Assembly: GCA_047495785.1 (NCBI GenBank)
Contig: JBLDXI010000009.1
Location: 3,658,001 to 3,722,000, forward strand
Reading direction: 5' to 3'
Source: Lepidodermella squamata
Lineage: Eukaryota; Animalia; Gastrotricha
Length of the DNA: 64,000 bases
Part shown: one piece after another, positions 1 to 64,000 of the stretch
Layout of the letters: each line of letters starts with the position of its first letter
Numbering within the stretch: position 1 is the stretch's first letter
The notes under the pieces: model-generated
Told to the model about the DNA's origin: nothing
The model's input: only the letters and a program-made list of their open reading frames with translations
Database searches by the model: none
Position numbers and translations under genes: made by a program

Positions 1-483
1 GAATGGGATGATAATGAGGTGCTGAGAATGCTGCAAAACAGAATCGGGGCAAATGTTCGACACTTGGACGCAGTTTTTGTACTTTGCACAGCTTCGGAGC
101 GCATTGTTCCTGATTTTTTCAAAAATATCGCGATTATGCTTGATTGGCTTGGCTACAAAAACTCACGAACACGTTTCATGTTTCTTGCAACTAAATCTGA
201 ATCTTTCAACGAAAATAAGATAGCTCAGCTTGGAAATCAATTCCATCGCATATTTCAGGATGAGAAAAACAAGGCTGATAGTAGCAGCAAAATCAAGCGC
301 ATCGATCAGCTCGGTGAATTGTGCTTTGTTGGGTTCCCAGATGAGGCGGTCTTCGCTGGAACCGAAGCTACGCAGCGCAAGGTTACTGAGAACTGGCGAA
401 GAATTCGGCAATTCATCGACGATGCTGGCAATAATCGAATTACTGTTCCGTGGCCGAAAAATCGGCCTTGTAACATCCTGTGA
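1..483 (+). CDS. 3' part of a putative P-loop GTPase-like protein (AIG1/GIMAP-like) ending in a CaaX motif; 5' truncated by window edge
   Basis: Frame is open from base 1 (EWDDNEVLRM...). Hydrophobic strand + TKSE resembles a G4 motif (FMFLATKSE); C-terminus is RPCNIL*. G1/G3 motifs are not in the window. Confidence 0.45.
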   Translation, partial: EWDDNEVLRMLQNRIGANVRHLDAVFVLCTASERIVPDFFKNIAIMLDWLGYKNSRTRFMFLATKSESFNENKIAQLGNQFHRIFQDEKNKADSSSKIKRIDQLGELCFVGFPDEAVFAGTEATQRKVTENWRRIRQFIDDAGNNRITVPWPKNRPCNIL

Positions 484-1993
484 GTGCTTATTTAAAACGA
501 CTGTGCTTGTAGGAGACGCTGTATTGCGACGGTGAAATAAATACTATTGGACAACCATGTGATCAATTTTATCTTAATCATGGAAAATCATGGAATTTTT
601 GGGAACATATACCGTAACGTGTGGTGATTGTGGACACTGTAACTTTGGACACTTTCGGCTTTGCATGTGTTTAGCTTTTCAGGGTTGAACGTTTAAATCG
701 TGGGGGTTTTTGCATAAAATTCTCCGCTTCTTCAGCTTTCGTTTGAAATAAAAATCAAGATTGGAGCTGAAATCGGATTTCAGAAAAAGTTACAAGCAGT
801 TAGACTTTGGGTGCCGTTTTGGGACCCCCCTTTTATCTTTCTAATAATCGATCAGTTTTCAATAAAAAGTTGGCATGAGTGTTCTCCTAACTTTACTCTC
901 CCTATAATCGAAGAAAAAATGGCAATCCGTCGACGCGTTTTAGCAGGGCATTTACCTGAAAAACAGGTGAAAATAGGGGTAATTTTGGCCACTTTTGGAC
1001 GGCCCAAGTATGCGGCTGCGCTGAAAGTATTTTTTTGAACTTCTGAAAAACAGATGATGCGCCATCTGCGTTCATAATTTTTTTTCGAAATCAGACCCAA
1101 CACTCTCAGCAAACCAACGGCTGGTAACGGGTGGTAATGCGTGGGTAACGGCTGTTAACGCGAGGGAAACGCCTCCAGCCGTTATCAAGCGTTTTTTTAG
1201 GGTTAGAGCGCGGCGACCCAGGGTTTTCCACGAGTTATCAGGAATTCATAGGCGTTATTTTTATTGATGTGCTAACGGCTGCATAGTTTGAGTTGGGGTC
1301 GAATTATCAAGCGTTATTTTTTTAACGCTTCAAAAAATCGTAATGCCTGAAAACGCCTAGATGGGCATGAAAATGCTTGGTAATGCCTAAAAATGGCTGA
1401 TGATTACATAACAATGGCCATCCCGCATGCATGCCTCCACATGCAGCAAAAGTTTCTCTTCATTTGCGTTTGTTTCACAATGAAAGTTTCACCAAGTTTA
1501 AAAATCGAGATTTCAAACTGCAAGACCGATTAAGGTCAAAATCTTTCATCGTAAGCCATCGTACTGGGTGTTGTTGGCGCAGAAAATAGCTGACCATGCC
1601 TCTTCAGGGTATATTGCCTATTTTGGACTTCGGCTCTAAATTTATCAATTTTGTTCGGTTGATTTATTAGGCTAATTTGCCGGTGGTTCGCGACAGTGAC
1701 CAGCAAGTCAGTGTTTAAAGGCACCCGGATAAGAGTACCGATGCGATTACGAGGCCAACCTGGTACGCGCGAATTCCGTTTGGTGTGCGATGGTCGAATT
1801 GCCTATTGGCCCGCCGATTTTCGATTTTCGAAGCTCTCTCAGCGCTTTCATCCCGCCTAGTTTGACTTGACAGTCACCATGAGATATTGATGGGACACGG
1901 TTTTCCCGCAGTTTCTACGGCTGCCTACACCATCAAATTTGTAAATTTCAGGTTTACAAATTTCAGGCTCGGTTGAACAGGCGAACAGGATTG

Positions 1994-2262
1994 AAGCCAC
2001 CTTAACGCGCAGCGTTGTTTGAATGACAGTTCGTTTGATAGTTTGAATGTCATCTGTCGCTATGGGCTGTGATTGGCAATATGATTATGAGTTTTCATGT
2101 GAATGAGTGTTCAAGATTGCTAATGTGAACCGCATGTGAAGGTGCAAGCATTACAGCAGCTAGCGCAATAGGGAGCATTAAGGAAACGCGGCTTTCGGCA
2201 CAGTAGCTATAACGCTTGATGCTAGAACGCTGCCTTAGAGCGAAACCAAGTTAAGGTGGCTT
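1994..2262. mobile_element. MITE-like element with 13-bp terminal inverted repeats
   Basis: aagccaccttaac (1994-2006) and gttaaggtggctt (2250-2262). Internal sequence resembles 3937-4100 (ccaccttaacgcg; ctgtgattggcaatatgat). Confidence 0.5.
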
Positions 2263-3393
2263 TTTTTCTCTCTCCTGCCGACTGACTGTCATCGAATTTT
2301 GACAAAACTTAATAGATATCGATGGACTTGAAACAATTTGATGGTGTAGCCGCACGACATAGAGCTTTTTAGATCCAAAATCATTCACCAAAATTCTAAC
2401 TCAATAACAGTTTTCTCGAAATTTGAAGCCTCCACAAAGATGATGCACAGAGGCGGTTAAAAGTTAAGGTAACTTTCCAAAAAAATCAAATTTTTCACGT
2501 ACGGATTACGGCAAAATTTTCCAAATTTCACCGCATAGTTACCTATCACCTCCTGCACCACTTCATCACACTTTCTTACTCGTGCTATTACTTTTACCAA
2601 CAAAAATTCGGGCAAATTTCAGGAAAACCCCTTTGAATTCTCAGTCGCTTGCCGATTATACGAGATTCTATCCACATACTGATGGTTGCTTGAATCGGAG
2701 TCTGGAAAAATCATATGCGAAAAATCATAAACACAGTACAAAGTTATATCTTATGACCTGAGCAGCTTCGGCATGATTTCGATAACTAAATTTTCCCAAT
2801 TTTTAAGCTAGGATGAGGCAAGATTTAGCCTGAAGTAGCCCAGGAGACAGCAGATGAGTTCCCATTATTCACCTGAAAATGACTGGAATCGCACCAAATC
2901 GCACCAAATCAATGGCAGGTATTGGCCATTAATGATGATTTTCTGATGATTTATGACGAAATTTATACGTAAACCCTCGAAACGAGGGGCTCTTCTAAAA
3001 TGTAACTATTTGAAGTGAGATAAATAATGGGATTTTCAAGACTTTTACAATGAATCATCGAAAAAATCGGATGACATTTAACGTTGGGGCATCACTTCTC
3101 TTTAACACTTCAGCTGCCTAATCGCGCGGATTTGCTTCGAAAATCGGGCGGGATTCGAGACCAAGAGGTACTGAAAGCAGCAAAACGGTGCAGCAAGCTG
3201 AAGATTTGCTGTTTACCTTGAAGAAATTAACAGCCAATGCGTTCTCAGCCCAGCGATATGCCGATAGTAAAGTCAGTGGAACAATCGGTTTTAATGACTG
3301 GTTGAAGCGCCGAAAATATAGACTAAGAACTAAGACTTATACTTGATTGCCATTCGCTCTTTCTCATGCATTAATGTATCATTTTTTATGTTG

Positions 3394-3661
3394 GATCAGG
3401 GCGGCCTTAACGCCTGGACGAGTTATCAGGCGCTAGCAAGGATTTACGCCGTGCCCACTCGCGGACTTTGAGTTTTCCGGCCAATTGGCTGGTTGGCCAA
3501 GTCGAAAACCTCACTTAGCCGAGCCTTGAGGCACGTTTGGTGAGGTTTTTCGACTTAGCCGACTGGTCATTTGGCCGAAAAACTCAAAGTCCGCAAGTTG
3601 GCACGGCGTAAATCCTTGCTAGCGCCTGATAACTCGTCCAGGCGTTAAGGTCGCCCTGATC
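3394..3661. repeat. ~270-bp near-perfect palindrome (foldback element)
   Basis: Left arm gatcagggcggccttaacgcctggacgagttatcaggcgctagcaaggatttacgccgtgcc... is the near-exact reverse complement of right arm ...ggcacggcgtaaatccttgctagcgcctgataactcgtccaggcgttaaggtcgccctgatc; arms ~120 bp. Confidence 0.9.
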
Positions 3662-4332
3662 TAACGCCTAATAATGGCTGAAATAAAGAGGAATTTACCT
3701 AACGCCTCGTTAACGCGTAATAAATGCCTGGTTTAACGGTTGATAACTCTTGGATGGGCTGACTTTCAGGGATTATTTAGGCGTTTTCCAAGCATTTCCA
3801 GGAATTTTTTGACTAACGCTTTGAAATTCCTGACTATTCAAAAAACCCAGGCATTTCCCAGCCGTTATTCACGCATTTTCCTAGCCGTTAGACTAACGCG
3901 TTAGGTCCGCAGCCATTTGCAGGCGTTAAAATCGATCCACCTTAACGCGTTAGCTTGCTTAGAGTGAAGATTAAATGAAAAACGATGGAAAACAGATAAT
4001 TCACAATGTAATTGCAATGAAATTGCATATGCATTGGTTGTTTGAATGAATAATGAATGACATCTGCTGCTATAGACTGTGATTGGCAATATGATAATTA
4101 GACAGGATGAATATTCTCGAAAAAAAACGACAGCTTTAGCCAATAAATTGTTTGTTTCGAAAATCGAAGGTGTTTTGGCGTGGGACTGCTTTCGAGGGCA
4201 ATTTCGTGCTGAGATCTACCCATAGGCCTATCGTAGCACGTATTGCCTTGGCCCTATATGCATTGGACTACGGCACGGGAAAAATCGAGATAATTGCCAT
4301 AGGCCTACCGTAGCCCTAAAACTGTCCGACTG

Positions 4333-4800
4333 GCCTGGACGAGATATCAGGCGTCAGCTATGTCGAAAACCTTACTTAGCCGAGCCTTTGCACTCGTTTG
4401 GTGAGGTTTTTCGACTTAGCCGGCTGGCTATTTGGCCGGAAAACTCCAAGTGCGCGAGTTGGCGGGGCGTAAACCTTGCTGGCGCCTCGTGTCCAGGCGT
4501 TAACGTCGCCCTGATCTAACGCCTAATAACGGCTAAAATAAAGATGAATTTTCCTAGCGCATCGTTAATGTGTAGTGTGTAATAAATGCCTGGTTTAACG
4601 GTTGATAACTCTTGGAAGGGCTGAGTTTCAGGAATTATTTAGACATTTTCCAAGCATTTCCAGGAATTGTTGACTAACGCTTTAAAATTCCTGACTATTA
4701 GAAAAACCCTGGCATTTCCCCAGCCGTTCAACTAACGCGTTATGTCCGCAGCCATTTGCATGCGTTAAAATCGATCCACCTTAACGCGTTAGCTTGCTTA
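4333..4800 (+). repeat. Diverged direct copy of ~3410-3961 (palindrome with left-arm deletion plus taacgc-rich tail)
   Basis: Shared blocks gtcgaaaacc..acttagccgagcc, aataaatgcctggtttaacggttgataactcttgga, atcgatccaccttaacgcgttagcttgctta. Confidence 0.85.
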
Positions 4801-5146
4801 CAGTGTATTTTAGGGAACTGCGAAATTTGAAAATTAATGGTTCTGGCTCGTTTGCATACAGCTCATTTGCATATGCATAGGTACTATTTTTTTGACTCAT
4901 TAAGTAGATGAAAACGTAGTAATTATTGTGGCACGCTTATCTTATTTATTTTTTATCATGTTTTAATAAAACATCCATGCGCATGAAATTTGTGCTAAAA
5001 ATTGGAAAAAACATGTCGTAGAATTGATGGAATTTTTTTTCCGGTGATCCTTTTTCCTAAGTTCAGTCCTCACTTTTTTCTCTTCACAGCTAGCGAAAAG
5101 AATACAACAGCTGGTGTGTTTTTCACGGAGATTTGATACCTATTTG

Positions 5147-6478
5147 TCACGCAATAACGTTATACCCACCCCCTGCCAGAGGTGGTTCAGATTCAGCGAA
5201 ATGAACAATCTTGGTGAACATCTTTAACATAGGCGACTGATCATTCGAGGCAACCAATTCACTCAGCAAAAGTTTTCGAACATCGAAAACAGCTTCGATA
5301 CACTCGCGAAACATCAACAGCCTAGCTTTAACCAATGAATTGTCCCTGCCGGAAGCATTCAGCATTTCAGTACGCAGCGCAGCAACTAATTGCCGTTGAA
5401 TTTGCATGACACGAGCATTTCTACCAGAAACATCTATAAACAAACTTAAAATCATCCGCCTCAGCAGTACGCAGGGCCGTACCATGAAAAATTGAGATGC
5501 TCAGCAGGAGCGCGGTCTCCAAGAAAGTCGGGTTGAAAGCGTCGAGTTGCTGCTTCAGATGAATGATTGTCTTCAGCATCCCTTTCTATATCGAGGCGCT
5601 CATTAAAATTTCTTGAGTAAAAAATCATTATTCCACCATTACCATTAGGCGAGGAAATGTATGGCCTATCACTGGCATTACTTCATTCGGCGCTCCCAGC
5701 CACGACGGGTCCGCTGAACTTGGCAAATTGTGATATATTGCTATCATGTGAATCATGGACGAAGCTCGCAACTCGCCGAAGTCTTGTTGCGTAAGATCCG
5801 GGGCAAGATCTGTAACGGAAGAATAAAATAGCCGTAAAATCTGCAATCCAGTTGCGACTCACCTAAAAAGCAGAAGGCGTAATTGTTCAAAAGATCGGCG
5901 GAATAAGAAGCTTGTTGGACTAGTCTCTCTCGTAACTGTGTCGAATCAAGTATCGAGGAATTCTTCATAGGGGCCTTTGGTGCATGTTTTGTTTGAACTG
6001 CTTTCAAAGAAAGAAGGAAAATTTCTTACGAATTCAAGACCATGAAGAAATGTGAAAGCTCGAATCGATCGCATTGCAATTTTCAAAGTTGCATCATGAC
6101 TAACCATCTCAGGAGTCTTACTCAGAATCGGAGAGGAGTCTAGTAGAGCTTGATTTATGCGCGCCATCTTCGCATTTTCACATAGATATTTGCCTGCCGA
6201 AAGATCGAAATTATATTGTTGTAAAAGTAAAATGAAATGTATAGCCAACTCTGCATTCCTCTCGCCAAACAGCGATCGAATCGGCATTTCGCACACATTT
6301 TACGCGCGTAATAGATAGAAGCAACGGATTGGTTTGCCGATCGAAGGTCGTGACGACATTTCAGTTGGTCGTATCGGTGGCAATTACGCCGGAAGAATTT
6401 CTGGCAGGCAAAGCAGGTTCGCGGTTGATAATTCTCCCGCGGTGCTACGAAGCAATCGCAGACAGGACATTTAGTCAT
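5147..6478 (-). CDS. Divergent nuclear hormone receptor (C4 zinc-finger DBD + LBD), 6 exons
   Basis: DBD CPVC-x13-CFACQKFFRR...CAKCRFDRCLARGM. Five short GT-AG introns (6194-6249, 6001-6040, 5810-5862, 5586-5642, 5434-5482) join the ORF pieces in frame. LBD-like PTFLETALLLSISIFHD...QIQRQLVAALR. Confidence 0.85.
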
Positions 6479-6580
6479 GATGCAAAATTAAAAGATAGAC
6501 CTTTGTGCAAAAAAAATAAATACAGTAGGATGACTATAGGACTGTATAATATAGTCCTATGTCCTATATAGTCCTATATA

Positions 6581-6767
6581 TACAGGGTGGCCATGAAATT
6601 CCGCAGAAGGCGAATTCGATGCGCATCATTTTAATGAGGAGTTTCAAGAAATTGAGGAGTTCCATTGACAAAAGAATGCTTGAAATTCTTAAACTTCTTA
6701 AAATTCCTCATTAAATCGATGGGCATTGAATTCATCGCCTTATGCGGAATTTTTCGGCCACCCTATA
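6581..6767. mobile_element. Tc1/mariner-type MITE just upstream of the nuclear receptor
   Basis: TA-cagggtggccatgaaattccgca ... tgcggaatttttcggccaccct-ata; long imperfect inverted arms. Confidence 0.7.
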
Positions 6768-7352
6768 ATAGGATATAAGAGTGTCCGCTACGCTCAAGTG
6801 TGTGCAAGTGTGTGGGATAGTCTCACGTGACCAAGTTCATAAAAAAATTTTGATCTAATAGTGTTAAACGGACGTTATATATCCTACAAATTAAGGAAGC
6901 GCGCTTTGATCGCGATTGGACTCGAGAAAATTAATTAAATAATTATCAAGTTATTATGTCTTCTCTGATTAGTTACCGTAAACACCGAAGGCACTGACTT
7001 CTATTTTTTCAAGCACTCGGCAACCCCTGCCCTCAATTCAGAGTCTGCCTGCAAATAAATTCTAATGAAAAATATTGAAAACCCGAAAGAAAAAATGCTA
7101 TTGCGACATTATTAGGCTGCTAAAACAGAGAGCTGTCCGTTTTAGTGGGTGCTTGAGCCTCGGCTATATACTCTTTCTACATTATCACATTTGTCGATAA
7201 ATTTACGCAAATATTGATTTTATAGAGCATTACTACCTTAAGCCACCTTGGGGTTATTGATAAAAGGCACCTGCCCTCTATTTCGATTCTGCCTATAATT
7301 TTTCGATTAATCCACAATGCCCACAATGTCTGCCCTTTATTTCGGCCCTGCC

Positions 7353-7415
7353 CAGAGTTGTCCTCGGGTCTGAAGTTTTGGACCCGATCCCGATCCCGAC
7401 CCGTGGACAACTCTG
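7353..7415. mobile_element. 63-bp hAT-type MITE with 8-bp TSD
   Basis: TIR cagagttgtcctcgggtc / gacccgtggacaactctg (17/18 match); flanked by direct repeat gccctgcc (7345-7352, 7416-7423). Confidence 0.8.
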
Positions 7416-8237
7416 GCCCTGCCTCATATTTGGGAATTTACGGTATTATTCAGTAAGGGTCTGTTCACAAACCATTCAATTTTAGTATACTTTTTTATAT
7501 ACGACTGAACATCATTAGCAAATCGAATTAGTTTGTGCGCAGCGAAATAGGGAAAATTCGATATAAACAAGTTGCATTGTACTTCCACGCGAGAGCTCCA
7601 TAAAAATCGTTCAGCATGTTTATACTGGCGACAGTCGAATTGAATATTTCAGGTGGGCAATTGCTGCTCGTTGCTAAATTGCTAAATGAAACTGTTGGTG
7701 GTTGTGTTGCTGGTCATTTTGATATTACTCGTGTCGATGTTCTTTTCTGCTATCCAGGTCGCTATACGCTTTATACTCGCGTTATAATTGTTGCGTTTCT
7801 ACTATATGAAAATAATATAGCGATGAAGAATCTATATACTCATTCTTTCTGAATGGCAACTGGCGTCAAAGGGAAAAATAATTCCTCAAAATTTAATAAA
7901 ATTTCACATGTTACAGTCCTTATTCCAGTTCGCATTATTGTCCTTGAAACTAATGTAACGGCCGACTTCAATATATATATTTTTTCCGGAACTTGAAAAA
8001 TAATGAAAATAAATCGGGCAATTATTCGAGGGAGACAATTATTGCCAGGTTGGACTACCTCCTAACCGCAGTCGGAAAAGCTATTCCTAGTCATTTCAGG
8101 CCTCAAGATTTTCCAGGCTTCAACCTGTTTTTCCGCCGCATGGCTATCATTCGAGGCGGGATATTATTTCACCTTAGGAATTAATGGCCATTATTCAAGC
8201 GAAATTATTCGAGGAGGGGGTTATTACTGGGAATAAC

Positions 8238-8519
8238 TTTTTTTATCCGACCAATGACTTTTTTCATCCGACAACGCAAAATGTGACTCAAACCTGCCGA
8301 CTTGATTTTCATATTTTCAAAAACTTACAGCAAAAAGTGACCACTCGGATCGCCATAAACCTTTCGCTATAAAATTCCGCCGGTTCAGGGGCCAAAATAG
8401 GGTTCATGAAAGGTGTATGCCCCTACGGAAAAATCGAGAAAAATTGATATTTTCATGCCGGATGATTTTAGTCAAATTATTGGTTGGCGGATGAAATAAA
8501 ACATTGGTCGGATAAAAAA
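8238..8519. mobile_element. MITE-like inverted-repeat element
   Basis: tttttatccgaccaatg ... cattggtcggataaaaa terminal inverted repeats. Confidence 0.5.
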
Positions 8520-8809
8520 CGTCACACCCTTATTATTGGAGGTAGGATACGGTAGATTCCAAATTAATGAATGTGAAAACAGGAAAATGGAAAAAATCTG
8601 ACCTGATTGCTGATTTTTACCCCTTCATCGGAGTCTAAGCTTGTTGAGTAGTCTACGTCAGCCTAGGGGAGCATTTCTCGGAGCCCATTCGGAACCACAT
8701 CCGGAATTCACAACAATTGCTCCGGAGCCTGAAAAATTTCCAAAAAAGCCTAAAAGTATATTTTTGGCGCTATAACCATCTGACCATTTAAAATAGTGAA
8801 AAATATTAG

Positions 8810-8940
8810 GCACTGCCGAAAACAGAAAATTATTGCTTACTGTCGGAAAAAGTAGATAGGTACTGTGGAAAAAAGACGTTACTGACAAAAAAAGTGATTT
8901 ACTGTCGAAAAAAATTAAAACTACTGTGAAAAAAGATGGG
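8810..8940. repeat. Degenerate ~20-bp minisatellite (tactgt..aaaaaa)
   Basis: Recurring tactgtcggaaaaa / tactgtggaaaaaa / tactgacaaaaa / tactgtcgaaaaaa / tactgtgaaaaa. Confidence 0.55.
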
Positions 8941-9174
8941 TCCAAAAATCATATTATCATAACTATTGTATGGTGCAAATCGATGTGCTAAATTGTTGAT
9001 TCTTAAATAACATTATGTGATATCAACTCCTCGTTTTGGCGCTTTGAAAACATTGCGAAGAAACGCTATATAAAGACAATTTATTAACAAGACAAGGTGA
9101 TATCAGTTTTATCTACTATACACAAGTTATTTTCGATAATTATTATTGCTGTTGCAATGATTGTCGCTGATTTT

Positions 9175-9856
9175 TTAGATTCGACGGAAGCCCTGAAAAA
9201 AAACAAGAAATTATATATTCAGTGGGAAGGAAAGGGATTAAGAGTTATGACTGAAAAAGGTAGAAAGCAAGCGAGCTCATGTGACTTTCCGGAAGAAATA
9301 AAATTTTATCGAACAGATTTACCTTAGCCATAGCTGCTCGCATTCGATCGGTGATATCGCTGTCTTTCATGCGCTTGTTGAGCGAGCGGAGCGGGTGCGG
9401 TCTGTCTAACCGGCGTTTCTGTTCCTCCTGCTCATCGCTTTCGTGTTCGTCGCTTTCTCGTACATCGCTCGCATCACCAGAGAAACGATTTTCATAAGTG
9501 CGCTGGTTGGTGTAACCGTGCAAATCGCCTCGCTTGCTATCCTCGTTTCGCTTGCTGTCCTCGTTTCGCTTGCTATCTTCTCGCTTGCCCAGCGCGATCC
9601 GGCTGGATGGTCGTGCGTCTTTACGCTTTTCCTCTACATGATCTTCTTCCTCGTTGCTTTCATCGGCAAAGAAGTTACCAAAGGCGCGGCGTTTGTCGAA
9701 AAGTTTGTCGTAATTAATCAGGTCCAGCGTTCGCTTGCTGTCTTCGCTACGCTTACTATCTTCGTGACTGTCAAGCATGACAGCCTGACTTGGGGTCGCA
9801 AGCACCATTAAGGCAACAATGGCTGAGATAAAGACAACGGATTTATAGCTATCCAT
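9175..9856 (-). CDS. P1 secreted multi-peptide prepropeptide (2 exons; intron 9193-9322)
   Basis: Signal peptide MDSYKSVVFISAIVALMVLATPSQA; >10 KR/RR sites; 5x EDSKR; SSRIAL-GKR amidation site; RFSGDASDV. AAG|gtaaat...tttcag|GGC gives C-terminus AMAKGFRRI*. Confidence 0.85.
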
Positions 9857-10137
9857 ATTATCCGATAAAAAATTATTTAGTTATAAAATAATAAAAGCAC
9901 CGACTTTAGACAAAAATTCGAAGTTTTTTGCTTTATTAATACCCTTCGTCAAATCAGCTGTCAAAATGTCACAATTTTAACAGGTTCAATTACCAAATAT
10001 CACGTGGTATTGGTTCACCACGCCTCCATGATGTCTGTTTTCGGGAAAGAAGAGCCAAATGATGATCAGATGCAAACATTTTATTACGCAAAATAAATCA
10101 TGTTCATCATCACGGGGCTCAACATTTTTAACCTAGT

Positions 10138-10320
10138 TCATCCGAATACTGGTCGCAGAAGGCGCACAACGCCATGATGATAAGGCCGCTTTTCGATTAT
10201 AGCTGGTACGACGTCGTCATCCATCGTCAGGAATCCGCCCATCAGGGGCCAAGAGTCAGCACCAAAGATTATCAATGGCATTGTCAAGAATGCCAAAAGA
10301 AATATGCGAGAAACTTCCAT
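10138..10320 (-). CDS. P2 prepropeptide (60 aa), predicted PYHHGVVRLLRPVF-amide
   Basis: MEVSRIFLLAFLTMPLIIFGADS signal, acidic spacer, KR, terminal G*. Confidence 0.8.
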   Translation of the reverse strand: MEVSRIFLLAFLTMPLIIFGADSWPLMGGFLTMDDDVVPAIIEKRPYHHGVVRLLRPVFG

Positions 10321-10729
10321 AGCCACGAAATAAGCTATAATTAGCGTAAAAACAAAAATGTCCGAGGTCAAAATACGCAAGTTTCTGTGTTTTAGAAGAA
10401 TGACTATGGCAGAAGGTTTGCGAGTTTTGAGTCGGGCTTATATTTAGGTGTCTGTCCTTTATTCAAGAGTTGTCGAGACAGGCGTGTCCAGAAAACACTT
10501 CGCCGACTATTTGAGTGGAAAAATTATCACGTGGGCGGAAATCATTCAGAGAATCAGGTGAGCAGCACGCCGAGACCCACGCCCCTCCGTACAGAACCCA
10601 TTAAGAGAGACAGTATAATCCCCCGACTTAATATCAGTAATCTATTGATCTGAAAAGACTCGATACAAAAAGAAAACATGTTTTTATTTGTATTTATCGA
10701 AAAACTGGACAACGATGAGCTTTTAATAG

Positions 10730-10957
10730 TCAACTAAAAAATGGCAACATGCGACTTGTCTCGATCGAATTAGACCGCCTCATTAGCATCCCGTCGTCAC
10801 CTGCCACATCGTTGAATTTGACAGCGTTTGGCGAGACAGGAAGCCAGTTTTCAGCGCTGACCAAAGCGAAGTCGCTGTTTAGGCCATCGTTAGGCGTGGG
10901 TGCCGATAAAATAACAGCTGTGAAGGCGATCAGCGTGACCAAAATAACTTTGAACAT
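10730..10957 (-). CDS. P3 prepropeptide (75 aa), box-A variant
   Basis: MFKVILVTLIAFTAVILSAP signal; KFNDVAGD; RR site. Confidence 0.75.
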   Translation of the reverse strand: MFKVILVTLIAFTAVILSAPTPNDGLNSDFALVSAENWLPVSPNAVKFNDVAGDDGMLMRRSNSIETSRMLPFFS

Positions 10958-11456
10958 CTTCGGACCGCTGCACGTGCTCGAACAGGAAACCTTGGACATG
11001 CAGCTTATCAACTGCTAATCCTGCCAAACAAAATGTGTTCTAAAAAAAGTTATACAGCATAGACATAGGATAATGACATAAAAATATTTTCAAGGTTGGA
11101 TTCATAATTCACGCTCGAAAGCTTGAAGAAATCGTGTTGCGAATAGAATGGGCCATGCCTGTGCACATTTGTTCCGCAAACTATGTAATGATAGGTTTCC
11201 ACATGAGCCGCAAATGAAAAAATCGATGTTGAGCCAATTTAGAGTTTTCAGCTCTCATCTTTCAGCCTCATTGTTCTCGCTGTTTGATTACCCTGAGGCC
11301 TTTTCTCACGGAAGAATGAAACTGTGAAACAAAGAAGTGATCCGAATACAACACACATTTTATTAAATTTTCACCGTATTGATTTACAAAGAACTCGAAA
11401 AATAATAAATAGGAATGGCGGTTATATGTTCACAAGGTTGATAACAAATTTGTGGG

Positions 11457-11780
11457 TCAGCGGCGCCTTCCGTAGACCAGCTGAGGAAACTTGACCTTGT
11501 GGCCTTGACGTTTCACGAGACCTTGATCGTCGTCTTCATCTGTGAGCCAAGAGTTTGATCCATCTGCATTGCCTCCATCATTGTTAACATACCGAAAGTC
11601 CGTTTCGATACCATCCGTTTCGCCCGCACCGCCAAACTTCCGCTTGTGCAGGTCTCGATGATGATCTTGAAGATCGTCCAAACTGAACTCAAAAGGCATT
11701 ACATCTTCATCGGCAATAGACGGAACGACGAGATAGCAGAACAATATTGCAGCCATGGAGTAGAAAACTAGCGAAGCCAT
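11457..11780 (-). CDS. P4 prepropeptide (107 aa)
   Basis: Signal; KR-KFGGAGETDG...ADGSNSW; KR-QGHKVKFPQLVY-GRRR (possible pGlu...amide peptide). Confidence 0.85.
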   Translation of the reverse strand: MASLVFYSMAAILFCYLVVPSIADEDVMPFEFSLDDLQDHHRDLHKRKFGGAGETDGIETDFRYVNNDGGNADGSNSWLTDEDDDQGLVKRQGHKVKFPQLVYGRRR

Positions 11781-12592
11781 TCTTATTCTTAGAAAAAAAT
11801 GACTAGGGTGAGTAAAAAAGGGGTAGATTCAAAGAATGGATATTGCGCGTATTATGGTCGGTTATGCGCGCGGCTTAAGCGCTAAGACGAATGCGCGGCT
11901 TTTTTCATTAACCACGGTTCATAAAGTTAATTCCAGATCGTGAAATTCCCGGATTATTAATTTTCTATGCGATTTGTGCGGTCTGATCAGGCAACCACGC
12001 GTAAAAGTTTTTGTCTTGTCCTCTTCTGCCCCACAAATAATTGCGTAATTGGCGGAAAATTATCAGACGAATCATGTCTAGTATGGTAGGGTCACTAAAG
12101 ACTAGTTCTGGAAAAATGCAGAGTGGCCCAACAGCTTCTCTTGTTGGTAACAGATAAAACCAACGAGTTTCGCGTAGATCGTGAATTTAGGACGTGCAGT
12201 TATTTGGGCGTCAGCAATTCACGATATTAAAAGGGCATCGATAATTGCGGTATAAGTGAGCTCCTATCCCCGCATCAACTCAATTACCGGTGTTATCCTT
12301 CCAGGAGTACGTCGTGCTAATGCAAATTTTTTATAAAAGGCCCTTTCATTATGCAGTAGTTGATAATGCGTTAATCTCATCATCAAATATTTGCGGTTTT
12401 TCACGAGGAAATGCGTCGTGTTTGCCATTCAAGAAAGCATCCGTAAATCAAATTTATTAGGGATAAAAGTTCGAATGTCGAGCTAACAAAGAATAGTCAT
12501 TTAATTCACCGAGGGTCATGAAATGAAAATGCCATCGAACTATAATTGTCCTGGGGTCATAGTCATAATAAAAACAACCGGAGTTATCCCAT

Positions 12593-12844
12593 TCAAGGCT
12601 TCCGGAATTTTCTGTTAGAATGGGCTGCTCGGCCGAAACTCATGCCGCTGCGCTTCGGCTTGCTGTTCGGATGTTCATTGCTTTGATCGCTCTCGTCGCT
12701 GTGAGAATGTTCTTCTTCTTGTGACCCTTGTGAATCTTGTGAATCGTCAGCTTCAAGTTCAAGATGACGCGCAGCCTCAGCGCCATCCATCAACACTAGC
12801 GCAAAAACTACTGCAAGTCCAAAAGCCAGAATAAGTTTGTTCAT
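12593..12844 (-). CDS. P5 prepropeptide (83 aa)
   Basis: MNKLILAFGLAVVFALVLMDGAEA signal; acidic Ser/His-rich pro-region; KR-SGMSFGR...RKP. Confidence 0.8.
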   Translation of the reverse strand: MNKLILAFGLAVVFALVLMDGAEAARHLELEADDSQDSQGSQEEEHSHSDESDQSNEHPNSKPKRSGMSFGRAAHSNRKFRKP

Positions 12845-13302
12845 TTTCGGAGAGCTTTCGAAAAACAAGTAAAACTTTGAACAGCTAGTTGTCAATGTGT
12901 TGATGAGAAGAAATCGCGAAACTTATATACTATTAATTTACCTGAGAAATGCGCTCACATGCGGCTTTGCGTCAATTACTGCTAATTAATCAACGTGAGA
13001 TTAAATTCCGGCTTATTGAAGCCCCAATCTCACAACACCTGGAAATCCATCTTAAACAGATTGGCGAAACCCCGCAAGTATTCGATTATCTCGCAGCCTG
13101 TAATCTGGGTGAAAATGCGTAGATTCTTGGAAAAGTGTACGAGCAATCGGAACGGCTGCCAAGTCTTAAAAACTAGGATTATCTGCAGGTTCTGAATTTA
13201 TATAAAGGACCTGGTTTTTACAGACAAGGCAAAAAATGTCATGAAGCCGTGGAAATGTTCATATCCCAAAGTTATAGTCATGTCTTGTCCCCTGGATCAA
13301 AA

Positions 13303-13590
13303 TTAATAAGGGTTCGTCCTTGAGAGACCAATTCGATTGCCGTTAACTTTAGCCATCCAATTAGCTGCTCGCAGCTTGTAGTTGCCAATATTCCGCTTCC
13401 CAGCAACCGACATGATGCTGAGAATCTGCTCATCAGTGAGCGGAGGAGGAGGCTGCTGACGGCCGTGGTGGGAGCCATCGTGATTCTCCTTCACAGCATC
13501 TGAACGAAACGGGATCGGCACTGCATGCGAGAAAACCATGATGACAGCAAAAAGTGTTGCAAAGATAAGCAAGCTGCTAACGCGTGACAT
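13303..13590 (-). CDS. P6 prepropeptide (95 aa)
   Basis: Signal MSRVSSLLIFATLFAVIMVFSHA; QQPPPPLTDEQILSIMSVA-GKR amidation site; basic C-terminal peptide. Confidence 0.8.
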   Translation of the reverse strand: MSRVSSLLIFATLFAVIMVFSHAVPIPFRSDAVKENHDGSHHGRQQPPPPLTDEQILSIMSVAGKRNIGNYKLRAANWMAKVNGNRIGLSRTNPY

Positions 13591-13841
13591 GACCAGGCTA
13601 AAATCGTAAAATTATACCACAAGTGATTTGTGTTGCTTTTCAAAATGAACTCGAAACTCCTTATAACTTCGTCTCCGAACTGTTATTTTATTCTAGTATC
13701 TAGGGAATAGTTCTTTCTTAACGGACATTTTCAACAACAGCCACATGACAATGGTAGGAGTCTGACGTAAGAGATTGATACTGGGAATTAAAATGAAAAC
13801 TGCTGACTATATTGCCTCGGGTGATGCATGATGACATTTAA

Positions 13842-14063
13842 TCAAGGCTTGCGCGCCAATGACTTCAGGTGAAATTGCTTTGCGAAACCGGCACCTCGTT
13901 TTGACAGGAGCATCCTGTCGAATGAAGAAGGCCACATGGGCACTTCGTACATACTGCTGTCGTCGTCATCGTAACCCGCCGCTGCTGTGGCTTCCAGAAC
14001 CAACAGCATGACGAAAACGGCGCACATGGCGTAGAAAATGTTGAAGGAATTGAACGCTGCCAT
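13842..14063 (-). CDS. P7 prepropeptide (73 aa)
   Basis: Signal, acidic spacer, KR-GAGFAKQFHLKSLARKP. Confidence 0.8.
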   Translation of the reverse strand: MAAFNSFNIFYAMCAVFVMLLVLEATAAAGYDDDDSSMYEVPMWPSSFDRMLLSKRGAGFAKQFHLKSLARKP

Positions 14064-14586
14064 TCTATTGACGGTAAACTTTGCTAAAATGTCAGTCTAT
14101 TACAGCAAGAAAAATAAGTTTAAGTTCGGTGCATTCGGCTGGGCGGAGGAAGGGGATGAAAATGGGCCAGAGATTTATGCGAGTCAACCTCAATTTTCGC
14201 AAAACTGTGATAACCTCATAAATAAATTGCTTTTTATTGGCTCTGCGACTGAGAGGGTTGAAATCCCACAAATTCCGCTGAGGATTATCAAAGTAAATTG
14301 GAATAAAATATGCCGCGAGAAACCATAATTATACGAAAAATGTGCGTCATGTGAGAACTTGATTGCAAAATTTGATTTACATTCTTCCAGGGAGTTCATC
14401 CTTTTATTCCTCCTTCATCCCTCGCGTCCTTTCATTCTGACGTCATCGGGTCAAAAAGAATGTTGATGACTGCAATTTTTATTGAAATAACCTAACCAAA
14501 CACTAGGCAGGCATCAAATCCTCTAAATATGATAATCAAGGAAAGCAACAATGGACAGTGACTCATAACAGCACTTGGCTCTAGCA

Positions 14587-14973
14587 TTACAGAACGCCCA
14601 TTCGGGCGATTTTCTGAAATTGGATCGGCCGATAGCCACCTCTGTGCTGAACGGCCTTGATTGCTCGCTTCTCTAGAGCATCCATTTGATCGTCGTCATC
14701 ATCTTTGTCTTCCTCTTCGTCTTGTGAGCGGCCTCGGTAAAACCAAGACTGTGTCTCTCCTGCGTTCTGTTTAGCTATGGCTTCATTGTCAGCGAATTTG
14801 GATTGCCACCCAATTGCGGCATCCCCGGCTCCGAATCCTTTGCCCCTACCAAGCGTCATAAGAGCTAGAATGTCATCGTCTTCATCGTGGCCATAGGCTG
14901 CTGCTTGATGCAATATCACAGATGTGAAGATCACACTGAATAAAGCGATGCGCTGAAGATCCATTTTCGACAT
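14587..14973 (-). CDS. P8 prepropeptide (128 aa), two-box type
   Basis: Signal; KGFGAGD-x19-AGETQSWFYRG; acidic tract; KR followed by a basic C-terminal peptide. Confidence 0.85.
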   Translation of the reverse strand: MSKMDLQRIALFSVIFTSVILHQAAAYGHDEDDDILALMTLGRGKGFGAGDAAIGWQSKFADNEAIAKQNAGETQSWFYRGRSQDEEEDKDDDDDQMDALEKRAIKAVQHRGGYRPIQFQKIARMGVL

Positions 14974-16168
14974 GATTTGAAGAGTAAAAGAGATACTATA
15001 ATAAAAACAGCTATATCAGGTAAGTAAAGGGTACAGGCTAAAAGCTGCGTGGATTTGGGAGGAAGCTGAGTAAAGTTTTAGGCCTCTTGAACAATGATGA
15101 AATAGGACCTCCCGCCAGGATATTAGCACTAGCGGGCGACGTCACAAAACTTGTTATTTGCTTGCAATTATATAGCGATATTATACCTATCTAATGTTTC
15201 GCTTGATCGATCAAGCTTTGCGATGACCATTTTTGCGCGACAACATAATTTGCTGCCCACGAGTGCATACCTGTTTTTAAATTATTCCTGCTGACTTTCA
15301 ACACGCGACGTCGGTTTTGCCCGAGTAGGCGAGAAAGGGCGGGACAACGGGCGCAAAATTACTTTTCGCAGGCGTTTCGCCTATTTAAGGAACCCAAAAG
15401 ATTTCTGCCACTCCTATGCCAATTTTTTCAGAATAAAGAAATGAGCAGTGATGTTGAGGCTGAAAAATGCTATCAGCTTTCATCGACATGTGGAATTCAG
15501 ATATTACGTCTAAAAATAACGGGAGATTATCCGAATTAGAGAATGATGGCTCGCAACTAAGCTGCTACAACTCCGAAAATGATTGCGTGGAGAAATATTA
15601 CTCATCCATCGGGCATCTCTGTCCATACTTTCGAAATTCGACGAATGAGATCTGAAATGACAGTGAAAGCGTTTCTTTGTCAGAGCAATGGATACCACCC
15701 CGCTCCGCATATTATTCGGCATCTTATACTGGAGTCCAGATGATGTGTCACGGCGCACAGCTTTCTCCGCTGTGGAATGCAAATGAATTAGATGGGTGGA
15801 CAATGTTACTTATAAGACATGAATTTAATTTTATTACATTAATATGGAACCTCTATTACCCTTGCTGCATGATGCCTGAATGAATTTTTCACTCAGTCAT
15901 GAAACGATGATGTTGGGCAACCCCGTTAACTGAACGGAATGCGCCTGAAATCAAGTCAATAAGGACATTATGGTTATAGACTGCAACACGCAAGTCTCGA
16001 AACTAAAGACACAGTCCTCATATTCCAGTAAAAAACTAGAACTTGAAAAAACGCAATAGTCTCGCCGACGTTCAGATTTTTAATTAAAAAATGACCTAAT
16101 TCATTGCGAAAGTTTGAAAAATAATATAAGTAATGTGATTCATGTCAAATCATCCGCCCTGGCAGATT

Positions 16169-16660
16169 TCAGTTTCCTTTCATTCCAGATGATAAATCAG
16201 GGTCTTCGTCCATATTCTCTGACAAGGCGATCATTTTACGCCACGCAGCAGCAGCTCGGCGTTCGAAATTGTTATCATAGTCTTGCAATTCTTCTAGCTC
16301 CGCATCAGCGATGCCAGACTTCGTTCGAAAGGCTCTGTAACTTGGCTCGAGGTCGACTGTGTCGCTTGAAGTTTCATCGTCCAGGTTCTCACTGCTCGTT
16401 TTTGCCAATCGGCTTCGAAGTGCGGTTGCTTGACTGAGCCCGTAGCTTTCTTTGCTAGAAACATCGCCTGAATCGTCTCTACCAAGCGATATTTTGTAGT
16501 TCAGATCTGTTGGCCGCAATTTTTCGTTGTCGAAGTTCTCCTCAGAGAAGTCTATGGCGTAGTCAGGTTCTGAAAGTTCATCATTCATGTTGAAAGGGGC
16601 TTGCATGGTTGATCCGAAGCATAGTAGTAAAACTACAAAGAAGAGGGAAGCGTTCAGCAT
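16169..16660 (-). CDS. P9 acidic secreted precursor (163 aa)
   Basis: Signal MLNASLFFVVLLLCFGSTMQA; KISLGR-DDSGDV; RR/RK sites. Confidence 0.75.
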   Translation of the reverse strand: MLNASLFFVVLLLCFGSTMQAPFNMNDELSEPDYAIDFSEENFDNEKLRPTDLNYKISLGRDDSGDVSSKESYGLSQATALRSRLAKTSSENLDDETSSDTVDLEPSYRAFRTKSGIADAELEELQDYDNNFERRAAAAWRKMIALSENMDEDPDLSSGMKGN

Positions 16661-16995
16661 TATATTTGAAAGTTTCCAGAAATGAAAAAAGTGAATATAA
16701 GCACTAAACCACTCTTCACATCACGTCTTTTTGTCTCTTGCTGAATAAAACCGCCGCGTGACATCGGAGGCGTTAAAGTGAGAAACGGAAAAAGCAGTCC
16801 GTTAAAACTTGGGATGAAATATCATTCTGTAACGCATTATTCAAGGAGGTGGCATCGCCAAAAAGTGTGCACTTACGAGAAAGCTAAATGACCTTTAGAA
16901 GCCTAAAACGCCCCGAAACACCCACACAGCCAAAACATGTCAAAAACGTCGTTGCACGTTTATTCCGTTTTCACAAAGAACGCAAAACTCATAGA

Positions 16996-17334
16996 TTAAT
17001 CATTGTCTCTATCACTCCCAGGCCAGTCGCTCTCAGGTGAATCACCAAAGTTTGAATCTTCTCCGCTCTCGAATTTCTCAGCGAAATTCTGCGGAGCAAG
17101 AATCAGCTGATCAATAGACTCTTCATCATAGTCATCAGGCAATGCCTCGTTTCGGAACAAAGACGGAATAACATCTATTAAGGAGGGCATGCGTAGCATC
17201 AAATCGGCCATCTGCTGTCTTCTGAGTTGCTCTGAACCATACTCTGCATTGTCATCTGCTTGAACGTTTATTAGGGTGTTCGCAGAAATTTGTGATGCCA
17301 GCATCACCACTATGACGAGGACTAAAAATGGCAT
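16996..17334 (-). CDS. P10 acidic secreted precursor (112 aa)
   Basis: Signal MPFLVLVIVVMLASQISA; RR; KFESGED...ESDWPG (degenerate boxes). Confidence 0.7.
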   Translation of the reverse strand: MPFLVLVIVVMLASQISANTLINVQADDNAEYGSEQLRRQQMADLMLRMPSLIDVIPSLFRNEALPDDYDEESIDQLILAPQNFAEKFESGEDSNFGDSPESDWPGSDRDND

Positions 17335-17874
17335 TGAAGTATATCGAGAAGAAATAAGCCCTAGTTTGAAGGAAAAATGGATTAGGTACATCCAAGCGAT
17401 AAGAATTGAAGAAAAACGAAAACAATATAAATGCTCATATTACGTCCACGGAGCTAACCATGAGCCCAAATCTCAGAACCGTGTGGCGCAACATGCAGGG
17501 AAGAATTTTTCAACCAGTTAATTTAGGAAACGAGTTTATTCACTCAGGGTGTCCACTCACCATTCATTGAAACTTTGTCGTAGTAGGTAGGCGTCGATGG
17601 ATGAGTTGGCATGCAGCCTTCACTTGAACTTCAGTGTAAACGGTAATGAATTTGGGACGACGAACTGCTATATCCGTTCCGCAAAGGTGACCTTTCATTA
17701 TTTTACAGCTATTTATAAGTAGGAGCGAGCGAAATTGTTGATTGCGTCTTTTTAATTTTCCGGTTTATAACAGCATGAATGATTTTATTATTCAATACAA
17801 TTTGTCGTTTATTGCACTGATTTCATCGCAGCTGCTTTCTCTTCATCGTCAAGTGCGCTGCAAATAAAAATCGT

Positions 17875-18848
17875 CTAGAGAAACATTAAGTGTACAGAAT
17901 GTTGGCGGAGGGGGAAAGTTTCGTTTTCTTGATGCTTTTCGATCACCACTGAAGTTGCCGTCATTAAAGGAATCGTGTCCGGCACTTTGCTACTGTAATT
18001 TGCCACCTGTGAGAGACACATGGATGTTGTCGTCAAAGAGATGCAAACAAGATGCAAGATGAAAGATACCGTATTTCTCGAAAATTTACCGCGGGCTATA
18101 TTTATGAACAAATGATTTTTGATTCGGGTTGTATTAGGGAGTGGGGATATATACGGGTGTGCTGTTTAATTGCGAATCATCACAAAAAGCCGCGAGCAAT
18201 TCGTATTAAGACGACGTTTTTAGATTGTTTTATTTGTCGATTCAGTGAAAAAGTGAAAAAGTTACAATTTCTTGATGTTGTGATTTTGTGATTTTGTGAA
18301 CTGGTGATGTTGTAGCCATTCCTTGACGCATCGACGATCGACCTTGAAGACTCTCGAGGCATCGTTTGCTGAGATTGCTTTTGCATGATCAGCCACGCGA
18401 ATTTTGTATGCGAGGGAATACTTGCGGTGCCGCTTTCGCTTGTCTTCTTCGGACACCTGGACGGAATCTTGAAGACGATCAGGAGAGCCAGCCATCATCG
18501 ATTCCAGAAGGTTAAAACGATTAAGAAGGATATGAAAATGTTAAAATAAAACTCTGTGTCTCAGCTAGTGAATGCTGAATGGGCATTTTCTGCTGGCTTA
18601 TGAATGGTGCCAAGATCAGACGTTGCGAAGCTGCTTACGCGATAGCTAATCACTGATTACGATAATGCGTCATTAATAAGGCTTTTCTTTTGTTCCAACG
18701 CATGCTTCGCCCAAATTAAAATAGCTGTGGTACAATTTCGAGGCCTGGGTTAAATATGAACAAACGATTTTTTCGTCGGGTTGTATTAGGGAGCGGGGAT
18801 ATATACAGGTGTGTCGTATATTTTCGAGAAATACGGTACATGATTCAT
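17875..18848 (-). pseudogene. Probable 28th precursor disrupted by the pogo-like insertion
   Basis: Removing the element and one TA gives ATG AAT CAT GTA TCT TTC...: MNHVSFILHLVCISLTTTSMCLSQ...VVIEK...FL* (67 aa), on the same strand as its neighbours with a signal-like N-terminus. Confidence 0.5.
18067..18838 (-). mobile_element. Non-autonomous pogo-like DNA transposon with Brinker-type HTH remnant
   Basis: TA-ccgtatttctcgaaaat ... attttcgagaaatacgg-TA; ~60-bp subterminal direct repeats; ORF 18262-18498 RKYSLAYKIRVADHAKAISANDASRVFKVDRRCVKEW. Confidence 0.85.
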
Positions 18849-19604
18849 TTCGCAAACACAAATGGACTGAACTTATCTCGCCATCAGATGAACAAATGTA
18901 AAGCATTTCCGGCGTGCGTCAAGACGCCGCAAATGTCCCACGTCAAATCACGAGGCATCAGAGCAAAAATGTCCATGCAAAAGAACGTCATTAAGTTTGA
19001 TGTTGTAGGCTGAACAAAATCTTCAACCTGATTAGTCATTTGGTCGTAGCCATGATTCCGCCTTATTGCTGCGTGAATCCACGAAAGCTTCGTAAAAAAC
19101 GGTAGGAACTGATTTTCACGAAATAGTTGGAAATGGCCCTCATAGGGTCGATTCAAGCAGCAAAAGGCGGAGTCATGGCTACGAACAGCTGACCAGTCGA
19201 AGGAAAACCAACGAAAATATTTTTTATTTTTGTCCTCATTTGATATAAAGGTTGCGGATTTTTTGGTTCTGCTTAAAACCTATTAATTGATATAATTTGC
19301 TGCTGCTCATTAAATTGAATGTATACCATTTATGTTAAAAATTCGACGCTGAGCTTTGCTGACATAAATGATTTATTTTCAAGCCATCCTCACAGTGAGG
19401 AATATTCAACACTGAGGTCAAATTGGCCAAAAAAGACCTAACAAGTGATCTTGCCCCAGTTTCTATTTTTGGCAAATAAAGCAACGCAGATGATATTTGC
19501 TGAATGTTGGCTATACTCGTCAAGTCGCCGAAATAAGTATTAAGGGCCGTGATTTCTAGACGGAGCACACTTTGGGACAGACGATCAAACGGGCGACATA
19601 TCTA

Positions 19605-19832
19605 TCACTCGATATCCATAGCCAAGCCCTCGCCGAATCGATCTTGTAGTTTTTGAGGGAATATGATGTTCGATAATATGCCAGCGCCGTCGAATTTCCC
19701 GTGGCTGTGTAGATCAGTGTCTTGGCTATCTTCAAATTCTTCGTGGTGCATAGGCGCCCGGTTCAACGCCATCACAGCTGCCATGAGGGCGAACAAAACC
19801 AATAAATTGAAGCTAGAGATTAAACTCGACAT
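19605..19832 (-). CDS. P11 precursor (75 aa), box A
   Basis: Signal MSSLISSFNLLVLFALMAAVMA; HGKFDGAG. Confidence 0.75.
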   Translation of the reverse strand: MSSLISSFNLLVLFALMAAVMALNRAPMHHEEFEDSQDTDLHSHGKFDGAGILSNIIFPQKLQDRFGEGLAMDIE

Positions 19833-20175
19833 TTTACAAAAAGATTGGGGCTTGTAATGAGAATGCAAAGTTGGGCAAAATTTATTCTACTTATAAATTT
19901 AGTGCGTGGAACTACGCAAATTTTCTTGACCATTGAATTTAAAGCGTTGTTAATTCTTAACTGTTCTAGTGAGATAATTGCATTACAAAACGGCACTTAT
20001 TGGTGCAAAAGTATATGAAAATACACGCAAGTTTATTTTAAATTCACAATAATTACAATCGCCATTTTCTCTACGGCTAAAAGATGCTGAAACGTCAAAT
20101 GAGCGTGATGATTTTATTCGCTTCGAATCAGATGTGTTGGATGGACGTGGTCAGACCGGAAACGTAGAAATGCAT

Positions 20176-20397
20176 TCATCGCTCATCGCTGTCTTCTAGC
20201 GGCGAGAGCGGGGCGTAATTTCCTGGTTTCGCTCGGCCTCCTACACCATAGAACCAGCCTGCGGTTTTGCCGGCTGCGCTCTCCATCATATTATCAGTTG
20301 GCAACTCGACGCTCACTTGATCCACGTCACCAGCGTTGTCGAATCTCGCTGCTATTGCTGAAACGAGAAGAAATAACAGCAACACAGAGGCTAGCAT
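20176..20397 (-). CDS. P12 precursor (73 aa), two-box type
   Basis: Signal MLASVLLLFLLVSAIAA then RFDNAGDV...AGKTAGWFYG. Confidence 0.85.
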   Translation of the reverse strand: MLASVLLLFLLVSAIAARFDNAGDVDQVSVELPTDNMMESAAGKTAGWFYGVGGRAKPGNYAPLSPLEDSDER

Positions 20398-20772
20398 TTG
20401 AAAGCTACAACTTCGAATCGTGGTTGCATTCAGGTCGAAAAAGTAGAAATGTTTACCAGAAGAAATGAGCCAGACGGGCTTTCTATTCAATGCATTCTTT
20501 CATTTTGATTGCTCCGCCCACTCCAGAGGAACGGACCTCTTGAGACTTTTTGTCATTAATCTGCCCCTCCGTGATCGCCGATCAATCTAAGAGTCGAAAT
20601 AATGAGATTCGCTGAGAAAACCTTCAAAATAAAATAATAGCGTAGTTCGGTGAGATTTCGGTGGGTTAAGGCTTTGAGTGGAAACTAACATTGCACCATA
20701 CATCAACGTGGTTTTCCCGTTATTTTCACAAAAATAAAATTTTATTAGCCTTGGATTACGCCTTCATAAGTT

Positions 20773-21198
20773 CTATTCGTCTTCAAAATTATAGTGGCCG
20801 TACCACCAACCGTCTGTTTGGCCGGAAGGACTCATCATTTGCAATATCCAAGTCAGCTTTTTAGCCAGAGATGGCCGGGGATCGACAAATTGTGAACGAG
20901 TGCGCATCTTCGGTTGGCGAATGACAACTGGTAGTTTTTCGAGAACATCGATGTCAACCCCATCTCTGTCACCGTGAAGCACTGATGCTACGTTGCCGAA
21001 ACCAGTGTACTTCCCATGATAATGACCCCGAGAATCATTGTGATCCGAATCATCGCCATCCGCCTCTTCTTTGTGCTCGTGAGATGATGATGAATCGTCG
21101 TCGATTGGTCGTGGCTGAACGCCTTGGCTAAGGCATACAAGTAATAGATGAAGGGCGACGATAAGAGGAGCAATTTTAGCGTGCATGATTATTAACAT
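20773..21198 (-). CDS. P13 precursor (141 aa), two-box type with long spacer
   Basis: Signal; acidic/His tract; HGKYTGFGNV...SGQTDGWWYG. Confidence 0.85.
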   Translation of the reverse strand: MLIIMHAKIAPLIVALHLLLVCLSQGVQPRPIDDDSSSSHEHKEEADGDDSDHNDSRGHYHGKYTGFGNVASVLHGDRDGVDIDVLEKLPVVIRQPKMRTRSQFVDPRPSLAKKLTWILQMMSPSGQTDGWWYGHYNFEDE

Positions 21199-21736
21199 CG
21201 TCTATGAAGTGAAATAAGTCTCTGTTTATCAGTACTTGGTCACTCAATCCATTCAAGCATGGTGTTTGTCCGTAGCTAATGGGTGAAATAGCGAATCAGG
21301 AGCCCACGCCTCTCATAAATCATACGTCTCATTGAGTAAAGACAAGTAGTATAGAACACATTTACCTATATTTCAGCGAAATAGTACTACGTGATCCAGA
21401 ATCACCATCGATAATCTATCTGAAATGATAGGTGAAGATGTAAAAGCTCGTGTTATAATGACCATGTCTGTGCCTGGCGGGCCGGATAGTTGAAGGTACA
21501 TGTTTTAGGTTCGACTGATTTAGCTGTTTCCCCCGCAACGGCGGAAAGCTCCTTCTCAATTCTGCCACTCACTTTAAAAGGCGGAAGTAATCGACTTTCC
21601 TTTGCAGTCATAATTAAAATAATGTTTCAATAGCCACTGTAATATTTTATTGCTCAAATGAATTTTAATAGAACTACGCTAAATTTAACAGGTTCCTTGA
21701 TGATGAATAATTTCGAGTCTCACGCCTACGTTAAAT

Positions 21737-22063
21737 CTAATTCCTGCTGTTTTTGCTCTGTCTGATAACGAACATCTTGAATCGGTTCGAATTCGGTGAT
21801 CGTAGAAGGGCAAAGCTCGCAGCGCGAGGAAAGTCATCGCTATCTTCCTGCTGAGTGGTAGACTTAGATCCACGGTTGCCGGTGCCGTAGTACCAACTGT
21901 CAGTGTCTCCCGCAGGCATATCCATGTCTCCTCCCAAGTTTTTTTCAGCAAAGATAGGCGACACATCACCAGAGTTTTTGTATTTAGCAAAGGAGCAGTT
22001 TGATTGCCTGAAAAGTAGTAGAACCACCAGCAAGGGGCTAAAGATTGAAGAGAACATTGCCAT
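21737..22063 (-). CDS. P14 precursor (108 aa), two-box type
   Basis: Signal; AKYKNSGDV...AGDTDSWYYG; basic tail. Confidence 0.85.
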   Translation of the reverse strand: MAMFSSIFSPLLVVLLLFRQSNCSFAKYKNSGDVSPIFAEKNLGGDMDMPAGDTDSWYYGTGNRGSKSTTQQEDSDDFPRAASFALLRSPNSNRFKMFVIRQSKNSRN

Positions 22064-22493
22064 TGTTGGGTTATAATCTTTCGCTATCGGGCGCAATCGG
22101 TACGATTACAATCAAGGAAATGGAATCGTTCGATTGAGTTTGTTTCCAGAATGTGGCCACTGGCTACGCATTCTGTCTGACTGTGCCTGTTAGGGGAAAT
22201 CGTTGCTAATCTGTCAATTCTCAACGGTATCCAATATTTATTTTGTATCGGCACGAATCTATGATGCCTGTTCTCCTACGTTGGCCAAGGGGCACACTTT
22301 TTACCGCTGGGACTTTAAATTAGCTATTTACAGAAATCGCAGTTTATCTGGGCTCTGATCTGAATTTTTAATTAGGGATAAAGGACAGGACAAACGCTAT
22401 CTAAAATGATAGATCAACTAACGAGTTATTAACATATTCAAGCTATCACACAAAAGATATTTAGACTGAAGCATCTGATGCGTATTCCGAGGC

Positions 22494-22826
22494 CTAGAAA
22501 GCCCCCATAGAAAGTCTCTTTGAAAAAGACTTCCGGTACGCTTTGATCTGAGCAGCCTTTCGCTGCAGCTCTTTTCGCTCTCTTTCTGTCCTAGCATTGG
22601 CAATCATCGCCTGTAAATCATCATCCTCAGCGGCTTGCTTTATCAGTCCAGCCAGAGTCTTTTTGTCATTGGCACCGTACCACCAGGCGTCTGTCGGGCC
22701 GGATAATGGGGCTTGCCTTCTAACCAGATGCCGCAGACTCTCATCTTCGGGAGTTCCAGAGGTTTGCGCGGTAAGGGCGGAACATGAAATAAGGATTGGC
22801 AGCAGAAGTAACCAGCTGGAACTCAT
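22494..22826 (-). CDS. P15 precursor (110 aa), box B only
   Basis: Signal; RR-QAPLSGPTDAWWYGAND-KK; helical basic tail; KR. Confidence 0.85.
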   Translation of the reverse strand: MSSSWLLLLPILISCSALTAQTSGTPEDESLRHLVRRQAPLSGPTDAWWYGANDKKTLAGLIKQAAEDDDLQAMIANARTERERKELQRKAAQIKAYRKSFSKRLSMGAF

Positions 22827-23505
22827 GGTTAAAAAAGCAACCTAGAAATCTAGATATGAAAAGACTGAATAGACTTGAAAATTAGGTCGCAGCAAAATTG
22901 ATAAAAATCGTGATATTCCACTTCAACACATCATAGCATTCGTGAGGTACATTCCACTGTTGCTTTCTGAATGCATGTAGGAGGCGTTTGCGTGATTGCT
23001 GATTGTGAGTGGGACGTTCGTGGTCAAAGGGGGGCCGTACACAGGGAAATCAATTCTCAAATGTTCTCGAAATACTTATAATAAATATCTCATTCTCTAG
23101 ATTTTGAGTGACTTTCAAGTATCAGCGGATAGATTTTGGAGAATTTTATTCGCTAGCATCATTTCCCGTTCCATGGCGCGAGAAAGCCCTCTCGGTGGGC
23201 ATTCGGAAACAAATCGGCTGAATGGGCGCTTTTAGGCGGAAATCAGACTAATTGTACAAAGGCGCTTCTTTTTCACGCCAATTGTAACGCCGCTTTCAGT
23301 TTCTTAAAATGCCTGTAATCAAATCTGTGTGAACGATTCTTCGCTTCGGTGAACATCTTCCTATTAGACACTTGAAGCTAAATTAGGGAATGCGTATGCC
23401 AAGAAAACAGCGGAATAGAACTTGCTCTTTATTTCTCGTATCGAATATAGTTCATATACCTCTTCAAACAGAGGGTGTGAATGGTATTAAGTTGGAATGG
23501 TTCAT

Positions 23506-23799
23506 TCACAGTAATCTCTTGACTGCAAGCAATCGCATAGGGATTTTTCGTGGTAGATAAGCCGCAAGGGCTCGCTGGACATCCTCATTTCGCTGTTCGA
23601 GAGGCAAGTCTTTCCCAGACTTGTAATTCCCATACCACCATCCGTTAGTTCGACCAGCCGAGTTAGGATACACAACTGATGGATCTAGTGGGCTAACAAA
23701 GCGAGAACTGACATCCCCAGCTCCGGTAAATTTAGCCGAAACACTGATCGCCTGAAGGAAGAAGGAAGTGATCGCTAATATGACAATTGCAGACGGCAT
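23506..23799 (-). CDS. P16 precursor (97 aa), two-box type
   Basis: Signal then KFTGAGDV...AGRTNGWWYG. Confidence 0.85.
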   Translation of the reverse strand: MPSAIVILAITSFFLQAISVSAKFTGAGDVSSRFVSPLDPSVVYPNSAGRTNGWWYGNYKSGKDLPLEQRNEDVQRALAAYLPRKIPMRLLAVKRLL

Positions 23800-24085
23800 T
23801 TTTTTTTAGCAAAAATCGCAATGAAGTAGGCATATAAGATCAAATAACTACACCAAAATTACACCTAATAGCCTTTGATGTGTTTATTATTTATTCATCG
23901 TACGTGGGGCAACGCAGCGAAGAGCACTTCTCGAATGTCTCGAATTTTCTATCAGGCGTAAATCGGTTCATACCCACGCAATGATGATCAATCAATTGTT
24001 ACAACATACGATGCCAGTTTATTTTGAATAAACGGATCAAAAGAAAGGTTTCATACTTCATCATATAAGTCTGATCCATGTCTGT

Positions 24086-24391
24086 TCAAGCATCCTCGGG
24101 GCTGATCACCTTTAGGTTGTAGGTGTACTTTCGAAACGGAGACCTGAAGCCGTTTGCTTCGTTCTTGAAGACGTAGACATAACGCTTCCTAGAACTTGAC
24201 CGCTTCTTGCGTGAGTAACTCCAATCAGTCGTCCTGCCAGCCGTGCTTGCAAATCGGTTCCGCATAATGGGTCCGTATTCGTAATTGCCAACCCTTCCAG
24301 CACCTGTAAACTTTGCGTGCAAAGATGGTGGCATAACGGTTAATACGAGCAAACAACAACAGACTGCAATTGTAAAACTTGACAGCTTCAT
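24086..24391 (-). CDS. P17 precursor (101 aa), two-box type, basic
   Basis: Signal MKLSSFTIAVCCCLLVLTVMPPSLHA then KFTGAGRV...AGRTTDWSYS-RKKR; RKR. Confidence 0.85.
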   Translation of the reverse strand: MKLSSFTIAVCCCLLVLTVMPPSLHAKFTGAGRVGNYEYGPIMRNRFASTAGRTTDWSYSRKKRSSSRKRYVYVFKNEANGFRSPFRKYTYNLKVISPEDA

Positions 24392-24575
24392 TTTGCAAAA
24401 GATGACCAAGCGAATTGAAAAATATGTGTTTTTATGACCAATCTTGTTATGATGTGATGCCTCCCTATCCCCAGAAGTAATCACATTTCAACACTGCATT
24501 TTTCAATCAATGCATTTCTTTATTTTGAAACATATGCAATAGGAATAATCAATACTAGTACTACCATGCGTTTTT

Positions 24576-24911
24576 TTACTTCATATTTGGTCTAAGGTAT
24601 GTGCCATATTGCCATCCATCTGTAAGCCCAGCAGCTGAGTCTTCGTATTCATCGGCCTCCGCCAGGTTTAGAGGATAACGCTGTAAGATGACCGACTCGG
24701 CATCTCCCGCGCCTGATAGCTTCCCAAATGGCTCCAGGAACCTCATCGCATCAGAATTGTCCTCCCGAAGAAGGAAATCCTCGAAGTCGTCATTTGGCCT
24801 CGCCACCACGGAGGAGGCTAGTTGCATAAAAATTATCGCTATCAAAATCATGGCTGGCCAGTCTACTACTACTACACGGGGTTGAGCGAGTGATAAACAG
24901 CGGCGATGCAT
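24576..24911 (-). CDS. P18 precursor (111 aa; alternative start 24851), two-box type
   Basis: Hydrophobic MILIAIIFMQLASSVVA; GKLSGAGDA...AGLTDGWQYG. Confidence 0.8.
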   Translation of the reverse strand: MHRRCLSLAQPRVVVVDWPAMILIAIIFMQLASSVVARPNDDFEDFLLREDNSDAMRFLEPFGKLSGAGDAESVILQRYPLNLAEADEYEDSAAGLTDGWQYGTYLRPNMK

Positions 24912-25068
24912 TGATTTTAATATAAATCATCTCTGACATCATCACACGTCTGTCTCGAGAGGGTCCACGCAGTGTCCACAACAAAATGCACACCTGAGAG
25001 CATACTTGCATCGTTTATTTAGCTAATTCAATATTGAATATAATATAAAATCGCAGGCAGATATTAAT

Positions 25069-25371
25069 TCAATGCTGGCCGAAAAACCACCCATCCGTGA
25101 GGCCTGCAGGGCTCTGATCATCAGCTAAGGCTATGCGTTGCATTATTCCCTTGAAAACAGCCGCTCGCATGCCATTCGATGACGCAAACATTGACGGCAA
25201 TTCAGCCCGGTGCATTTCAGCCGATGCATCGTGATTTGTCGCATCTTCATCACTTTCCCCACTTACATCGCTAACAAATCGCAACCGGGTTAGGGTTGGA
25301 CGGGCGTTGTTAGGGTAAGGCACGCATATGAAAACGATAACACATAAGGTCAAACACAAAGAATGATTCAT
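25069..25371 (-). CDS. P19 precursor (100 aa), box B at C-terminus
   Basis: Signal; RFVSDVSGE; PAGLTDGWFFGQH*. Confidence 0.8.
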   Translation of the reverse strand: MNHSLCLTLCVIVFICVPYPNNARPTLTRLRFVSDVSGESDEDATNHDASAEMHRAELPSMFASSNGMRAAVFKGIMQRIALADDQSPAGLTDGWFFGQH

Positions 25372-25602
25372 CTTTCTCAGTAAAAAAACGTGAAACGAAT
25401 AAATAAACCTCCGAATTTTGATTGATGAGAAAAGATTAACTTTTTAATTATGGGAATTGCTTCCTAATAATCCGAAAAATTACTTGCGGGGTTTATCATC
25501 TTTCATCTTTCAAGCATCCAGGTTGCACAGTATGAAGCAAGTTTATTGGGAAAAACAAGCGGATACACGATTGAATATATGCATTTTGGTGATCTATGTC
25601 CA

Positions 25603-25845
25603 TCAATAGTCATCCATTTTAAGTTGTCTGGGCAATTGATGGCTCCAGTCGTCGTCGTTCCAATAGCTGCGCTTCACGTCCCCGGAATATGCTGCCTTTC
25701 CGCCGCGGCGCTTCACCAGCCCAGCGTCGCTGAATGACTTGCGTTTGAAGCCGCGAAACCAGTCGTCATCGTCGGCGTTTGCCGAGAAAATTAACCCTAG
25801 CACCAGAGCAGCCACGGCTAACCAATAAATCACTCGAAAATGCAT
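25603..25845 (-). CDS. P20 multi-peptide precursor (80 aa)
   Basis: Signal; DDDDWFRGF-KR-KSFSDAGLV-KRR-GGKAAYSGDV-KR-SYW. Confidence 0.85.
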   Translation of the reverse strand: MHFRVIYWLAVAALVLGLIFSANADDDDWFRGFKRKSFSDAGLVKRRGGKAAYSGDVKRSYWNDDDWSHQLPRQLKMDDY

Positions 25846-26209
25846 CCTTTTTCAAGATTAATTCTGCAAAATAACAATCATATAGCTTTTTTACTGTAAA
25901 CAATATAGGAGAGAAAATAGATAAGATGACCAAAAGCAGGAAAATAATCATCGGCTAGCTTCTAATGTATCTCTTTGTAATAATTCGTTTTAGAAATATT
26001 CCGAAAATGATTGCGGGTGAGAGTACTAACATTTGTCTCAAAAGACCGCCCTTATTTCTCGGCTTATACAATTTTAGCTAAAAGTACAAATAACAAAAAT
26101 ACACACCGGCTCCAGGGTTATTTATTCATCAACTCGAATGACAGTCTAATTATCATTTTTTTGACAGTCACCAGTTCGAAGAAAGGTCAAATATTTTGTC
26201 CGGTTTTAT

Positions 26210-26398
26210 TTATGACGAAGAAACGCGTTTCGCTTTGTCCAGTAACTTTGAAATACCCAGTTGGAAGCCGTCGTTTCTCGGTGGATGGGGCAGATGCTCA
26301 CCGCTCGAATCGAAGTCCTCGTAGACCTGCGAAAAAACTGTCCTCATGGCTATAGCCTGGACAGCCATCAATAGCAATATCGCTACCTGAGCCAGCAT
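26210..26398 (-). CDS. P21 precursor (62 aa), degenerate two-box
   Basis: Signal MLAQVAILLLMAVQAIA; DFDSSGE...NDGFQLG; KR. Confidence 0.65.
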   Translation of the reverse strand: MLAQVAILLLMAVQAIAMRTVFSQVYEDFDSSGEHLPHPPRNDGFQLGISKLLDKAKRVSSS

Positions 26399-26853
26399 AA
26401 TTTCATTGCACCTCAAAATTATTTTCATAATAAAGGTAGTGCCCTTTAATATATGCCTCTACAACTCTAAAATGCCGGTGCAGCGATTTTTTGCTAGTAA
26501 ATAATTTATAATAAAAAGCGCGCAAAAATCACTGACGAAACATGATTAAGGATTCATTGATTCTACGGCAGCAATCAATGTCCCCTTCCGACTAAGGGCC
26601 GAAGTTAATTTTTTCTGTAAAAAATAATAGGGAAAAAATATTGAAAATTTTCAATTTTTTATTCATGACTTACGAATAACAATAGACATATCAGCGTGAA
26701 GAGAGTTTACAGAAAAAAATAACGTGAAAAATAAAGTGCAAGTCAAATTTCACAGGTGCGATGGAAAAAAAATAGATTTTCGCGAAAAATATAGTACGGG
26801 AAAAAATTGAAAATCTATGAGCGAAATTAATTTGCGGTTTTATTGTCTTTATT

Positions 26854-27198
26854 TTACGAATCTACTTCGTAATCATTCTCGCTAAAAAACGCCGAGCGCT
26901 TCTTCGTATCGCCCGAGTCAACAAATTTACTGCCACGGCTGCGCTTTTTCGTATCGCCAGAGTCGATGAACTTGCTACCGCGGTTTCGTTTCACGTAAAA
27001 ATCGCCGTAATCTTCGAGGCTGCTGCCCGACCGCTTTTTGACATCTCCCGAGTCGATGAATTTACTGCCGCGGACTCGCTTCATATCGCGGTAGTAACTG
27101 CGTTTCACCAAACTGAAGTCGTCATCGCTCCAGCAGTAACAAGCGGCTATTAGCATTGCTAGGACTAATAAGGCCAAGTTGATGGGGTGGATCATCAT
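26854..27198 (-). CDS. P22 multi-copy peptide precursor (114 aa)
   Basis: Signal; three KR/KKR-flanked copies of xRGSKF(I/V)DSGD(V/T). Confidence 0.9.
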   Translation of the reverse strand: MMIHPINLALLVLAMLIAACYCWSDDDFSLVKRSYYRDMKRVRGSKFIDSGDVKKRSGSSLEDYGDFYVKRNRGSKFIDSGDTKKRSRGSKFVDSGDTKKRSAFFSENDYEVDS

Positions 27199-28810
27199 TT
27201 CAGCAAAGTTATATATAAGTTATATCCTATACTACAAAATTAAAAATCTGAATCATTGATGAATAAAATCCATGTTTCAAATTTAATTAATATACAGCCG
27301 GACTTGAGTGGGAAGAGACTTTACTATTGGATCGTGTAGTATCGATTTCAGAAGCCTTTTCGCTTTATTAAATAAAACTTTGGCATCATGAAATATTAAA
27401 AACGACCAGGTATGAAATGCGAGATGCTGACTCACGCGGTCCGGTATCAGTCGCCATCTTTTTGTCTAATAACGCCCTCCGATTTTTTTTCGACCTAAAA
27501 ACAAACACACGTGACGTAACCTGCCAAAAATTGTCCAGAGCCGAGGGATTTTTTCAGACAGGGTTCTTATTTCAAAGTAATTTGCTATAGCGACAATTAT
27601 CTAGGGATTTTTCTAGAGTAAACTGCACTTTTCAGAAAAATATCCGCCCTCAGCTTTTTGAGTGGGAGAAATTTCTGGAGAAATAACTATTTGACAGAAA
27701 ACAGACATTTAACGAAAAAAAATACCGACTGATTTTGAACTCGTTCAAATTATACCGAATGCAAATGAGTAATTACCGCGAGCAATATGTTCGATGCGCG
27801 TCATAATTATCCGCACTTTGCGGCTATGATCTAGCCAGCGAGCGTCCTGTCCCAGTGGACTGGTTTTGTTTTGCCACAACTTATCATGTTTTACGCCGCA
27901 GTGGTTCAGAAAACGCGCAGTAATTTATTAACACAGGGGTCACAAGCGCGCATATATTGCGGCGAATAATATGCGAAAACAACAATTTGTCATCATTTAA
28001 AATCCGAGGTCAAATTTATATTTCTTCGCAAACTATAAGCTCACATAAGCAGGAGGCTTTCGAAAAACGAGCTAAAGATTACTAGCGAAAAAGGTGGATA
28101 ATTAAAAGTGGAAAAAATCAGAACAGAATTAATTTTCTTTAGAAAGTAGCCAAAAAAATAAAAATTGCCAGTGTTGCTACTTATCGGGATTATTTCGAAA
28201 CAAAGCCATATACAATTTGGGTACCTAGCCCGATCAACGATCAACGAGAAATATTACGACAGGAGGATATTTTTTTAAAGAATATGGATTTTATTTTGAA
28301 AATCGAAGCATGATATAAGTATCCTAATTCCAATCAAGCAGAATTTCCTTAAGGGTGACTTTCTTTCCAGAGGCTTGTCAAGGTCTTGATGCGGTAATAC
28401 TGTCAACGCGACTTATAGCATGAGAGAGGGAAAACGGTCACTTTTAATGCGACTTGATAGCAATTTTTTTAACCAATTTACGGCTTCGGTGTTCCAATGT
28501 TCTCAAAGCTTACATTTGAAAGTAATGTTAGTCTGTGTCAGTACCAAACGAATTTCAATTGTTTATTTTCAAATAATATACGAGACCGGGCGATTCAAAA
28601 TCAATCAAAATAATATATAAAATATGTAGAGAAGTATTCGAATGGAAAAATCGAAAATCTGCAAAGGTTCCAAACTTCTGCCACTGATAATATTTACAGG
28701 AAAAGTGTTTCAACTCTGACGTGAAATGATAACGTAGGTGCAATAATAATAAAAGGAGATGACAAAAGTCAAATATTGGTACATCCACGTAGCCGACCGT
28801 TATGCCTGTG

Positions 28811-29047
28811 CTATTTGCTATCAAGCGGGTAATCCTCGTCAACGAAAATTTCCTCGCGTTTATCGAAATCTTCCGATGTGCTGCTATCCATATCAGTCGG
28901 AACGTAGTGCCGTTGAACGGTATTTTTTTGATCCTCGAAGGACATCCATCGCTTCGAGTCGACCTTGTCGTCCTCGTCGAAAAACTCGGCAGAAATGGCG
29001 CTGAGAACAAGGCCAAAAATTACGCAGACCAGTGCGATTTTCGACAT
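28811..29047 (-). CDS. P23 precursor (78 aa)
   Basis: Signal; DKVDSKR-WMSFEDQKNTVQRH...DKR; paralog of P24. Confidence 0.85.
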   Translation of the reverse strand: MSKIALVCVIFGLVLSAISAEFFDEDDKVDSKRWMSFEDQKNTVQRHYVPTDMDSSTSEDFDKREEIFVDEDYPLDSK

Positions 29048-29495
29048 TTTTTTAGAATACTGCTATTAATTCTGTAGAAAATTCTACTTTTTTAAATGCT
29101 TTTCTCCAGAAAAACAGCTTTATATTGAATTTTCGTCCGAAGCGGCCATTTTTATTCGCCTCTCCATGTCAAGTTGGCTTCCGTTTCTATTGCGTGATAT
29201 TTGAAATGTGTCAGCTACGTCAGGGCCTTAGCGTCACATTTGGATATTTGACAGGAAGCGAGTCAAATTCCTCCTTAAAATAATCTGGGCATAAAAATAA
29301 ATTGGCGAATTTCCAAAAAAATATGTTTTTATTTTCTGTGAGTATCAGAGTGAGATAATATAAAGGCCACCAAAAAAAAATATGTGAAGAGCTGATTTCG
29401 AGAATTAGCATCGTCATTGTCAAAAATTAATATTTAATATCTGCTATAAATTAAAATCTCAAAGTTTATCGGCTGAATTTTGGACTTGTGTCTCA

Positions 29496-29768
29496 TTATT
29501 TGTTTTCCTCAGCGCTGGCTTCATCGACGAAAAAGCCGCTCGGGAACAAACTTGCGCTACGTTTATCGCTATCAATCGCTTCGTAACTACTGTCAGCGGC
29601 GTTATTGCTGCCAACAGCTTGGTGGTGGCGAATGGCGTCCTGGAGGGCGAAATAGGACATCCATCTCTTTGAATCCACCTTATCGCCCGAATCATCGTCA
29701 AACATCTGAGCCGAAATACCTCCGAAAAACAGCCCAAAAATGCCGAAAACTAGCGAGATTGAACGCAT
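29496..29768 (-). CDS. P24 precursor (90 aa)
   Basis: Signal; DKVDSKR-WMSYFALQDAIRHH...DKR...FFVDE; paralog of P23. Confidence 0.85.
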   Translation of the reverse strand: MRSISLVFGIFGLFFGGISAQMFDDDSGDKVDSKRWMSYFALQDAIRHHQAVGSNNAADSSYEAIDSDKRSASLFPSGFFVDEASAEENK

Positions 29769-29952
29769 TTTATAGTCAAATTTGAGAAAAAAAATCTAAA
29801 AAAAAATCAGCAAATAAATTAACCAGCAATTTTACTCATGACAGAACGAATAAAAATTATGCAAATAATTAAAGCGACATCTTGTAGATCTCTAAAAACT
29901 AAAATATTACAGGTAGGAATGATTGCTGGAAGGTGATTTTTATAGGTAGCAA

Positions 29953-30360
29953 TTACTCGTCGTCCTCTTCGTCGCCGTATCGCCAACCTTCAAGGTTGCC
30001 GGCGCCTGCAAACTTGCTGCGTTTTTCATCCTCGGCATCAATCAAATCGCCAGCGTCTTCGAACTTGCTCTTCGCCCGTTTATTCGCGCTTCGCTTTTCT
30101 TCCTCGGCGTCGAGTAGGTCACCGGCATCTTCGAACTTGCTCTTCGCCCGCCTGTCAACATCACCGGCGTCATCTAGTTGGCCCTTGAAGCGGCGTTTGA
30201 ATGCAACGATATCTAGAGGGTCGTAATCGATATAGCGCGGCGTTTTGGCCTGACGTTTTACTGCCGAGAGATCATCGTCTGAATCGAACATGACAGGGCT
30301 GCACTCAACAGCGAGTAGAACTGTCGCTGCTAGTAAAATGAAACATTCGATTCTAGCCAT
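29953..30360 (-). CDS. P25 multi-copy precursor (135 aa) with fused A+B peptide
   Basis: Signal; LDDAGDV; 2x AKSKFEDAGDL; KR-SKFAGAGNLEGWRYG. Confidence 0.9.
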   Translation of the reverse strand: MARIECFILLAATVLLAVECSPVMFDSDDDLSAVKRQAKTPRYIDYDPLDIVAFKRRFKGQLDDAGDVDRRAKSKFEDAGDLLDAEEEKRSANKRAKSKFEDAGDLIDAEDEKRSKFAGAGNLEGWRYGDEEDDE

Positions 30361-30723
30361 TTTTAATCCGAGGGAACGGTCGGGATCAATCACAGTAAAA
30401 TCGGGAATATTAAAACTAAATAATCCGTATAATGACGCTGGAATTTAATTCAATCAAAAGCCGAGCGGGATGAGTGCTCCGCTTGAATATTAATCTAGAA
30501 ATTGATTTACCATTTCAGCCCACCTGCCGCCGAATCAGCAGAAAAACTCCAACGAGTTGCCTTTATTCATATTTTATCACATCAGTATGTTTACATAGGT
30601 GATTTGCGTATATCATCCCTCAGGAATTTGTAATTAATAAAACAAATTGCGCGAGTATTGTTCGACAAAAAAGTTGACCTTTACACGCAGACTAGTGTGC
30701 CGATGGATGTGATCTAATTTAAA

Positions 30724-31044
30724 TTACTTGCCGTAAACAGGACGCAGTTTGAAGCCGCGCATAAAAGCTTCCTTCTCCATGTCACCACGCTTGATAAACA
30801 GCGCCCAGTTGCTAGCTCGCCGCCTCCGAACCAAGTTTTCATCTTCTGCGGCATCGTCATCGTTGACATTTTCAGTTGAACTGTCAGCCGACCGTTTAAT
30901 CAAGGCGAAATAAGCGTCCTGTTCTTCGCTGCTGCTGTTTCCGTCGCCTTCGTTAGAATCAGCCACGTCGACCTGCAACGGGGCGGCTTCGATGAATTCG
31001 AGGAATGCGAAGATAAAAATCGCGAAAATGCAATATTTGTTCAT
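30724..31044 (-). CDS. P26 precursor (106 aa), predicted ...KLRPVY-amide
   Basis: Signal; KR, RRRR and KR sites; GDMEKEAFMRGFKLRPVY-GK*. Confidence 0.85.
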   Translation of the reverse strand: MNKYCIFAIFIFAFLEFIEAAPLQVDVADSNEGDGNSSSEEQDAYFALIKRSADSSTENVNDDDAAEDENLVRRRRASNWALFIKRGDMEKEAFMRGFKLRPVYGK

Positions 31045-31545
31045 GTTTAACAGCTGATAAAAAATGTCTAAACAAATCTATTTTAAGAGTTATTTTGAAT
31101 GATCTTTTCTTGTGAATGGAAAGTTCGCGTTTACAATCGATCGATTTCCCAGGTGATGAGATCGAAGCTGGTGGGAAAACGTTAATTTCCGGAACCGCCT
31201 ACGGTGCCTTGCCTAGCTTTTGACAAAGGTAAAAACGACCTTGACATGATGCGCATGAGCTGAAAAACGTCGGAACTTGAACTAAATCGCCGGGGGAGAG
31301 GAGAAGGAAAACAGCTGAAACTCTTCTGGAAAATCGCGTGGACCACACTCTCGGTTTGATTTTTAAAATTCCAAAGGGGCTGTTATATATGCGTGCTTTT
31401 ATTACAAAATATCTACCGTGCTAGGCAATTATTGTAACAACATAAAACGCCAAAATATGTCCATTGGGTTTTTAAGGGCTGATGTGTTTTGAAAATTTCC
31501 CCCACGCGTCAGGTGGTTGGTTTTGCCGTCGGAAATTGCCAGTAA

Positions 31546-31776
31546 TCAGCACTCATCGTCGGCGCACTCTGAGGAGGATGACGACGAGGAAGAGTCGTCC
31601 GGTATCGCGAAGGCACGTTTGATGAGCGCCAGGCGCAAATTCCCAGCCGGAGCGCGGAAACCACCGCGGCTGCGCGACGGTGCGAAATTCGCTTCGACTT
31701 GAACAAAAATCATCATTAACGAGGCAATTATCATAATTGCCGCCCATAGGTTTTTTGCCGTGCAAAATGCAGCCAT
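31546..31776 (-). CDS. P27 precursor (76 aa)
   Basis: Signal ending VEA; GFRAPAGNL; ALIKR (shared with P26); poly-Ser acidic tail. Confidence 0.7.
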   Translation of the reverse strand: MAAFCTAKNLWAAIMIIASLMMIFVQVEANFAPSRSRGGFRAPAGNLRLALIKRAFAIPDDSSSSSSSSECADDEC

Positions 31777-32113
31777 GATTTATAGCACTCTAATTGAAAT
31801 AATGAAAAATTATGGAATTTCTCGCGCAGTTTGGCCGGCTTTAAATATGCTAATATACGCTCAAAACATCCGTTTCTGGTTCAGATTCCTGCGCCTATTG
31901 ACATAGCCGTCAATCCACATGGAAAATGGCTATTTTTGACCGGAAATAATATGTCAAATATTAGGCATTTTTGTACCTAGTCAAGGTTAGGGCGTGAAAA
32001 AAGTTGGCAATATAATAATTGAAAAACCCTCAGGCAAATAAAAATATCACGATTTTATTTTTGATATACGATTAAATACAAGCAGAATGTTGATTTTTCA
32101 ATCCATGCAATTT

Positions 32114-34363
32114 TCAATTGCCGCTGTTCGCCTCGAGCGGCGGCAGGCGATTAGCCCACTCGAACATTTGAGCGATATTAAGGCGGACGGCGCCTTTTGG
32201 GGCGTCGGTCAAATCGTCGACCATCGACCGGCTGACCATTGATTTCCCGATAATCTCCACCGGTGTTGTGAATAGCGTCGGGAAACAGTAGGCTATCGGC
32301 TTCATCAGCGCCTGAAAAATATCAAATTGTCGAATTTGTTCAGGAAAAAGCGCGAGTATTGAATATAAAACTTTTCGAATTTTTCTCAAAATTGCATCCA
32401 TTTTTTCAAGTGAAGAGTGTTAAAACTGTTAATACTCCGATGAAGCTGTTTTATCGTAAAATGGGATGACTTTACATAGGTTTGGCGTTCGACCTTTGAT
32501 CAAAAATATTTGCAAATTTAATGAAAAAATAACGCTACTTGAAGTACTTCTCGCTTCTGAGATGAGTCACAAGGTAGAGTCCAGTTCGGTCTGGTTTTTA
32601 CGGTTCTCGAAACCCGGTACAAGTTCTTGTTCATTTACTCAAAAGACAGCCGTTTTGTCAGAATATTAGAAAGCTCCAATCGATGTTCTCGAATTTGCTG
32701 ACAAAAATACCTACCTTGGATAAAGTTTTCTCTAAAACTTGTCAATTTCTCTTCGAAAAATAGCAACTTTACCCGCCACAGTAGCAACTACGGAGAGATC
32801 ATTTACAATTCTCAAGCTAATCATGAATCCTTAGCGAAGTACAATGACGTAGGACCACTTCTCGAACCTTTCCATTATTGCTATTGCACACGAAATAGAT
32901 AAACTAGGTAATAGATTGTCGGGAATTATTAACAGTTTTTGCTCGTCTGATGGTAAGAAAATGTTTCTCTCCTGAGCAAAAGGCCCCGAAATGCGAGCTG
33001 AGTATCATTCTAGATCATTTAATAGTTTGCTTCTTTAGGCTTCCAATTGCTATTTTTAGCTCACCGCATTCCTGAGGGTTTTCTTATTTAAAAACAAATG
33101 AATCCTCGGCTATAATGACGTCTCCATGTCCGACGAGGAACAAGAAGAGGGCCAACAAGAGCCACTGGCTCAGCCTACCGATCAAGGGCAACCCCAACCA
33201 CAAAACCCATTGTGGCCGCACCAACAACAGCGACGGCAGGAAACAGGCTCACGAGCTAATATCTTGCATTGGCTCGCATGGTAAGGGCATGTTGGCGAGT
33301 ATAAAAATGGCTTGATTGTCGATTTGAAACTTTTGGATTCGTCTCTTGATCCCGATTTAGCTATTTTTGAGCCGGTTGATGGTCAAAAGATGGAGATGCT
33401 CAATATCATCATTGCCTTACAAATGACTTCTTCGTGAGTGAGTTGAAAAATGGCAAATCTTGTCTGAAATGGAAGTTTCCAACAGGTTGAGCGCAAATTC
33501 TGCGCGACGCTTCTAAGCCCATTACGAAACGCCCTATTAGCTTTGACGGTCATAACATTACCCAAGGTACTCGAGTGGCAACTGGCAAGGGTGGATCCCA
33601 ACACCCAATAGTGTCAAGTTTTGGAAGTTCTGGTTTTCGCCGACGTTAACTCCAGATTCGTCGAAGCCCAAGACAATACCCTACGGAGAGATGCTCAACT
33701 GAAAACTGAAATTGACCAATTCAATTGTTTCGAGAAAAATTATTCAATTTCTAGTCTGCACTACCATTTAATAAATTGGCTGGTGTAAATTAAAAAATGT
33801 TTGAAGCTTCATACCCGAAAGCAGCTTTCAGCTGAGCGGCTTTCAGCTCGATCGACCATTATCAAACCGGGTCGATAGATCGAGACGCGATCGAAACCGG
33901 CGTTCACAGCAAATTCCTCTGTAATCCATTTCGTATTCAGGTACAAATTACTGCTAGCTCCTGCCCCGGCTGATGAACACAGGTGATAGTGCTTGCAGCC
34001 ACCGGCTTTCGCCAACTCAGCTACTTTGTTAGTGTAGTCACGATCCACCCTAATAAACAACAAATTTTGAAAAAAGTTCTTGAAAAATTTGAATGATTTT
34101 TACTTGAGAAAAGCTTCTACGCCATGTTTTGACCGAGTTGTTCCCAAACAACAGAAGCCTTGATCGAACCCAGAAAAATCGCTTTTATAGTCGTCTAATT
34201 TGTCGAAATCGATGACTTTGTATTCGACCCCAGGCGGCGGATTCGCTTCACCGGGTTTACGGCCGATCAAAACCAGTCGTTTGAATCGCTTCCGAGCTAT
34301 CAGCTCCTTCACTACTGCTTTGCCAGACTCGCCGGTGTAACCGATCACAAAAGCAGAGCTCAT
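32114..34363 (-). CDS. HTATIP2: HTATIP2/TIP30-like oxidoreductase copy 1 (3 exons: 34363-34104, 34050-33815, 32311-32114)
   Basis: FVIGYTGESG, GFCCLGTTR, VDRDY, YLNTK, SIYRPG motifs; splice sites in frame. Confidence 0.9.
32736..32960 (+). pseudogene. hAT transposase C-terminal dimerisation-domain remnant in HTATIP2 intron
   Basis: Translates as IATLPATVATTERSFTILKLIMNP*RSTMT*DHFSNLSIIAI, with in-frame stops. Confidence 0.75.
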
Positions 34364-34485
34364 TCTCTAACAATTCTACTTGAATTTAATCAAAATTAAA
34401 AGAATTAAACAATCAAAATTTAAATAGTTTATTTTGTTTTGTCAAAATCACTGAGCTTAAATTTGAAAGTGAGTCTTTTGAACAG

Positions 34486-37781
<3,296 letters not shown>

Positions 37782-37940
37782 TGTTACACAAAAAATCTAG
37801 AAAAATTTAAACAAATTATAGCGCGCACGACTTTTAATATGGGGCTCTTTCAAGCAAGAAAAGCATCAATAATCAACATCAAAAAAGCACGAAATGTCAA
37901 CGCTTATAATATCAAAGTTTTCATTTTTTTCCAATTTGCA

Positions 37941-40900
37941 TCATTGAGCCGAAGTGCCCTCGCTATCCAAGCTTTTCGAGTATTTCAACATGTCGGCAAT
38001 ATTGAGGCGCATTACTTCAGGTTCCGGAGCATCAGGCAGCATTGAGCGGGCAACCATAGCTCGGGCAATATCGCTGGCTTTCGTAGTAATAAAAGTCGGA
38101 AAAAGTCGATCTGATAGCTTGAATAAGGGCTGAAAATTGAGAAAAAATTGAGAATAATTGAGATATTTTGTAAGAATTTCTCGTACCTTAATTAGCCATA
38201 CACCGGGTGCTTCTTGTTTTCGGTCAGATAGGATGAAGCCAGGCTGGTAAATTGAGACCCTATTGAATCCGGCAGCAATAACACCCTCCTCAGCTTCGTA
38301 TTTCGTGCGAAGATATAAACTTGACGAATCTTTGCTGGTTTTTCCGGCTGTGATCAAGTGCAGGTGCTTTGTGCCACCCTGACTGGCTAATTGAGCAATT
38401 TTGACTGTTGCATCCCGATCAATTCTAAAAATGAAACGAAAATTGATATAAAAAAGAGAAGATGCTCGTAACTAAAATTTTAATCTCAATTGGACACATG
38501 TATCGTGAGATTTCCCTTTTTCAGCTAAAAAATAAATCTTTGCTCGTTCCTCTTCGGCTGGAATTTGCCTTTACTCACTTACTGACTTCACGCGCTACAA
38601 ATACGCTTTCTACACTGTAACCGGTATTAACAAGGACGGCGTGAAGATGCCCTTGTTTTCGGAATTTTCGCCAAAAAACGACTATGCCATCCTTGCGGCA
38701 CTGATGAATTCTCGCAAGTCACAAGGCTTCGAAGTCACATGATTTCGAAGTTATTGCCATATTTTGAAATTCAAGCCCATCACGTCGTGGCTAATCGCAA
38801 ATCGTCCCATCTTCTTGAACTCGTCTTAAATAAATCAGCCAAATCAGTTTACTTACCAAGCCTTTTTATCGGAGGTTTACAGACTTGTTAGCAGTTTCCA
38901 GCATCTCATTCGAGTGCCAACATTCAAGCCGCAAGATTACCCTGATGAGCCATCGAAATCTTAGCTGTGCAATATTGCGGAAACTATTTGCCTATGCCCG
39001 GCGAATCGCCTCGAAAATTAGAAAATTTCCGAATGAAGATGTTACACCTCGCAGAATGCTTGCGGACCTAATCACCGCCGACTCGACTATTTCGATTGAA
39101 GACGGTCAAGTTGAGACTTGGATTATCTTGGACGACAATTTACTGTTTTCGAACGGCGAGTTTCGCCCTTGCTCTTCAGCAAAGTATTTGTGTATTGCCA
39201 GCCAGGAGTTGTCAGCCCTAGGCGATCCTTAGCCAAACTAGTTCAATTCTGTTTGTTGGTCGTGGCTACTGGGTCATTGTGTATAGATCGAAGCTAATCC
39301 CGGGCTATCAGTCGCTGAATTGTCACGGCTGTCTGAGATGGCGGCAAATTCGGCATTTTTGTAAGAAAAATGAGGAAATATGACGAGGTGTCTTACAACA
39401 TTCGCATGGGAGAAGACGAATTAATCTCAAATATCCTGGCCGCTATGTTGTGAGAACGTCTCTTTGGCACTCCTTATCGAAAAGAATAAGGAACTAATAG
39501 CTCATGAAAATAAAGATACTCTCCAAGTAGCCACTCACCACTCAGAGCTGGCAATAATAGCGGCGGCATCTAGAATGTTAAATTCGCCCAACGTGATTTT
39601 TTAATTGTGAATGGGCCTCATCAAAGCAAACATTCTTTAAAAACGAAAATAATAGTTATATTCTTGCTTCATCTTTCAGACGTGAAAGGGCCAGCAGTTC
39701 CACAATGCCTGTGCGCCGTCGGCTTGTCATGCCAAGCGATGACACTTCTGCTACAGCTTCTAAAGCTGAATCTGGCAATCCTATTGACAATCCAAGCTGT
39801 TCACATGTGCCCCTGCGTTGTCTCGGTCCTATAAAGCGCAAGATTTTGGACGTAGCGCCCTCCCGCCCCGCTTCCCAACCGGCAAGTGGGCCTAAAAAGG
39901 CTATGGTGGTAAAGCCTGCAGCAGCTTTCAAGAAGGCGAGAAACAATACGGCATCAAATGCGACTGCCACTGCCAAGGCTGCTAGCGCGACGAAGGATGA
40001 CGATAAAGTTTGCAAAGGGTGCAGCGCCAAGTGGCCGGGCTTCAAGAAGGGGAAGCCGGCGTGGGGTGGGTGCAGCGGATGCGGATGGTGTTGCGGTACT
40101 TGCTTTCCTGAGAATCGCAAAAAATGCCTGGAATGCCTGGAATGCCTGCGAAAGTTGCCATTTTCGACATGACAGAATAGGTCCTCGAATTATTCAATAA
40201 CAATTCATTACGATGATATACGCTGTTATGCTCAAATCATGTTTCCCTGTGTGTGAATAAGGCGTGACTCCAAACTGACTCTATATCTGACTCCCATCAG
40301 GAATTTTGACCACCCGTTTAAGTTGAATTGGATGAATGATTATTTTTCTGGAAACGAGTTATCGACGGCTGCCAATAGGTTGATCAATGTTCAAGTCAAA
40401 CAAAGTGCGCGAATTTGAATACGCTGATGGTCTCATTTTCGCGATACGTGTTTGCTAGCTCTCCTACGATGTATTATAGCTTCGATTCAACAACCATTGT
40501 TAGGGCTGCCTGCGATTGCAAACGGGGCGTAGTGGTGTGACGTTCGAATTTTCGATTTCTGATTATCTCCCCAACCCAACTGAACAATCTGATTTTGACC
40601 CAGTACCGGGCAAACTTCTAAATTAGAATTCTTTGAAATTTTCACCAGATCCAGTTGGTAAAGTTTCGACTCCTATTGCGGTCATTTCCGCTTGCCATAT
40701 TCGTTTACCGCCTTTTACCTACTGAGCGTGTGGTGAATGTGGATGTTGCGTTCTCAGCTCCTTTGGCTACGGAATCTATTTTCGAGCCGACTGATGTCCT
40801 TTCTGTGGAGAATCTGTTTTTCCGATCGTCAGCGGCTATTGTAAAAAAGATTGGTAGAACTATTCTGGCGAAGCCACCTGTTGATCACTGTGTTTGAAAT

Positions 40901-42325
40901 TGGCGGTTGACCGTGACCTGATAAATATGTGGAAGTTTAGTGTAGCGCCAATTGGCGAATGATGATTGGCCCAACACCCATATAAGAAAACTTGTAAATA
41001 ATGTGTAAGGGGAGAAGATTTGAGAGAAATAAACTAGAGATTGTTATCAACGTGTTGTGTGTGCCAGTAGAGATACTAGCATTGGTCTTCTCGCCACAAC
41101 TATTCCTGTTGAGCTATTATTTGTTTCGCTAATTTGTCGAGTCGTGAGGTTATTCTTCCTCGGGGTCCTCCCTTGTGACATTATTTCCTCTTGTTTCCCC
41201 TTTCGCTGTAAATAGTTTACTTTTCCTTGTTATAGTTCAGCCCTACTTGCCAACTTCTCTGAAAAATCTGCTGAAGGTGAAGATGAAGCGAGCGTTGTAG
41301 CTGAGGAGTCAAACGAGACTTCCTTCGAAGGGGGCCGTATGCAGCCGAAAACATCAGTCCCACACAGTCTGATTTTTCCTTTGAGGTGAATTCTTAAATC
41401 AACCTGTAGGATTTGATTGAGCAATAGTTGATTGTTAAGGTCTTTCGAGCTGTGTCTTTCGAGCTTGCAGAGGGAATATGGGGTCATAATAACCTAGCGT
41501 CGCCAAATTTGCCAGGTGAAAATTTTGATGGAAGCGATGCTGCTAGAGCGAAATTCTGCTACGAATGCTAGCGCATCCTTAAAGCAAAATCACCATTTCG
41601 TTCAGCCACGACGCATCCACATCCGCTTTGGAGCGAATGCGCCTCTTCTCCAAATTATTTGCCTACTGATAACATGAAAACGCGTCTCATCGCGTTAATT
41701 CGTGATTTAAAGACGCTTTTGATTTTGACGGGGTTTCGGGTCGGACAAACGCCATCAAATACGCTATTAATACTGGAGATGCTCTTCCTTCTCGCTAACC
41801 TCCGCGTCGTTATGCGCGAAAAATTCGCCGATTTATCAGAGAAGAATTGGAAAAAATGGTCGAACATCTTTTTATGCATATTTAGTTAACCTTACCCCAT
41901 CGTAAATTATCAATGCAAAGAAACTATAACACTTTCCCATCCATGCCGGACTAGTGCAGTTTGTACTTCTAATTACTCTGTATGTACGAGCAGTTATTCC
42001 GAAATCATATTTTTTACGTTTAAATTCGAAATTAAATTATTAAATTGAATTAAATTATGACTCACTTGACAAAAGCTTCGCGCCCTTGGGTGCTGATCCA
42101 GGCTCCGAGACAGCAGAAAGCCTGATCGAAACCGGCAAAATCTGACACGTGCTTGTCGAGATCGTCGAAATTGACCACTTTGCTCTCGGCCCCAGCCGGC
42201 AGTTCGCCTTCATACGGTCTCCGGCCGATCAAAACTAAGCGCTGAAAACGCTTTCGAGCCAACAATTCTTTGACGAGCAATTTACCAGACTCCCCGGTAT
42301 AGCCAACAATAAACGCGGAAGACAT
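37941..42325 (-). CDS. HTATIP2: HTATIP2-like copy 3 (3 exons, 3.6-kb first intron)
   Basis: Exon1 42325-42066 (FIVGYTGESG, AFCCLG); exon2 ~38424-38188 (YLRTK, SIYQPG); exon3 ~38129-37941. Confidence 0.85.
38600..40172 (+). mobile_element. Degenerate DNA-transposon-like region ending in a Cys-rich PHD-like ORF (39705-40172)
   Basis: Broken frames (TVTGINKDGVKMPLF, MULE-like); CKGC...WGGCSGCGWCCGTC...CLEC; lies within an intron. Confidence 0.35.
40928..41880 (+). mobile_element. Ty3/gypsy remnant: LTR (40928-41098) plus gag/pol fragments
   Basis: tgtgg...ccaca termini with TATA and AATAAA inside; LPGENFDGS gag-like; INTGDALPSR*PPRRYARKIRRFIREELEKMV pre-RT segment. Confidence 0.65.
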
Positions 42326-42504
42326 TATGATAAAATTTCGAATTTCTAAATAATATATGGTATATATGATTATTTATTCGGATAAAATATTAAACAAAGA
42401 TAAATAATTTTAAAATATTGATTGTAAATTTTTCACAAATAACATTAGCACCAGCAATAAAATTGTCATGTTATTTTGCACAACCTCAAAAATTCAGCAC
42501 TCAG

Positions 42505-43158
42505 TTATTTTTTCAGCTCATTAAAATTGCTAAGCATTTCACGTGGTTCCAATACCTTGAGACCGGGTTCAGTTGCTCTCGTCCTAGCCAGCATGTTTTT
42601 CATCAAAACAGAGAACGGCGTCGTCATGCGGGACGGTAAGCAAAAATCCACGCCGATGAAAACCGTTCGCATAATTTTACTGCGTAAATTATCCAGCGGT
42701 TTATCGAACAAAATATAGCCAGGTCGGTAGATGGACAGCTGTTCGAATCCTAATTTCTTCACAGCCTCCTCAACTTCGCCTTTAATTCGCCAGTAAAACG
42801 TGCCTGATTGGGTGTTAGCCCCCTGAGCTGTGACCAGGTGGAAATGCTTCGTACCGGCTTTTTTCGCCATTTCAGCAATGTTGGTCACGAGATCACGGTC
42901 GATTTTTACGAATTCCTCACGGCCCATTCGAGTCGTTGTACCAAGCGAACAGAAACCTTGCTCGAAGCCGTGAAAATCTTCCTCTTTCAACGCGTCGAAA
43001 TTGACGACTTTGCACTCGAATTCCGGGCCATATTCGCTGCTGTTGACTGGCTTACGGCCGATGAGAACGACTTTAAGGAAGCGCTTTTCGGCCGCCAACT
43101 CGCGGCAAAGCGCCTGGCCAGTTTTGCCGGTGTGACCGACGACGAAAGCAGCAGACAT
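42505..43158 (-). CDS. HTATIP2: HTATIP2-like copy 4, intronless (217 aa)
   Basis: Single ORF with FVVGHTGKTG, GFCSLGTT, YWRIK, SIYRPG. Confidence 0.9.
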   Translation of the reverse strand: MSAAFVVGHTGKTGQALCRELAAEKRFLKVVLIGRKPVNSSEYGPEFECKVVNFDALKEEDFHGFEQGFCSLGTTTRMGREEFVKIDRDLVTNIAEMAKKAGTKHFHLVTAQGANTQSGTFYWRIKGEVEEAVKKLGFEQLSIYRPGYILFDKPLDNLRSKIMRTVFIGVDFCLPSRMTTPFSVLMKNMLARTRATEPGLKVLEPREMLSNFNELKK

Positions 43159-43509
43159 TTTAATCAAATTAAAAAATGGCCCTAAAAAATATGAATTTCA
43201 AATTGATTTTTGTATAACAATTTTTGACCCACAATATTGTAGAATTTTATGGACTATTAGAAATGGGTGATAAGAAAACCGTTATTTGGCCAAGTTGATA
43301 AGGGCTGAACTACTCAAAATGTGGTTTCCCAGCTGTTTTCTAGTGATATGGGCCCTTCAAAAAATTTCGAGAAAAATCGTTTTCAAACATCAAAATAATA
43401 TTTATTGCAAACAACACTGACCAGCGAATAGCGACTGAGAACTGAGAAATGGCAGGGAGACAAAGATTAAAGCACTCGTTTTTACATGCAAAAATATGTT
43501 TTTTGGCGG

Positions 43510-44213
43510 CTATTGACCTGATGCTTTTGATAACCTCAACATGTCCTGCGTTTCCAGAATTACAGCACCTGGCGTGTTATCCCTTGTTCGCGCCAACATT
43601 GCCGCAATCATAACGCTGATAGGCGTCGTAATTTTTGACGGGCATAGGAATTCAATCGGCCTGAATAAGGCCTGAGCCATTCCTAATCGGCAGTCGTTCT
43701 CAGCGCTGGGGTATAAAATCATGCCTGGTCTGTAGATAGTCAGCTGTTCGAAGCCTAGATTTCGAGCCGCGGCTTCACTCTCGTACTTCATGCTCAAACC
43801 GAACATCCACGAGTCGGGTTTTGTGCCGGCTGATGTTACCAGGTGAAAATGCTTACAGCCGCCTTGCTTAGCCGCCTCTGCTACCCGGATAACAGTGTCT
43901 CGATCAATTCTTCAGAAAAAAAATTGATAAAATTATTATTCAAGAAGTTTGACCAATCTTACGTTCTATACGCATCAGTGCCTTGACTTACAGTAGCACC
44001 AAGCGAGCAGAAACCTTGTTCGAAACCCTCGAAATCTTCCGGCTTCAGGTTTTCAAAGTCGACGACCTTGCATTCGAATTCGGGTCCGAATTGAGACGGG
44101 TCGACTTGTTTTCGGCCAATCAAAACAACGCGTGAGAATCGTTTCTGGGCGGCCAATTCCCTAGATAGAGTCCGTCCGGTTTTACCCGTATGACCAACAA
44201 CGAAAGCTGACAT
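43510..44213 (-). CDS. HTATIP2: HTATIP2-like copy 5 (2 exons), YxxxK tyrosine replaced by Gly
   Basis: Exon1 44213-43963, exon2 43909-43510; FGLSMK aligns with FYWRIK of copy 4. Confidence 0.85.
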
Positions 44214-45174
44214 TGCTGAAATTATCGAGTATAAAAATGCGGAGCTAAAAATGATAACAATAAGTAAGAGAAATTCATATCTCAGAGCTTTCAAATAACA
44301 ATCGGAGTGAAAGGAGAGAAAGCAAGATCACATGTGGATTCATAAATATCATTACAAATTACAATAATGATGTGTGGCGAGTAAAAATTCGTCAATTGAA
44401 AAGGGAGTCGCGGCATAAGGGCGGAAAAAATTGTCCTTTACGGCGCCTACTACAGCTTGCGCCAGCGTGAATCATCGCAGCATTTACCTTTAGTCACGTA
44501 CTGATGTATAAAAATAGTCGATACGCTGCTGTAAAGCACTTAGATGAGCCCTATCACATGCTCGCAAAATGGTTGTTATTTCATCCGGGGAAACCTCAAG
44601 TGTGTCCATTCTAATTTTTCGAACATTCATAATTTTATGCACTATCATTTATATCGGATTATTCTCCTATGAAACGTGATTTTGTCACGATTCAAAAGCA
44701 AAAAAATCGATCAAATTAAAAAATTGCTGTCAGATAAAGCCAAAAATTCCAAAATTTCAAATTACTAGGAATAAAAAATCCAGAGATATTCGGTCTAATC
44801 TCTAATCGGGTACAATATCGAGAATTACCAATCCAGTTAACTTCGGGTTTTTGCGAGTTTTTCGATTAACTTTTCAATTTATTCGGTGAAACCTCGAAGC
44901 AAGTTTAATCTTCGAGAATTATTGTCTCGCAAAATTAATTTAAATTAAATTAAAAAATAATGGCGCTACTGATTGGCCAAAAGATTCGCCTGTAGGTAGG
45001 AAAATCAAATTTCGCTTTGAACGCCAATTTCTGCCAAAATTTAGGCCAAAGTCCAGTCGCTGAAAGGTCGATAAAAAATTTCAATAAAAAATCTAAAGGA
45101 AAAAATTAACAATTAGATTGGATACAATCCGAAACAATTAGAAGTAATTCACTCTCATTTGCACAGAAAATTGT

Positions 45175-47858
45175 TCATCTACCACCCTTTCGCGGGCCTT
45201 TACTCATCATAGGCTGAGGTGGTTTGTAGGGCGTGGTAAGCGCAATCACTTGATTGCCGCCCGATATGTTATTGATTGAGCAACCAAACTGCCTAGCAAC
45301 CGAGACAAGAGTTCGCGGCGCCAACGCCAAATCCGTCTGCAGATCGGAAACGTTAACCGCAAACGAATTACCAGCCGCGGAGAAAGCGTGCATTGAGAGC
45401 AGGATAATATGAGCAAGCAGGCGCGTTCGAAGCCGCGGCGGGATGGACCAGCTTTTCGTATCACCCGTTACCTCCAGGGCTACCATGAAACGCGTGAATA
45501 ACACTTCGCGAATATTATGCGGCAAATTGCGCGGGATACAATCGCCCTTCTTAATTTTGATACCCTTAGCTTTGTACATATCAATCAACACGCGTAAATA
45601 AGCCAACAATCGCATGAAATGGTCGTCTTTTTTCGCAGTTCCACTCAAACAACGGGTAACTAGACACGGCAAATGCGCGTGGTCTTTCTCACTGACAGGC
45701 TGGAAGGAAGCGAGAAAATCTTCGGGGGCAACATTTTCGAGTGGGAAAATTAGGTGAGAAGAATGAGCCGAGACGTTGGGTGCGCCGAAATCGAAATTGT
45801 CACCGGCTGATTCGGCTGCGGTCGATTCAGCAGCAGGATTCGAATCTTCGCCATCCTGGACTTCCTCCTTTTTCTCGGCTTTAAGCGTCTTAGCTTCTTG
45901 CATAGCGGTTTCAATGGCTGTGTTGATGGCATCGCTAGCCAGAGATTTACGCTCGTTGGCGCTCTTGAGGAGTTGTTGCTAGAAAATAAAATAAAATAAT
46001 GTAAATTTATTCATTTACAGGTCTTGATTTTGATCTCTTAAAAGCTTAAAAAAGGTCCATTTCACTAATAGCGCGAATCGAACGGAAACATACGCGCTAC
46101 CGTTCGAGTAAGTTTTGATTTAGAATATTCGATTTAATTTTAATTTCTAATATTTATTTTACAGACACATCCTCGATCGCGATAAATACGTGTTTTCTTT
46201 CAACATTGGTATACCACCGGTTACCAAGGTCATAATTACAAAATAAAAATAGATTTGTGATGGTCACGCCACAGCAAATCGATGAGTGTAGTATTGACAA
46301 GGTGGACCGCTGACAAGTGGGCCGCCAACTTCTATTTTTAGGATATTTTTAGACATTAGCGGCCCACCTTCATTCGACAGATATGGCCTCGAGAGAAAAC
46401 AAGCTAAGTTGATCAAAGAAAAGTCGGATAAAGTAGAGAAATAGCCCTCACTTGATTGTCTTGATGCCTAGTTGTGCTTGAATTATGATGAAGACTTCTT
46501 ATTGTGTGATGTTCTTTTTGATACTGTATGTTTCAACCTTTGTTGTTTAGCCCTGATGCTTTTGCATCGAAACGTCAGCGATTTTAAATAATAAAATTTC
46601 ACCGTGGTGATGCCAGAAATCGGACTTCTATCACGTTGACCGAACTCCCTTCTGCTCAGAAAATAGCAAAAAAATTTACAATGACATTATCACTGACTTG
46701 AAATCGTCAATGTGAGCAGCTGCTCAGCCCTCGAATTTTGTTTTTAGATTTTCGGGTGTGGCGCGAACGCCGATACCCAAGTGAAATATTTTGCACCCGA
46801 CTTCACCCTGAGGCAAAGCGCAAGGGTCAGCGCGCCGAAGTGCAATGGCACGCCTCGCCTTGGGGCGGCTGCCTTCATGATCGCAGCGCATCCCAGTGCC
46901 AGGTAAGTTTAGTGGCAATAGCTTTAAGCCCGCTAGCCCGTCTTCGCCTCGCGCACATCTCTACTAGTCGCTTCATTTGCATATGCACACAAACACGCAC
47001 ACATAGATAATTAGCTTTCGCATGAATGTACTATATGCGCACATTCCCATTATATACTAGTCGACGCATATAATAATACGAACACAGTAAAACGACTGAT
47101 AAAAGAAACACGCATGTCGCATTTTGAACTCGTAGAAAATTATGGAGAAGATGAACATAAATCGAGGAATTTTAAATTATCAATTTTTCTACCATATTGT
47201 TATTTAAATTAATTTTTCAGAAATTATTGATAAACTCACTTTTTTGTGTGAACCAAAGGCGAACGTTAGATCTTGCAGCTTTTGCTTGTTATCGACTTCC
47301 GGGACTTCGGCGTCTTTCTCTTTCTCTTCCTCCTCGACCTGATCCGGAGTGGGTCGCATGAAAACAGACGATGCCGGGACGATATTCATTTTGCGAGTTC
47401 TCTTGTTGAGAAAAGCGACATATAGCCGGCGGTGGCTTTCGACCGAAGAAAGTTTGTGCGTTGTTCCAGAATATTCTAGCGATTTTAACTTCCGATCAGA
47501 TTCAGCCAAATTTGACGTGATCAAGGCGGTAGAATTCGTAGCTCCTTCTTGGGCTTTTTTGCCAAATGACATGCCGAGAGATTTTTGGGGTCTCTTCTCA
47601 AGATAAACTCGAGGCTCCTCAATCGCGTTGGTCTGAGAAGGGACGTTCGAGTCGCAAACCGATCGAGTCGAGAAATTTGCTAAAGAAAAACATTAAATTT
47701 CACATCGCAAACAAACTGAATTTCTAACCTATGTAAAGAGGCCCATTGTCAGCGGAATAATGAACTCGAAATCGAGTGTGATGGCCCTGATTGGAAGAAA
47801 TTCCTTCGTAAGTAACATCATCATCGCTAGCAACTTCGGCGTTCTTTCTCTTTGGCAT
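45175..47858 (-). CDS. POLR1E: RNA polymerase I subunit RPA49/PAF53 (3 exons)
   Basis: LYVAFLNKRTRKMNIVPA, LTFAFGSHKK, LLAHIILLSMH, DLQTDL...RQFGC; exons ~47858-47729, 47679-47240, 45978-45175. Confidence 0.8.
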
Positions 47859-48629
47859 TTTGGTAAAATTGAAACTAAAATGAGAGAAAAAGGCATGAGA
47901 TTTTCGGCCAGAGATTATTTTATTGTGCACTTGGTGCGCGCCCCTTTCGGTTCTACAATATAAAGCAGCCGTTATTATAAACGAGATATATCAGTAAATA
48001 TAATAACCGTTAGATTCTTAGAATATGATTGAACAAAACCACAGGCCTCAGCTGTTTAAGTTAGATGAAATGATAAAAGTTCTCGTAATTTCACGTCAGT
48101 AGTTAGGTCACAAAGCATTCCCGAAAAAATGTACAACAGCTTCGGAAAAATATAATAATGATCCATATCAGCATTGGCATCGTTGGATTATTTGCACGCA
48201 TTTTTTTTATTTCTTCCTGCTGGGGATAGAAGTAACACATAAAAACAAATGAGCTCATTTCGACACAAAACGGAATTATCGTAATAAAATTATATACTAT
48301 TAAAATGAGTAAACAGAGATTTTGGTGATGCGTGTTTGTTGCGTGGCGATTCACGTCAATATCAAGCAGATTTAGCCTAAAAGCAAATGAAAAAATCAAG
48401 AAATTAGATCAATTTAGCAACAACCATGAAAGAAAGATATTTAAAATCAAGACGATATTGCTTTATCTAGGAATTTACGAAGCCCAAGTAACGAGGTTTT
48501 TCATGCGGGAAGACACTCCTAAATTTCAGACGTACAACAAGTATTACGGAAGATTCAGCAGTAGAGATAGAATTTAGGATTCAGCTAATGTTTAAAAGCA
48601 AAAGGATTTGGAAATTGCAACGTTTTTCT

Positions 48630-50051
48630 TCAATTGAAAGTTTTCATCGACAGTGGGTCAAAGTCAGCTAAAGCAGCAACATGCGTAGGTAAATTGGAAG
48701 ACCACGTCGGGTCCATTAAGCACTGGTTGGTTGGAATCGGCACTGGCGGTGGCGCTTGTGGTGTCGATATAACAGCAGGTGGAAAGTCGTTAGCTTTGAA
48801 CGGATTCGTTTCCGATAAGGACGCCAATCTTGCTTGCGGCCGTGGACGAGCAGTGCTCGAGCCATTCGAGCCATTCGTAGGAACTGGTGCTGTGATCGGG
48901 GCTGTATTCCCGTTCGTTGCAGGGGGTTTCGCAATAGGTGGATTTTCTATTGATGCAGATCTTGGCATTCCGGTCCTAGCAGGAATCGTCGGTGGTGGCA
49001 AAATTGGTATCCCGGATGATTTGCCTATAATTGCAAAACTTAATGATATCCATCCATCATTAGACGAACATCATTACCAGTTTCCTCCGTCGGAGAATTG
49101 GCTTGCGTCGAATTAAACGAAAGCGACTCGATGAGTAGATGCGAATTTCCATTGTTTGGCAACGATGAATAGCGATCTTGCTCTAAATTAAATCGTGAAA
49201 AACGACAAATTATGTACAGTTATGGCGAATTACCTGGTTCCGTATGGTTACTCGTATTACTACCTGTTGAACTCAAACGAGGTCTATCTCCGTTTGAATT
49301 ATTGCCATTACCGTTTGAATTAGGGACGGCGCTAGGCGCTGGCGGTGCCTGTAAACCATGTGCAGCAAGAATTCCTTCTAGCTGCGAGATTCTCTGGCGG
49401 AGCGTTGAATTTTCTTGTTTCAGCTCGTTCATTTCCGAGATATACACAGTTTTCAACGTTTCAACAGGTTTTTCTTCCAAATATTTCTGATAGGCAAGCT
49501 CAAATGCTTGACCTATGGTCAGAGTAATTTCCTCTGCACACTTTTCGCTGTCAAACACGAAGCAGCGATGCGTGTTTGTTGAGCTATCCCGAGCTACAAA
49601 TGCGAAAAGCCGTCTTTCTGCCTTATCATCAGCGCAGTAAGACAATTGCTGCAAAGGAAATTGGTGCATTTGCGTCTTGGTTTTTGTGTTTCGAACTATG
49701 ACATTGTCAACGCTTATTATCAAATCGACTTTCGGGCATTTAACACCATCAGCTTTCAGCAACTGCCGATTAAACTTGGTCTTCTGCATGGCATCGCGCA
49801 CAACTTCAATGCCCTTGGTGCCAGAAGCGTCGACCGATCCGAAAAGCTAAAATAGCATGGCATTAGTGATATCGCAAGGCAAGAAGATGTACAGTTACTC
49901 ACTTTAACGGCGTAAACTACTTGGCCATTTAACAGTGTCTCAGCTGGATGCAACCATTTACTGCCTTTGATTGAAAGGAGAAATTAAATAAAACAGAGTA
50001 TGTTTAAAGTTGCTTACCATCCGCTGACTTTCGAGATAACCACTTCGTCAT
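48630..50051 (-). CDS. GULP1: PTB-domain engulfment adaptor CED-6/GULP (multi-exon)
   Basis: WLHPAETLLNGQVVYAVK, KGIEVVRDA, SYCADDK, CAEEITLTIGQAFELAY, leucine zipper, Pro-rich tail. Confidence 0.9.
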
Positions 50052-50787
50052 TTGATATGAAAACCCTATAAAAATCAAAGAGCAAAGAATTACATCACCG
50101 ATTGGGATACACATAAGTCTGTCATGAACGGTTTCTACTTTCATATTTCATATACCTAATTGTAAAAAAGTGCCACTTTAAACCCTTCTTCATAACCTGC
50201 TAGCGCTACATACTTATTAGTATCAACTGAGAAATAACTAATAGATGGCACATACCACAGAAGAAGACACAAGCAAACAGCTCTAACAGTGGCAATAAGT
50301 ACTAATCAGGGGATTTCGAATGCCATACGGCTGGTATCGGCTAGCCAAAATAGTCAGTTATCAGATATAGCCCGTTGGGTAGAGGTAGGCGGTATGCTTA
50401 GCATGTCCAGTGGTCATCGGGCATGGGGCAAGCGAAAGGTGACGGTTGCAGGTGAGAGAATCCTTGTCCGCAGCACGACGCGCAGAAACCACAAAAACTA
50501 ACTTTTTGTCTGATATTATGTTATCACTTCTTTTATTATAAAATACATGAGCACATTTAATCAAGTGGCTTAATAGTTTCCATATATTTTGTATTTAGCA
50601 ATAATTTAGCGTCTCTAGCTACGGTTTGCAGTCCATACCACGAGGTCTGATTTCTCACATCTCATGTTTCGAGATCTCCGCGAAGCTTTTTGAGTGGTTT
50701 ATCATGCCCATCATTTCACTCCAGATGAGATTGATGCTATGAGAAGCGTTCCTTAAGGCCCATTCATATACCTGATAGCCTAAAAGC

Positions 50788-52342
50788 ATGACATCAAATA
50801 AAAAAGCCTCATGGCGCAGCTCATCCGACACTCGAAGCGCTATCATCAGTGCCGCAATTCAGGATCACCTGCTGCGATCTATTGCTCCTTTTGACTCTGC
50901 AACAGCTGCACAGAGTTCACTGAGAAGTCAATACCTTAAGCCAAAGAAGAAAGTTGCAGGTTTGACTTATCCCGAACCTGTCATTTTTTTTTACACTCTC
51001 TTCTATCATGTCTTCTATGTGAAGGCAGCGGATATGGCCAAGCACCGAGAATTGTTCATAAATCTGTTCATTCGGATCAACAAGAAGCTGTCATCATAGA
51101 AAACACTCCTGTGTTGACACTAGGTATTTATTGAAAAGTGTAGCTGATAATAATTACTTTTTAACGATTAAGCCGAAAAACTGGGAGTTTTCAAGGGCCC
51201 AAAGCCAAGTTTGACTGAGGATGAATGGCGAACAGTGAAAGGTGGAGATTTCTGGAAAAGATATATTAATTTAATAAATTAAATTATCATTTCAGGCCAA
51301 GCTTTAGCACGTGGTGCTTTCGCTGACGTGTGTCCCATTTGTCAAGAAAGTTTGGGCGCTCGTCAAGAGGTGATTTGCAATTGGGCCTTAGGTCACGAAA
51401 ACTTAATTACTGAATTATTCGTGAGCAGGTTTTGCTTAGCTGTTCTCACACGTTCCATCGGCAGTGTATTACATCGCTTGAACGTTTCGCTGGACACCGG
51501 GTATGCCCGGTGTGCAGGCAGCAATCCTACGAAGCGCGTCTAATTTTCGAGGCAACTCATATTTACAAAGAAAAATGCGCTATCAGGTGAGTTGATATTT
51601 AATTATGTGCAAAGTTTGCATTTCGCATGTTCTCAAAGGATTCAATCATGGTGGAGAGGTTGCATAGCGAGGAAAGAGTATAGAAAGCTTCGCAAGTTGA
51701 TTCCTCCTCAAGATCCCCGCCTAAGGAAACGGTTCTACGAAGAAAAGGTACTGAATTATTCAGCAAAATCAACCAGTCTAGTCTTTTACTTCATAGCTTT
51801 CTGAGATCACTGATAAGCTGATAGAAAGTGATGTTCCGGATGTCAACGCGTTTCTAAGTGAAATGGACCGAAGTGTAGAACGAGCTCGCAGAGTTTACCG
51901 CCAATTCGAGGAGAAATTCGAGCAGATAGCTCACCCCAAGTTTTCCATGCCAGGCGATTGGGAAGAAATTATCGAGACTGTAATTTTAAATTTATTGCTC
52001 AATGCTTTGCTGATAAACCGTGAATTTCAGGCTCTAAATCGAGATGACGACACTTGCCCAATTTGTCTTGCTGGCCTAGGGCTGTGTTCTAGCAGTTCGG
52101 ATGCAGCTCTGAATTCGAGTCGCATAGAGAAGCCTCGCTCAGCCAGTCGGTTAGAAGTTGGAAACAAACCAGTCTCGTTGCTTTCATGCTCACATCTGTT
52201 TCATACTGCGTGCCTGGAATCTTTTGAACATTTCGCAAAAGAAGCCGATAAAGACAGCACGCTTCCACCCGTTCACATCTGCCCTCTCTGCCGTAAATCA
52301 AATTACGAAAAAATAAGCGTGCAACAACTTTTCTCCATGTGA
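50788..52342 (+). CDS. RNF32: RING finger protein 32-like (RING-IQ-RING), multi-exon
   Basis: AAIQDHL; LTL-AEKLG; CPICQE...LSCSHTFH...CPVCR; IQSWWRG; second RING CPIC...LLSCSHLFH..C...CPLCR. Confidence 0.85.
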
Positions 52343-52385
52343 TATCTTATTCGTTTTATTTCTTGAAAAATAATAAAAATGATTA

Positions 52386-53672
52386 TCATGGCTTTCGCTT
52401 GATTGGTTTTTGCGCTGCTAACCATTCCTCGGGTGATCGTTCGGGAACATCTGACAGGCTAGGTAGGAACGACTGAATGATTGTGACAATCTGGGAGAAA
52501 GTTGGCCGTTTACTAGACGAGTGGTTTAAACAAGGCACCATAAGCTGAACGTATAGTTCTTGCGGCATTTGATCAGGCTTTTCGTGAATACCAGCTAAAC
52601 AAGTTGGAAATTTATCAAAGGTGGACGAAAGATCAGGAGGGTAAGCTTACCACGATGAAGCAAATGCTCTTGTAATACTAAATTACTGCTAATATTGGGG
52701 TAGGGCTGTTTTCCACCGGAAAAAAGCTCCCAGAGGACGATTCCAAAGCTCCATGCATCACCAGATCGTGAAGTGTTTCCCCCACCTATAGCGTAGGAAG
52801 AAAAATACTATGAAACATTGAAGAGAGGAACACGATACTTGCCTGTTTCAATGGTTTCAGGGGCCACCCAGCGGAGAGGGAAGACGGAGAATTCGGTCAT
52901 ACCAACCTCCGCTGGGTGAATAAAATCAGATACTTTCACTATCGCTTTCGTATGATCGACATCACTCATCAAACAAACAGCTGCACATAAATTTCTATAA
53001 ATACGATAAGATTTATTTTACTGCTTGCTATGATGTTTTGCGGTCAAAAATTACCCATGAGTGACTTTGTTGTCGGACAAATACTGCATTCCTTTCGCAA
53101 TATTCAGCGCCCATTCACCGAGGCGTCTTTGTGATAGGTAATGATAACGTTTTTGAAGCACGGGTAATAGACATCCACCTGAAAAATTGATAAAAATTGA
53201 ATAAAGACGCTTTTGCTTGTTTTCGCTTACCTGGGCAATATTCTGAAATGACGAAAATTTGTTGAGAGGATAGTGCAAAACCAATCAAACTGACAATATT
53301 TTCGTGTCGTAAATGAACGTATCGAATCGCTTGCTTTGCCAAAGTTTTCGCCATAGGCGTGGTAAACCGCTGATTGAATGGAATTTTAACAAGAACTTCA
53401 ATTTTCCCGTTGTTTTCAGTGTTGTAAAAACCGCGATAAACATTCGAATGAATATCGTCGGTTTGCTTCTCGATCAGGTCGATTTCTTTAAATTGGACGA
53501 AAACGTCCTTGTAGGTTTCGAACAACGCGTTCAGCTCCTTATTAGAGACGCTGTTCGTCCGAGGCATGTCAGGCTCGGCTGATGACGGGTCGTCGAACAA
53601 AGTACTAGAATTCTCCTGCGAAAAATCCATTTCCGACTCATCGCCACTATCTGTACTCGATCTATTGCCCAT
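52386..53672 (-). CDS. Tyrosine-kinase-like pseudokinase (multi-exon; may extend to 53923)
   Basis: VLVK, LRHENIVSLIG, IAKGMQYL, HGNLCAAVCL, VKVSDFI, PLRWVAPE, DAWSFGIVLWELFS, RPTF. Confidence 0.8.
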
Positions 53673-53677
53673 GATTG

Positions 53678-53923
53678 TCATACATAAAAAAATTGAGTCT
53701 TCTTGCAACAAATTGATGCTGCTGTGTGGCAAAGTGTGGCTGAGATAATAAATAACACAGTAGAACAAACAACAGGTGACGTCGAGGCCTTTGAAAAATT
53801 CGCTACAGCCAGACGACAGGCTTTCTTTTCATCCTCGACGCCCCCCTTTAATGAAATATTGGCCTGAATATCGTTGGCAACGTCATTCGCTCCTTTAACT
53901 TCACTCTCAATTACATTCGCCAT
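53678..53923 (-). CDS. 81-aa ORF with TM-like segment abutting the kinase (uORF or frameshifted N-terminus)
   Basis: ATG start; VVCSTVLFIISATLCHTAASICCKK; its stop overlaps an ATG in the kinase frame. Confidence 0.35.
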   Translation of the reverse strand: MANVIESEVKGANDVANDIQANISLKGGVEDEKKACRLAVANFSKASTSPVVCSTVLFIISATLCHTAASICCKKTQFFYV

Positions 53924-54110
53924 GAAAAAATGCCGCCTTTGATCAATGGAAAAGCACGCAATGCTGAATGATAATTAAAATGTTCTACAGCACTTGAATG
54001 ACCGATGGAAACACGAGGTGCAAGAAATATTTCTTTTTCCAAAAAAAACCCAACGAACTCACTACTCAAATTTTTATTGAGAACGTCTTGAGTTGAAAAA
54101 ACACGTGTCG

Positions 54111-57100
54111 TCAATTGACGCTTTTTTGATCGACCTGGCTGGTATTCGCCGAAGCCGGAGCACCAGCGGCCGGGGCTGCTGCGGGTGATTCTTGAGGTTT
54201 TCTCAGGGCTGTGAACACATTGGCATATTGTGTCATGAGAAAAACCGCTGAGCATAGCGAAATCGACGAGGGTGACATCTGGGTGGTGCTGGCAGTTGCG
54301 GGTAGACCGCAACAAGATAGACTCGAGGTGAGTTGCTGCTTCAAGTTGGGCAGTAGGAAAAATTCGGGTGGGACGCGGAAACCGAGGGCGACGGAGATAA
54401 ATTCGCGGAAAATATGCACCCAAGCATCCATGGGCATTACAGGAACTCCAGGCAAGTATCGAATCTGCAGGGCAGTAAAAAAAGAGAAAAATATTAATTT
54501 TAGTTTTTTTTTAATTTCAAAAAATTCAATTTTCGAAGATGAAAAACTCGAAATTTTAAATTTTTGCTGAATTTTTTGCCATTTAAAATTGCATAATTTC
54601 AATTTTTCGATTTCCCAAAAATTACATTTTTTAAATGTTGGCATAACTTCAGGGCAAATATCTTCAATAAATACAAATTCTTGATTTTTTTAAATCAAAA
54701 TCACAAACCTCAGCCACACATCCGCGACATTGTTGGCCGACGCTAGCTAGGCCAATGTTGACGATGAAATCGCCAACGCTGAACGAATCGCCGCGAACAT
54801 CGGCGCGCAGTTGCGGCCTTGGCCGCAGGCAGTCGCGGAGAGGCGCGCCTGTGCCTCGAAAAATGTCCGCCATCGAACGATCGCCTATAGTACATGTTCC
54901 GGACTCTGAGATCACAAAGGAGGCTAGCGGCAATTCGGAGTCGACTATCACTTGCAGCATCTGAAATTTATTTTGAAATTTTAATTAAAAATGCAATTCT
55001 TTTTATCGATTCATGTCGCCAAAAAAATGCCGATTTTTACTGCAAACCCTATTCAGAACCTCATAGCTTTGCAGAAGACTTGTTTCGTAAACGTCATTAA
55101 AAGCCATTTCTGAATTCTATTCGATATCCTCATCAGTATAATTTTCGAGAAAAAATTGAAGTGCCTCAAACTGGGATGGCGACAAGCCGGCCGAAATCGA
55201 TGAGTTAACTGAACTCTACTCAGATGATCTGATGCGCTATCCAGGCGATACTCCATACCCACGGTTTATTAATCCATTTCAAAATTCCATTTATATGGTT
55301 CAGATTGACAATCCGACCATTCCTGGGTACAACTTCAACCGATATAAATTCCAAATGATTCTGATATGGGTACGAATTTTTCTCAAATGCTACACAACAC
55401 CATCTGGGCTCTATGGTTTATTGCGCGGGAGCTCAACAAACGCATTGGCAAGGTCTATTATAAAGTTGACAAGTTGAGGAGAAGGTTTAACCATCCCTTC
55501 AAAACCAAAGAGAGCTATGCGATGTAACTACTGGAGAAAATGAGCCGGCCGTTTTCTCGCGGCTTGGGCGACCGGAAAAACTCGTAAGTTTCTCGTTTCT
55601 TTGTTAACATTACCCCTCATCAGCTGTATGAATTTTTTCCATAGCATCAAAGTCACACAAACGAACCTATTAGCAAAATTGTTGCTAATAGATATTTCGG
55701 TAAAAAATGCACCCTGCCTTTTTGTATATCTATCCGCCGCTGGGTGCCATTTTCGCGTTCAACTTTGATGGCTTGCCTCGATGTTCTTAGCGTTTGCGAG
55801 GCGCCATGTAGACCCATGTAGAGTCTGAGGAAGAAGACACCGTCATGAACTCGCCCATACAGCAAACAGCAATCGCCACCATACCTGCGAGTACTGGAGG
55901 CGGGCTCAGGGCAAAGCGCCTTACAAATAAGTTGAAACCAAACAAGACCCATGGTTCTAATCTAAAGGTCCGGGGTTCTAATTCTCCTTTAACTCCATTT
56001 TTTCCTTCATCAGTTGTTTTTGTGAGATGGCGAAGTAAAGAAATGTGTTTGGTCACGGCTTTGTTTTGCCTTTTGGTTTGTCTTTTTAATGACATTCATT
56101 TTGATAGCTTTGCTCATGCGCTTTTCCCCGACGCTCAAAGGCGACGACGCCGAAATTGAAAAACTGATGGAAACTGTTAGGGGACTAATCCGTCGACTGC
56201 GCCTGACTAACAACAGCAGACTTGGAGGTGGATTTCCTGGGGACGATAGTGACGAATCTTTTGTGTTTTGTAGTAGTCGTTATACTCATGTTATATAATA
56301 TTTGGTTGAAAATGTGCTTCAGAGCCGGCCGAAATTGATGAGTTAACTGCGTAATGCAAGTTCTAATCACTCTGAATGTCTTGGATCTCAGTTTTATCGT
56401 GAAACCTGTTGGAATCTCGCATCGATTTTACAGAAAGCCCATGGCGCCAACTAACATTTTGAACGCTAATTCTAATCATCCTCGCAACATTTCATAATAC
56501 TGCCTTAAATTTCGCAAAAATAGTTTTCAAAATTGTAGCACAGACTCCGAAACTGAAGCTGGTCGGCTCTAATTCTAGGATTTCGAGATGAGGACAAAAC
56601 GCGTTTCGATAGAAGGCCGCCGTCTATGCGTCTATGCTTTTCTCTTTCGTTACCTTTTATTAGTGTGCCGTCGATATATCTTTATTGAAGTTGTTCTATT
56701 GGGTGGTGATTTTCGACAATGCACAACTTTTGTCAAACGAGCGTTGGGCGAATCCGATTTCTGGAAAGCAGGCCTCAAATCGTTCAGTTCATAAGCAGCA
56801 TGTTAAGCAGTACAATCTCATCCGTCAAGGGTTCAAGGTTGGCGATCCAAGATTCAGTGAAGACCTGCTGCGTATCGGTGAAGCTCGATACAACGATGGC
56901 AACTCACCGGTTGATCGAGGTCCTACGACGGACTGTTTTTTCATCTCACGTTACTTGAAACGCGTCAACAAATTAGACCGATTGATATTCCAACTATTCG
57001 GCAATTTGAAAAATTTGAAGCAACCCACGGCGTCAAACAAGCGATTCTGTCCACACAGCTCGTCAAACCAGATGACAGTCGAGTTCGAACGGCAACGCCA

Positions 57101-58227
57101 AGCGGAAAGAAATCTCGTTGCCACCTCTGCCCGAGCAAGATGGATCGGAAGCAGTAGCAACAGTGCTCCAAGTGTAACCTCATTGCTAGGCTGCGGAAAT
57201 CGATACGGCGTTGCTTCTTTCGCTAAAATGGCCCCAAGTTCCTCGCGATTGCAAATTATGCGCCTCAAAATAATTACGGGTTGAAATCTATTGCAATTAA
57301 CAACTAATATCATCAGTAATACGCTTCATTTATTGACATTTTTGAACGTCAAAATCGATGTCAAAAACAAAGACAAGTCATGTCGGCAAATTGTACATCA
57401 TTTAGGACGTTATCAGAGCTCTCTAATAATACTAATAAATAACATCTATTACCATTGCCGAGATAATGCATAAATAAATTATGCGAGCTCCGGGTCTGAC
57501 GGACCCGGATTGGCCTTCTACGTAACTTTTACCCATGGTTCCGACAAGGGTTAACCCAAGATTTCCTACAACCGTTGAAGTCGACTTTGTACACGACCCT
57601 TTTTCGAACTCTTGGAAATCCTATTACGTAATTGAGTACGATAGCGTCGATGACCAAGCGCGAACAGCTACTTTCCCCTCTTTATTTCTCAATTCGCTCA
57701 ATTCTTTATCACTACCGCAGCATCAACTTACCGTAATTTGGGGCGACTTTGCACAGTGGGGTGACTTTGGCCACTCAAATTATCGAAGACGGCAAGGTAA
57801 AGACCCCATGAGTGGGGTACCGCATATTACCAATTATAAAATAACAGGTGAAGTTAGGGGGATTTTCCGGTAGAATTTGGGTGCCTAATCAAAGGAATCC
57901 ATGCGCTCAAAATCAAAATCGAATGTCTTTTTCGAACCACTCTGCTTGCAGGGTATTATTTATTTTAGGAACATCGCGGAATCCGACTAATTTTCGTGTC
58001 GCACTTTTATTCAAATTTACCTTTGGCTGATGCTGGTGATGACTCGTCAAGTAATCGCTTTCAACGTGAAAAGTGCCACATGGCGTCGCATTAACAGCAG
58101 CTAAGCGTTGGGCTACCGTCGACATTTGCGTAGCAGGCGGGGCCGTCAACAGCGGCGCGTCACTCGGCTGCTTCGACGCAGCTGCAGCCGCGGCTATATC
58201 CAACACAATCCCAACACCGATTACCAT
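54111..58227 (-). CDS. MED20: Mediator subunit 20 (3 exons; 3-kb first intron 54961-58020)
   Basis: Exon1 IGVGIV...GTFHVESDY; exon2 VRGDSFSVGDFIVNIGLASVGQQCRGCVAE; exon3 IRYLP...QYANVFTALRK; phase-0 GT-AG junctions. Confidence 0.8.
56640..57730 (+). pseudogene. Helitron PIF1-type helicase remnants in MED20 intron
   Basis: VVLLGGDFRQC, FSEDLLRIGE, FLNSLNSLSLPQHQL in broken frames. Confidence 0.7.
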
Positions 58228-58359
58228 AATTTAAATCGAAAACTAAAAACCAACTGATAAACAAATCATCCTATTATTTTATTAATTATCGGCAAAAAAT
58301 TCCAAGGGGTTCAACGCGATTTATTCTCGATATAATATAAATTTTCTATTCAATTATAA

Positions 58360-59805
58360 TCACACTTCACTAGCCTGGGAAACCAGGACGCTTTTCAATG
58401 GCGATAATAAGTCAAGAGCAGTGACGCCCAGGCTGCGCAACGCAACTAACGGCAAGCTGTTAGTCGAATAAATTTGATGCAGGAAGTGAGTTGTGGCGGC
58501 TAAGGGCATCGAACGTGTATTTCGCTTGCATCGAAATTTCGCCAACTGCTCCGTCGTTCCAATATCATCCCCTGCATGGTAGCCGTCTTCAAGCACCCGC
58601 CGCAACTCGGCAACATCACCCAGGCCTAAATTCAGCCCCAGGCCAGCGAGAGGGTGCAGCGTATGGGCAGCATCGCCGACGAGAACGACGCGGTGTTGCG
58701 TAACCGGGACGGCATGCATCAATTTCAACGGGAAGCTCAACCGTTTGCTCATCAATTTTTCGATTCTCGGCGGGTTGAAAGCATTAGTCGGGTTCAAAAA
58801 CCGGGGTGAAATGTTGCGAATTTGCGATATCACATCACTAACTGGCTTTTGAAGCAGCGAATTCGAAGTTAGCGCGTCGTTCAAGGTGGCTACAAATTCT
58901 TCGTCAGACAGCGACATCAAATTCTCGGCCAAATCGCGATCAGCCGACCAAACTAGCGAGCAGTGCTCGTCGTCAAGTGGCAACAACGCGATAGGACCAG
59001 TGGGCAGGAATCGTTGATAAGCTACAGTCCCTTTGTGAGCCTTATCAACCTCTGCGAACTTCAAAGTGGTTACAACGCCCAATTGGTTGTAATCGAAGGC
59101 AATTTTACGAAAATACAGCTGTTCTCTCAAAGCTGAATTAGCCCCATCGGCGATTACTAACAACTTCGTCCAAAGCGGTTTTTCCGGTTTAGGATCGACC
59201 TTCAGGGTCAAAAGTGACCCGGACTGGTCTGAGCCGACATCGACAACTGAAGCGTTCCGCCGAATAAAAACACGGCCAGAATCTTCGGCCTGTTTCAGAA
59301 AATCACCGAAAACAGACATTAGATTTGAAGTTTCAACAATCCAAGACAGCGGCTCAATACCGTCGCCCATAGACAGATGCGCATTTGAGGCAGCGTCTGA
59401 AATTCTCATCTGCATCATACGCCCGACGCCCTTTTCCTCGATTCTATCCCAAGCTCTGGCGCCCCATGAATAGATCAATTCCATAGAAGACGGGTTAATT
59501 GCGACGACTCGGCTATTCCACGGCGGCCGTTTAGCCGCAGAATTTTCCGGCGCTGTTGCGACTTGCGCGGCTGAAGGGGCCGCGTTTGATTCTGACGCTT
59601 TGTCAATCATCAAAATTCGTCGATTAGAAAAAGCGGGAGATTTCGCTAGGGAAACAGCTGCCGCAATCCCAGCTAGACCGCCTCCGTTGATGACCACATC
59701 GAAGAATTCGTCATTCTTCAAATCCATCGAACGCTGAAACTGCGAATGCGACCGATAGGCGCATCGAACGAGGCCGGAAATGGATCGATTTTTCAAAATT
59801 ATCAT
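58360..59805 (-). CDS. COQ6: Ubiquinone biosynthesis monooxygenase, intronless
   Basis: DVVINGGGLAG, ADGANS, QRFLPTGPIALLPL, LVGDAAHTLHPLAGLGLNLGLGDV; basic N-terminal presequence. Confidence 0.95.
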   Translation of the reverse strand: MIILKNRSISGLVRCAYRSHSQFQRSMDLKNDEFFDVVINGGGLAGIAAAVSLAKSPAFSNRRILMIDKASESNAAPSAAQVATAPENSAAKRPPWNSRVVAINPSSMELIYSWGARAWDRIEEKGVGRMMQMRISDAASNAHLSMGDGIEPLSWIVETSNLMSVFGDFLKQAEDSGRVFIRRNASVVDVGSDQSGSLLTLKVDPKPEKPLWTKLLVIADGANSALREQLYFRKIAFDYNQLGVVTTLKFAEVDKAHKGTVAYQRFLPTGPIALLPLDDEHCSLVWSADRDLAENLMSLSDEEFVATLNDALTSNSLLQKPVSDVISQIRNISPRFLNPTNAFNPPRIEKLMSKRLSFPLKLMHAVPVTQHRVVLVGDAAHTLHPLAGLGLNLGLGDVAELRRVLEDGYHAGDDIGTTEQLAKFRCKRNTRSMPLAATTHFLHQIYSTNSLPLVALRSLGVTALDLLSPLKSVLVSQASEV

Positions 59806-60870
59806 TTCTAAAATTCAAAATCTGAAAGTCAGATTTCCCGAGTTTTTAGCAAAAAGCAGCTCATCTCTTTATTATTATAACTGTTTGTTTCATATCGATT
59901 GTTAGTTTTTTAGAACACAAATAATTGAATTTTTTCAAACATCATCATCATTTTTTGCCAGCTCATCCGTGTTTTACGTAGAAAGATGGGGTACACTCGC
60001 ACGCAAACTATTTTTTTCTGTTCTCGACGAAACACGCAACCTATTTGTTAGTTTTACCCATGCAGTTGCGTTGAGAAGTGTAAGAAACTGAAGGGAACCA
60101 AGTCATCATTATTTACCTCGGACGAAAAAGAGTATCCGTAATTTTTCTAGTAATTGTGAGGCTACCAGTGTACTCAGTATAAACTAAAACGGAGAATGAT
60201 AAGTGTTCCCTGCAGGTTATTACTATTACACGAGTCGCGCATCAAAAAGTGCATAATTTATCAAAAAAATGATAGTGATATGTATGTGTCTATTGGCGGC
60301 CAAATTATCATTGCCAAATTAAGGTGGAGTGAGTGTAGTAGAAAAATTACACGCGGGTTCAAATCAATTCCTAATTCATACGGAACTGGAAAAATAAAGA
60401 AGGTGAGATGCGATACGGTCGAACTGCTTGTATTTCAATTTCCACGAATAAAATGTGTAAATTGAAATGATAAAATGATGATGGCAAGCCGCGCCTCAGT
60501 TTGTTTTACGGCCAGCTCTGGCCCCAGCTTTTATATATAGCACGGTAAATCTTACAATCTTTTCATAGAGAGCACGAAACCCTTTCGATAAGAAACAGAA
60601 AAAGACAGCGAAAAACATAAATTTAAAGAAAAATCGGATATTTTGCTTGGTTATGTATTTTTCTAGAAATTTTAGACATAGACTTGATCACGAATAACGG
60701 TAAATAATAATGAGAACAGACATCATAAGTTCTTGCGCCTCTTGAAACACGTTTTTGCTGATTTTAAAATAATAATAGCGAAATACAAAGGTCGTCAATC
60801 ATCTTTGCGGTGGAATCCTAGCAATAAATCAAGTCCTAGGACGGGAAAAATGACTTTCTGGTGATGATTT

Positions 60871-62672
60871 TCATCGCGCCGACCCGCCTCCATTGTTCGC
60901 ATTCTGGGGAGCTGAAGCTGCCGATCCAGCTTGAGGCTGTTGGCCCTGGCAGTTCAAGAAATCCCACACCATAATGCTGTCATCGTGACTGCTCGAAACA
61001 ATTTGGAAGTCATCGAATTGCAGGCGGAAAACACGACCTGAGTGTTTGGCAAGTGTTCGAATACACACGGGACCGGTTGAGGAGCGAGCTTCGAGTGCTG
61101 AGTGTAGATCCCAGATTTTAATTTTACTATTAATAAATAAATCATAAATACCAAAACAATAAGAATTTGCGGAAAATTTACCCATCATAGGCTCCACTGA
61201 CGATACGATGACCGTCGAACCGGATGCACCTAACCAGCTCGTCATGGCCTTCCAAGATTCGCAAGCAATGGCCACTTTCAACGTCCCAAATGCTGTTAGA
61301 AAAGAACATTTAATACTTGAGAGAATCTAGTATATTCTGAAACAAACCGAATGGTGAAATCTGAGCTTCCACTGACAACCAAATTATCGCGATATTGCAA
61401 GCAGGCGATGCCTCGGCGATGGCCGCTTAGAGTTCGGACGAATTCGCAGGTGGAAGTATTCCAAACTTTGATCGTGCGATCACCACTCGCTGAAACGATG
61501 TATTTCTGGTCGAAGTCAACGACGTTGACAGCGGCACGATGACCGACAAGAACACGGCGCAGCTGAATATCACGAGCGCTACGCATGTCCCAGACAGCGA
61601 TTGAGCGATCTTTAGAGCACGTCACCATCACACCGTCGCCAAAACGAAGATGCAGCACTGCCTCGACGTGGTGAATGATGGTATTTACGCACTCGCCCGT
61701 TTTAATATCCCAAAGTCTAACGGTCGAATCACTGGAACCGGATACGATGATTTTATCATCATACTGCAAGCATAGAACTGAGCCTTGGTGACCTGTCAAC
61801 ACCTTTCGAAGTTCGAGGGTTCGCTTGTCCCAGATTTTAATCGTGTTATCACGAAGTCCGCTCACGATCTTATCCTCGTCATATTGCAAGCAATAGACAC
61901 CTTTGGATGTTTCACTGCGACAGTAAATTTTCTGGATGCTCGGCTCGCCGATCCTCCAATTTTGCTCGAGAGTCTTGATTTCTCGAACGATTTTTGGGTA
62001 AAGCTGACGATAGAAAATGTGGTCTACTTCAGGAATGTGACGAAACATGTAGCTGGTGAGACCGCGCCTATCGCACAGGCCACGCCATAAATGATCGGTG
62101 ACAACCTTGGCTTCGATGAAACGCTTCCACTGCATTCCATGCTGGATCACAGCCAGCCAAGTTCGACACACCCGTTCGGCGTTCTGAAGCGAGGTCGGAT
62201 CCAGGTAATCTAGCACCTGTTCTGCAATGTGACGGAGGCCGCGCAGGGCTAACTCTGATACGAAGTCACGTTGGAGCATCGGTTTGAAAAACATGTCGAT
62301 TTCCCCATGTTGCGCATGGTTCATCAGAGCGAGGAGAGATTGAACGAGGTCAACTTGCTTATTTGGGGGTAAACTTTGGAAAATTTCCATAATATGTCGC
62401 ATTTGCGTATCAGGATTCAATGCCATAACAGCCAACGTTTCGGGCATGAGAGGGTAAGAACTGGAGGTGATGGGTGAAAGTCTCTTTGAGGTATCAGCTG
62501 GTGGCGAAATCGCATTCTACGTGCATTCAAAATAATAAAATCAAATAGTCAATTACGAGTAAGTCGAAGTAAATACCTTTTTGTCGATTTCGATAGCTGA
62601 TTCTCCAGCACCATTACTATTAGAGTCACTCAGGCTAAGTGAAGTGAAAGCAGCTACGTCGTTAGATTCCAT
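60871..62672 (-). CDS. BTRC: F-box/WD40 protein beta-TrCP/slimb (4 coding exons)
   Basis: KPMLQRDF, F-box, [49 protein letters not shown]. Confidence 0.95.
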
Positions 62673-64000
62673 GAAATAAGCAACCTAAAGGGAAATGAGA
62701 GTCGGAACATGAAATGTCCTGTTGTGTCACTGAAATCTCGCCAAAATGAGTTAACATTCACGAATAAAACAATTCAAGAAGCTGCTATTCACTGACACCA
62801 CACGCCACACATCCGTTTGTCAATCATGAGTAAAAGTTTACCAACATATTCTTCAGCATTGATAAGCTGACGTGGAGCTTTTCGGGAATTTCACAAGAAG
62901 AATGTGCTATCTGTAAATTGGCCAATGACTAATAGTGCAAAATCCCAAGTGGTGGAAATAAGGGGTATTAGTGCTACCCCACAATGAACATGAAGTGCTA
63001 ACCCAAGTGTTTATCCTTTCGAACTGGACTATGACGACTAAAAATAAACGATCAAAATTAACATCAGGGCATCCTAGCGTTTTTGAACTAGTGGCACATA
63101 TGAAGCTAACAAGTCGATGCAATTTAATAGAACTTGGTCGATTTGGGATTTGGGAAAATAGTGGTGATAACATTTATTTTCTCTATAAATATCAAATTAA
63201 GGCTGCATGATTGTTACCCAAGTCAGGTAATGGGTAATAGGTAAGTAATGGGTAATGGTTGTGCTAACCAAGGGACATCTTCATATCTTCGCCGCTGGCC
63301 TCACGTCCCAAATAGGAAAAAAAGCAAACAGTAAACAGTGAATTAAGTGATCAATAACAAATATTTCTTCGATTACTGAAGCCTGGAGCCTTGAAACGAA
63401 TAGAAAACTGACAGCTGACCTGCTAAAATAAAATCGATTCACGCTCGGTATCTCAGTTGGTCGAAAAATCGCTCGAAATCTGGCCTCATTCAGTTTTTTC
63501 ACATTTTGTGATCTCAACGTTTATTTCGCCATTAAAATTAAATGAAAATCCGAAAGCATTACTAGCAAGCTAAAATGTGTAATTCCAGCAAATAGCATAT
63601 TTATTGCCGCATGAGAAAAAGAGCTGACCTTGACAGTGGAGTTGGCGCTTCGTTTTTGATGTCGCAGTTTTTAACCTGGCACCAACACTGGACTTTTCGG
63701 ACTTTTGGTGCTGATAGTGGAGTATCTTTTATCTTTGCTCTTTTCGCTTTGCAGAAAGCCTTGTCAATTCTTCAGGAAGGCAAGCTAGGGGTTTCAAGAA
63801 ACGCATGAAATCAGTATACAGAGGGAAGTTTGAAACCGTCAATTGACCATACAAAATTAACTTCAATGAAAATGTTAAATCTCAATTTGATAACTTTGTT
63901 GTTTGAGAACAAAATGTTCTAATGCGAGCAAATTCTTTCAATTTTTTTTACCAAAGTATAGCATTTTTTGAAAAATAAAGCTCTGATATCGGCTCATGCA

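Follow-up and report, generated by a model that had tools for sequence, protein, structure and literature searches.

The window analysed here, a stretch of 64,000 nucleotides from the gastrotrich Lepidodermella squamata (contig JBLDXI010000009.1, positions 3,658,001 to 3,722,000), carries on its minus strand, between positions 9,245 and 31,776, 27 open reading frames (ORFs) that start with ATG, encode 60-203 amino acids and each have an N-terminal signal-like segment. They are all co-oriented and packed into 22.5 kb, with intergenic spacers of 184-2270 nt (median 417). An ORF was counted as signal-like if it began with ATG, reached at least 45 amino acids and had a 12-residue hydrophobic core beginning in its first 14 residues. 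By this definition, the region from 9 to 32 kb holds 28 such ORFs on the minus strand versus one on the plus strand, the remaining 41 kb of the window hold one per strand, and three control stretches of 10 kb each on the same contig hold six, both strands combined. We retained 27 of the 28 minus-strand ORFs as genes (G1 to G27), the 28th (25766-25951) overlapping G8 in a different frame. A plausible signal-peptidase site was found in all 27 genes with a crude, home-made -1/-3 rule. These data confirm the prepropeptide gene array proposed in the earlier note, and also its statement that no other host gene interrupts the run, the sole exception being a weak transposase-HTH remnant (18262-18498). 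The additional disrupted copy that it had counted left no trace in a tblastn search or a motif scan.

Judged by sequence, at least 16 of the genes are one family, recognised by two short motifs that we call box A (KFxGAGDV) and box B (AGxTDGWWYG). Comparison of the precursors without their signal peptides links 16 of the 27 genes at E < 0.01; box A was observed 12 times (versus 0.18 in shuffles) and box B nine times (versus 0.01). The common layout consists of a signal peptide (SP), an optional acidic pro-part, box A in the form [KR]FxGAGD[VL], a variable spacer, box B and an optional basic tail. The features of the locus, with the contigs of the RNA-like runs X2 and X3 that cover them, are the following:

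31546..31776 (-): G1, 76-aa prepropeptide, SP-like ORF with one KR and a Ser-run tail; no sequence link to the family
30724..31044 (-): G2, 106 aa, tail ending in the amidation signal ...LRPVY-G-K; weak family links
29953..30360 (-): G3, 135 aa, four copies of box A flanked by KR/RR sites, with the final copy fused to box B
29496..29768 (-): G4, 90 aa, paralog of G5 (phmmer 7e-8) with a DKVDSKR-WMS motif
28811..29047 (-): G5, 78 aa, paralog of G4
26854..27198 (-): G6, 114 aa, three SKF(I/V)DSGD(V/T) units, each between KR/KKR sites
26210..26428 (-): G7, 72 aa, SP-like ORF with one KR
25766..25951 (-): candidate 28th ORF, 61 aa, SP-like start, end ...NFL-G-KRRR, overlapping the start of G8; inside X2 contig 25642-26064
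25603..25845 (-): G8, 80 aa, two box A units, both degenerate, flanked by KRK/KRR/KR sites; contigs 25547-26064 (X2) and 25525-25791 (X3)
25069..25371 (-): G9, 100 aa, C-terminal box B, without dibasic site; X3 contig 25086-25346
24576..24851 (-): G10, 91 aa, box A and box B; X2 depth 10-17
24086..24391 (-): G11, 101 aa, box A right after the SP, degenerate box B, basic tail
23506..23799 (-): G12, 97 aa, canonical: SP, KFTGAGDV, 22-residue spacer, AGRTNGWWYG, basic tail
22494..22826 (-): G13, 110 aa, box B and long basic tail; X2 contig 22421-22850
21737..22063 (-): G14, 108 aa, box A after the SP, box B; phmmer 1e-7 to G16; X2 contig 21697-22118
21201..21205 (-): trans-splice acceptor of G15 (tcatAG/acgATG); the loose contig end at 21203 is SL RNA leader
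20773..21198 (-): G15, 141 aa, acidic pro-region and a box B close to the C-terminus; contigs 20783-21203 (X2) and 20903-21203 (X3)
20176..20397 (-): G16, 73 aa, box A after the SP, box B, without dibasic site; contigs 20100-20410 (X2) and 20100-20450 (X3)
19605..19832 (-): G17, 75 aa, box A-like GKFDGAG
18262..18498 (-): HTH remnant of a transposase, located in the widest gap of the array (weak Pfam HTH_Tnp_IS630 match, E 0.0023)
16996..17334 (-): G18, 112 aa, very acidic, no clear box
16169..16660 (-): G19, 163 aa, acidic, box A-like DDSGDV
14587..14973 (-): G20, 128 aa, box A, box B, KR, basic tail with GGYRPIQF
13842..14063 (-): G21, 73 aa, acidic pro-part, KR and a basic peptide of 17 aa with RKP at its end
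13303..13590 (-): G22, 95 aa, KR followed by a 29-aa basic peptide
12593..12844 (-): G23, 83 aa, acidic pro-part, KR, basic peptide with RKP end
11457..11780 (-): G24, 107 aa, KR-KFGGAGE box A, then KR-Q...QLVY-G-RRR (pyroGlu/amide-type peptide)
10730..10957 (-): G25, 75 aa, degenerate box A (KFNDVAGD)
10138..10320 (-): G26, 60 aa, KR, 14-residue peptide (...LLRPVF), C-terminal Gly amide donor
9245..9856 (-): G27, 203 aa, ten sites that contain KR, repeats of EDSKR, a box A-like FSGDASDV; the 3' end of this ORF is uncertain

RNA coverage was examined over 6 kb comprising nine of the 27 genes, using assembled contigs from X2 and X3, two runs of different years that are transcriptome-like and not on record as RNA; X2 carries SMART cDNA adapters, and coverage by the DNA run X1 is even, at about 105x. 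Contigs lie on eight of the nine genes (G16, G15, G14, G13, G10, G8, G9 in X3, and G12 at low X2 depth), G11 being almost uncovered in both runs, and depth falls to zero in three intergenic stretches. In the tested genes, contigs and DNA are colinear and no introns are seen, in line with the intronless structure noted earlier. The first 22 nt of the G15 contig from X2 are identical to the leader of the genome's SL RNA. The genome contains this leader 45 times, within tandem arrays of SL RNA genes, where AG/GTATGT follows it. Observed on this one mRNA contig only, the leader provides RNA evidence that the predicted spliced leader of this genome is used on mRNA. Most genes have an AATAAA within 160 nt past the stop codon. 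The spacer lengths, the AATAAA after most genes and the zero RNA depth in three intergenic stretches speak against an operon resolved by the spliced leader, although a short-lived precursor would be compatible with the contigs. The variants within the array comprise 19 synonymous versus 11 non-synonymous changes, where 77% non-synonymous would be expected (P = 2e-6; pN/pS about 0.17), and none of them falls inside box A or box B. Polymorphism thus shows purifying, not diversifying, selection on the genes.

No Pfam-A family matched the 27 genes or the eight scanned proteins of a relative, and no paper found in the literature matches the family, a taxon-specific paper or supplement under another name being conceivable; this agrees with the earlier failure to recognise a known family. 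Among 1.84 billion and 5.8 billion proteins searched with profiles, the family turned up in only a single relative, represented in ENA metagenomes. The family profile gave three matches among the 1.84 billion proteins (6.8e-9 to 6.7e-4), all from metagenome samples that also hold a syntenic, 62%-identical COQ6 relative. The contigs of this relative carry at least ten co-oriented tandem copies with GKFxGAGD[LV] and SGxTDGWYYGS. As most genes belong to one undescribed family, found elsewhere only in one relative, the array, the one locus of its kind in this genome, represents a large lineage-specific peptide locus, as had been supposed. The two boxes behave as separable units: G6 and G3 repeat box A three to four times, each copy flanked by KR sites, and protein P0121 of the relative has three copies of box B separated by PRR. 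Branches within the family are very long, and there are no 1:1 orthologs between the two species. That most of the 27 genes are copies of a single ancestral gene is the best explanation of these relationships, and the suggested tandem duplication with rapid divergence fits genes that are interrelated and very far diverged.

The mature parts of the precursors contain 43 KR pairs versus 11.8 in shuffles (3.6-fold; none of 5000 shuffles reaches 43), while RK stays at chance (14 versus 11.75). At least one KR is present in 18 of the 27 genes, and KR sites flank the box A units of G3, G6 and G8. Five core two-box members (G9, G10, G14, G16, G17) lack any dibasic site and may therefore be secreted uncut. 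G24, G2, G26 and the overlapping ORF 25766-25951 carry a C-terminal Gly amide donor, which the other 24 genes lack; box B also ends in Gly, followed by non-basic residues, and is thus not a classical amide donor. The convertase/PAM substrate architecture read from the sequence earlier is supported by the KR excess and the signal-like starts, with the caveats that its amidation part applies to three to four of 27 genes and that five core members are without dibasic sites. The mature regions are almost Cys-free, as described before (0.1% of residues). The genome encodes at least ten P_proprotein (convertase P-domain) domains and 39 Cu2_monooxygen matches (PHM-type monooxygenases). AlphaFold2, run with an 18-sequence alignment, returned only a signal helix and one C-terminal helix, and the G12 model shows a helix at residues 2-22 and coil between the boxes, a region predicted to be unfolded. 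Altogether, the checkable parts of the earlier interpretation are supported, with caveats on amidation, dibasic sites and function.

The closest known architecture is that of protostome multi-copy neuropeptide precursors (FMRFamide/FLP, allatostatin-A, tachykinin and orcokinin/pedal-peptide types), which share with the array a signal peptide, acidic spacers, short conserved units repeated between KR sites (G3, G6, G8, G27), an occasional Gly amide donor and the lack of Cys and of a fold. They are also the nearest language-model neighbours: the closest clusters of three members consist almost entirely of neuropeptide precursors (score 0.88-0.91, a lead only), those of G6 being multi-copy precursors. 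Yet neither sequence nor profile comparison matches the array genes to any of these precursors, each precursor of the array has two distinct conserved boxes, of which box B is not classically amidated, and 27 genes form one array here, whereas protostome neuropeptide genes come as one or a few, dispersed.

Other readings of the locus have to be weighed against this one. Chance ORFs or non-coding transcripts in a region of odd composition might be suspected, as any sequence contains many short ORFs and homologs of most members are not detectable, but this reading is refuted, and its probability negligible, given the strand excess of 28 to 1, the synonymous excess among variants, the motifs conserved in a second organism and RNA contigs that match ORF and UTR limits. 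Rather unlikely, though far less so, is a host-defence or exocrine cocktail from genes expressed in epidermis or a gland, in which the variable cationic tails would be the active parts (antimicrobial, toxic or deterrent), and the acidic pro-parts, possibly also the boxes, would be neutralising or sorting pro-regions, as in frog skin precursors and the C. elegans nlp-29 cluster. In about 11 members the last 20 residues are net-positive and the front part net-negative, often after a KR, a layout that fits host defence equally well, and the copy number is unusually high for a single neuropeptide family. In amphibian skin precursors of the preprodermaseptin type, a conserved signal and pro-region are joined to a hypervariable peptide, and one family gives rise to hormone-like and antimicrobial peptides; the array resembles them in its signal peptide, acidic pro-part, KR and variable, often cationic or amidated C-terminal peptide, but conserves two internal boxes and shows no homology. 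Like the nlp-29/cnc clusters (PMC2453101), the array consists of tandem short secreted-peptide genes with lineage-specific duplications, syntenic yet highly divergent between relatives, and its tandem expansion, very long branches and missing 1:1 orthologs follow the pattern of the nlp-29 antimicrobial cluster. That cluster, however, comprises six genes in 12 kb, encoding Gly/Tyr-rich repeat peptides under positive selection (PMC2453101), in contrast to 27 genes in 22.5 kb with 6.9% Gly, 3.0% Tyr, two fixed boxes, no YGGWG-type Gly/Tyr-rich repeats in the mature peptides and purifying selection. Furthermore, it is the boxes that are conserved, not the whole pro-region, they are themselves duplicated between cleavage sites, and the cationic tail is missing in many members and in most copies of the relative.

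We consider it improbable that the products are uncut, disordered secreted proteins, serving as matrix, adhesive, egg coat or cell-surface ligands, even though the five core members without dibasic sites and the disorder between the boxes would suit this role; the strong and specific KR enrichment argues against it. In one version, the box A core (A/S)GD(V/L) would be an integrin-type xGD ligand motif. AGDV is the integrin-binding C-terminal end of fibrinogen gamma, and disintegrins carry xGD motifs, to which box A bears a resemblance only. An integrin alpha gene of the relative is followed immediately downstream by three family genes, but its ortholog in the present genome is 735 kb away with no family gene adjoining, and box A is internal, not a free C-terminus, in Cys-free proteins that have no Cys-framed loop.

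We lean towards neuropeptide- or hormone-type signalling as the role of the array, which we read as 27 separately expressed genes for short, Cys-free, unfolded secreted precursors that would be processed into peptides and are lineage-specific and rapidly diverging. Each gene would give its own short mRNA, with the leader trans-spliced a few bases 5' of the ATG and a poly(A) tail added after AATAAA. The product would be directed by its signal peptide into the secretory pathway, where proprotein convertases would cut at KR/RR and a carboxypeptidase would trim the ends; a few members would also have their C-terminal Gly converted to an amide. The putative output consists of acidic peptides from box A, Trp/Tyr peptides from box B and cationic peptides from the tails, some of them amidated (...RPVFa, ...RPVYa, ...QLVYa), for which we infer secretion, bioactivity and a producing cell type. 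More tentatively, this could be an undescribed signalling family of one poorly sampled animal lineage, with two conserved ligands (box A and box B) and variable tails per precursor, whose amplification has led to 27 genes side by side. In a bolder version, co-orientation and trans-splicing would reflect a single transcription unit that delivers a fixed peptide cocktail.

If the genes are of neuropeptide type, this would be, to our knowledge, the largest tandem array of such genes in any animal. Homology searches miss the peptide precursors of small, fast-evolving invertebrate lineages, so that hardly anything is known of their repertoires for signalling and defence, and the array supplies an entire expressed family that two short motifs define. 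Since both motifs persist between two distant relatives, they are direct candidates for synthesis, antibodies, mass-spectrometry targets and receptor de-orphaning. The 27 paralogs, with their single-box, double-box and multi-copy forms, constitute a compact natural series for the gain, loss and multiplication of active units.

An array of putative secreted-peptide genes on the minus strand occupies the window between 9 and 32 kb. Both strands were scanned for ORFs that begin with ATG, are 45 aa or longer and encode an N-terminal hydrophobic core. The minus strand of this interval returned 28 such signal-peptide-like ORFs, against one on its plus strand, one per strand in the remaining 41 kb of the window, and six, both strands summed, in a control of 30 kb from the same contig. 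We kept 27 of the 28 as genes, numbered from G1 (31546-31776) to G27 (9245-9856), in agreement with the co-oriented genes described in the earlier note: 27/27 lie on the minus strand, on average one every 0.83 kb, and 184-2270 nt (median 417) separate a stop codon from the next ATG. A crude rule places a plausible signal-peptidase site in each of the 27, in line with the signal peptides described earlier. The run had also been called uninterrupted, which holds for host genes, none of which lies inside it, though a weak transposase remnant is present as the sole foreign element. No pseudogene remnant turned up in the two large gaps of the array, and no shared upstream motif was detected beyond T-rich tracts and the AATAAA of the neighbouring gene.

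Features inside the array
18262-18498, weak transposase-HTH remnant in the largest gap of the array
25766-25951, extra ORF of 61 aa with a signal-like start, ending ...NFL-G-KRRR (Gly-Lys-Arg-Arg-Arg)

In a different frame, the 61-aa ORF runs over the 80 nt with which G8 begins. It falls within the same RNA contig and may represent a second product, a copy in decay or chance.

After removal of the signal peptides, 16 of the 27 genes form one component at E < 0.01 (phmmer; G2, G3, G6, G8-G17, G19, G20 and G24), with G4 and G5 paired apart from it. The family links rest on two short motifs, box A ([KR]FxGAGD[VL]) and box B (AGxTDGWWYG), while a third shared element, a basic C-terminal tail, is looser. 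In G11, G12, G14 and G16, box A directly follows the signal peptide, and box B comes 29 residues on in all four. The genes contain 18 matches to a loose box A pattern and nine to box B, where shuffled sequences give 0.34 and 0.01, with patterns that were derived from the same data and validated by a related animal; the six frames of the rest of the window hold two matches to box A and none to box B. G3 carries four box A units, the last merging into box B (SKFAGAGNLEGWRYG), and G6 carries three. Family profile searches of the whole genome (121 Mb) gave matches confined to the array, with no second locus, and no Pfam match was obtained, in line with the earlier statement that no known family is recognised.

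Among 1.84 billion representative proteins, the profile had three true matches, P0121 (6.8e-9), P0123 and P0124; a fourth, a repeat protein, is unrelated. The three true matches stem from ENA metagenome assemblies that also contain a COQ6 62% identical to that of the window; the best named matches of the window's COQ6 are only 35% identical. The order of a beta-TrCP-like WD40 gene, COQ6, Med20, a kinase and a RING gene is common to the window (51863-62447) and the relative's contig L017, and we therefore assign the three proteins to a single related animal. Of its contigs, L019 has three, L021 four and L024 three co-oriented family genes in tandem, spaced by 0.4-0.9 kb, each with a signal peptide, GKFxGAGD[LV] and SGxTDGWYYGS; P0121 has three copies of box B with Pro-Arg-Arg between them. 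In 5.8 billion proteins, a word-based search with the window-only family alignment had no match at E <= 10, and the two-species alignment matched only seven proteins of the relative. Two scans of JGI metagenome contigs gave pattern matches but no confirmed relative. Mitochondrial COX1 is absent from the assembly, and neither the nematode cuticle-collagen N-domain nor the arthropod R&R cuticle domain was found, both weak negatives with prokaryotes as controls.

The family tree has the shape of a star, and its branches are very long; its supported groups are only same-contig neighbours, and it contains no 1:1 orthologs between the two animals. This bears out the earlier proposal of tandem duplication and rapid divergence, and points to repeated local duplication with fast divergence outside the boxes; since the tree of the two-box members is star-like, the order of their duplications is not readable from it.

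Transcription was assessed by comparing contigs of three public runs with a 6-kb stretch holding nine genes (20100-26099). Run X1 has a flat depth near 105 and is a DNA run, whereas X2 (2015) and X3 (2014) are patchy and transcriptome-like, and X2 contigs end in the SMART cDNA adapter.

Transcript contig pieces and splice joint
20100-20410, G16, X2
20783-21203, G15, X2
21697-22118, G14, X2
22421-22850, G13, X2
25547-26064, G8, X2
X3 pieces on G16, G15, G9 (25086-25346) and G8
21201-21205, minus strand, trans-splice joint of G15 (tcatAG/acgATG), three bases ahead of the start codon

X2 depth reaches 10-17 over G10 and is low over G12, and G11 is nearly without coverage in X2 and X3. Depth is zero in both runs in the intergenic bins 21300-21499 and 22900-23099; in bin 20500-20699 it is 1.06 in X2 and zero in X3. 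The RNA contigs of this stretch display no canonical intron joint, as expected from the earlier remark that all genes but one appear intronless. One X3 contig omits 47 nt (25574-25620), which we do not read as an intron because its ends are non-canonical (AA..TT); with it G8 loses its stop codon and final codons, a 3-nt insertion lies close by at 25575 in X2, and the 3' end of G8 seems to be polymorphic. X2 contigs also span 340 nt downstream of G13 (22154-22455), and one of them ends at 22455 in a plus-strand poly(A) run; a long 3' UTR, antisense transcription or a chimera formed in the library could each account for this, and many low-depth strand-switch joints occur in X2.

The G15 contig of X2 runs 22 bases past 21203, and this extension is the genome's spliced leader in reverse complement. 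The leader (...AACCAT CTGCGAATTTGATTTGTGTCTAAG, then GTATGT; also in L011-L016) has 45 genome copies at 0-2 mismatches, 27 of them exact, followed by AG/GTATGT and mostly arrayed with a period of 0.6-0.9 kb. It resembles the Schistosoma leader listed in PMC3795323 in its 5' AACC-TC start and GATTTGT stretch, but ends in AAG where the latter ends in ATG; it is absent from the leader lists of PMC3795323 and PMC7986045, and literature searches gave no match. Transcription of the array as a polycistronic unit is not supported: an operon finds no support in spacer length, in the AATAAA found at most 160 nt past the stop in most array genes, or in the gaps in RNA depth, although contigs could miss a precursor.

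Among 30 run-versus-reference differences in the ORFs, 19 are synonymous and 11 non-synonymous, where 77% non-synonymous would be expected (P = 2e-6; pN/pS ~0.17), and none falls in the conserved boxes. Transcription, poly(A) signals and this variant pattern together rule out chance ORFs. X1 also yields paired alternative contigs at 23406-23551 and 24236-24348, with 7 and 3 differences; each contig has roughly half the depth, a sign of heterozygous haplotypes in and near G12 and G11.

The mature parts contain 18% Asp+Glu, 14% Lys+Arg and, as noted earlier, almost no Cys (0.1% of residues), and in about 11 genes an acidic front precedes a cationic tail. There are 43 KR dipeptides, spread over 18 genes of the array, where 11.8 would be expected, with RK at chance, which is the asymmetry expected of convertase sites. 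The Gly amide donors reported for some members are found in G24 (KR-Q...QLVY-G-RRR), G2 (...LRPVY-G-K) and G26 (...LLRPVF-G), whose ends read as classical amide signals. The genome encodes at least 10 convertase P-domains and many PHM-type monooxygenase domains. The copper monooxygenase genes are unusually expanded: the 39 matches to Cu2_monooxygen (PHM/DBH-type) lie mostly in one large tandem cluster (G000:C13:1.99-2.36 Mb), several with in-frame stops. From 18 aligned sequences, AlphaFold2 predicts two helices only, that of the signal and one at 67-81; residues from box A through box B are modelled as coil (pLDDT ~55), and the Atlas model of P0124 has a pLDDT of 0.38. Language-model neighbours of P0124, G12 and G6 are nearly all neuropeptide precursors (PDH, DH31, gastrin/CCK, galanin, NPF, NPFF), and for the multi-copy G6 allatostatin-A, PBAN, tachykinin and FLP-1, at scores of 0.88-0.91 that count as a lead only. 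The tails of G20 (14587-14680, GGYRPIQFQKIARMGVL) and G13 (22494-22545, KAYRKSFSKRLSMGAF) align with each other; they resemble nematode NLP-12 (DGYRPLQFamide; GYRPxQF) and the AYRK start of SIFamide, but likenesses of tail peptides to these and to orcokinin are too short to count.

The window also holds genes for beta-TrCP, a Numb-type PTB protein, COQ6 (a single 481-aa exon) and RNA polymerase I A49. Immediately upstream of the array (32114-44294), at least four minus-strand NAD(P)-binding (NAD_binding_10) gene copies or exons form a second tandem family, and a 261-aa Ala-rich ORF (36070-36855) with weak copia-type gag and DUF4219 matches is probably an LTR retroelement remnant.

Clustered prepropeptide genes are already known as a kind; the searchable literature, supplements of taxon-specific papers aside, contains no description of this family, of its two-box design or of an array this large, and the box motifs had no match there. 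It is improbable that the products are uncut, disordered secreted proteins, a reading that the five members lacking dibasic sites would allow. The (A/S)GD(V/L) core of box A recalls integrin ligands, and three family genes of the relative directly follow an integrin alpha gene (FG-GAP repeats, GFFKR tail; L019:1-2808). The linkage behind this idea, however, is seen in one species only: the ortholog in L. squamata (G000:C9:4456026-4460829, 57-65% identity) sits on the same contig 735 kb from the array, with no family genes beside it. Defence or exocrine peptides, less doubtful but still rather unlikely, would fit the cationic tails, the copy number and the turnover, all reminiscent of the six-gene nlp-29 cluster (PMC2453101), while the conserved boxes and purifying selection argue against them. 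Nothing but the boxes is conserved among paralogs and between both animals, and each box can also be multiplied separately between basic sites. Because the boxes are kept and multiplied like the bioactive units of peptide precursors, we favour, at somewhat better than even, the reading of the products as processed secreted peptides, whose role, judged from sequence, would most likely be signalling.

Follow-up and report, generated by a model that had tools for sequence, protein, structure and literature searches.

A tandem array of putative small secreted precursors with two modular peptide motifs in the gastrotrich Lepidodermella squamata

Introduction

Frog dermaseptin-type and Hydra arminin-type precursors combine a signal peptide, an anionic middle, a Lys-Arg site and a cationic C-terminal peptide of variable sequence; such families evolve fast, are duplicated in tandem and are restricted to particular taxa. 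In conotoxin-type frameworks, which occur in large paralogous families, fixed cysteine anchors and disulfides enclose highly divergent residues. For gastrotrichs, no paper on peptide signals or secreted effectors was found in the literature.

The array described here lies in a 64,000-nucleotide stretch of DNA, the window, from Lepidodermella squamata (assembly GCA_047495785.1, contig JBLDXI010000009.1, positions 3,658,001 to 3,722,000 of the forward strand). Its 27 genes, about half of which carry motifs termed box A and box B, probably form an old, lineage-restricted tandem family of small prohormone-like secreted precursors, with the boxes as modular short peptide motifs. This reading builds on the observed motifs, gene structure, transcription and purifying selection. 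The other genes of the window are ordinary (COQ6-like, WD40 F-box, kinase and RING).

Organization of the gene array

All 27 genes lie on the minus strand, and a signal-peptide-like hydrophobic core lies within residues 1-30 of all 27 ORFs; in #16, AlphaFold models residues 2-24 as a helix (pLDDT 91). Most genes show a poly(A) signal (AATAAA or ATTAAA) 30-160 nt past the stop codon, and most intergenic gaps measure 157-700 nt. Cysteines number 0-2 in the mature parts, with none in most proteins, and a cysteine-framework pattern is absent. At least 11 genes bear box B or a strong box A; the total of motif genes would rise to ∼14 if the weaker, box A-like matches of #9, #11 and #20 were counted. 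Genes #1-27 keep the P-numbers of the original prediction, whose ORFs, two-box motif and spacings are exact as first claimed. Counted from AG/SG to AG/SG, the spacing is 18 residues in #4, #12, #14 and #17, 19 in #16, 20 in #8 and 24 in #18; it is 17 in #15, a degenerate eighth two-box member. The array and its motif-bearing genes are as follows.

Tandem array, 9245..31776, minus strand: 27 single-exon genes encoding 60-203 aa.
Gene #4, 11457..11780, minus strand: acidic pro-piece, Lys-Arg, box A (11619-11639), 18-residue spacer and degenerate box B ADGSNSW (11538-11567); then an acidic stretch, Lys-Arg and a 13-residue unit that starts with Gln and ends in Gly-Arg-Arg-Arg.
Gene #8, 14587..14973, minus strand: box A variant GFGAGD (14821-14835), spacer of 20 and box B (14734-14763); then an acidic stretch, Lys-Arg and a cationic C-terminal peptide.
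Gene #11, 19605..19832, minus strand: one weak box A, KFDGAGI (19677-19694), without box B.
Gene #12, 20176..20397, minus strand: box A (20326-20346) directly past the predicted signal-peptidase site, spacer of 18 and box B (20245-20274); mRNA contig 20016-20410, with the poly(A) tail at 20016.
Gene #13, 20773..21198, minus strand: degenerate box A KYTGFGN, spacer of ∼56 residues including Lys-Lys, and box B (20797-20826) 7 residues ahead of the stop; transcript contig 20783-21203, with 22 non-genomic bases at its 5' end.
Gene #14, 21737..22063, minus strand: box A (21965-21985) at the predicted signal-peptidase site, spacer of 18, box B (21884-21913) and a basic C-terminal tail; transcript contig 21697-22118.
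Gene #15, 22494..22826, minus strand: degenerate box A QTSGT at the predicted signal-peptidase site, 17-residue spacer with Arg-Arg five residues ahead of box B (22674-22703), and Lys-Lys behind it; transcript contig 22421-22850.
Gene #16, 23506..23799, minus strand: box A (23713-23733) at the predicted signal-peptidase site, spacer of 19, box B (23629-23658) and a cationic, predicted helical C-terminal part; AATAAA 72 nt past the stop.
Gene #17, 24086..24391, minus strand: box A (24293-24313) at the predicted signal-peptidase site, spacer of 18 and a box B variant (24212-24241), followed at once by Arg-Lys-Lys-Arg.
Gene #18, 24576..24911, minus strand: acidic pro-piece, box A variant KLSGAGD (24702-24722), spacer of 24 and box B (24603-24632) 8 residues ahead of the stop.
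Gene #19, 25069..25371, minus strand: only a degenerate box A, >50 residues from box B (25078-25107), which lies 2 residues ahead of the stop; transcript contig 25086-25346 (run X3).
Gene #20, 25603..25845, minus strand: two short box A-like units, …DAGLV and …YSGDV, each bounded by Lys-Arg or Lys-Arg-Arg.
Gene #22, 26854..27198, minus strand: three box A units SKF[IV]DSGD[VT], each directly ahead of Lys-Lys-Arg.
Gene #25, 29953..30360, minus strand: three dibasic-bounded box A units and, behind Lys-Arg, a last unit (29974-30015) that fuses the two boxes at a single shared AG.

The two boxes

Box B has the consensus [AS]G-x-T-[DN]-x-W-[WFY]-Y-G. It is enriched over shuffled controls: the regular expression finds nine matches, all on the minus strand between 14.7 and 30.0 kb of the window, whereas 200 block shuffles give 0.06 on average and never more than 1. 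A box B HMM, trained on the same 10 members that it separates, retrieves these at E 7e-7 to 8e-5, and the next of the 1262 six-frame segments follows at E 0.23. Box A (K-F-x-x-[AS]-G-D) has 12 minus-strand matches inside signal-peptide ORFs, where ∼3 are expected by chance over all six frames. Collectively, the motif pair is real.

Both boxes are centred on AG. In an internal-repeat comparison with blocks anchored on AG by the analyst, the eight residues past the AG of box A and of box B score a mean BLOSUM of −1.1 (null −9.4 ± 1.6), and hhalign places the two blocks in register (P = 0.0012, probability 19%). On this weak evidence, the pair may go back to neighbouring copies of a single AG-centred repeat.

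Transcription, selection and age

Contigs from whole-animal RNA, with poly(A) ends, span #12, #13, #14, #15, #18 and #19; they are unspliced and measure about 420-440 nt. A spliced leader is suggested for #13, where the non-genomic 5' bases of the transcript adjoin a pyrimidine-rich acceptor that ends in AG. Comparison of the window with other runs and haplotypes gives 15 synonymous and 9 non-synonymous differences (expected synonymous 24%; P = 7e-5), and the spacers alone give 11 and 6 (P = 4e-4). All three indels among the compared variants fall outside coding sequence. The motif-bearing genes are thus real and under purifying selection, spacers included.

The DNA of paralogues is unalignable apart from 29 nt of box B, and an old gene family is the best reading of this divergence. 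The unconserved spacer of the original prediction is found again in that the four 18-residue spacers share 0-2 identities over their last 11 positions, but no special hypervariability sets the spacers apart. The paralogues are just as unalignable in their signal peptides, UTRs and intergenic DNA, so that spacer divergence is simply old.

Searches for relatives agree on an isolated position. Pfam gives no significant match among the 10 cluster proteins scanned (eight of them box-bearing), a word-index sequence search returns nothing at E ≤ 10, and a profile search of 1.84 billion representatives yields no match at E ≤ 0.001. Restriction of the family to one lineage is the best reading of these results. 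By protein-language-model features, the named clusters nearest to #16 contain hormone precursors (PDH, DH31, gastrin, galanin and NPFF, at 0.85-0.90), a likeness that may be taken as a weak lead only.

Proposed precursor layout and processing

The way in which such precursors may be processed, where we infer the cleavage sites, the released products and a role in signalling or defence, follows from the placement of the boxes. Right before box A, #12, #14, #16 and #17 have Ala at −1 and Val, Leu, Ser or Ile at −3, and the degenerate box A of #15 occupies the same position after the hydrophobic core. Signal peptidase, or a cut after the Lys-Arg of an acidic pro-piece, would therefore free the N-terminus of box A. 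Over the next 17-24 residues no dibasic site would interrupt the chain (although #15 has Arg-Arg), and a stretch of this kind would stay in one piece. The unit would be closed by box B, followed by basic residues or a stop codon: the stop lies 2-8 residues past box B in #13, #18, #19 and #25, and basic residues stand 0-7 positions past it as Arg-Lys-Lys-Arg (#17), Lys-Lys (#15) or a single basic residue (#8, #12, #14 and #16). Cleavage after these single residues is uncertain. With box A at its start, an uninterrupted spacer and box B at its end, one peptide of ∼35-45 residues would be released; in #17, the signal-peptidase site and Arg-Lys-Lys-Arg are predicted to bound a 34-residue peptide. 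Such a product would be flexible and cysteine-free, and conserved both at its head and at its aromatic tail (G-W-W-Y-G). In six members, an acidic stretch and then a separate cationic C-terminal peptide would follow.

The boxes also occur apart. In #20, #22 and #25, box A recurs without box B between Lys/Arg pairs, and these sister genes would yield dibasic-flanked units of 9-12 residues in up to four copies per gene; the layout of #22 is that of a multi-copy peptide precursor, as judged from its sequence. Box B stands behind a dibasic site in #15 (Arg-Arg) and #13 (Lys-Lys), and could be released alone as a C-terminal peptide. Dibasic-bounded peptide units are clear in #4, #17, #20, #22 and #25. 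Amidation-type ends, with Gly before a basic site, are inconsistent between members: they are present in #4 (Gly-Arg-Arg-Arg), whose putative 13-residue unit is arranged like an amidated peptide, and arguably also in #8 and #12, but absent in #17 and in the box A units of #22.

Box spacing and alternative explanations

The original prediction read the conserved spacing as a length constraint. Constant spacing is a trait of an 8-gene subgroup and not of the motif pair as such, because #13, #19 and #25 deviate (boxes >50 residues apart in the first two, fused in the third) and #20, #22 and #25 carry box A alone. Within the subgroup the claim stands: the coefficient of variation (CV) of spacer length is 0.12, against 0.49 for the sequence before box A and 0.46 for that after box B (F-tests, p = 5e-4 and 6e-5; Levene, 0.026 and 0.075), in a comparison that flatters the spacer since the flanks are acidic and of low complexity and some tails are ended by the stop codon. 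The spacer is thus moderately constrained in length. In the preferred reading as modular precursors, its near-constancy would come in part from inheritance from a common two-box ancestor and in part from this constraint.

It is possible, if somewhat unlikely, that ancestry suffices and that the spacing is functionless, a founder-gene length kept because indels are rare. In coding sequence, indels are generally much rarer than substitutions. The two-box subgroup lies within 14 kb, and its eight genes already show at least four length changes (17, 19, 20 and 24), to which the gross exceptions #13, #19 and #25 are added. Against ancestry alone, the flanks changed their lengths several-fold over the same divergence, and all other sequence is saturated.

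An unlikely explanation is a bipartite ligand, whose conserved ends bind one receptor at two sites while a linker of fixed length tunes paralogue specificity by its sequence. It accounts for a spacer length far steadier than that of the flanks, and for spacers that are unalignable between paralogues, yet under purifying selection in each gene. Two-site peptide hormones, the ligands of class B GPCRs, have a length range that includes the ∼35-45 residues predicted here. The lack of dibasic sites in the spacers, also part of the original prediction, holds for seven members (#4, #8, #12, #14, #16, #17 and #18), but carries no weight, as only 0.57 pairs are expected by chance. Moreover, each box also occurs alone as a dibasic-flanked unit, #25 has no linker, and the distances in #13 and #19 are at odds with a fixed one. 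AlphaFold gives the core between the boxes as coil (pLDDT ∼50-56), with no fold and none of the loop structure first suggested. It is rather doubtful that the array represents a new class of bipartite signalling ligands, with head K-F-x-x-A-G-D and tail …T-D-G-W-W-Y-G ∼18 residues apart and a linker diversified for the receptor or target of each paralogue; a variant in which a dedicated enzyme cuts or joins both AG boxes is less likely.

Quite unlikely, too, are defence precursors in which the segment from box A to box B is a conserved, mostly acidic pro-region and the active product a cationic C-terminal peptide. Six of the ∼11 box-bearing genes (#4, #8, #14, #15, #16 and #17) show the corresponding layout, an acidic stretch and then a basic and hydrophobic C-terminal segment of 13-50 residues. 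In #16, AlphaFold predicts helices at residues 67-81 (mean pLDDT ∼80 for the block with most of these residues) and 89-96, in line with such a product. However, #12, #13, #18, #19 and #25 stop soon after box B, without a cationic tail, yet keep their boxes and are transcribed. Conservation within the proteins is also highest in the boxes, an unusual pattern for a discarded pro-piece.

Highly improbable is a RiPP-like system, in which an enzyme recognizes the boxes and excises, cyclises or modifies the variable core: its sole support is the layout, two AG-holding boxes around a variable stretch of near-constant length, whereas the box A units of #22 and #25 are dibasic-bounded with no core behind them (in #22, Lys-Lys-Arg follows at once, so that box A would itself be the cargo or product and not a mere recognition site), box B also stands alone (in #19, and behind dibasic sites in #13 and #15), no candidate modifying enzyme was recognized among window ORFs of ≥130 aa, and no loop is predicted. 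Of the original length-constraint reading, the motif pair and the steady length hold and a bipartite ligand can still be entertained, while processing of the RiPP type or cyclisation has nothing in its favour.

Comparison with known systems

On present evidence, the array does not reveal a new biochemical principle. Read as a family of prohormone-like precursors, it provides a concrete gastrotrich case in which the motifs are recognizable, the two boxes modular and the predicted products 9 to ∼45 residues long. It illustrates how tandem duplicates of great age can keep no sign of their homology except short linear motifs, and the family offers a small natural test of selection on the distance between motifs.

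The array resembles conotoxin-type frameworks in its fixed anchor positions, divergent residues between them and many paralogues, but its anchors are AG-centred linear motifs, with neither disulfides nor a predicted fold. With dermaseptin-type and arminin-type precursors it has in common the signal peptide, the anionic middle, Lys-Arg, the variable cationic end, taxon restriction, tandem duplication and fast evolution; in contrast to these, half of its members are without a cationic tail, and the conserved elements are two short boxes in the mature region instead of the signal and pro-region. Multi-copy neuropeptide and prohormone precursors of invertebrates are alike in signal peptide, acidic spacers and small size, in the Lys/Arg-bounded repeats of #20, #22 and #25 and in the Gln…Gly-Arg-Arg-Arg unit of #4. 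The array differs from them in that most two-box members are without clear dibasic or amidation signals around box B, and in that the family, which has no sequence relative in the searched collections, comprises 27 genes in tandem.

Two peptide motifs in an array of small secreted ORFs

The array consists of 27 ORFs of 60-203 residues (#1 to #27) between 9.2 and 31.8 kb, all encoded on the minus strand. Each opens with a hydrophobic segment resembling a signal peptide and almost none contains cysteine. Intergenic distances are mostly 157-700 nt, and a poly(A) signal lies 30-160 nt 3' of the stop codon in most of the genes. The two peptide boxes described in the original prediction are both present, defined here as box A (K-F-x-x-[AS]-G-D) and box B ([AS]G-x-T-[DN]-x-W-[WFY]-Y-G). 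Every predicted spacing, counted as residues between the AG/SG dipeptides of the two boxes, is correct: 18 in #4, #12, #14 and #17, 19 in #16, 20 in #8 and 24 in #18. A comparison with shuffled controls, a test named there, also favours the motif, since the regular expression for box B finds nine matches against 0.06 in shuffles. All nine are minus-strand matches between 14.7 and 30 kb. With an HMM of box B, ten members, which constitute its training set, score at E <= 8e-5, and the next of 1262 six-frame segments reaches E 0.23. Box A, the shorter motif, is clearly enriched as well: 12 of its matches fall in signal-peptide ORFs, with about three expected over six frames. Chance occurrence is rejected as a reading of the boxes, as are low-complexity sequence and a wrong reading frame. 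The motif pair is a new element of this locus.

Box positions and modular use

Box A is predicted to mark the start of a mature peptide. In #12, #14, #16 and #17, it starts directly behind a position fitting the -3/-1 rule for signal peptidase, and in #4 it is preceded by Lys-Arg. A degenerate box A occupies the same post-signal position in #15, where the spacer has 17 residues. Box B would likewise mark the end of the peptide: it lies 2-8 residues upstream of the stop codon in #13, #18, #19 and #25, and in #17 Arg-Lys-Lys-Arg comes after it, in #15 Lys-Lys, and in other genes single basic residues.

The boxes are also used separately. Three box A units, each directly followed by Lys-Lys-Arg, occur in #22, three with dibasic borders in #25, and two short box A-like units, again with dibasic borders, in #20. 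Only box B is found in #19. A dibasic site lies upstream of box B at 5 residues in #15 and at 11 in #13. In the last unit of #25, boxes A and B are fused through a shared AG. A third, looser module, present in six members, comprises an acidic stretch, often Lys-Arg, and a closing segment at the C-terminus that is both basic and hydrophobic. It forms the C-terminal parts of the following genes:

11457-11780, minus strand, third-module gene
14587-14973, minus strand, third-module gene
21737-22063, minus strand, third-module gene
22494-22826, minus strand, third-module gene
23506-23799, minus strand, third-module gene
24086-24391, minus strand, third-module gene

Other array genes have their own composition. 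#23 and #24 (28811-29047 and 29496-29768, minus strand) form a separate pair without box A or box B; downstream of the signal peptide, both have a run of acidic residues together with the motif D-K-V-D-S-K-R-W-M-S. In #1 (203 residues, 9245-9856, minus strand), short acidic units with Ser-Lys-Arg at their end (E-D-S-K-R, N-E-D-S-K-R) recur many times; the gene is a candidate for a further multi-copy precursor.

Length and sequence of the spacer

The length of the spacer appears to be under constraint. In the eight genes with both boxes, the coefficient of variation of length is 0.12 for the spacer against 0.49 for the segment before box A and 0.46 for that after box B (F-tests on log length, p = 5e-4 and 6e-5; Levene tests, 0.026 and 0.075), in a comparison where the flanks are acidic and of low complexity and some tails are shortened by stop codons. 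The conserved spacing originally proposed holds in a subgroup; gross exceptions in the array are the fused boxes of #25 and the more than 50 residues that separate the boxes in #13 and #19. Constant spacing within the subgroup probably reflects ancestry plus a moderate constraint on length.

The spacers are essentially unalignable and lack dibasic sites, as was noted from the sequence. This lack carries little meaning, because only 0.57 dibasic pairs are expected by chance. When the DNA of the paralogues is compared, the sole alignable stretch is 29 nt of box B shared by #13 and #15; the duplications are therefore old, and all but the boxes is saturated. The unalignable spacer is no sign of targeted hypervariability, and a diversification particular to it is rejected, because everything outside the boxes has diverged to an equal degree.

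Transcription and selection

The family is real, transcribed and selectively maintained. In one run with RNA-derived contigs (X2), unspliced contigs of about 420-440 nt with poly(A) ends span #12, #13, #14, #15 and #18; contigs of a second such run (X3) match #12, #13 and #19. At the 5' end of the #13 transcript (window 21199-21225, minus strand, end at 21203), 22 bases do not match the genome; they join it at a pyrimidine-rich tract that closes with AG, five bases upstream of the ATG. This 5' end looks like a trans-spliced leader; a full-text literature search with the putative leader sequence returned nothing relevant. Between #14 and #15 (22154-22455), RNA contig depth is similar to that of the genes, and one contig stops at 22455 with an A run on the plus strand. 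The stretch has no convincing ORF, and the signal may stem either from a transcript of the plus strand or from faulty assembly.

Where other runs or the alternative haplotype differ from the window in coding sequence, 15 changes are synonymous and 9 non-synonymous, with 24% synonymous expected (P = 7e-5). Restricted to the spacers and the regions before box B, the counts are 11 and 6 (P = 4e-4), and each gene's own spacer is under purifying selection. All three indels seen between the window and other runs fall outside coding sequence. Two haplotypes are carried by the DNA run X1, with seven differences at 23406-23551 and three at 24236-24348; the majority lie in the 3' UTR of #16, and the coding ones are three synonymous changes and one in a signal peptide.

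Genomic setting and searches for relatives

GC content in the window is 0.37-0.48, mostly 0.40-0.45, in keeping with the 43% published for the Lepidodermella squamata genome (PMC11660948). Sequencing runs containing the stretch are from 2014, 2015 and 2024. The window is of eukaryotic origin; besides the array, it encodes a COQ6-like gene, a WD40 F-box gene and one structural RNA:

46752-46910, minus strand, full-length U1 spliceosomal RNA gene (Rfam RF00003, 107.9 bits)

From #10 to #11 the array is interrupted for 2.2 kb, and a 78-residue ORF lies in this gap (18262-18498, minus strand). By eye it looks like the DNA-binding domain at the N-terminus of pogo/Tc5-type transposases, and it may be a transposon remnant.

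The best named matches of the window's COQ6 are animal proteins with only about 35% identity, and one metagenome protein reaches 62%. The contig encoding the latter conserves the order WD40 F-box, COQ6, small ORF, Med20-like, kinase and RING found at 51.8-62.5 kb of the window, with equal gene compactness. It is the only relative of this genome found and stops about 20 kb before the expected position of the array.

No relatives of the family were returned by word-index searches with #16 and with an alignment of 11 sequences, by a profile of seven cores (box A through box B) against 1.84 billion representative proteins, or by Pfam for 10 cluster proteins, eight of them box-bearing, in protein collections that apparently lack this genome, as the window's own COQ6 was not returned. 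An exact look-up of #16 in assemblies gave no match. Scanning JGI metagenomes at the DNA level with a degenerate pattern that encodes [AS]G-x-T-x-G-W-W-Y-G yielded 36 matches, none of which resembles the family's small secreted ORFs or has box A upstream. The matches fall in GC-rich DNA, in long ORFs with no relation to the family or in ORFs too short to be meaningful. A full-text literature search with the motifs of the boxes found nothing relevant.

Architecture of the predicted peptide

Judged by position, the likeliest role of the two modular motifs is as head and tail of one flexible peptide, about 35-45 residues long, that would be released from the precursor. As a lead, a single AG-centred repeat, comparable to the units of #22 and #25, may have given rise to the two-box unit by duplication and divergence, because the blocks behind the two AG dipeptides resemble each other. 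Over eight residues, they score -1.1 on average with BLOSUM, compared with -9.4 +/- 1.6 at random offsets, both follow the pattern of a beta-branched residue, two small polar ones and three hydrophobic or aromatic ones, and hhalign aligns them in register (P = 0.0012, with a probability of only 19%). If so, the spacing would be the old repeat period.

It is rather unlikely that the two-box peptide acts as one bipartite ligand, a reading originally drawn from the length constraint, which is seen in a subgroup of genes in an array where boxes also occur singly or fused. A cyclised or loop structure, or RiPP-like processing, is not supported: the AlphaFold models of the core and of #16, built on shallow input alignments, give no hint of a loop or clasp. 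For the core alone no secondary structure is predicted (pLDDT 55.6). Full-length #16 is modelled with a confident signal helix (residues 2-24), coil at residues 25-60 (pLDDT about 50) and helices at 67-81 and 89-96 in its C-terminal part.

Returning to the released flexible peptide, the array is best described, on predicted features, as a family of prohormone-like secreted precursors, confined to this lineage as far as seen, with a putative role in signalling or defence. By its protein-language-model features, #16 is nearest to hormone precursor clusters (0.85-0.90), a lead only. In the third module of #4, Lys-Arg is followed by a 13-residue unit with Gln first and Gly last, and then by Arg-Arg-Arg, a layout typical of a pyroglutamyl, amidated peptide.
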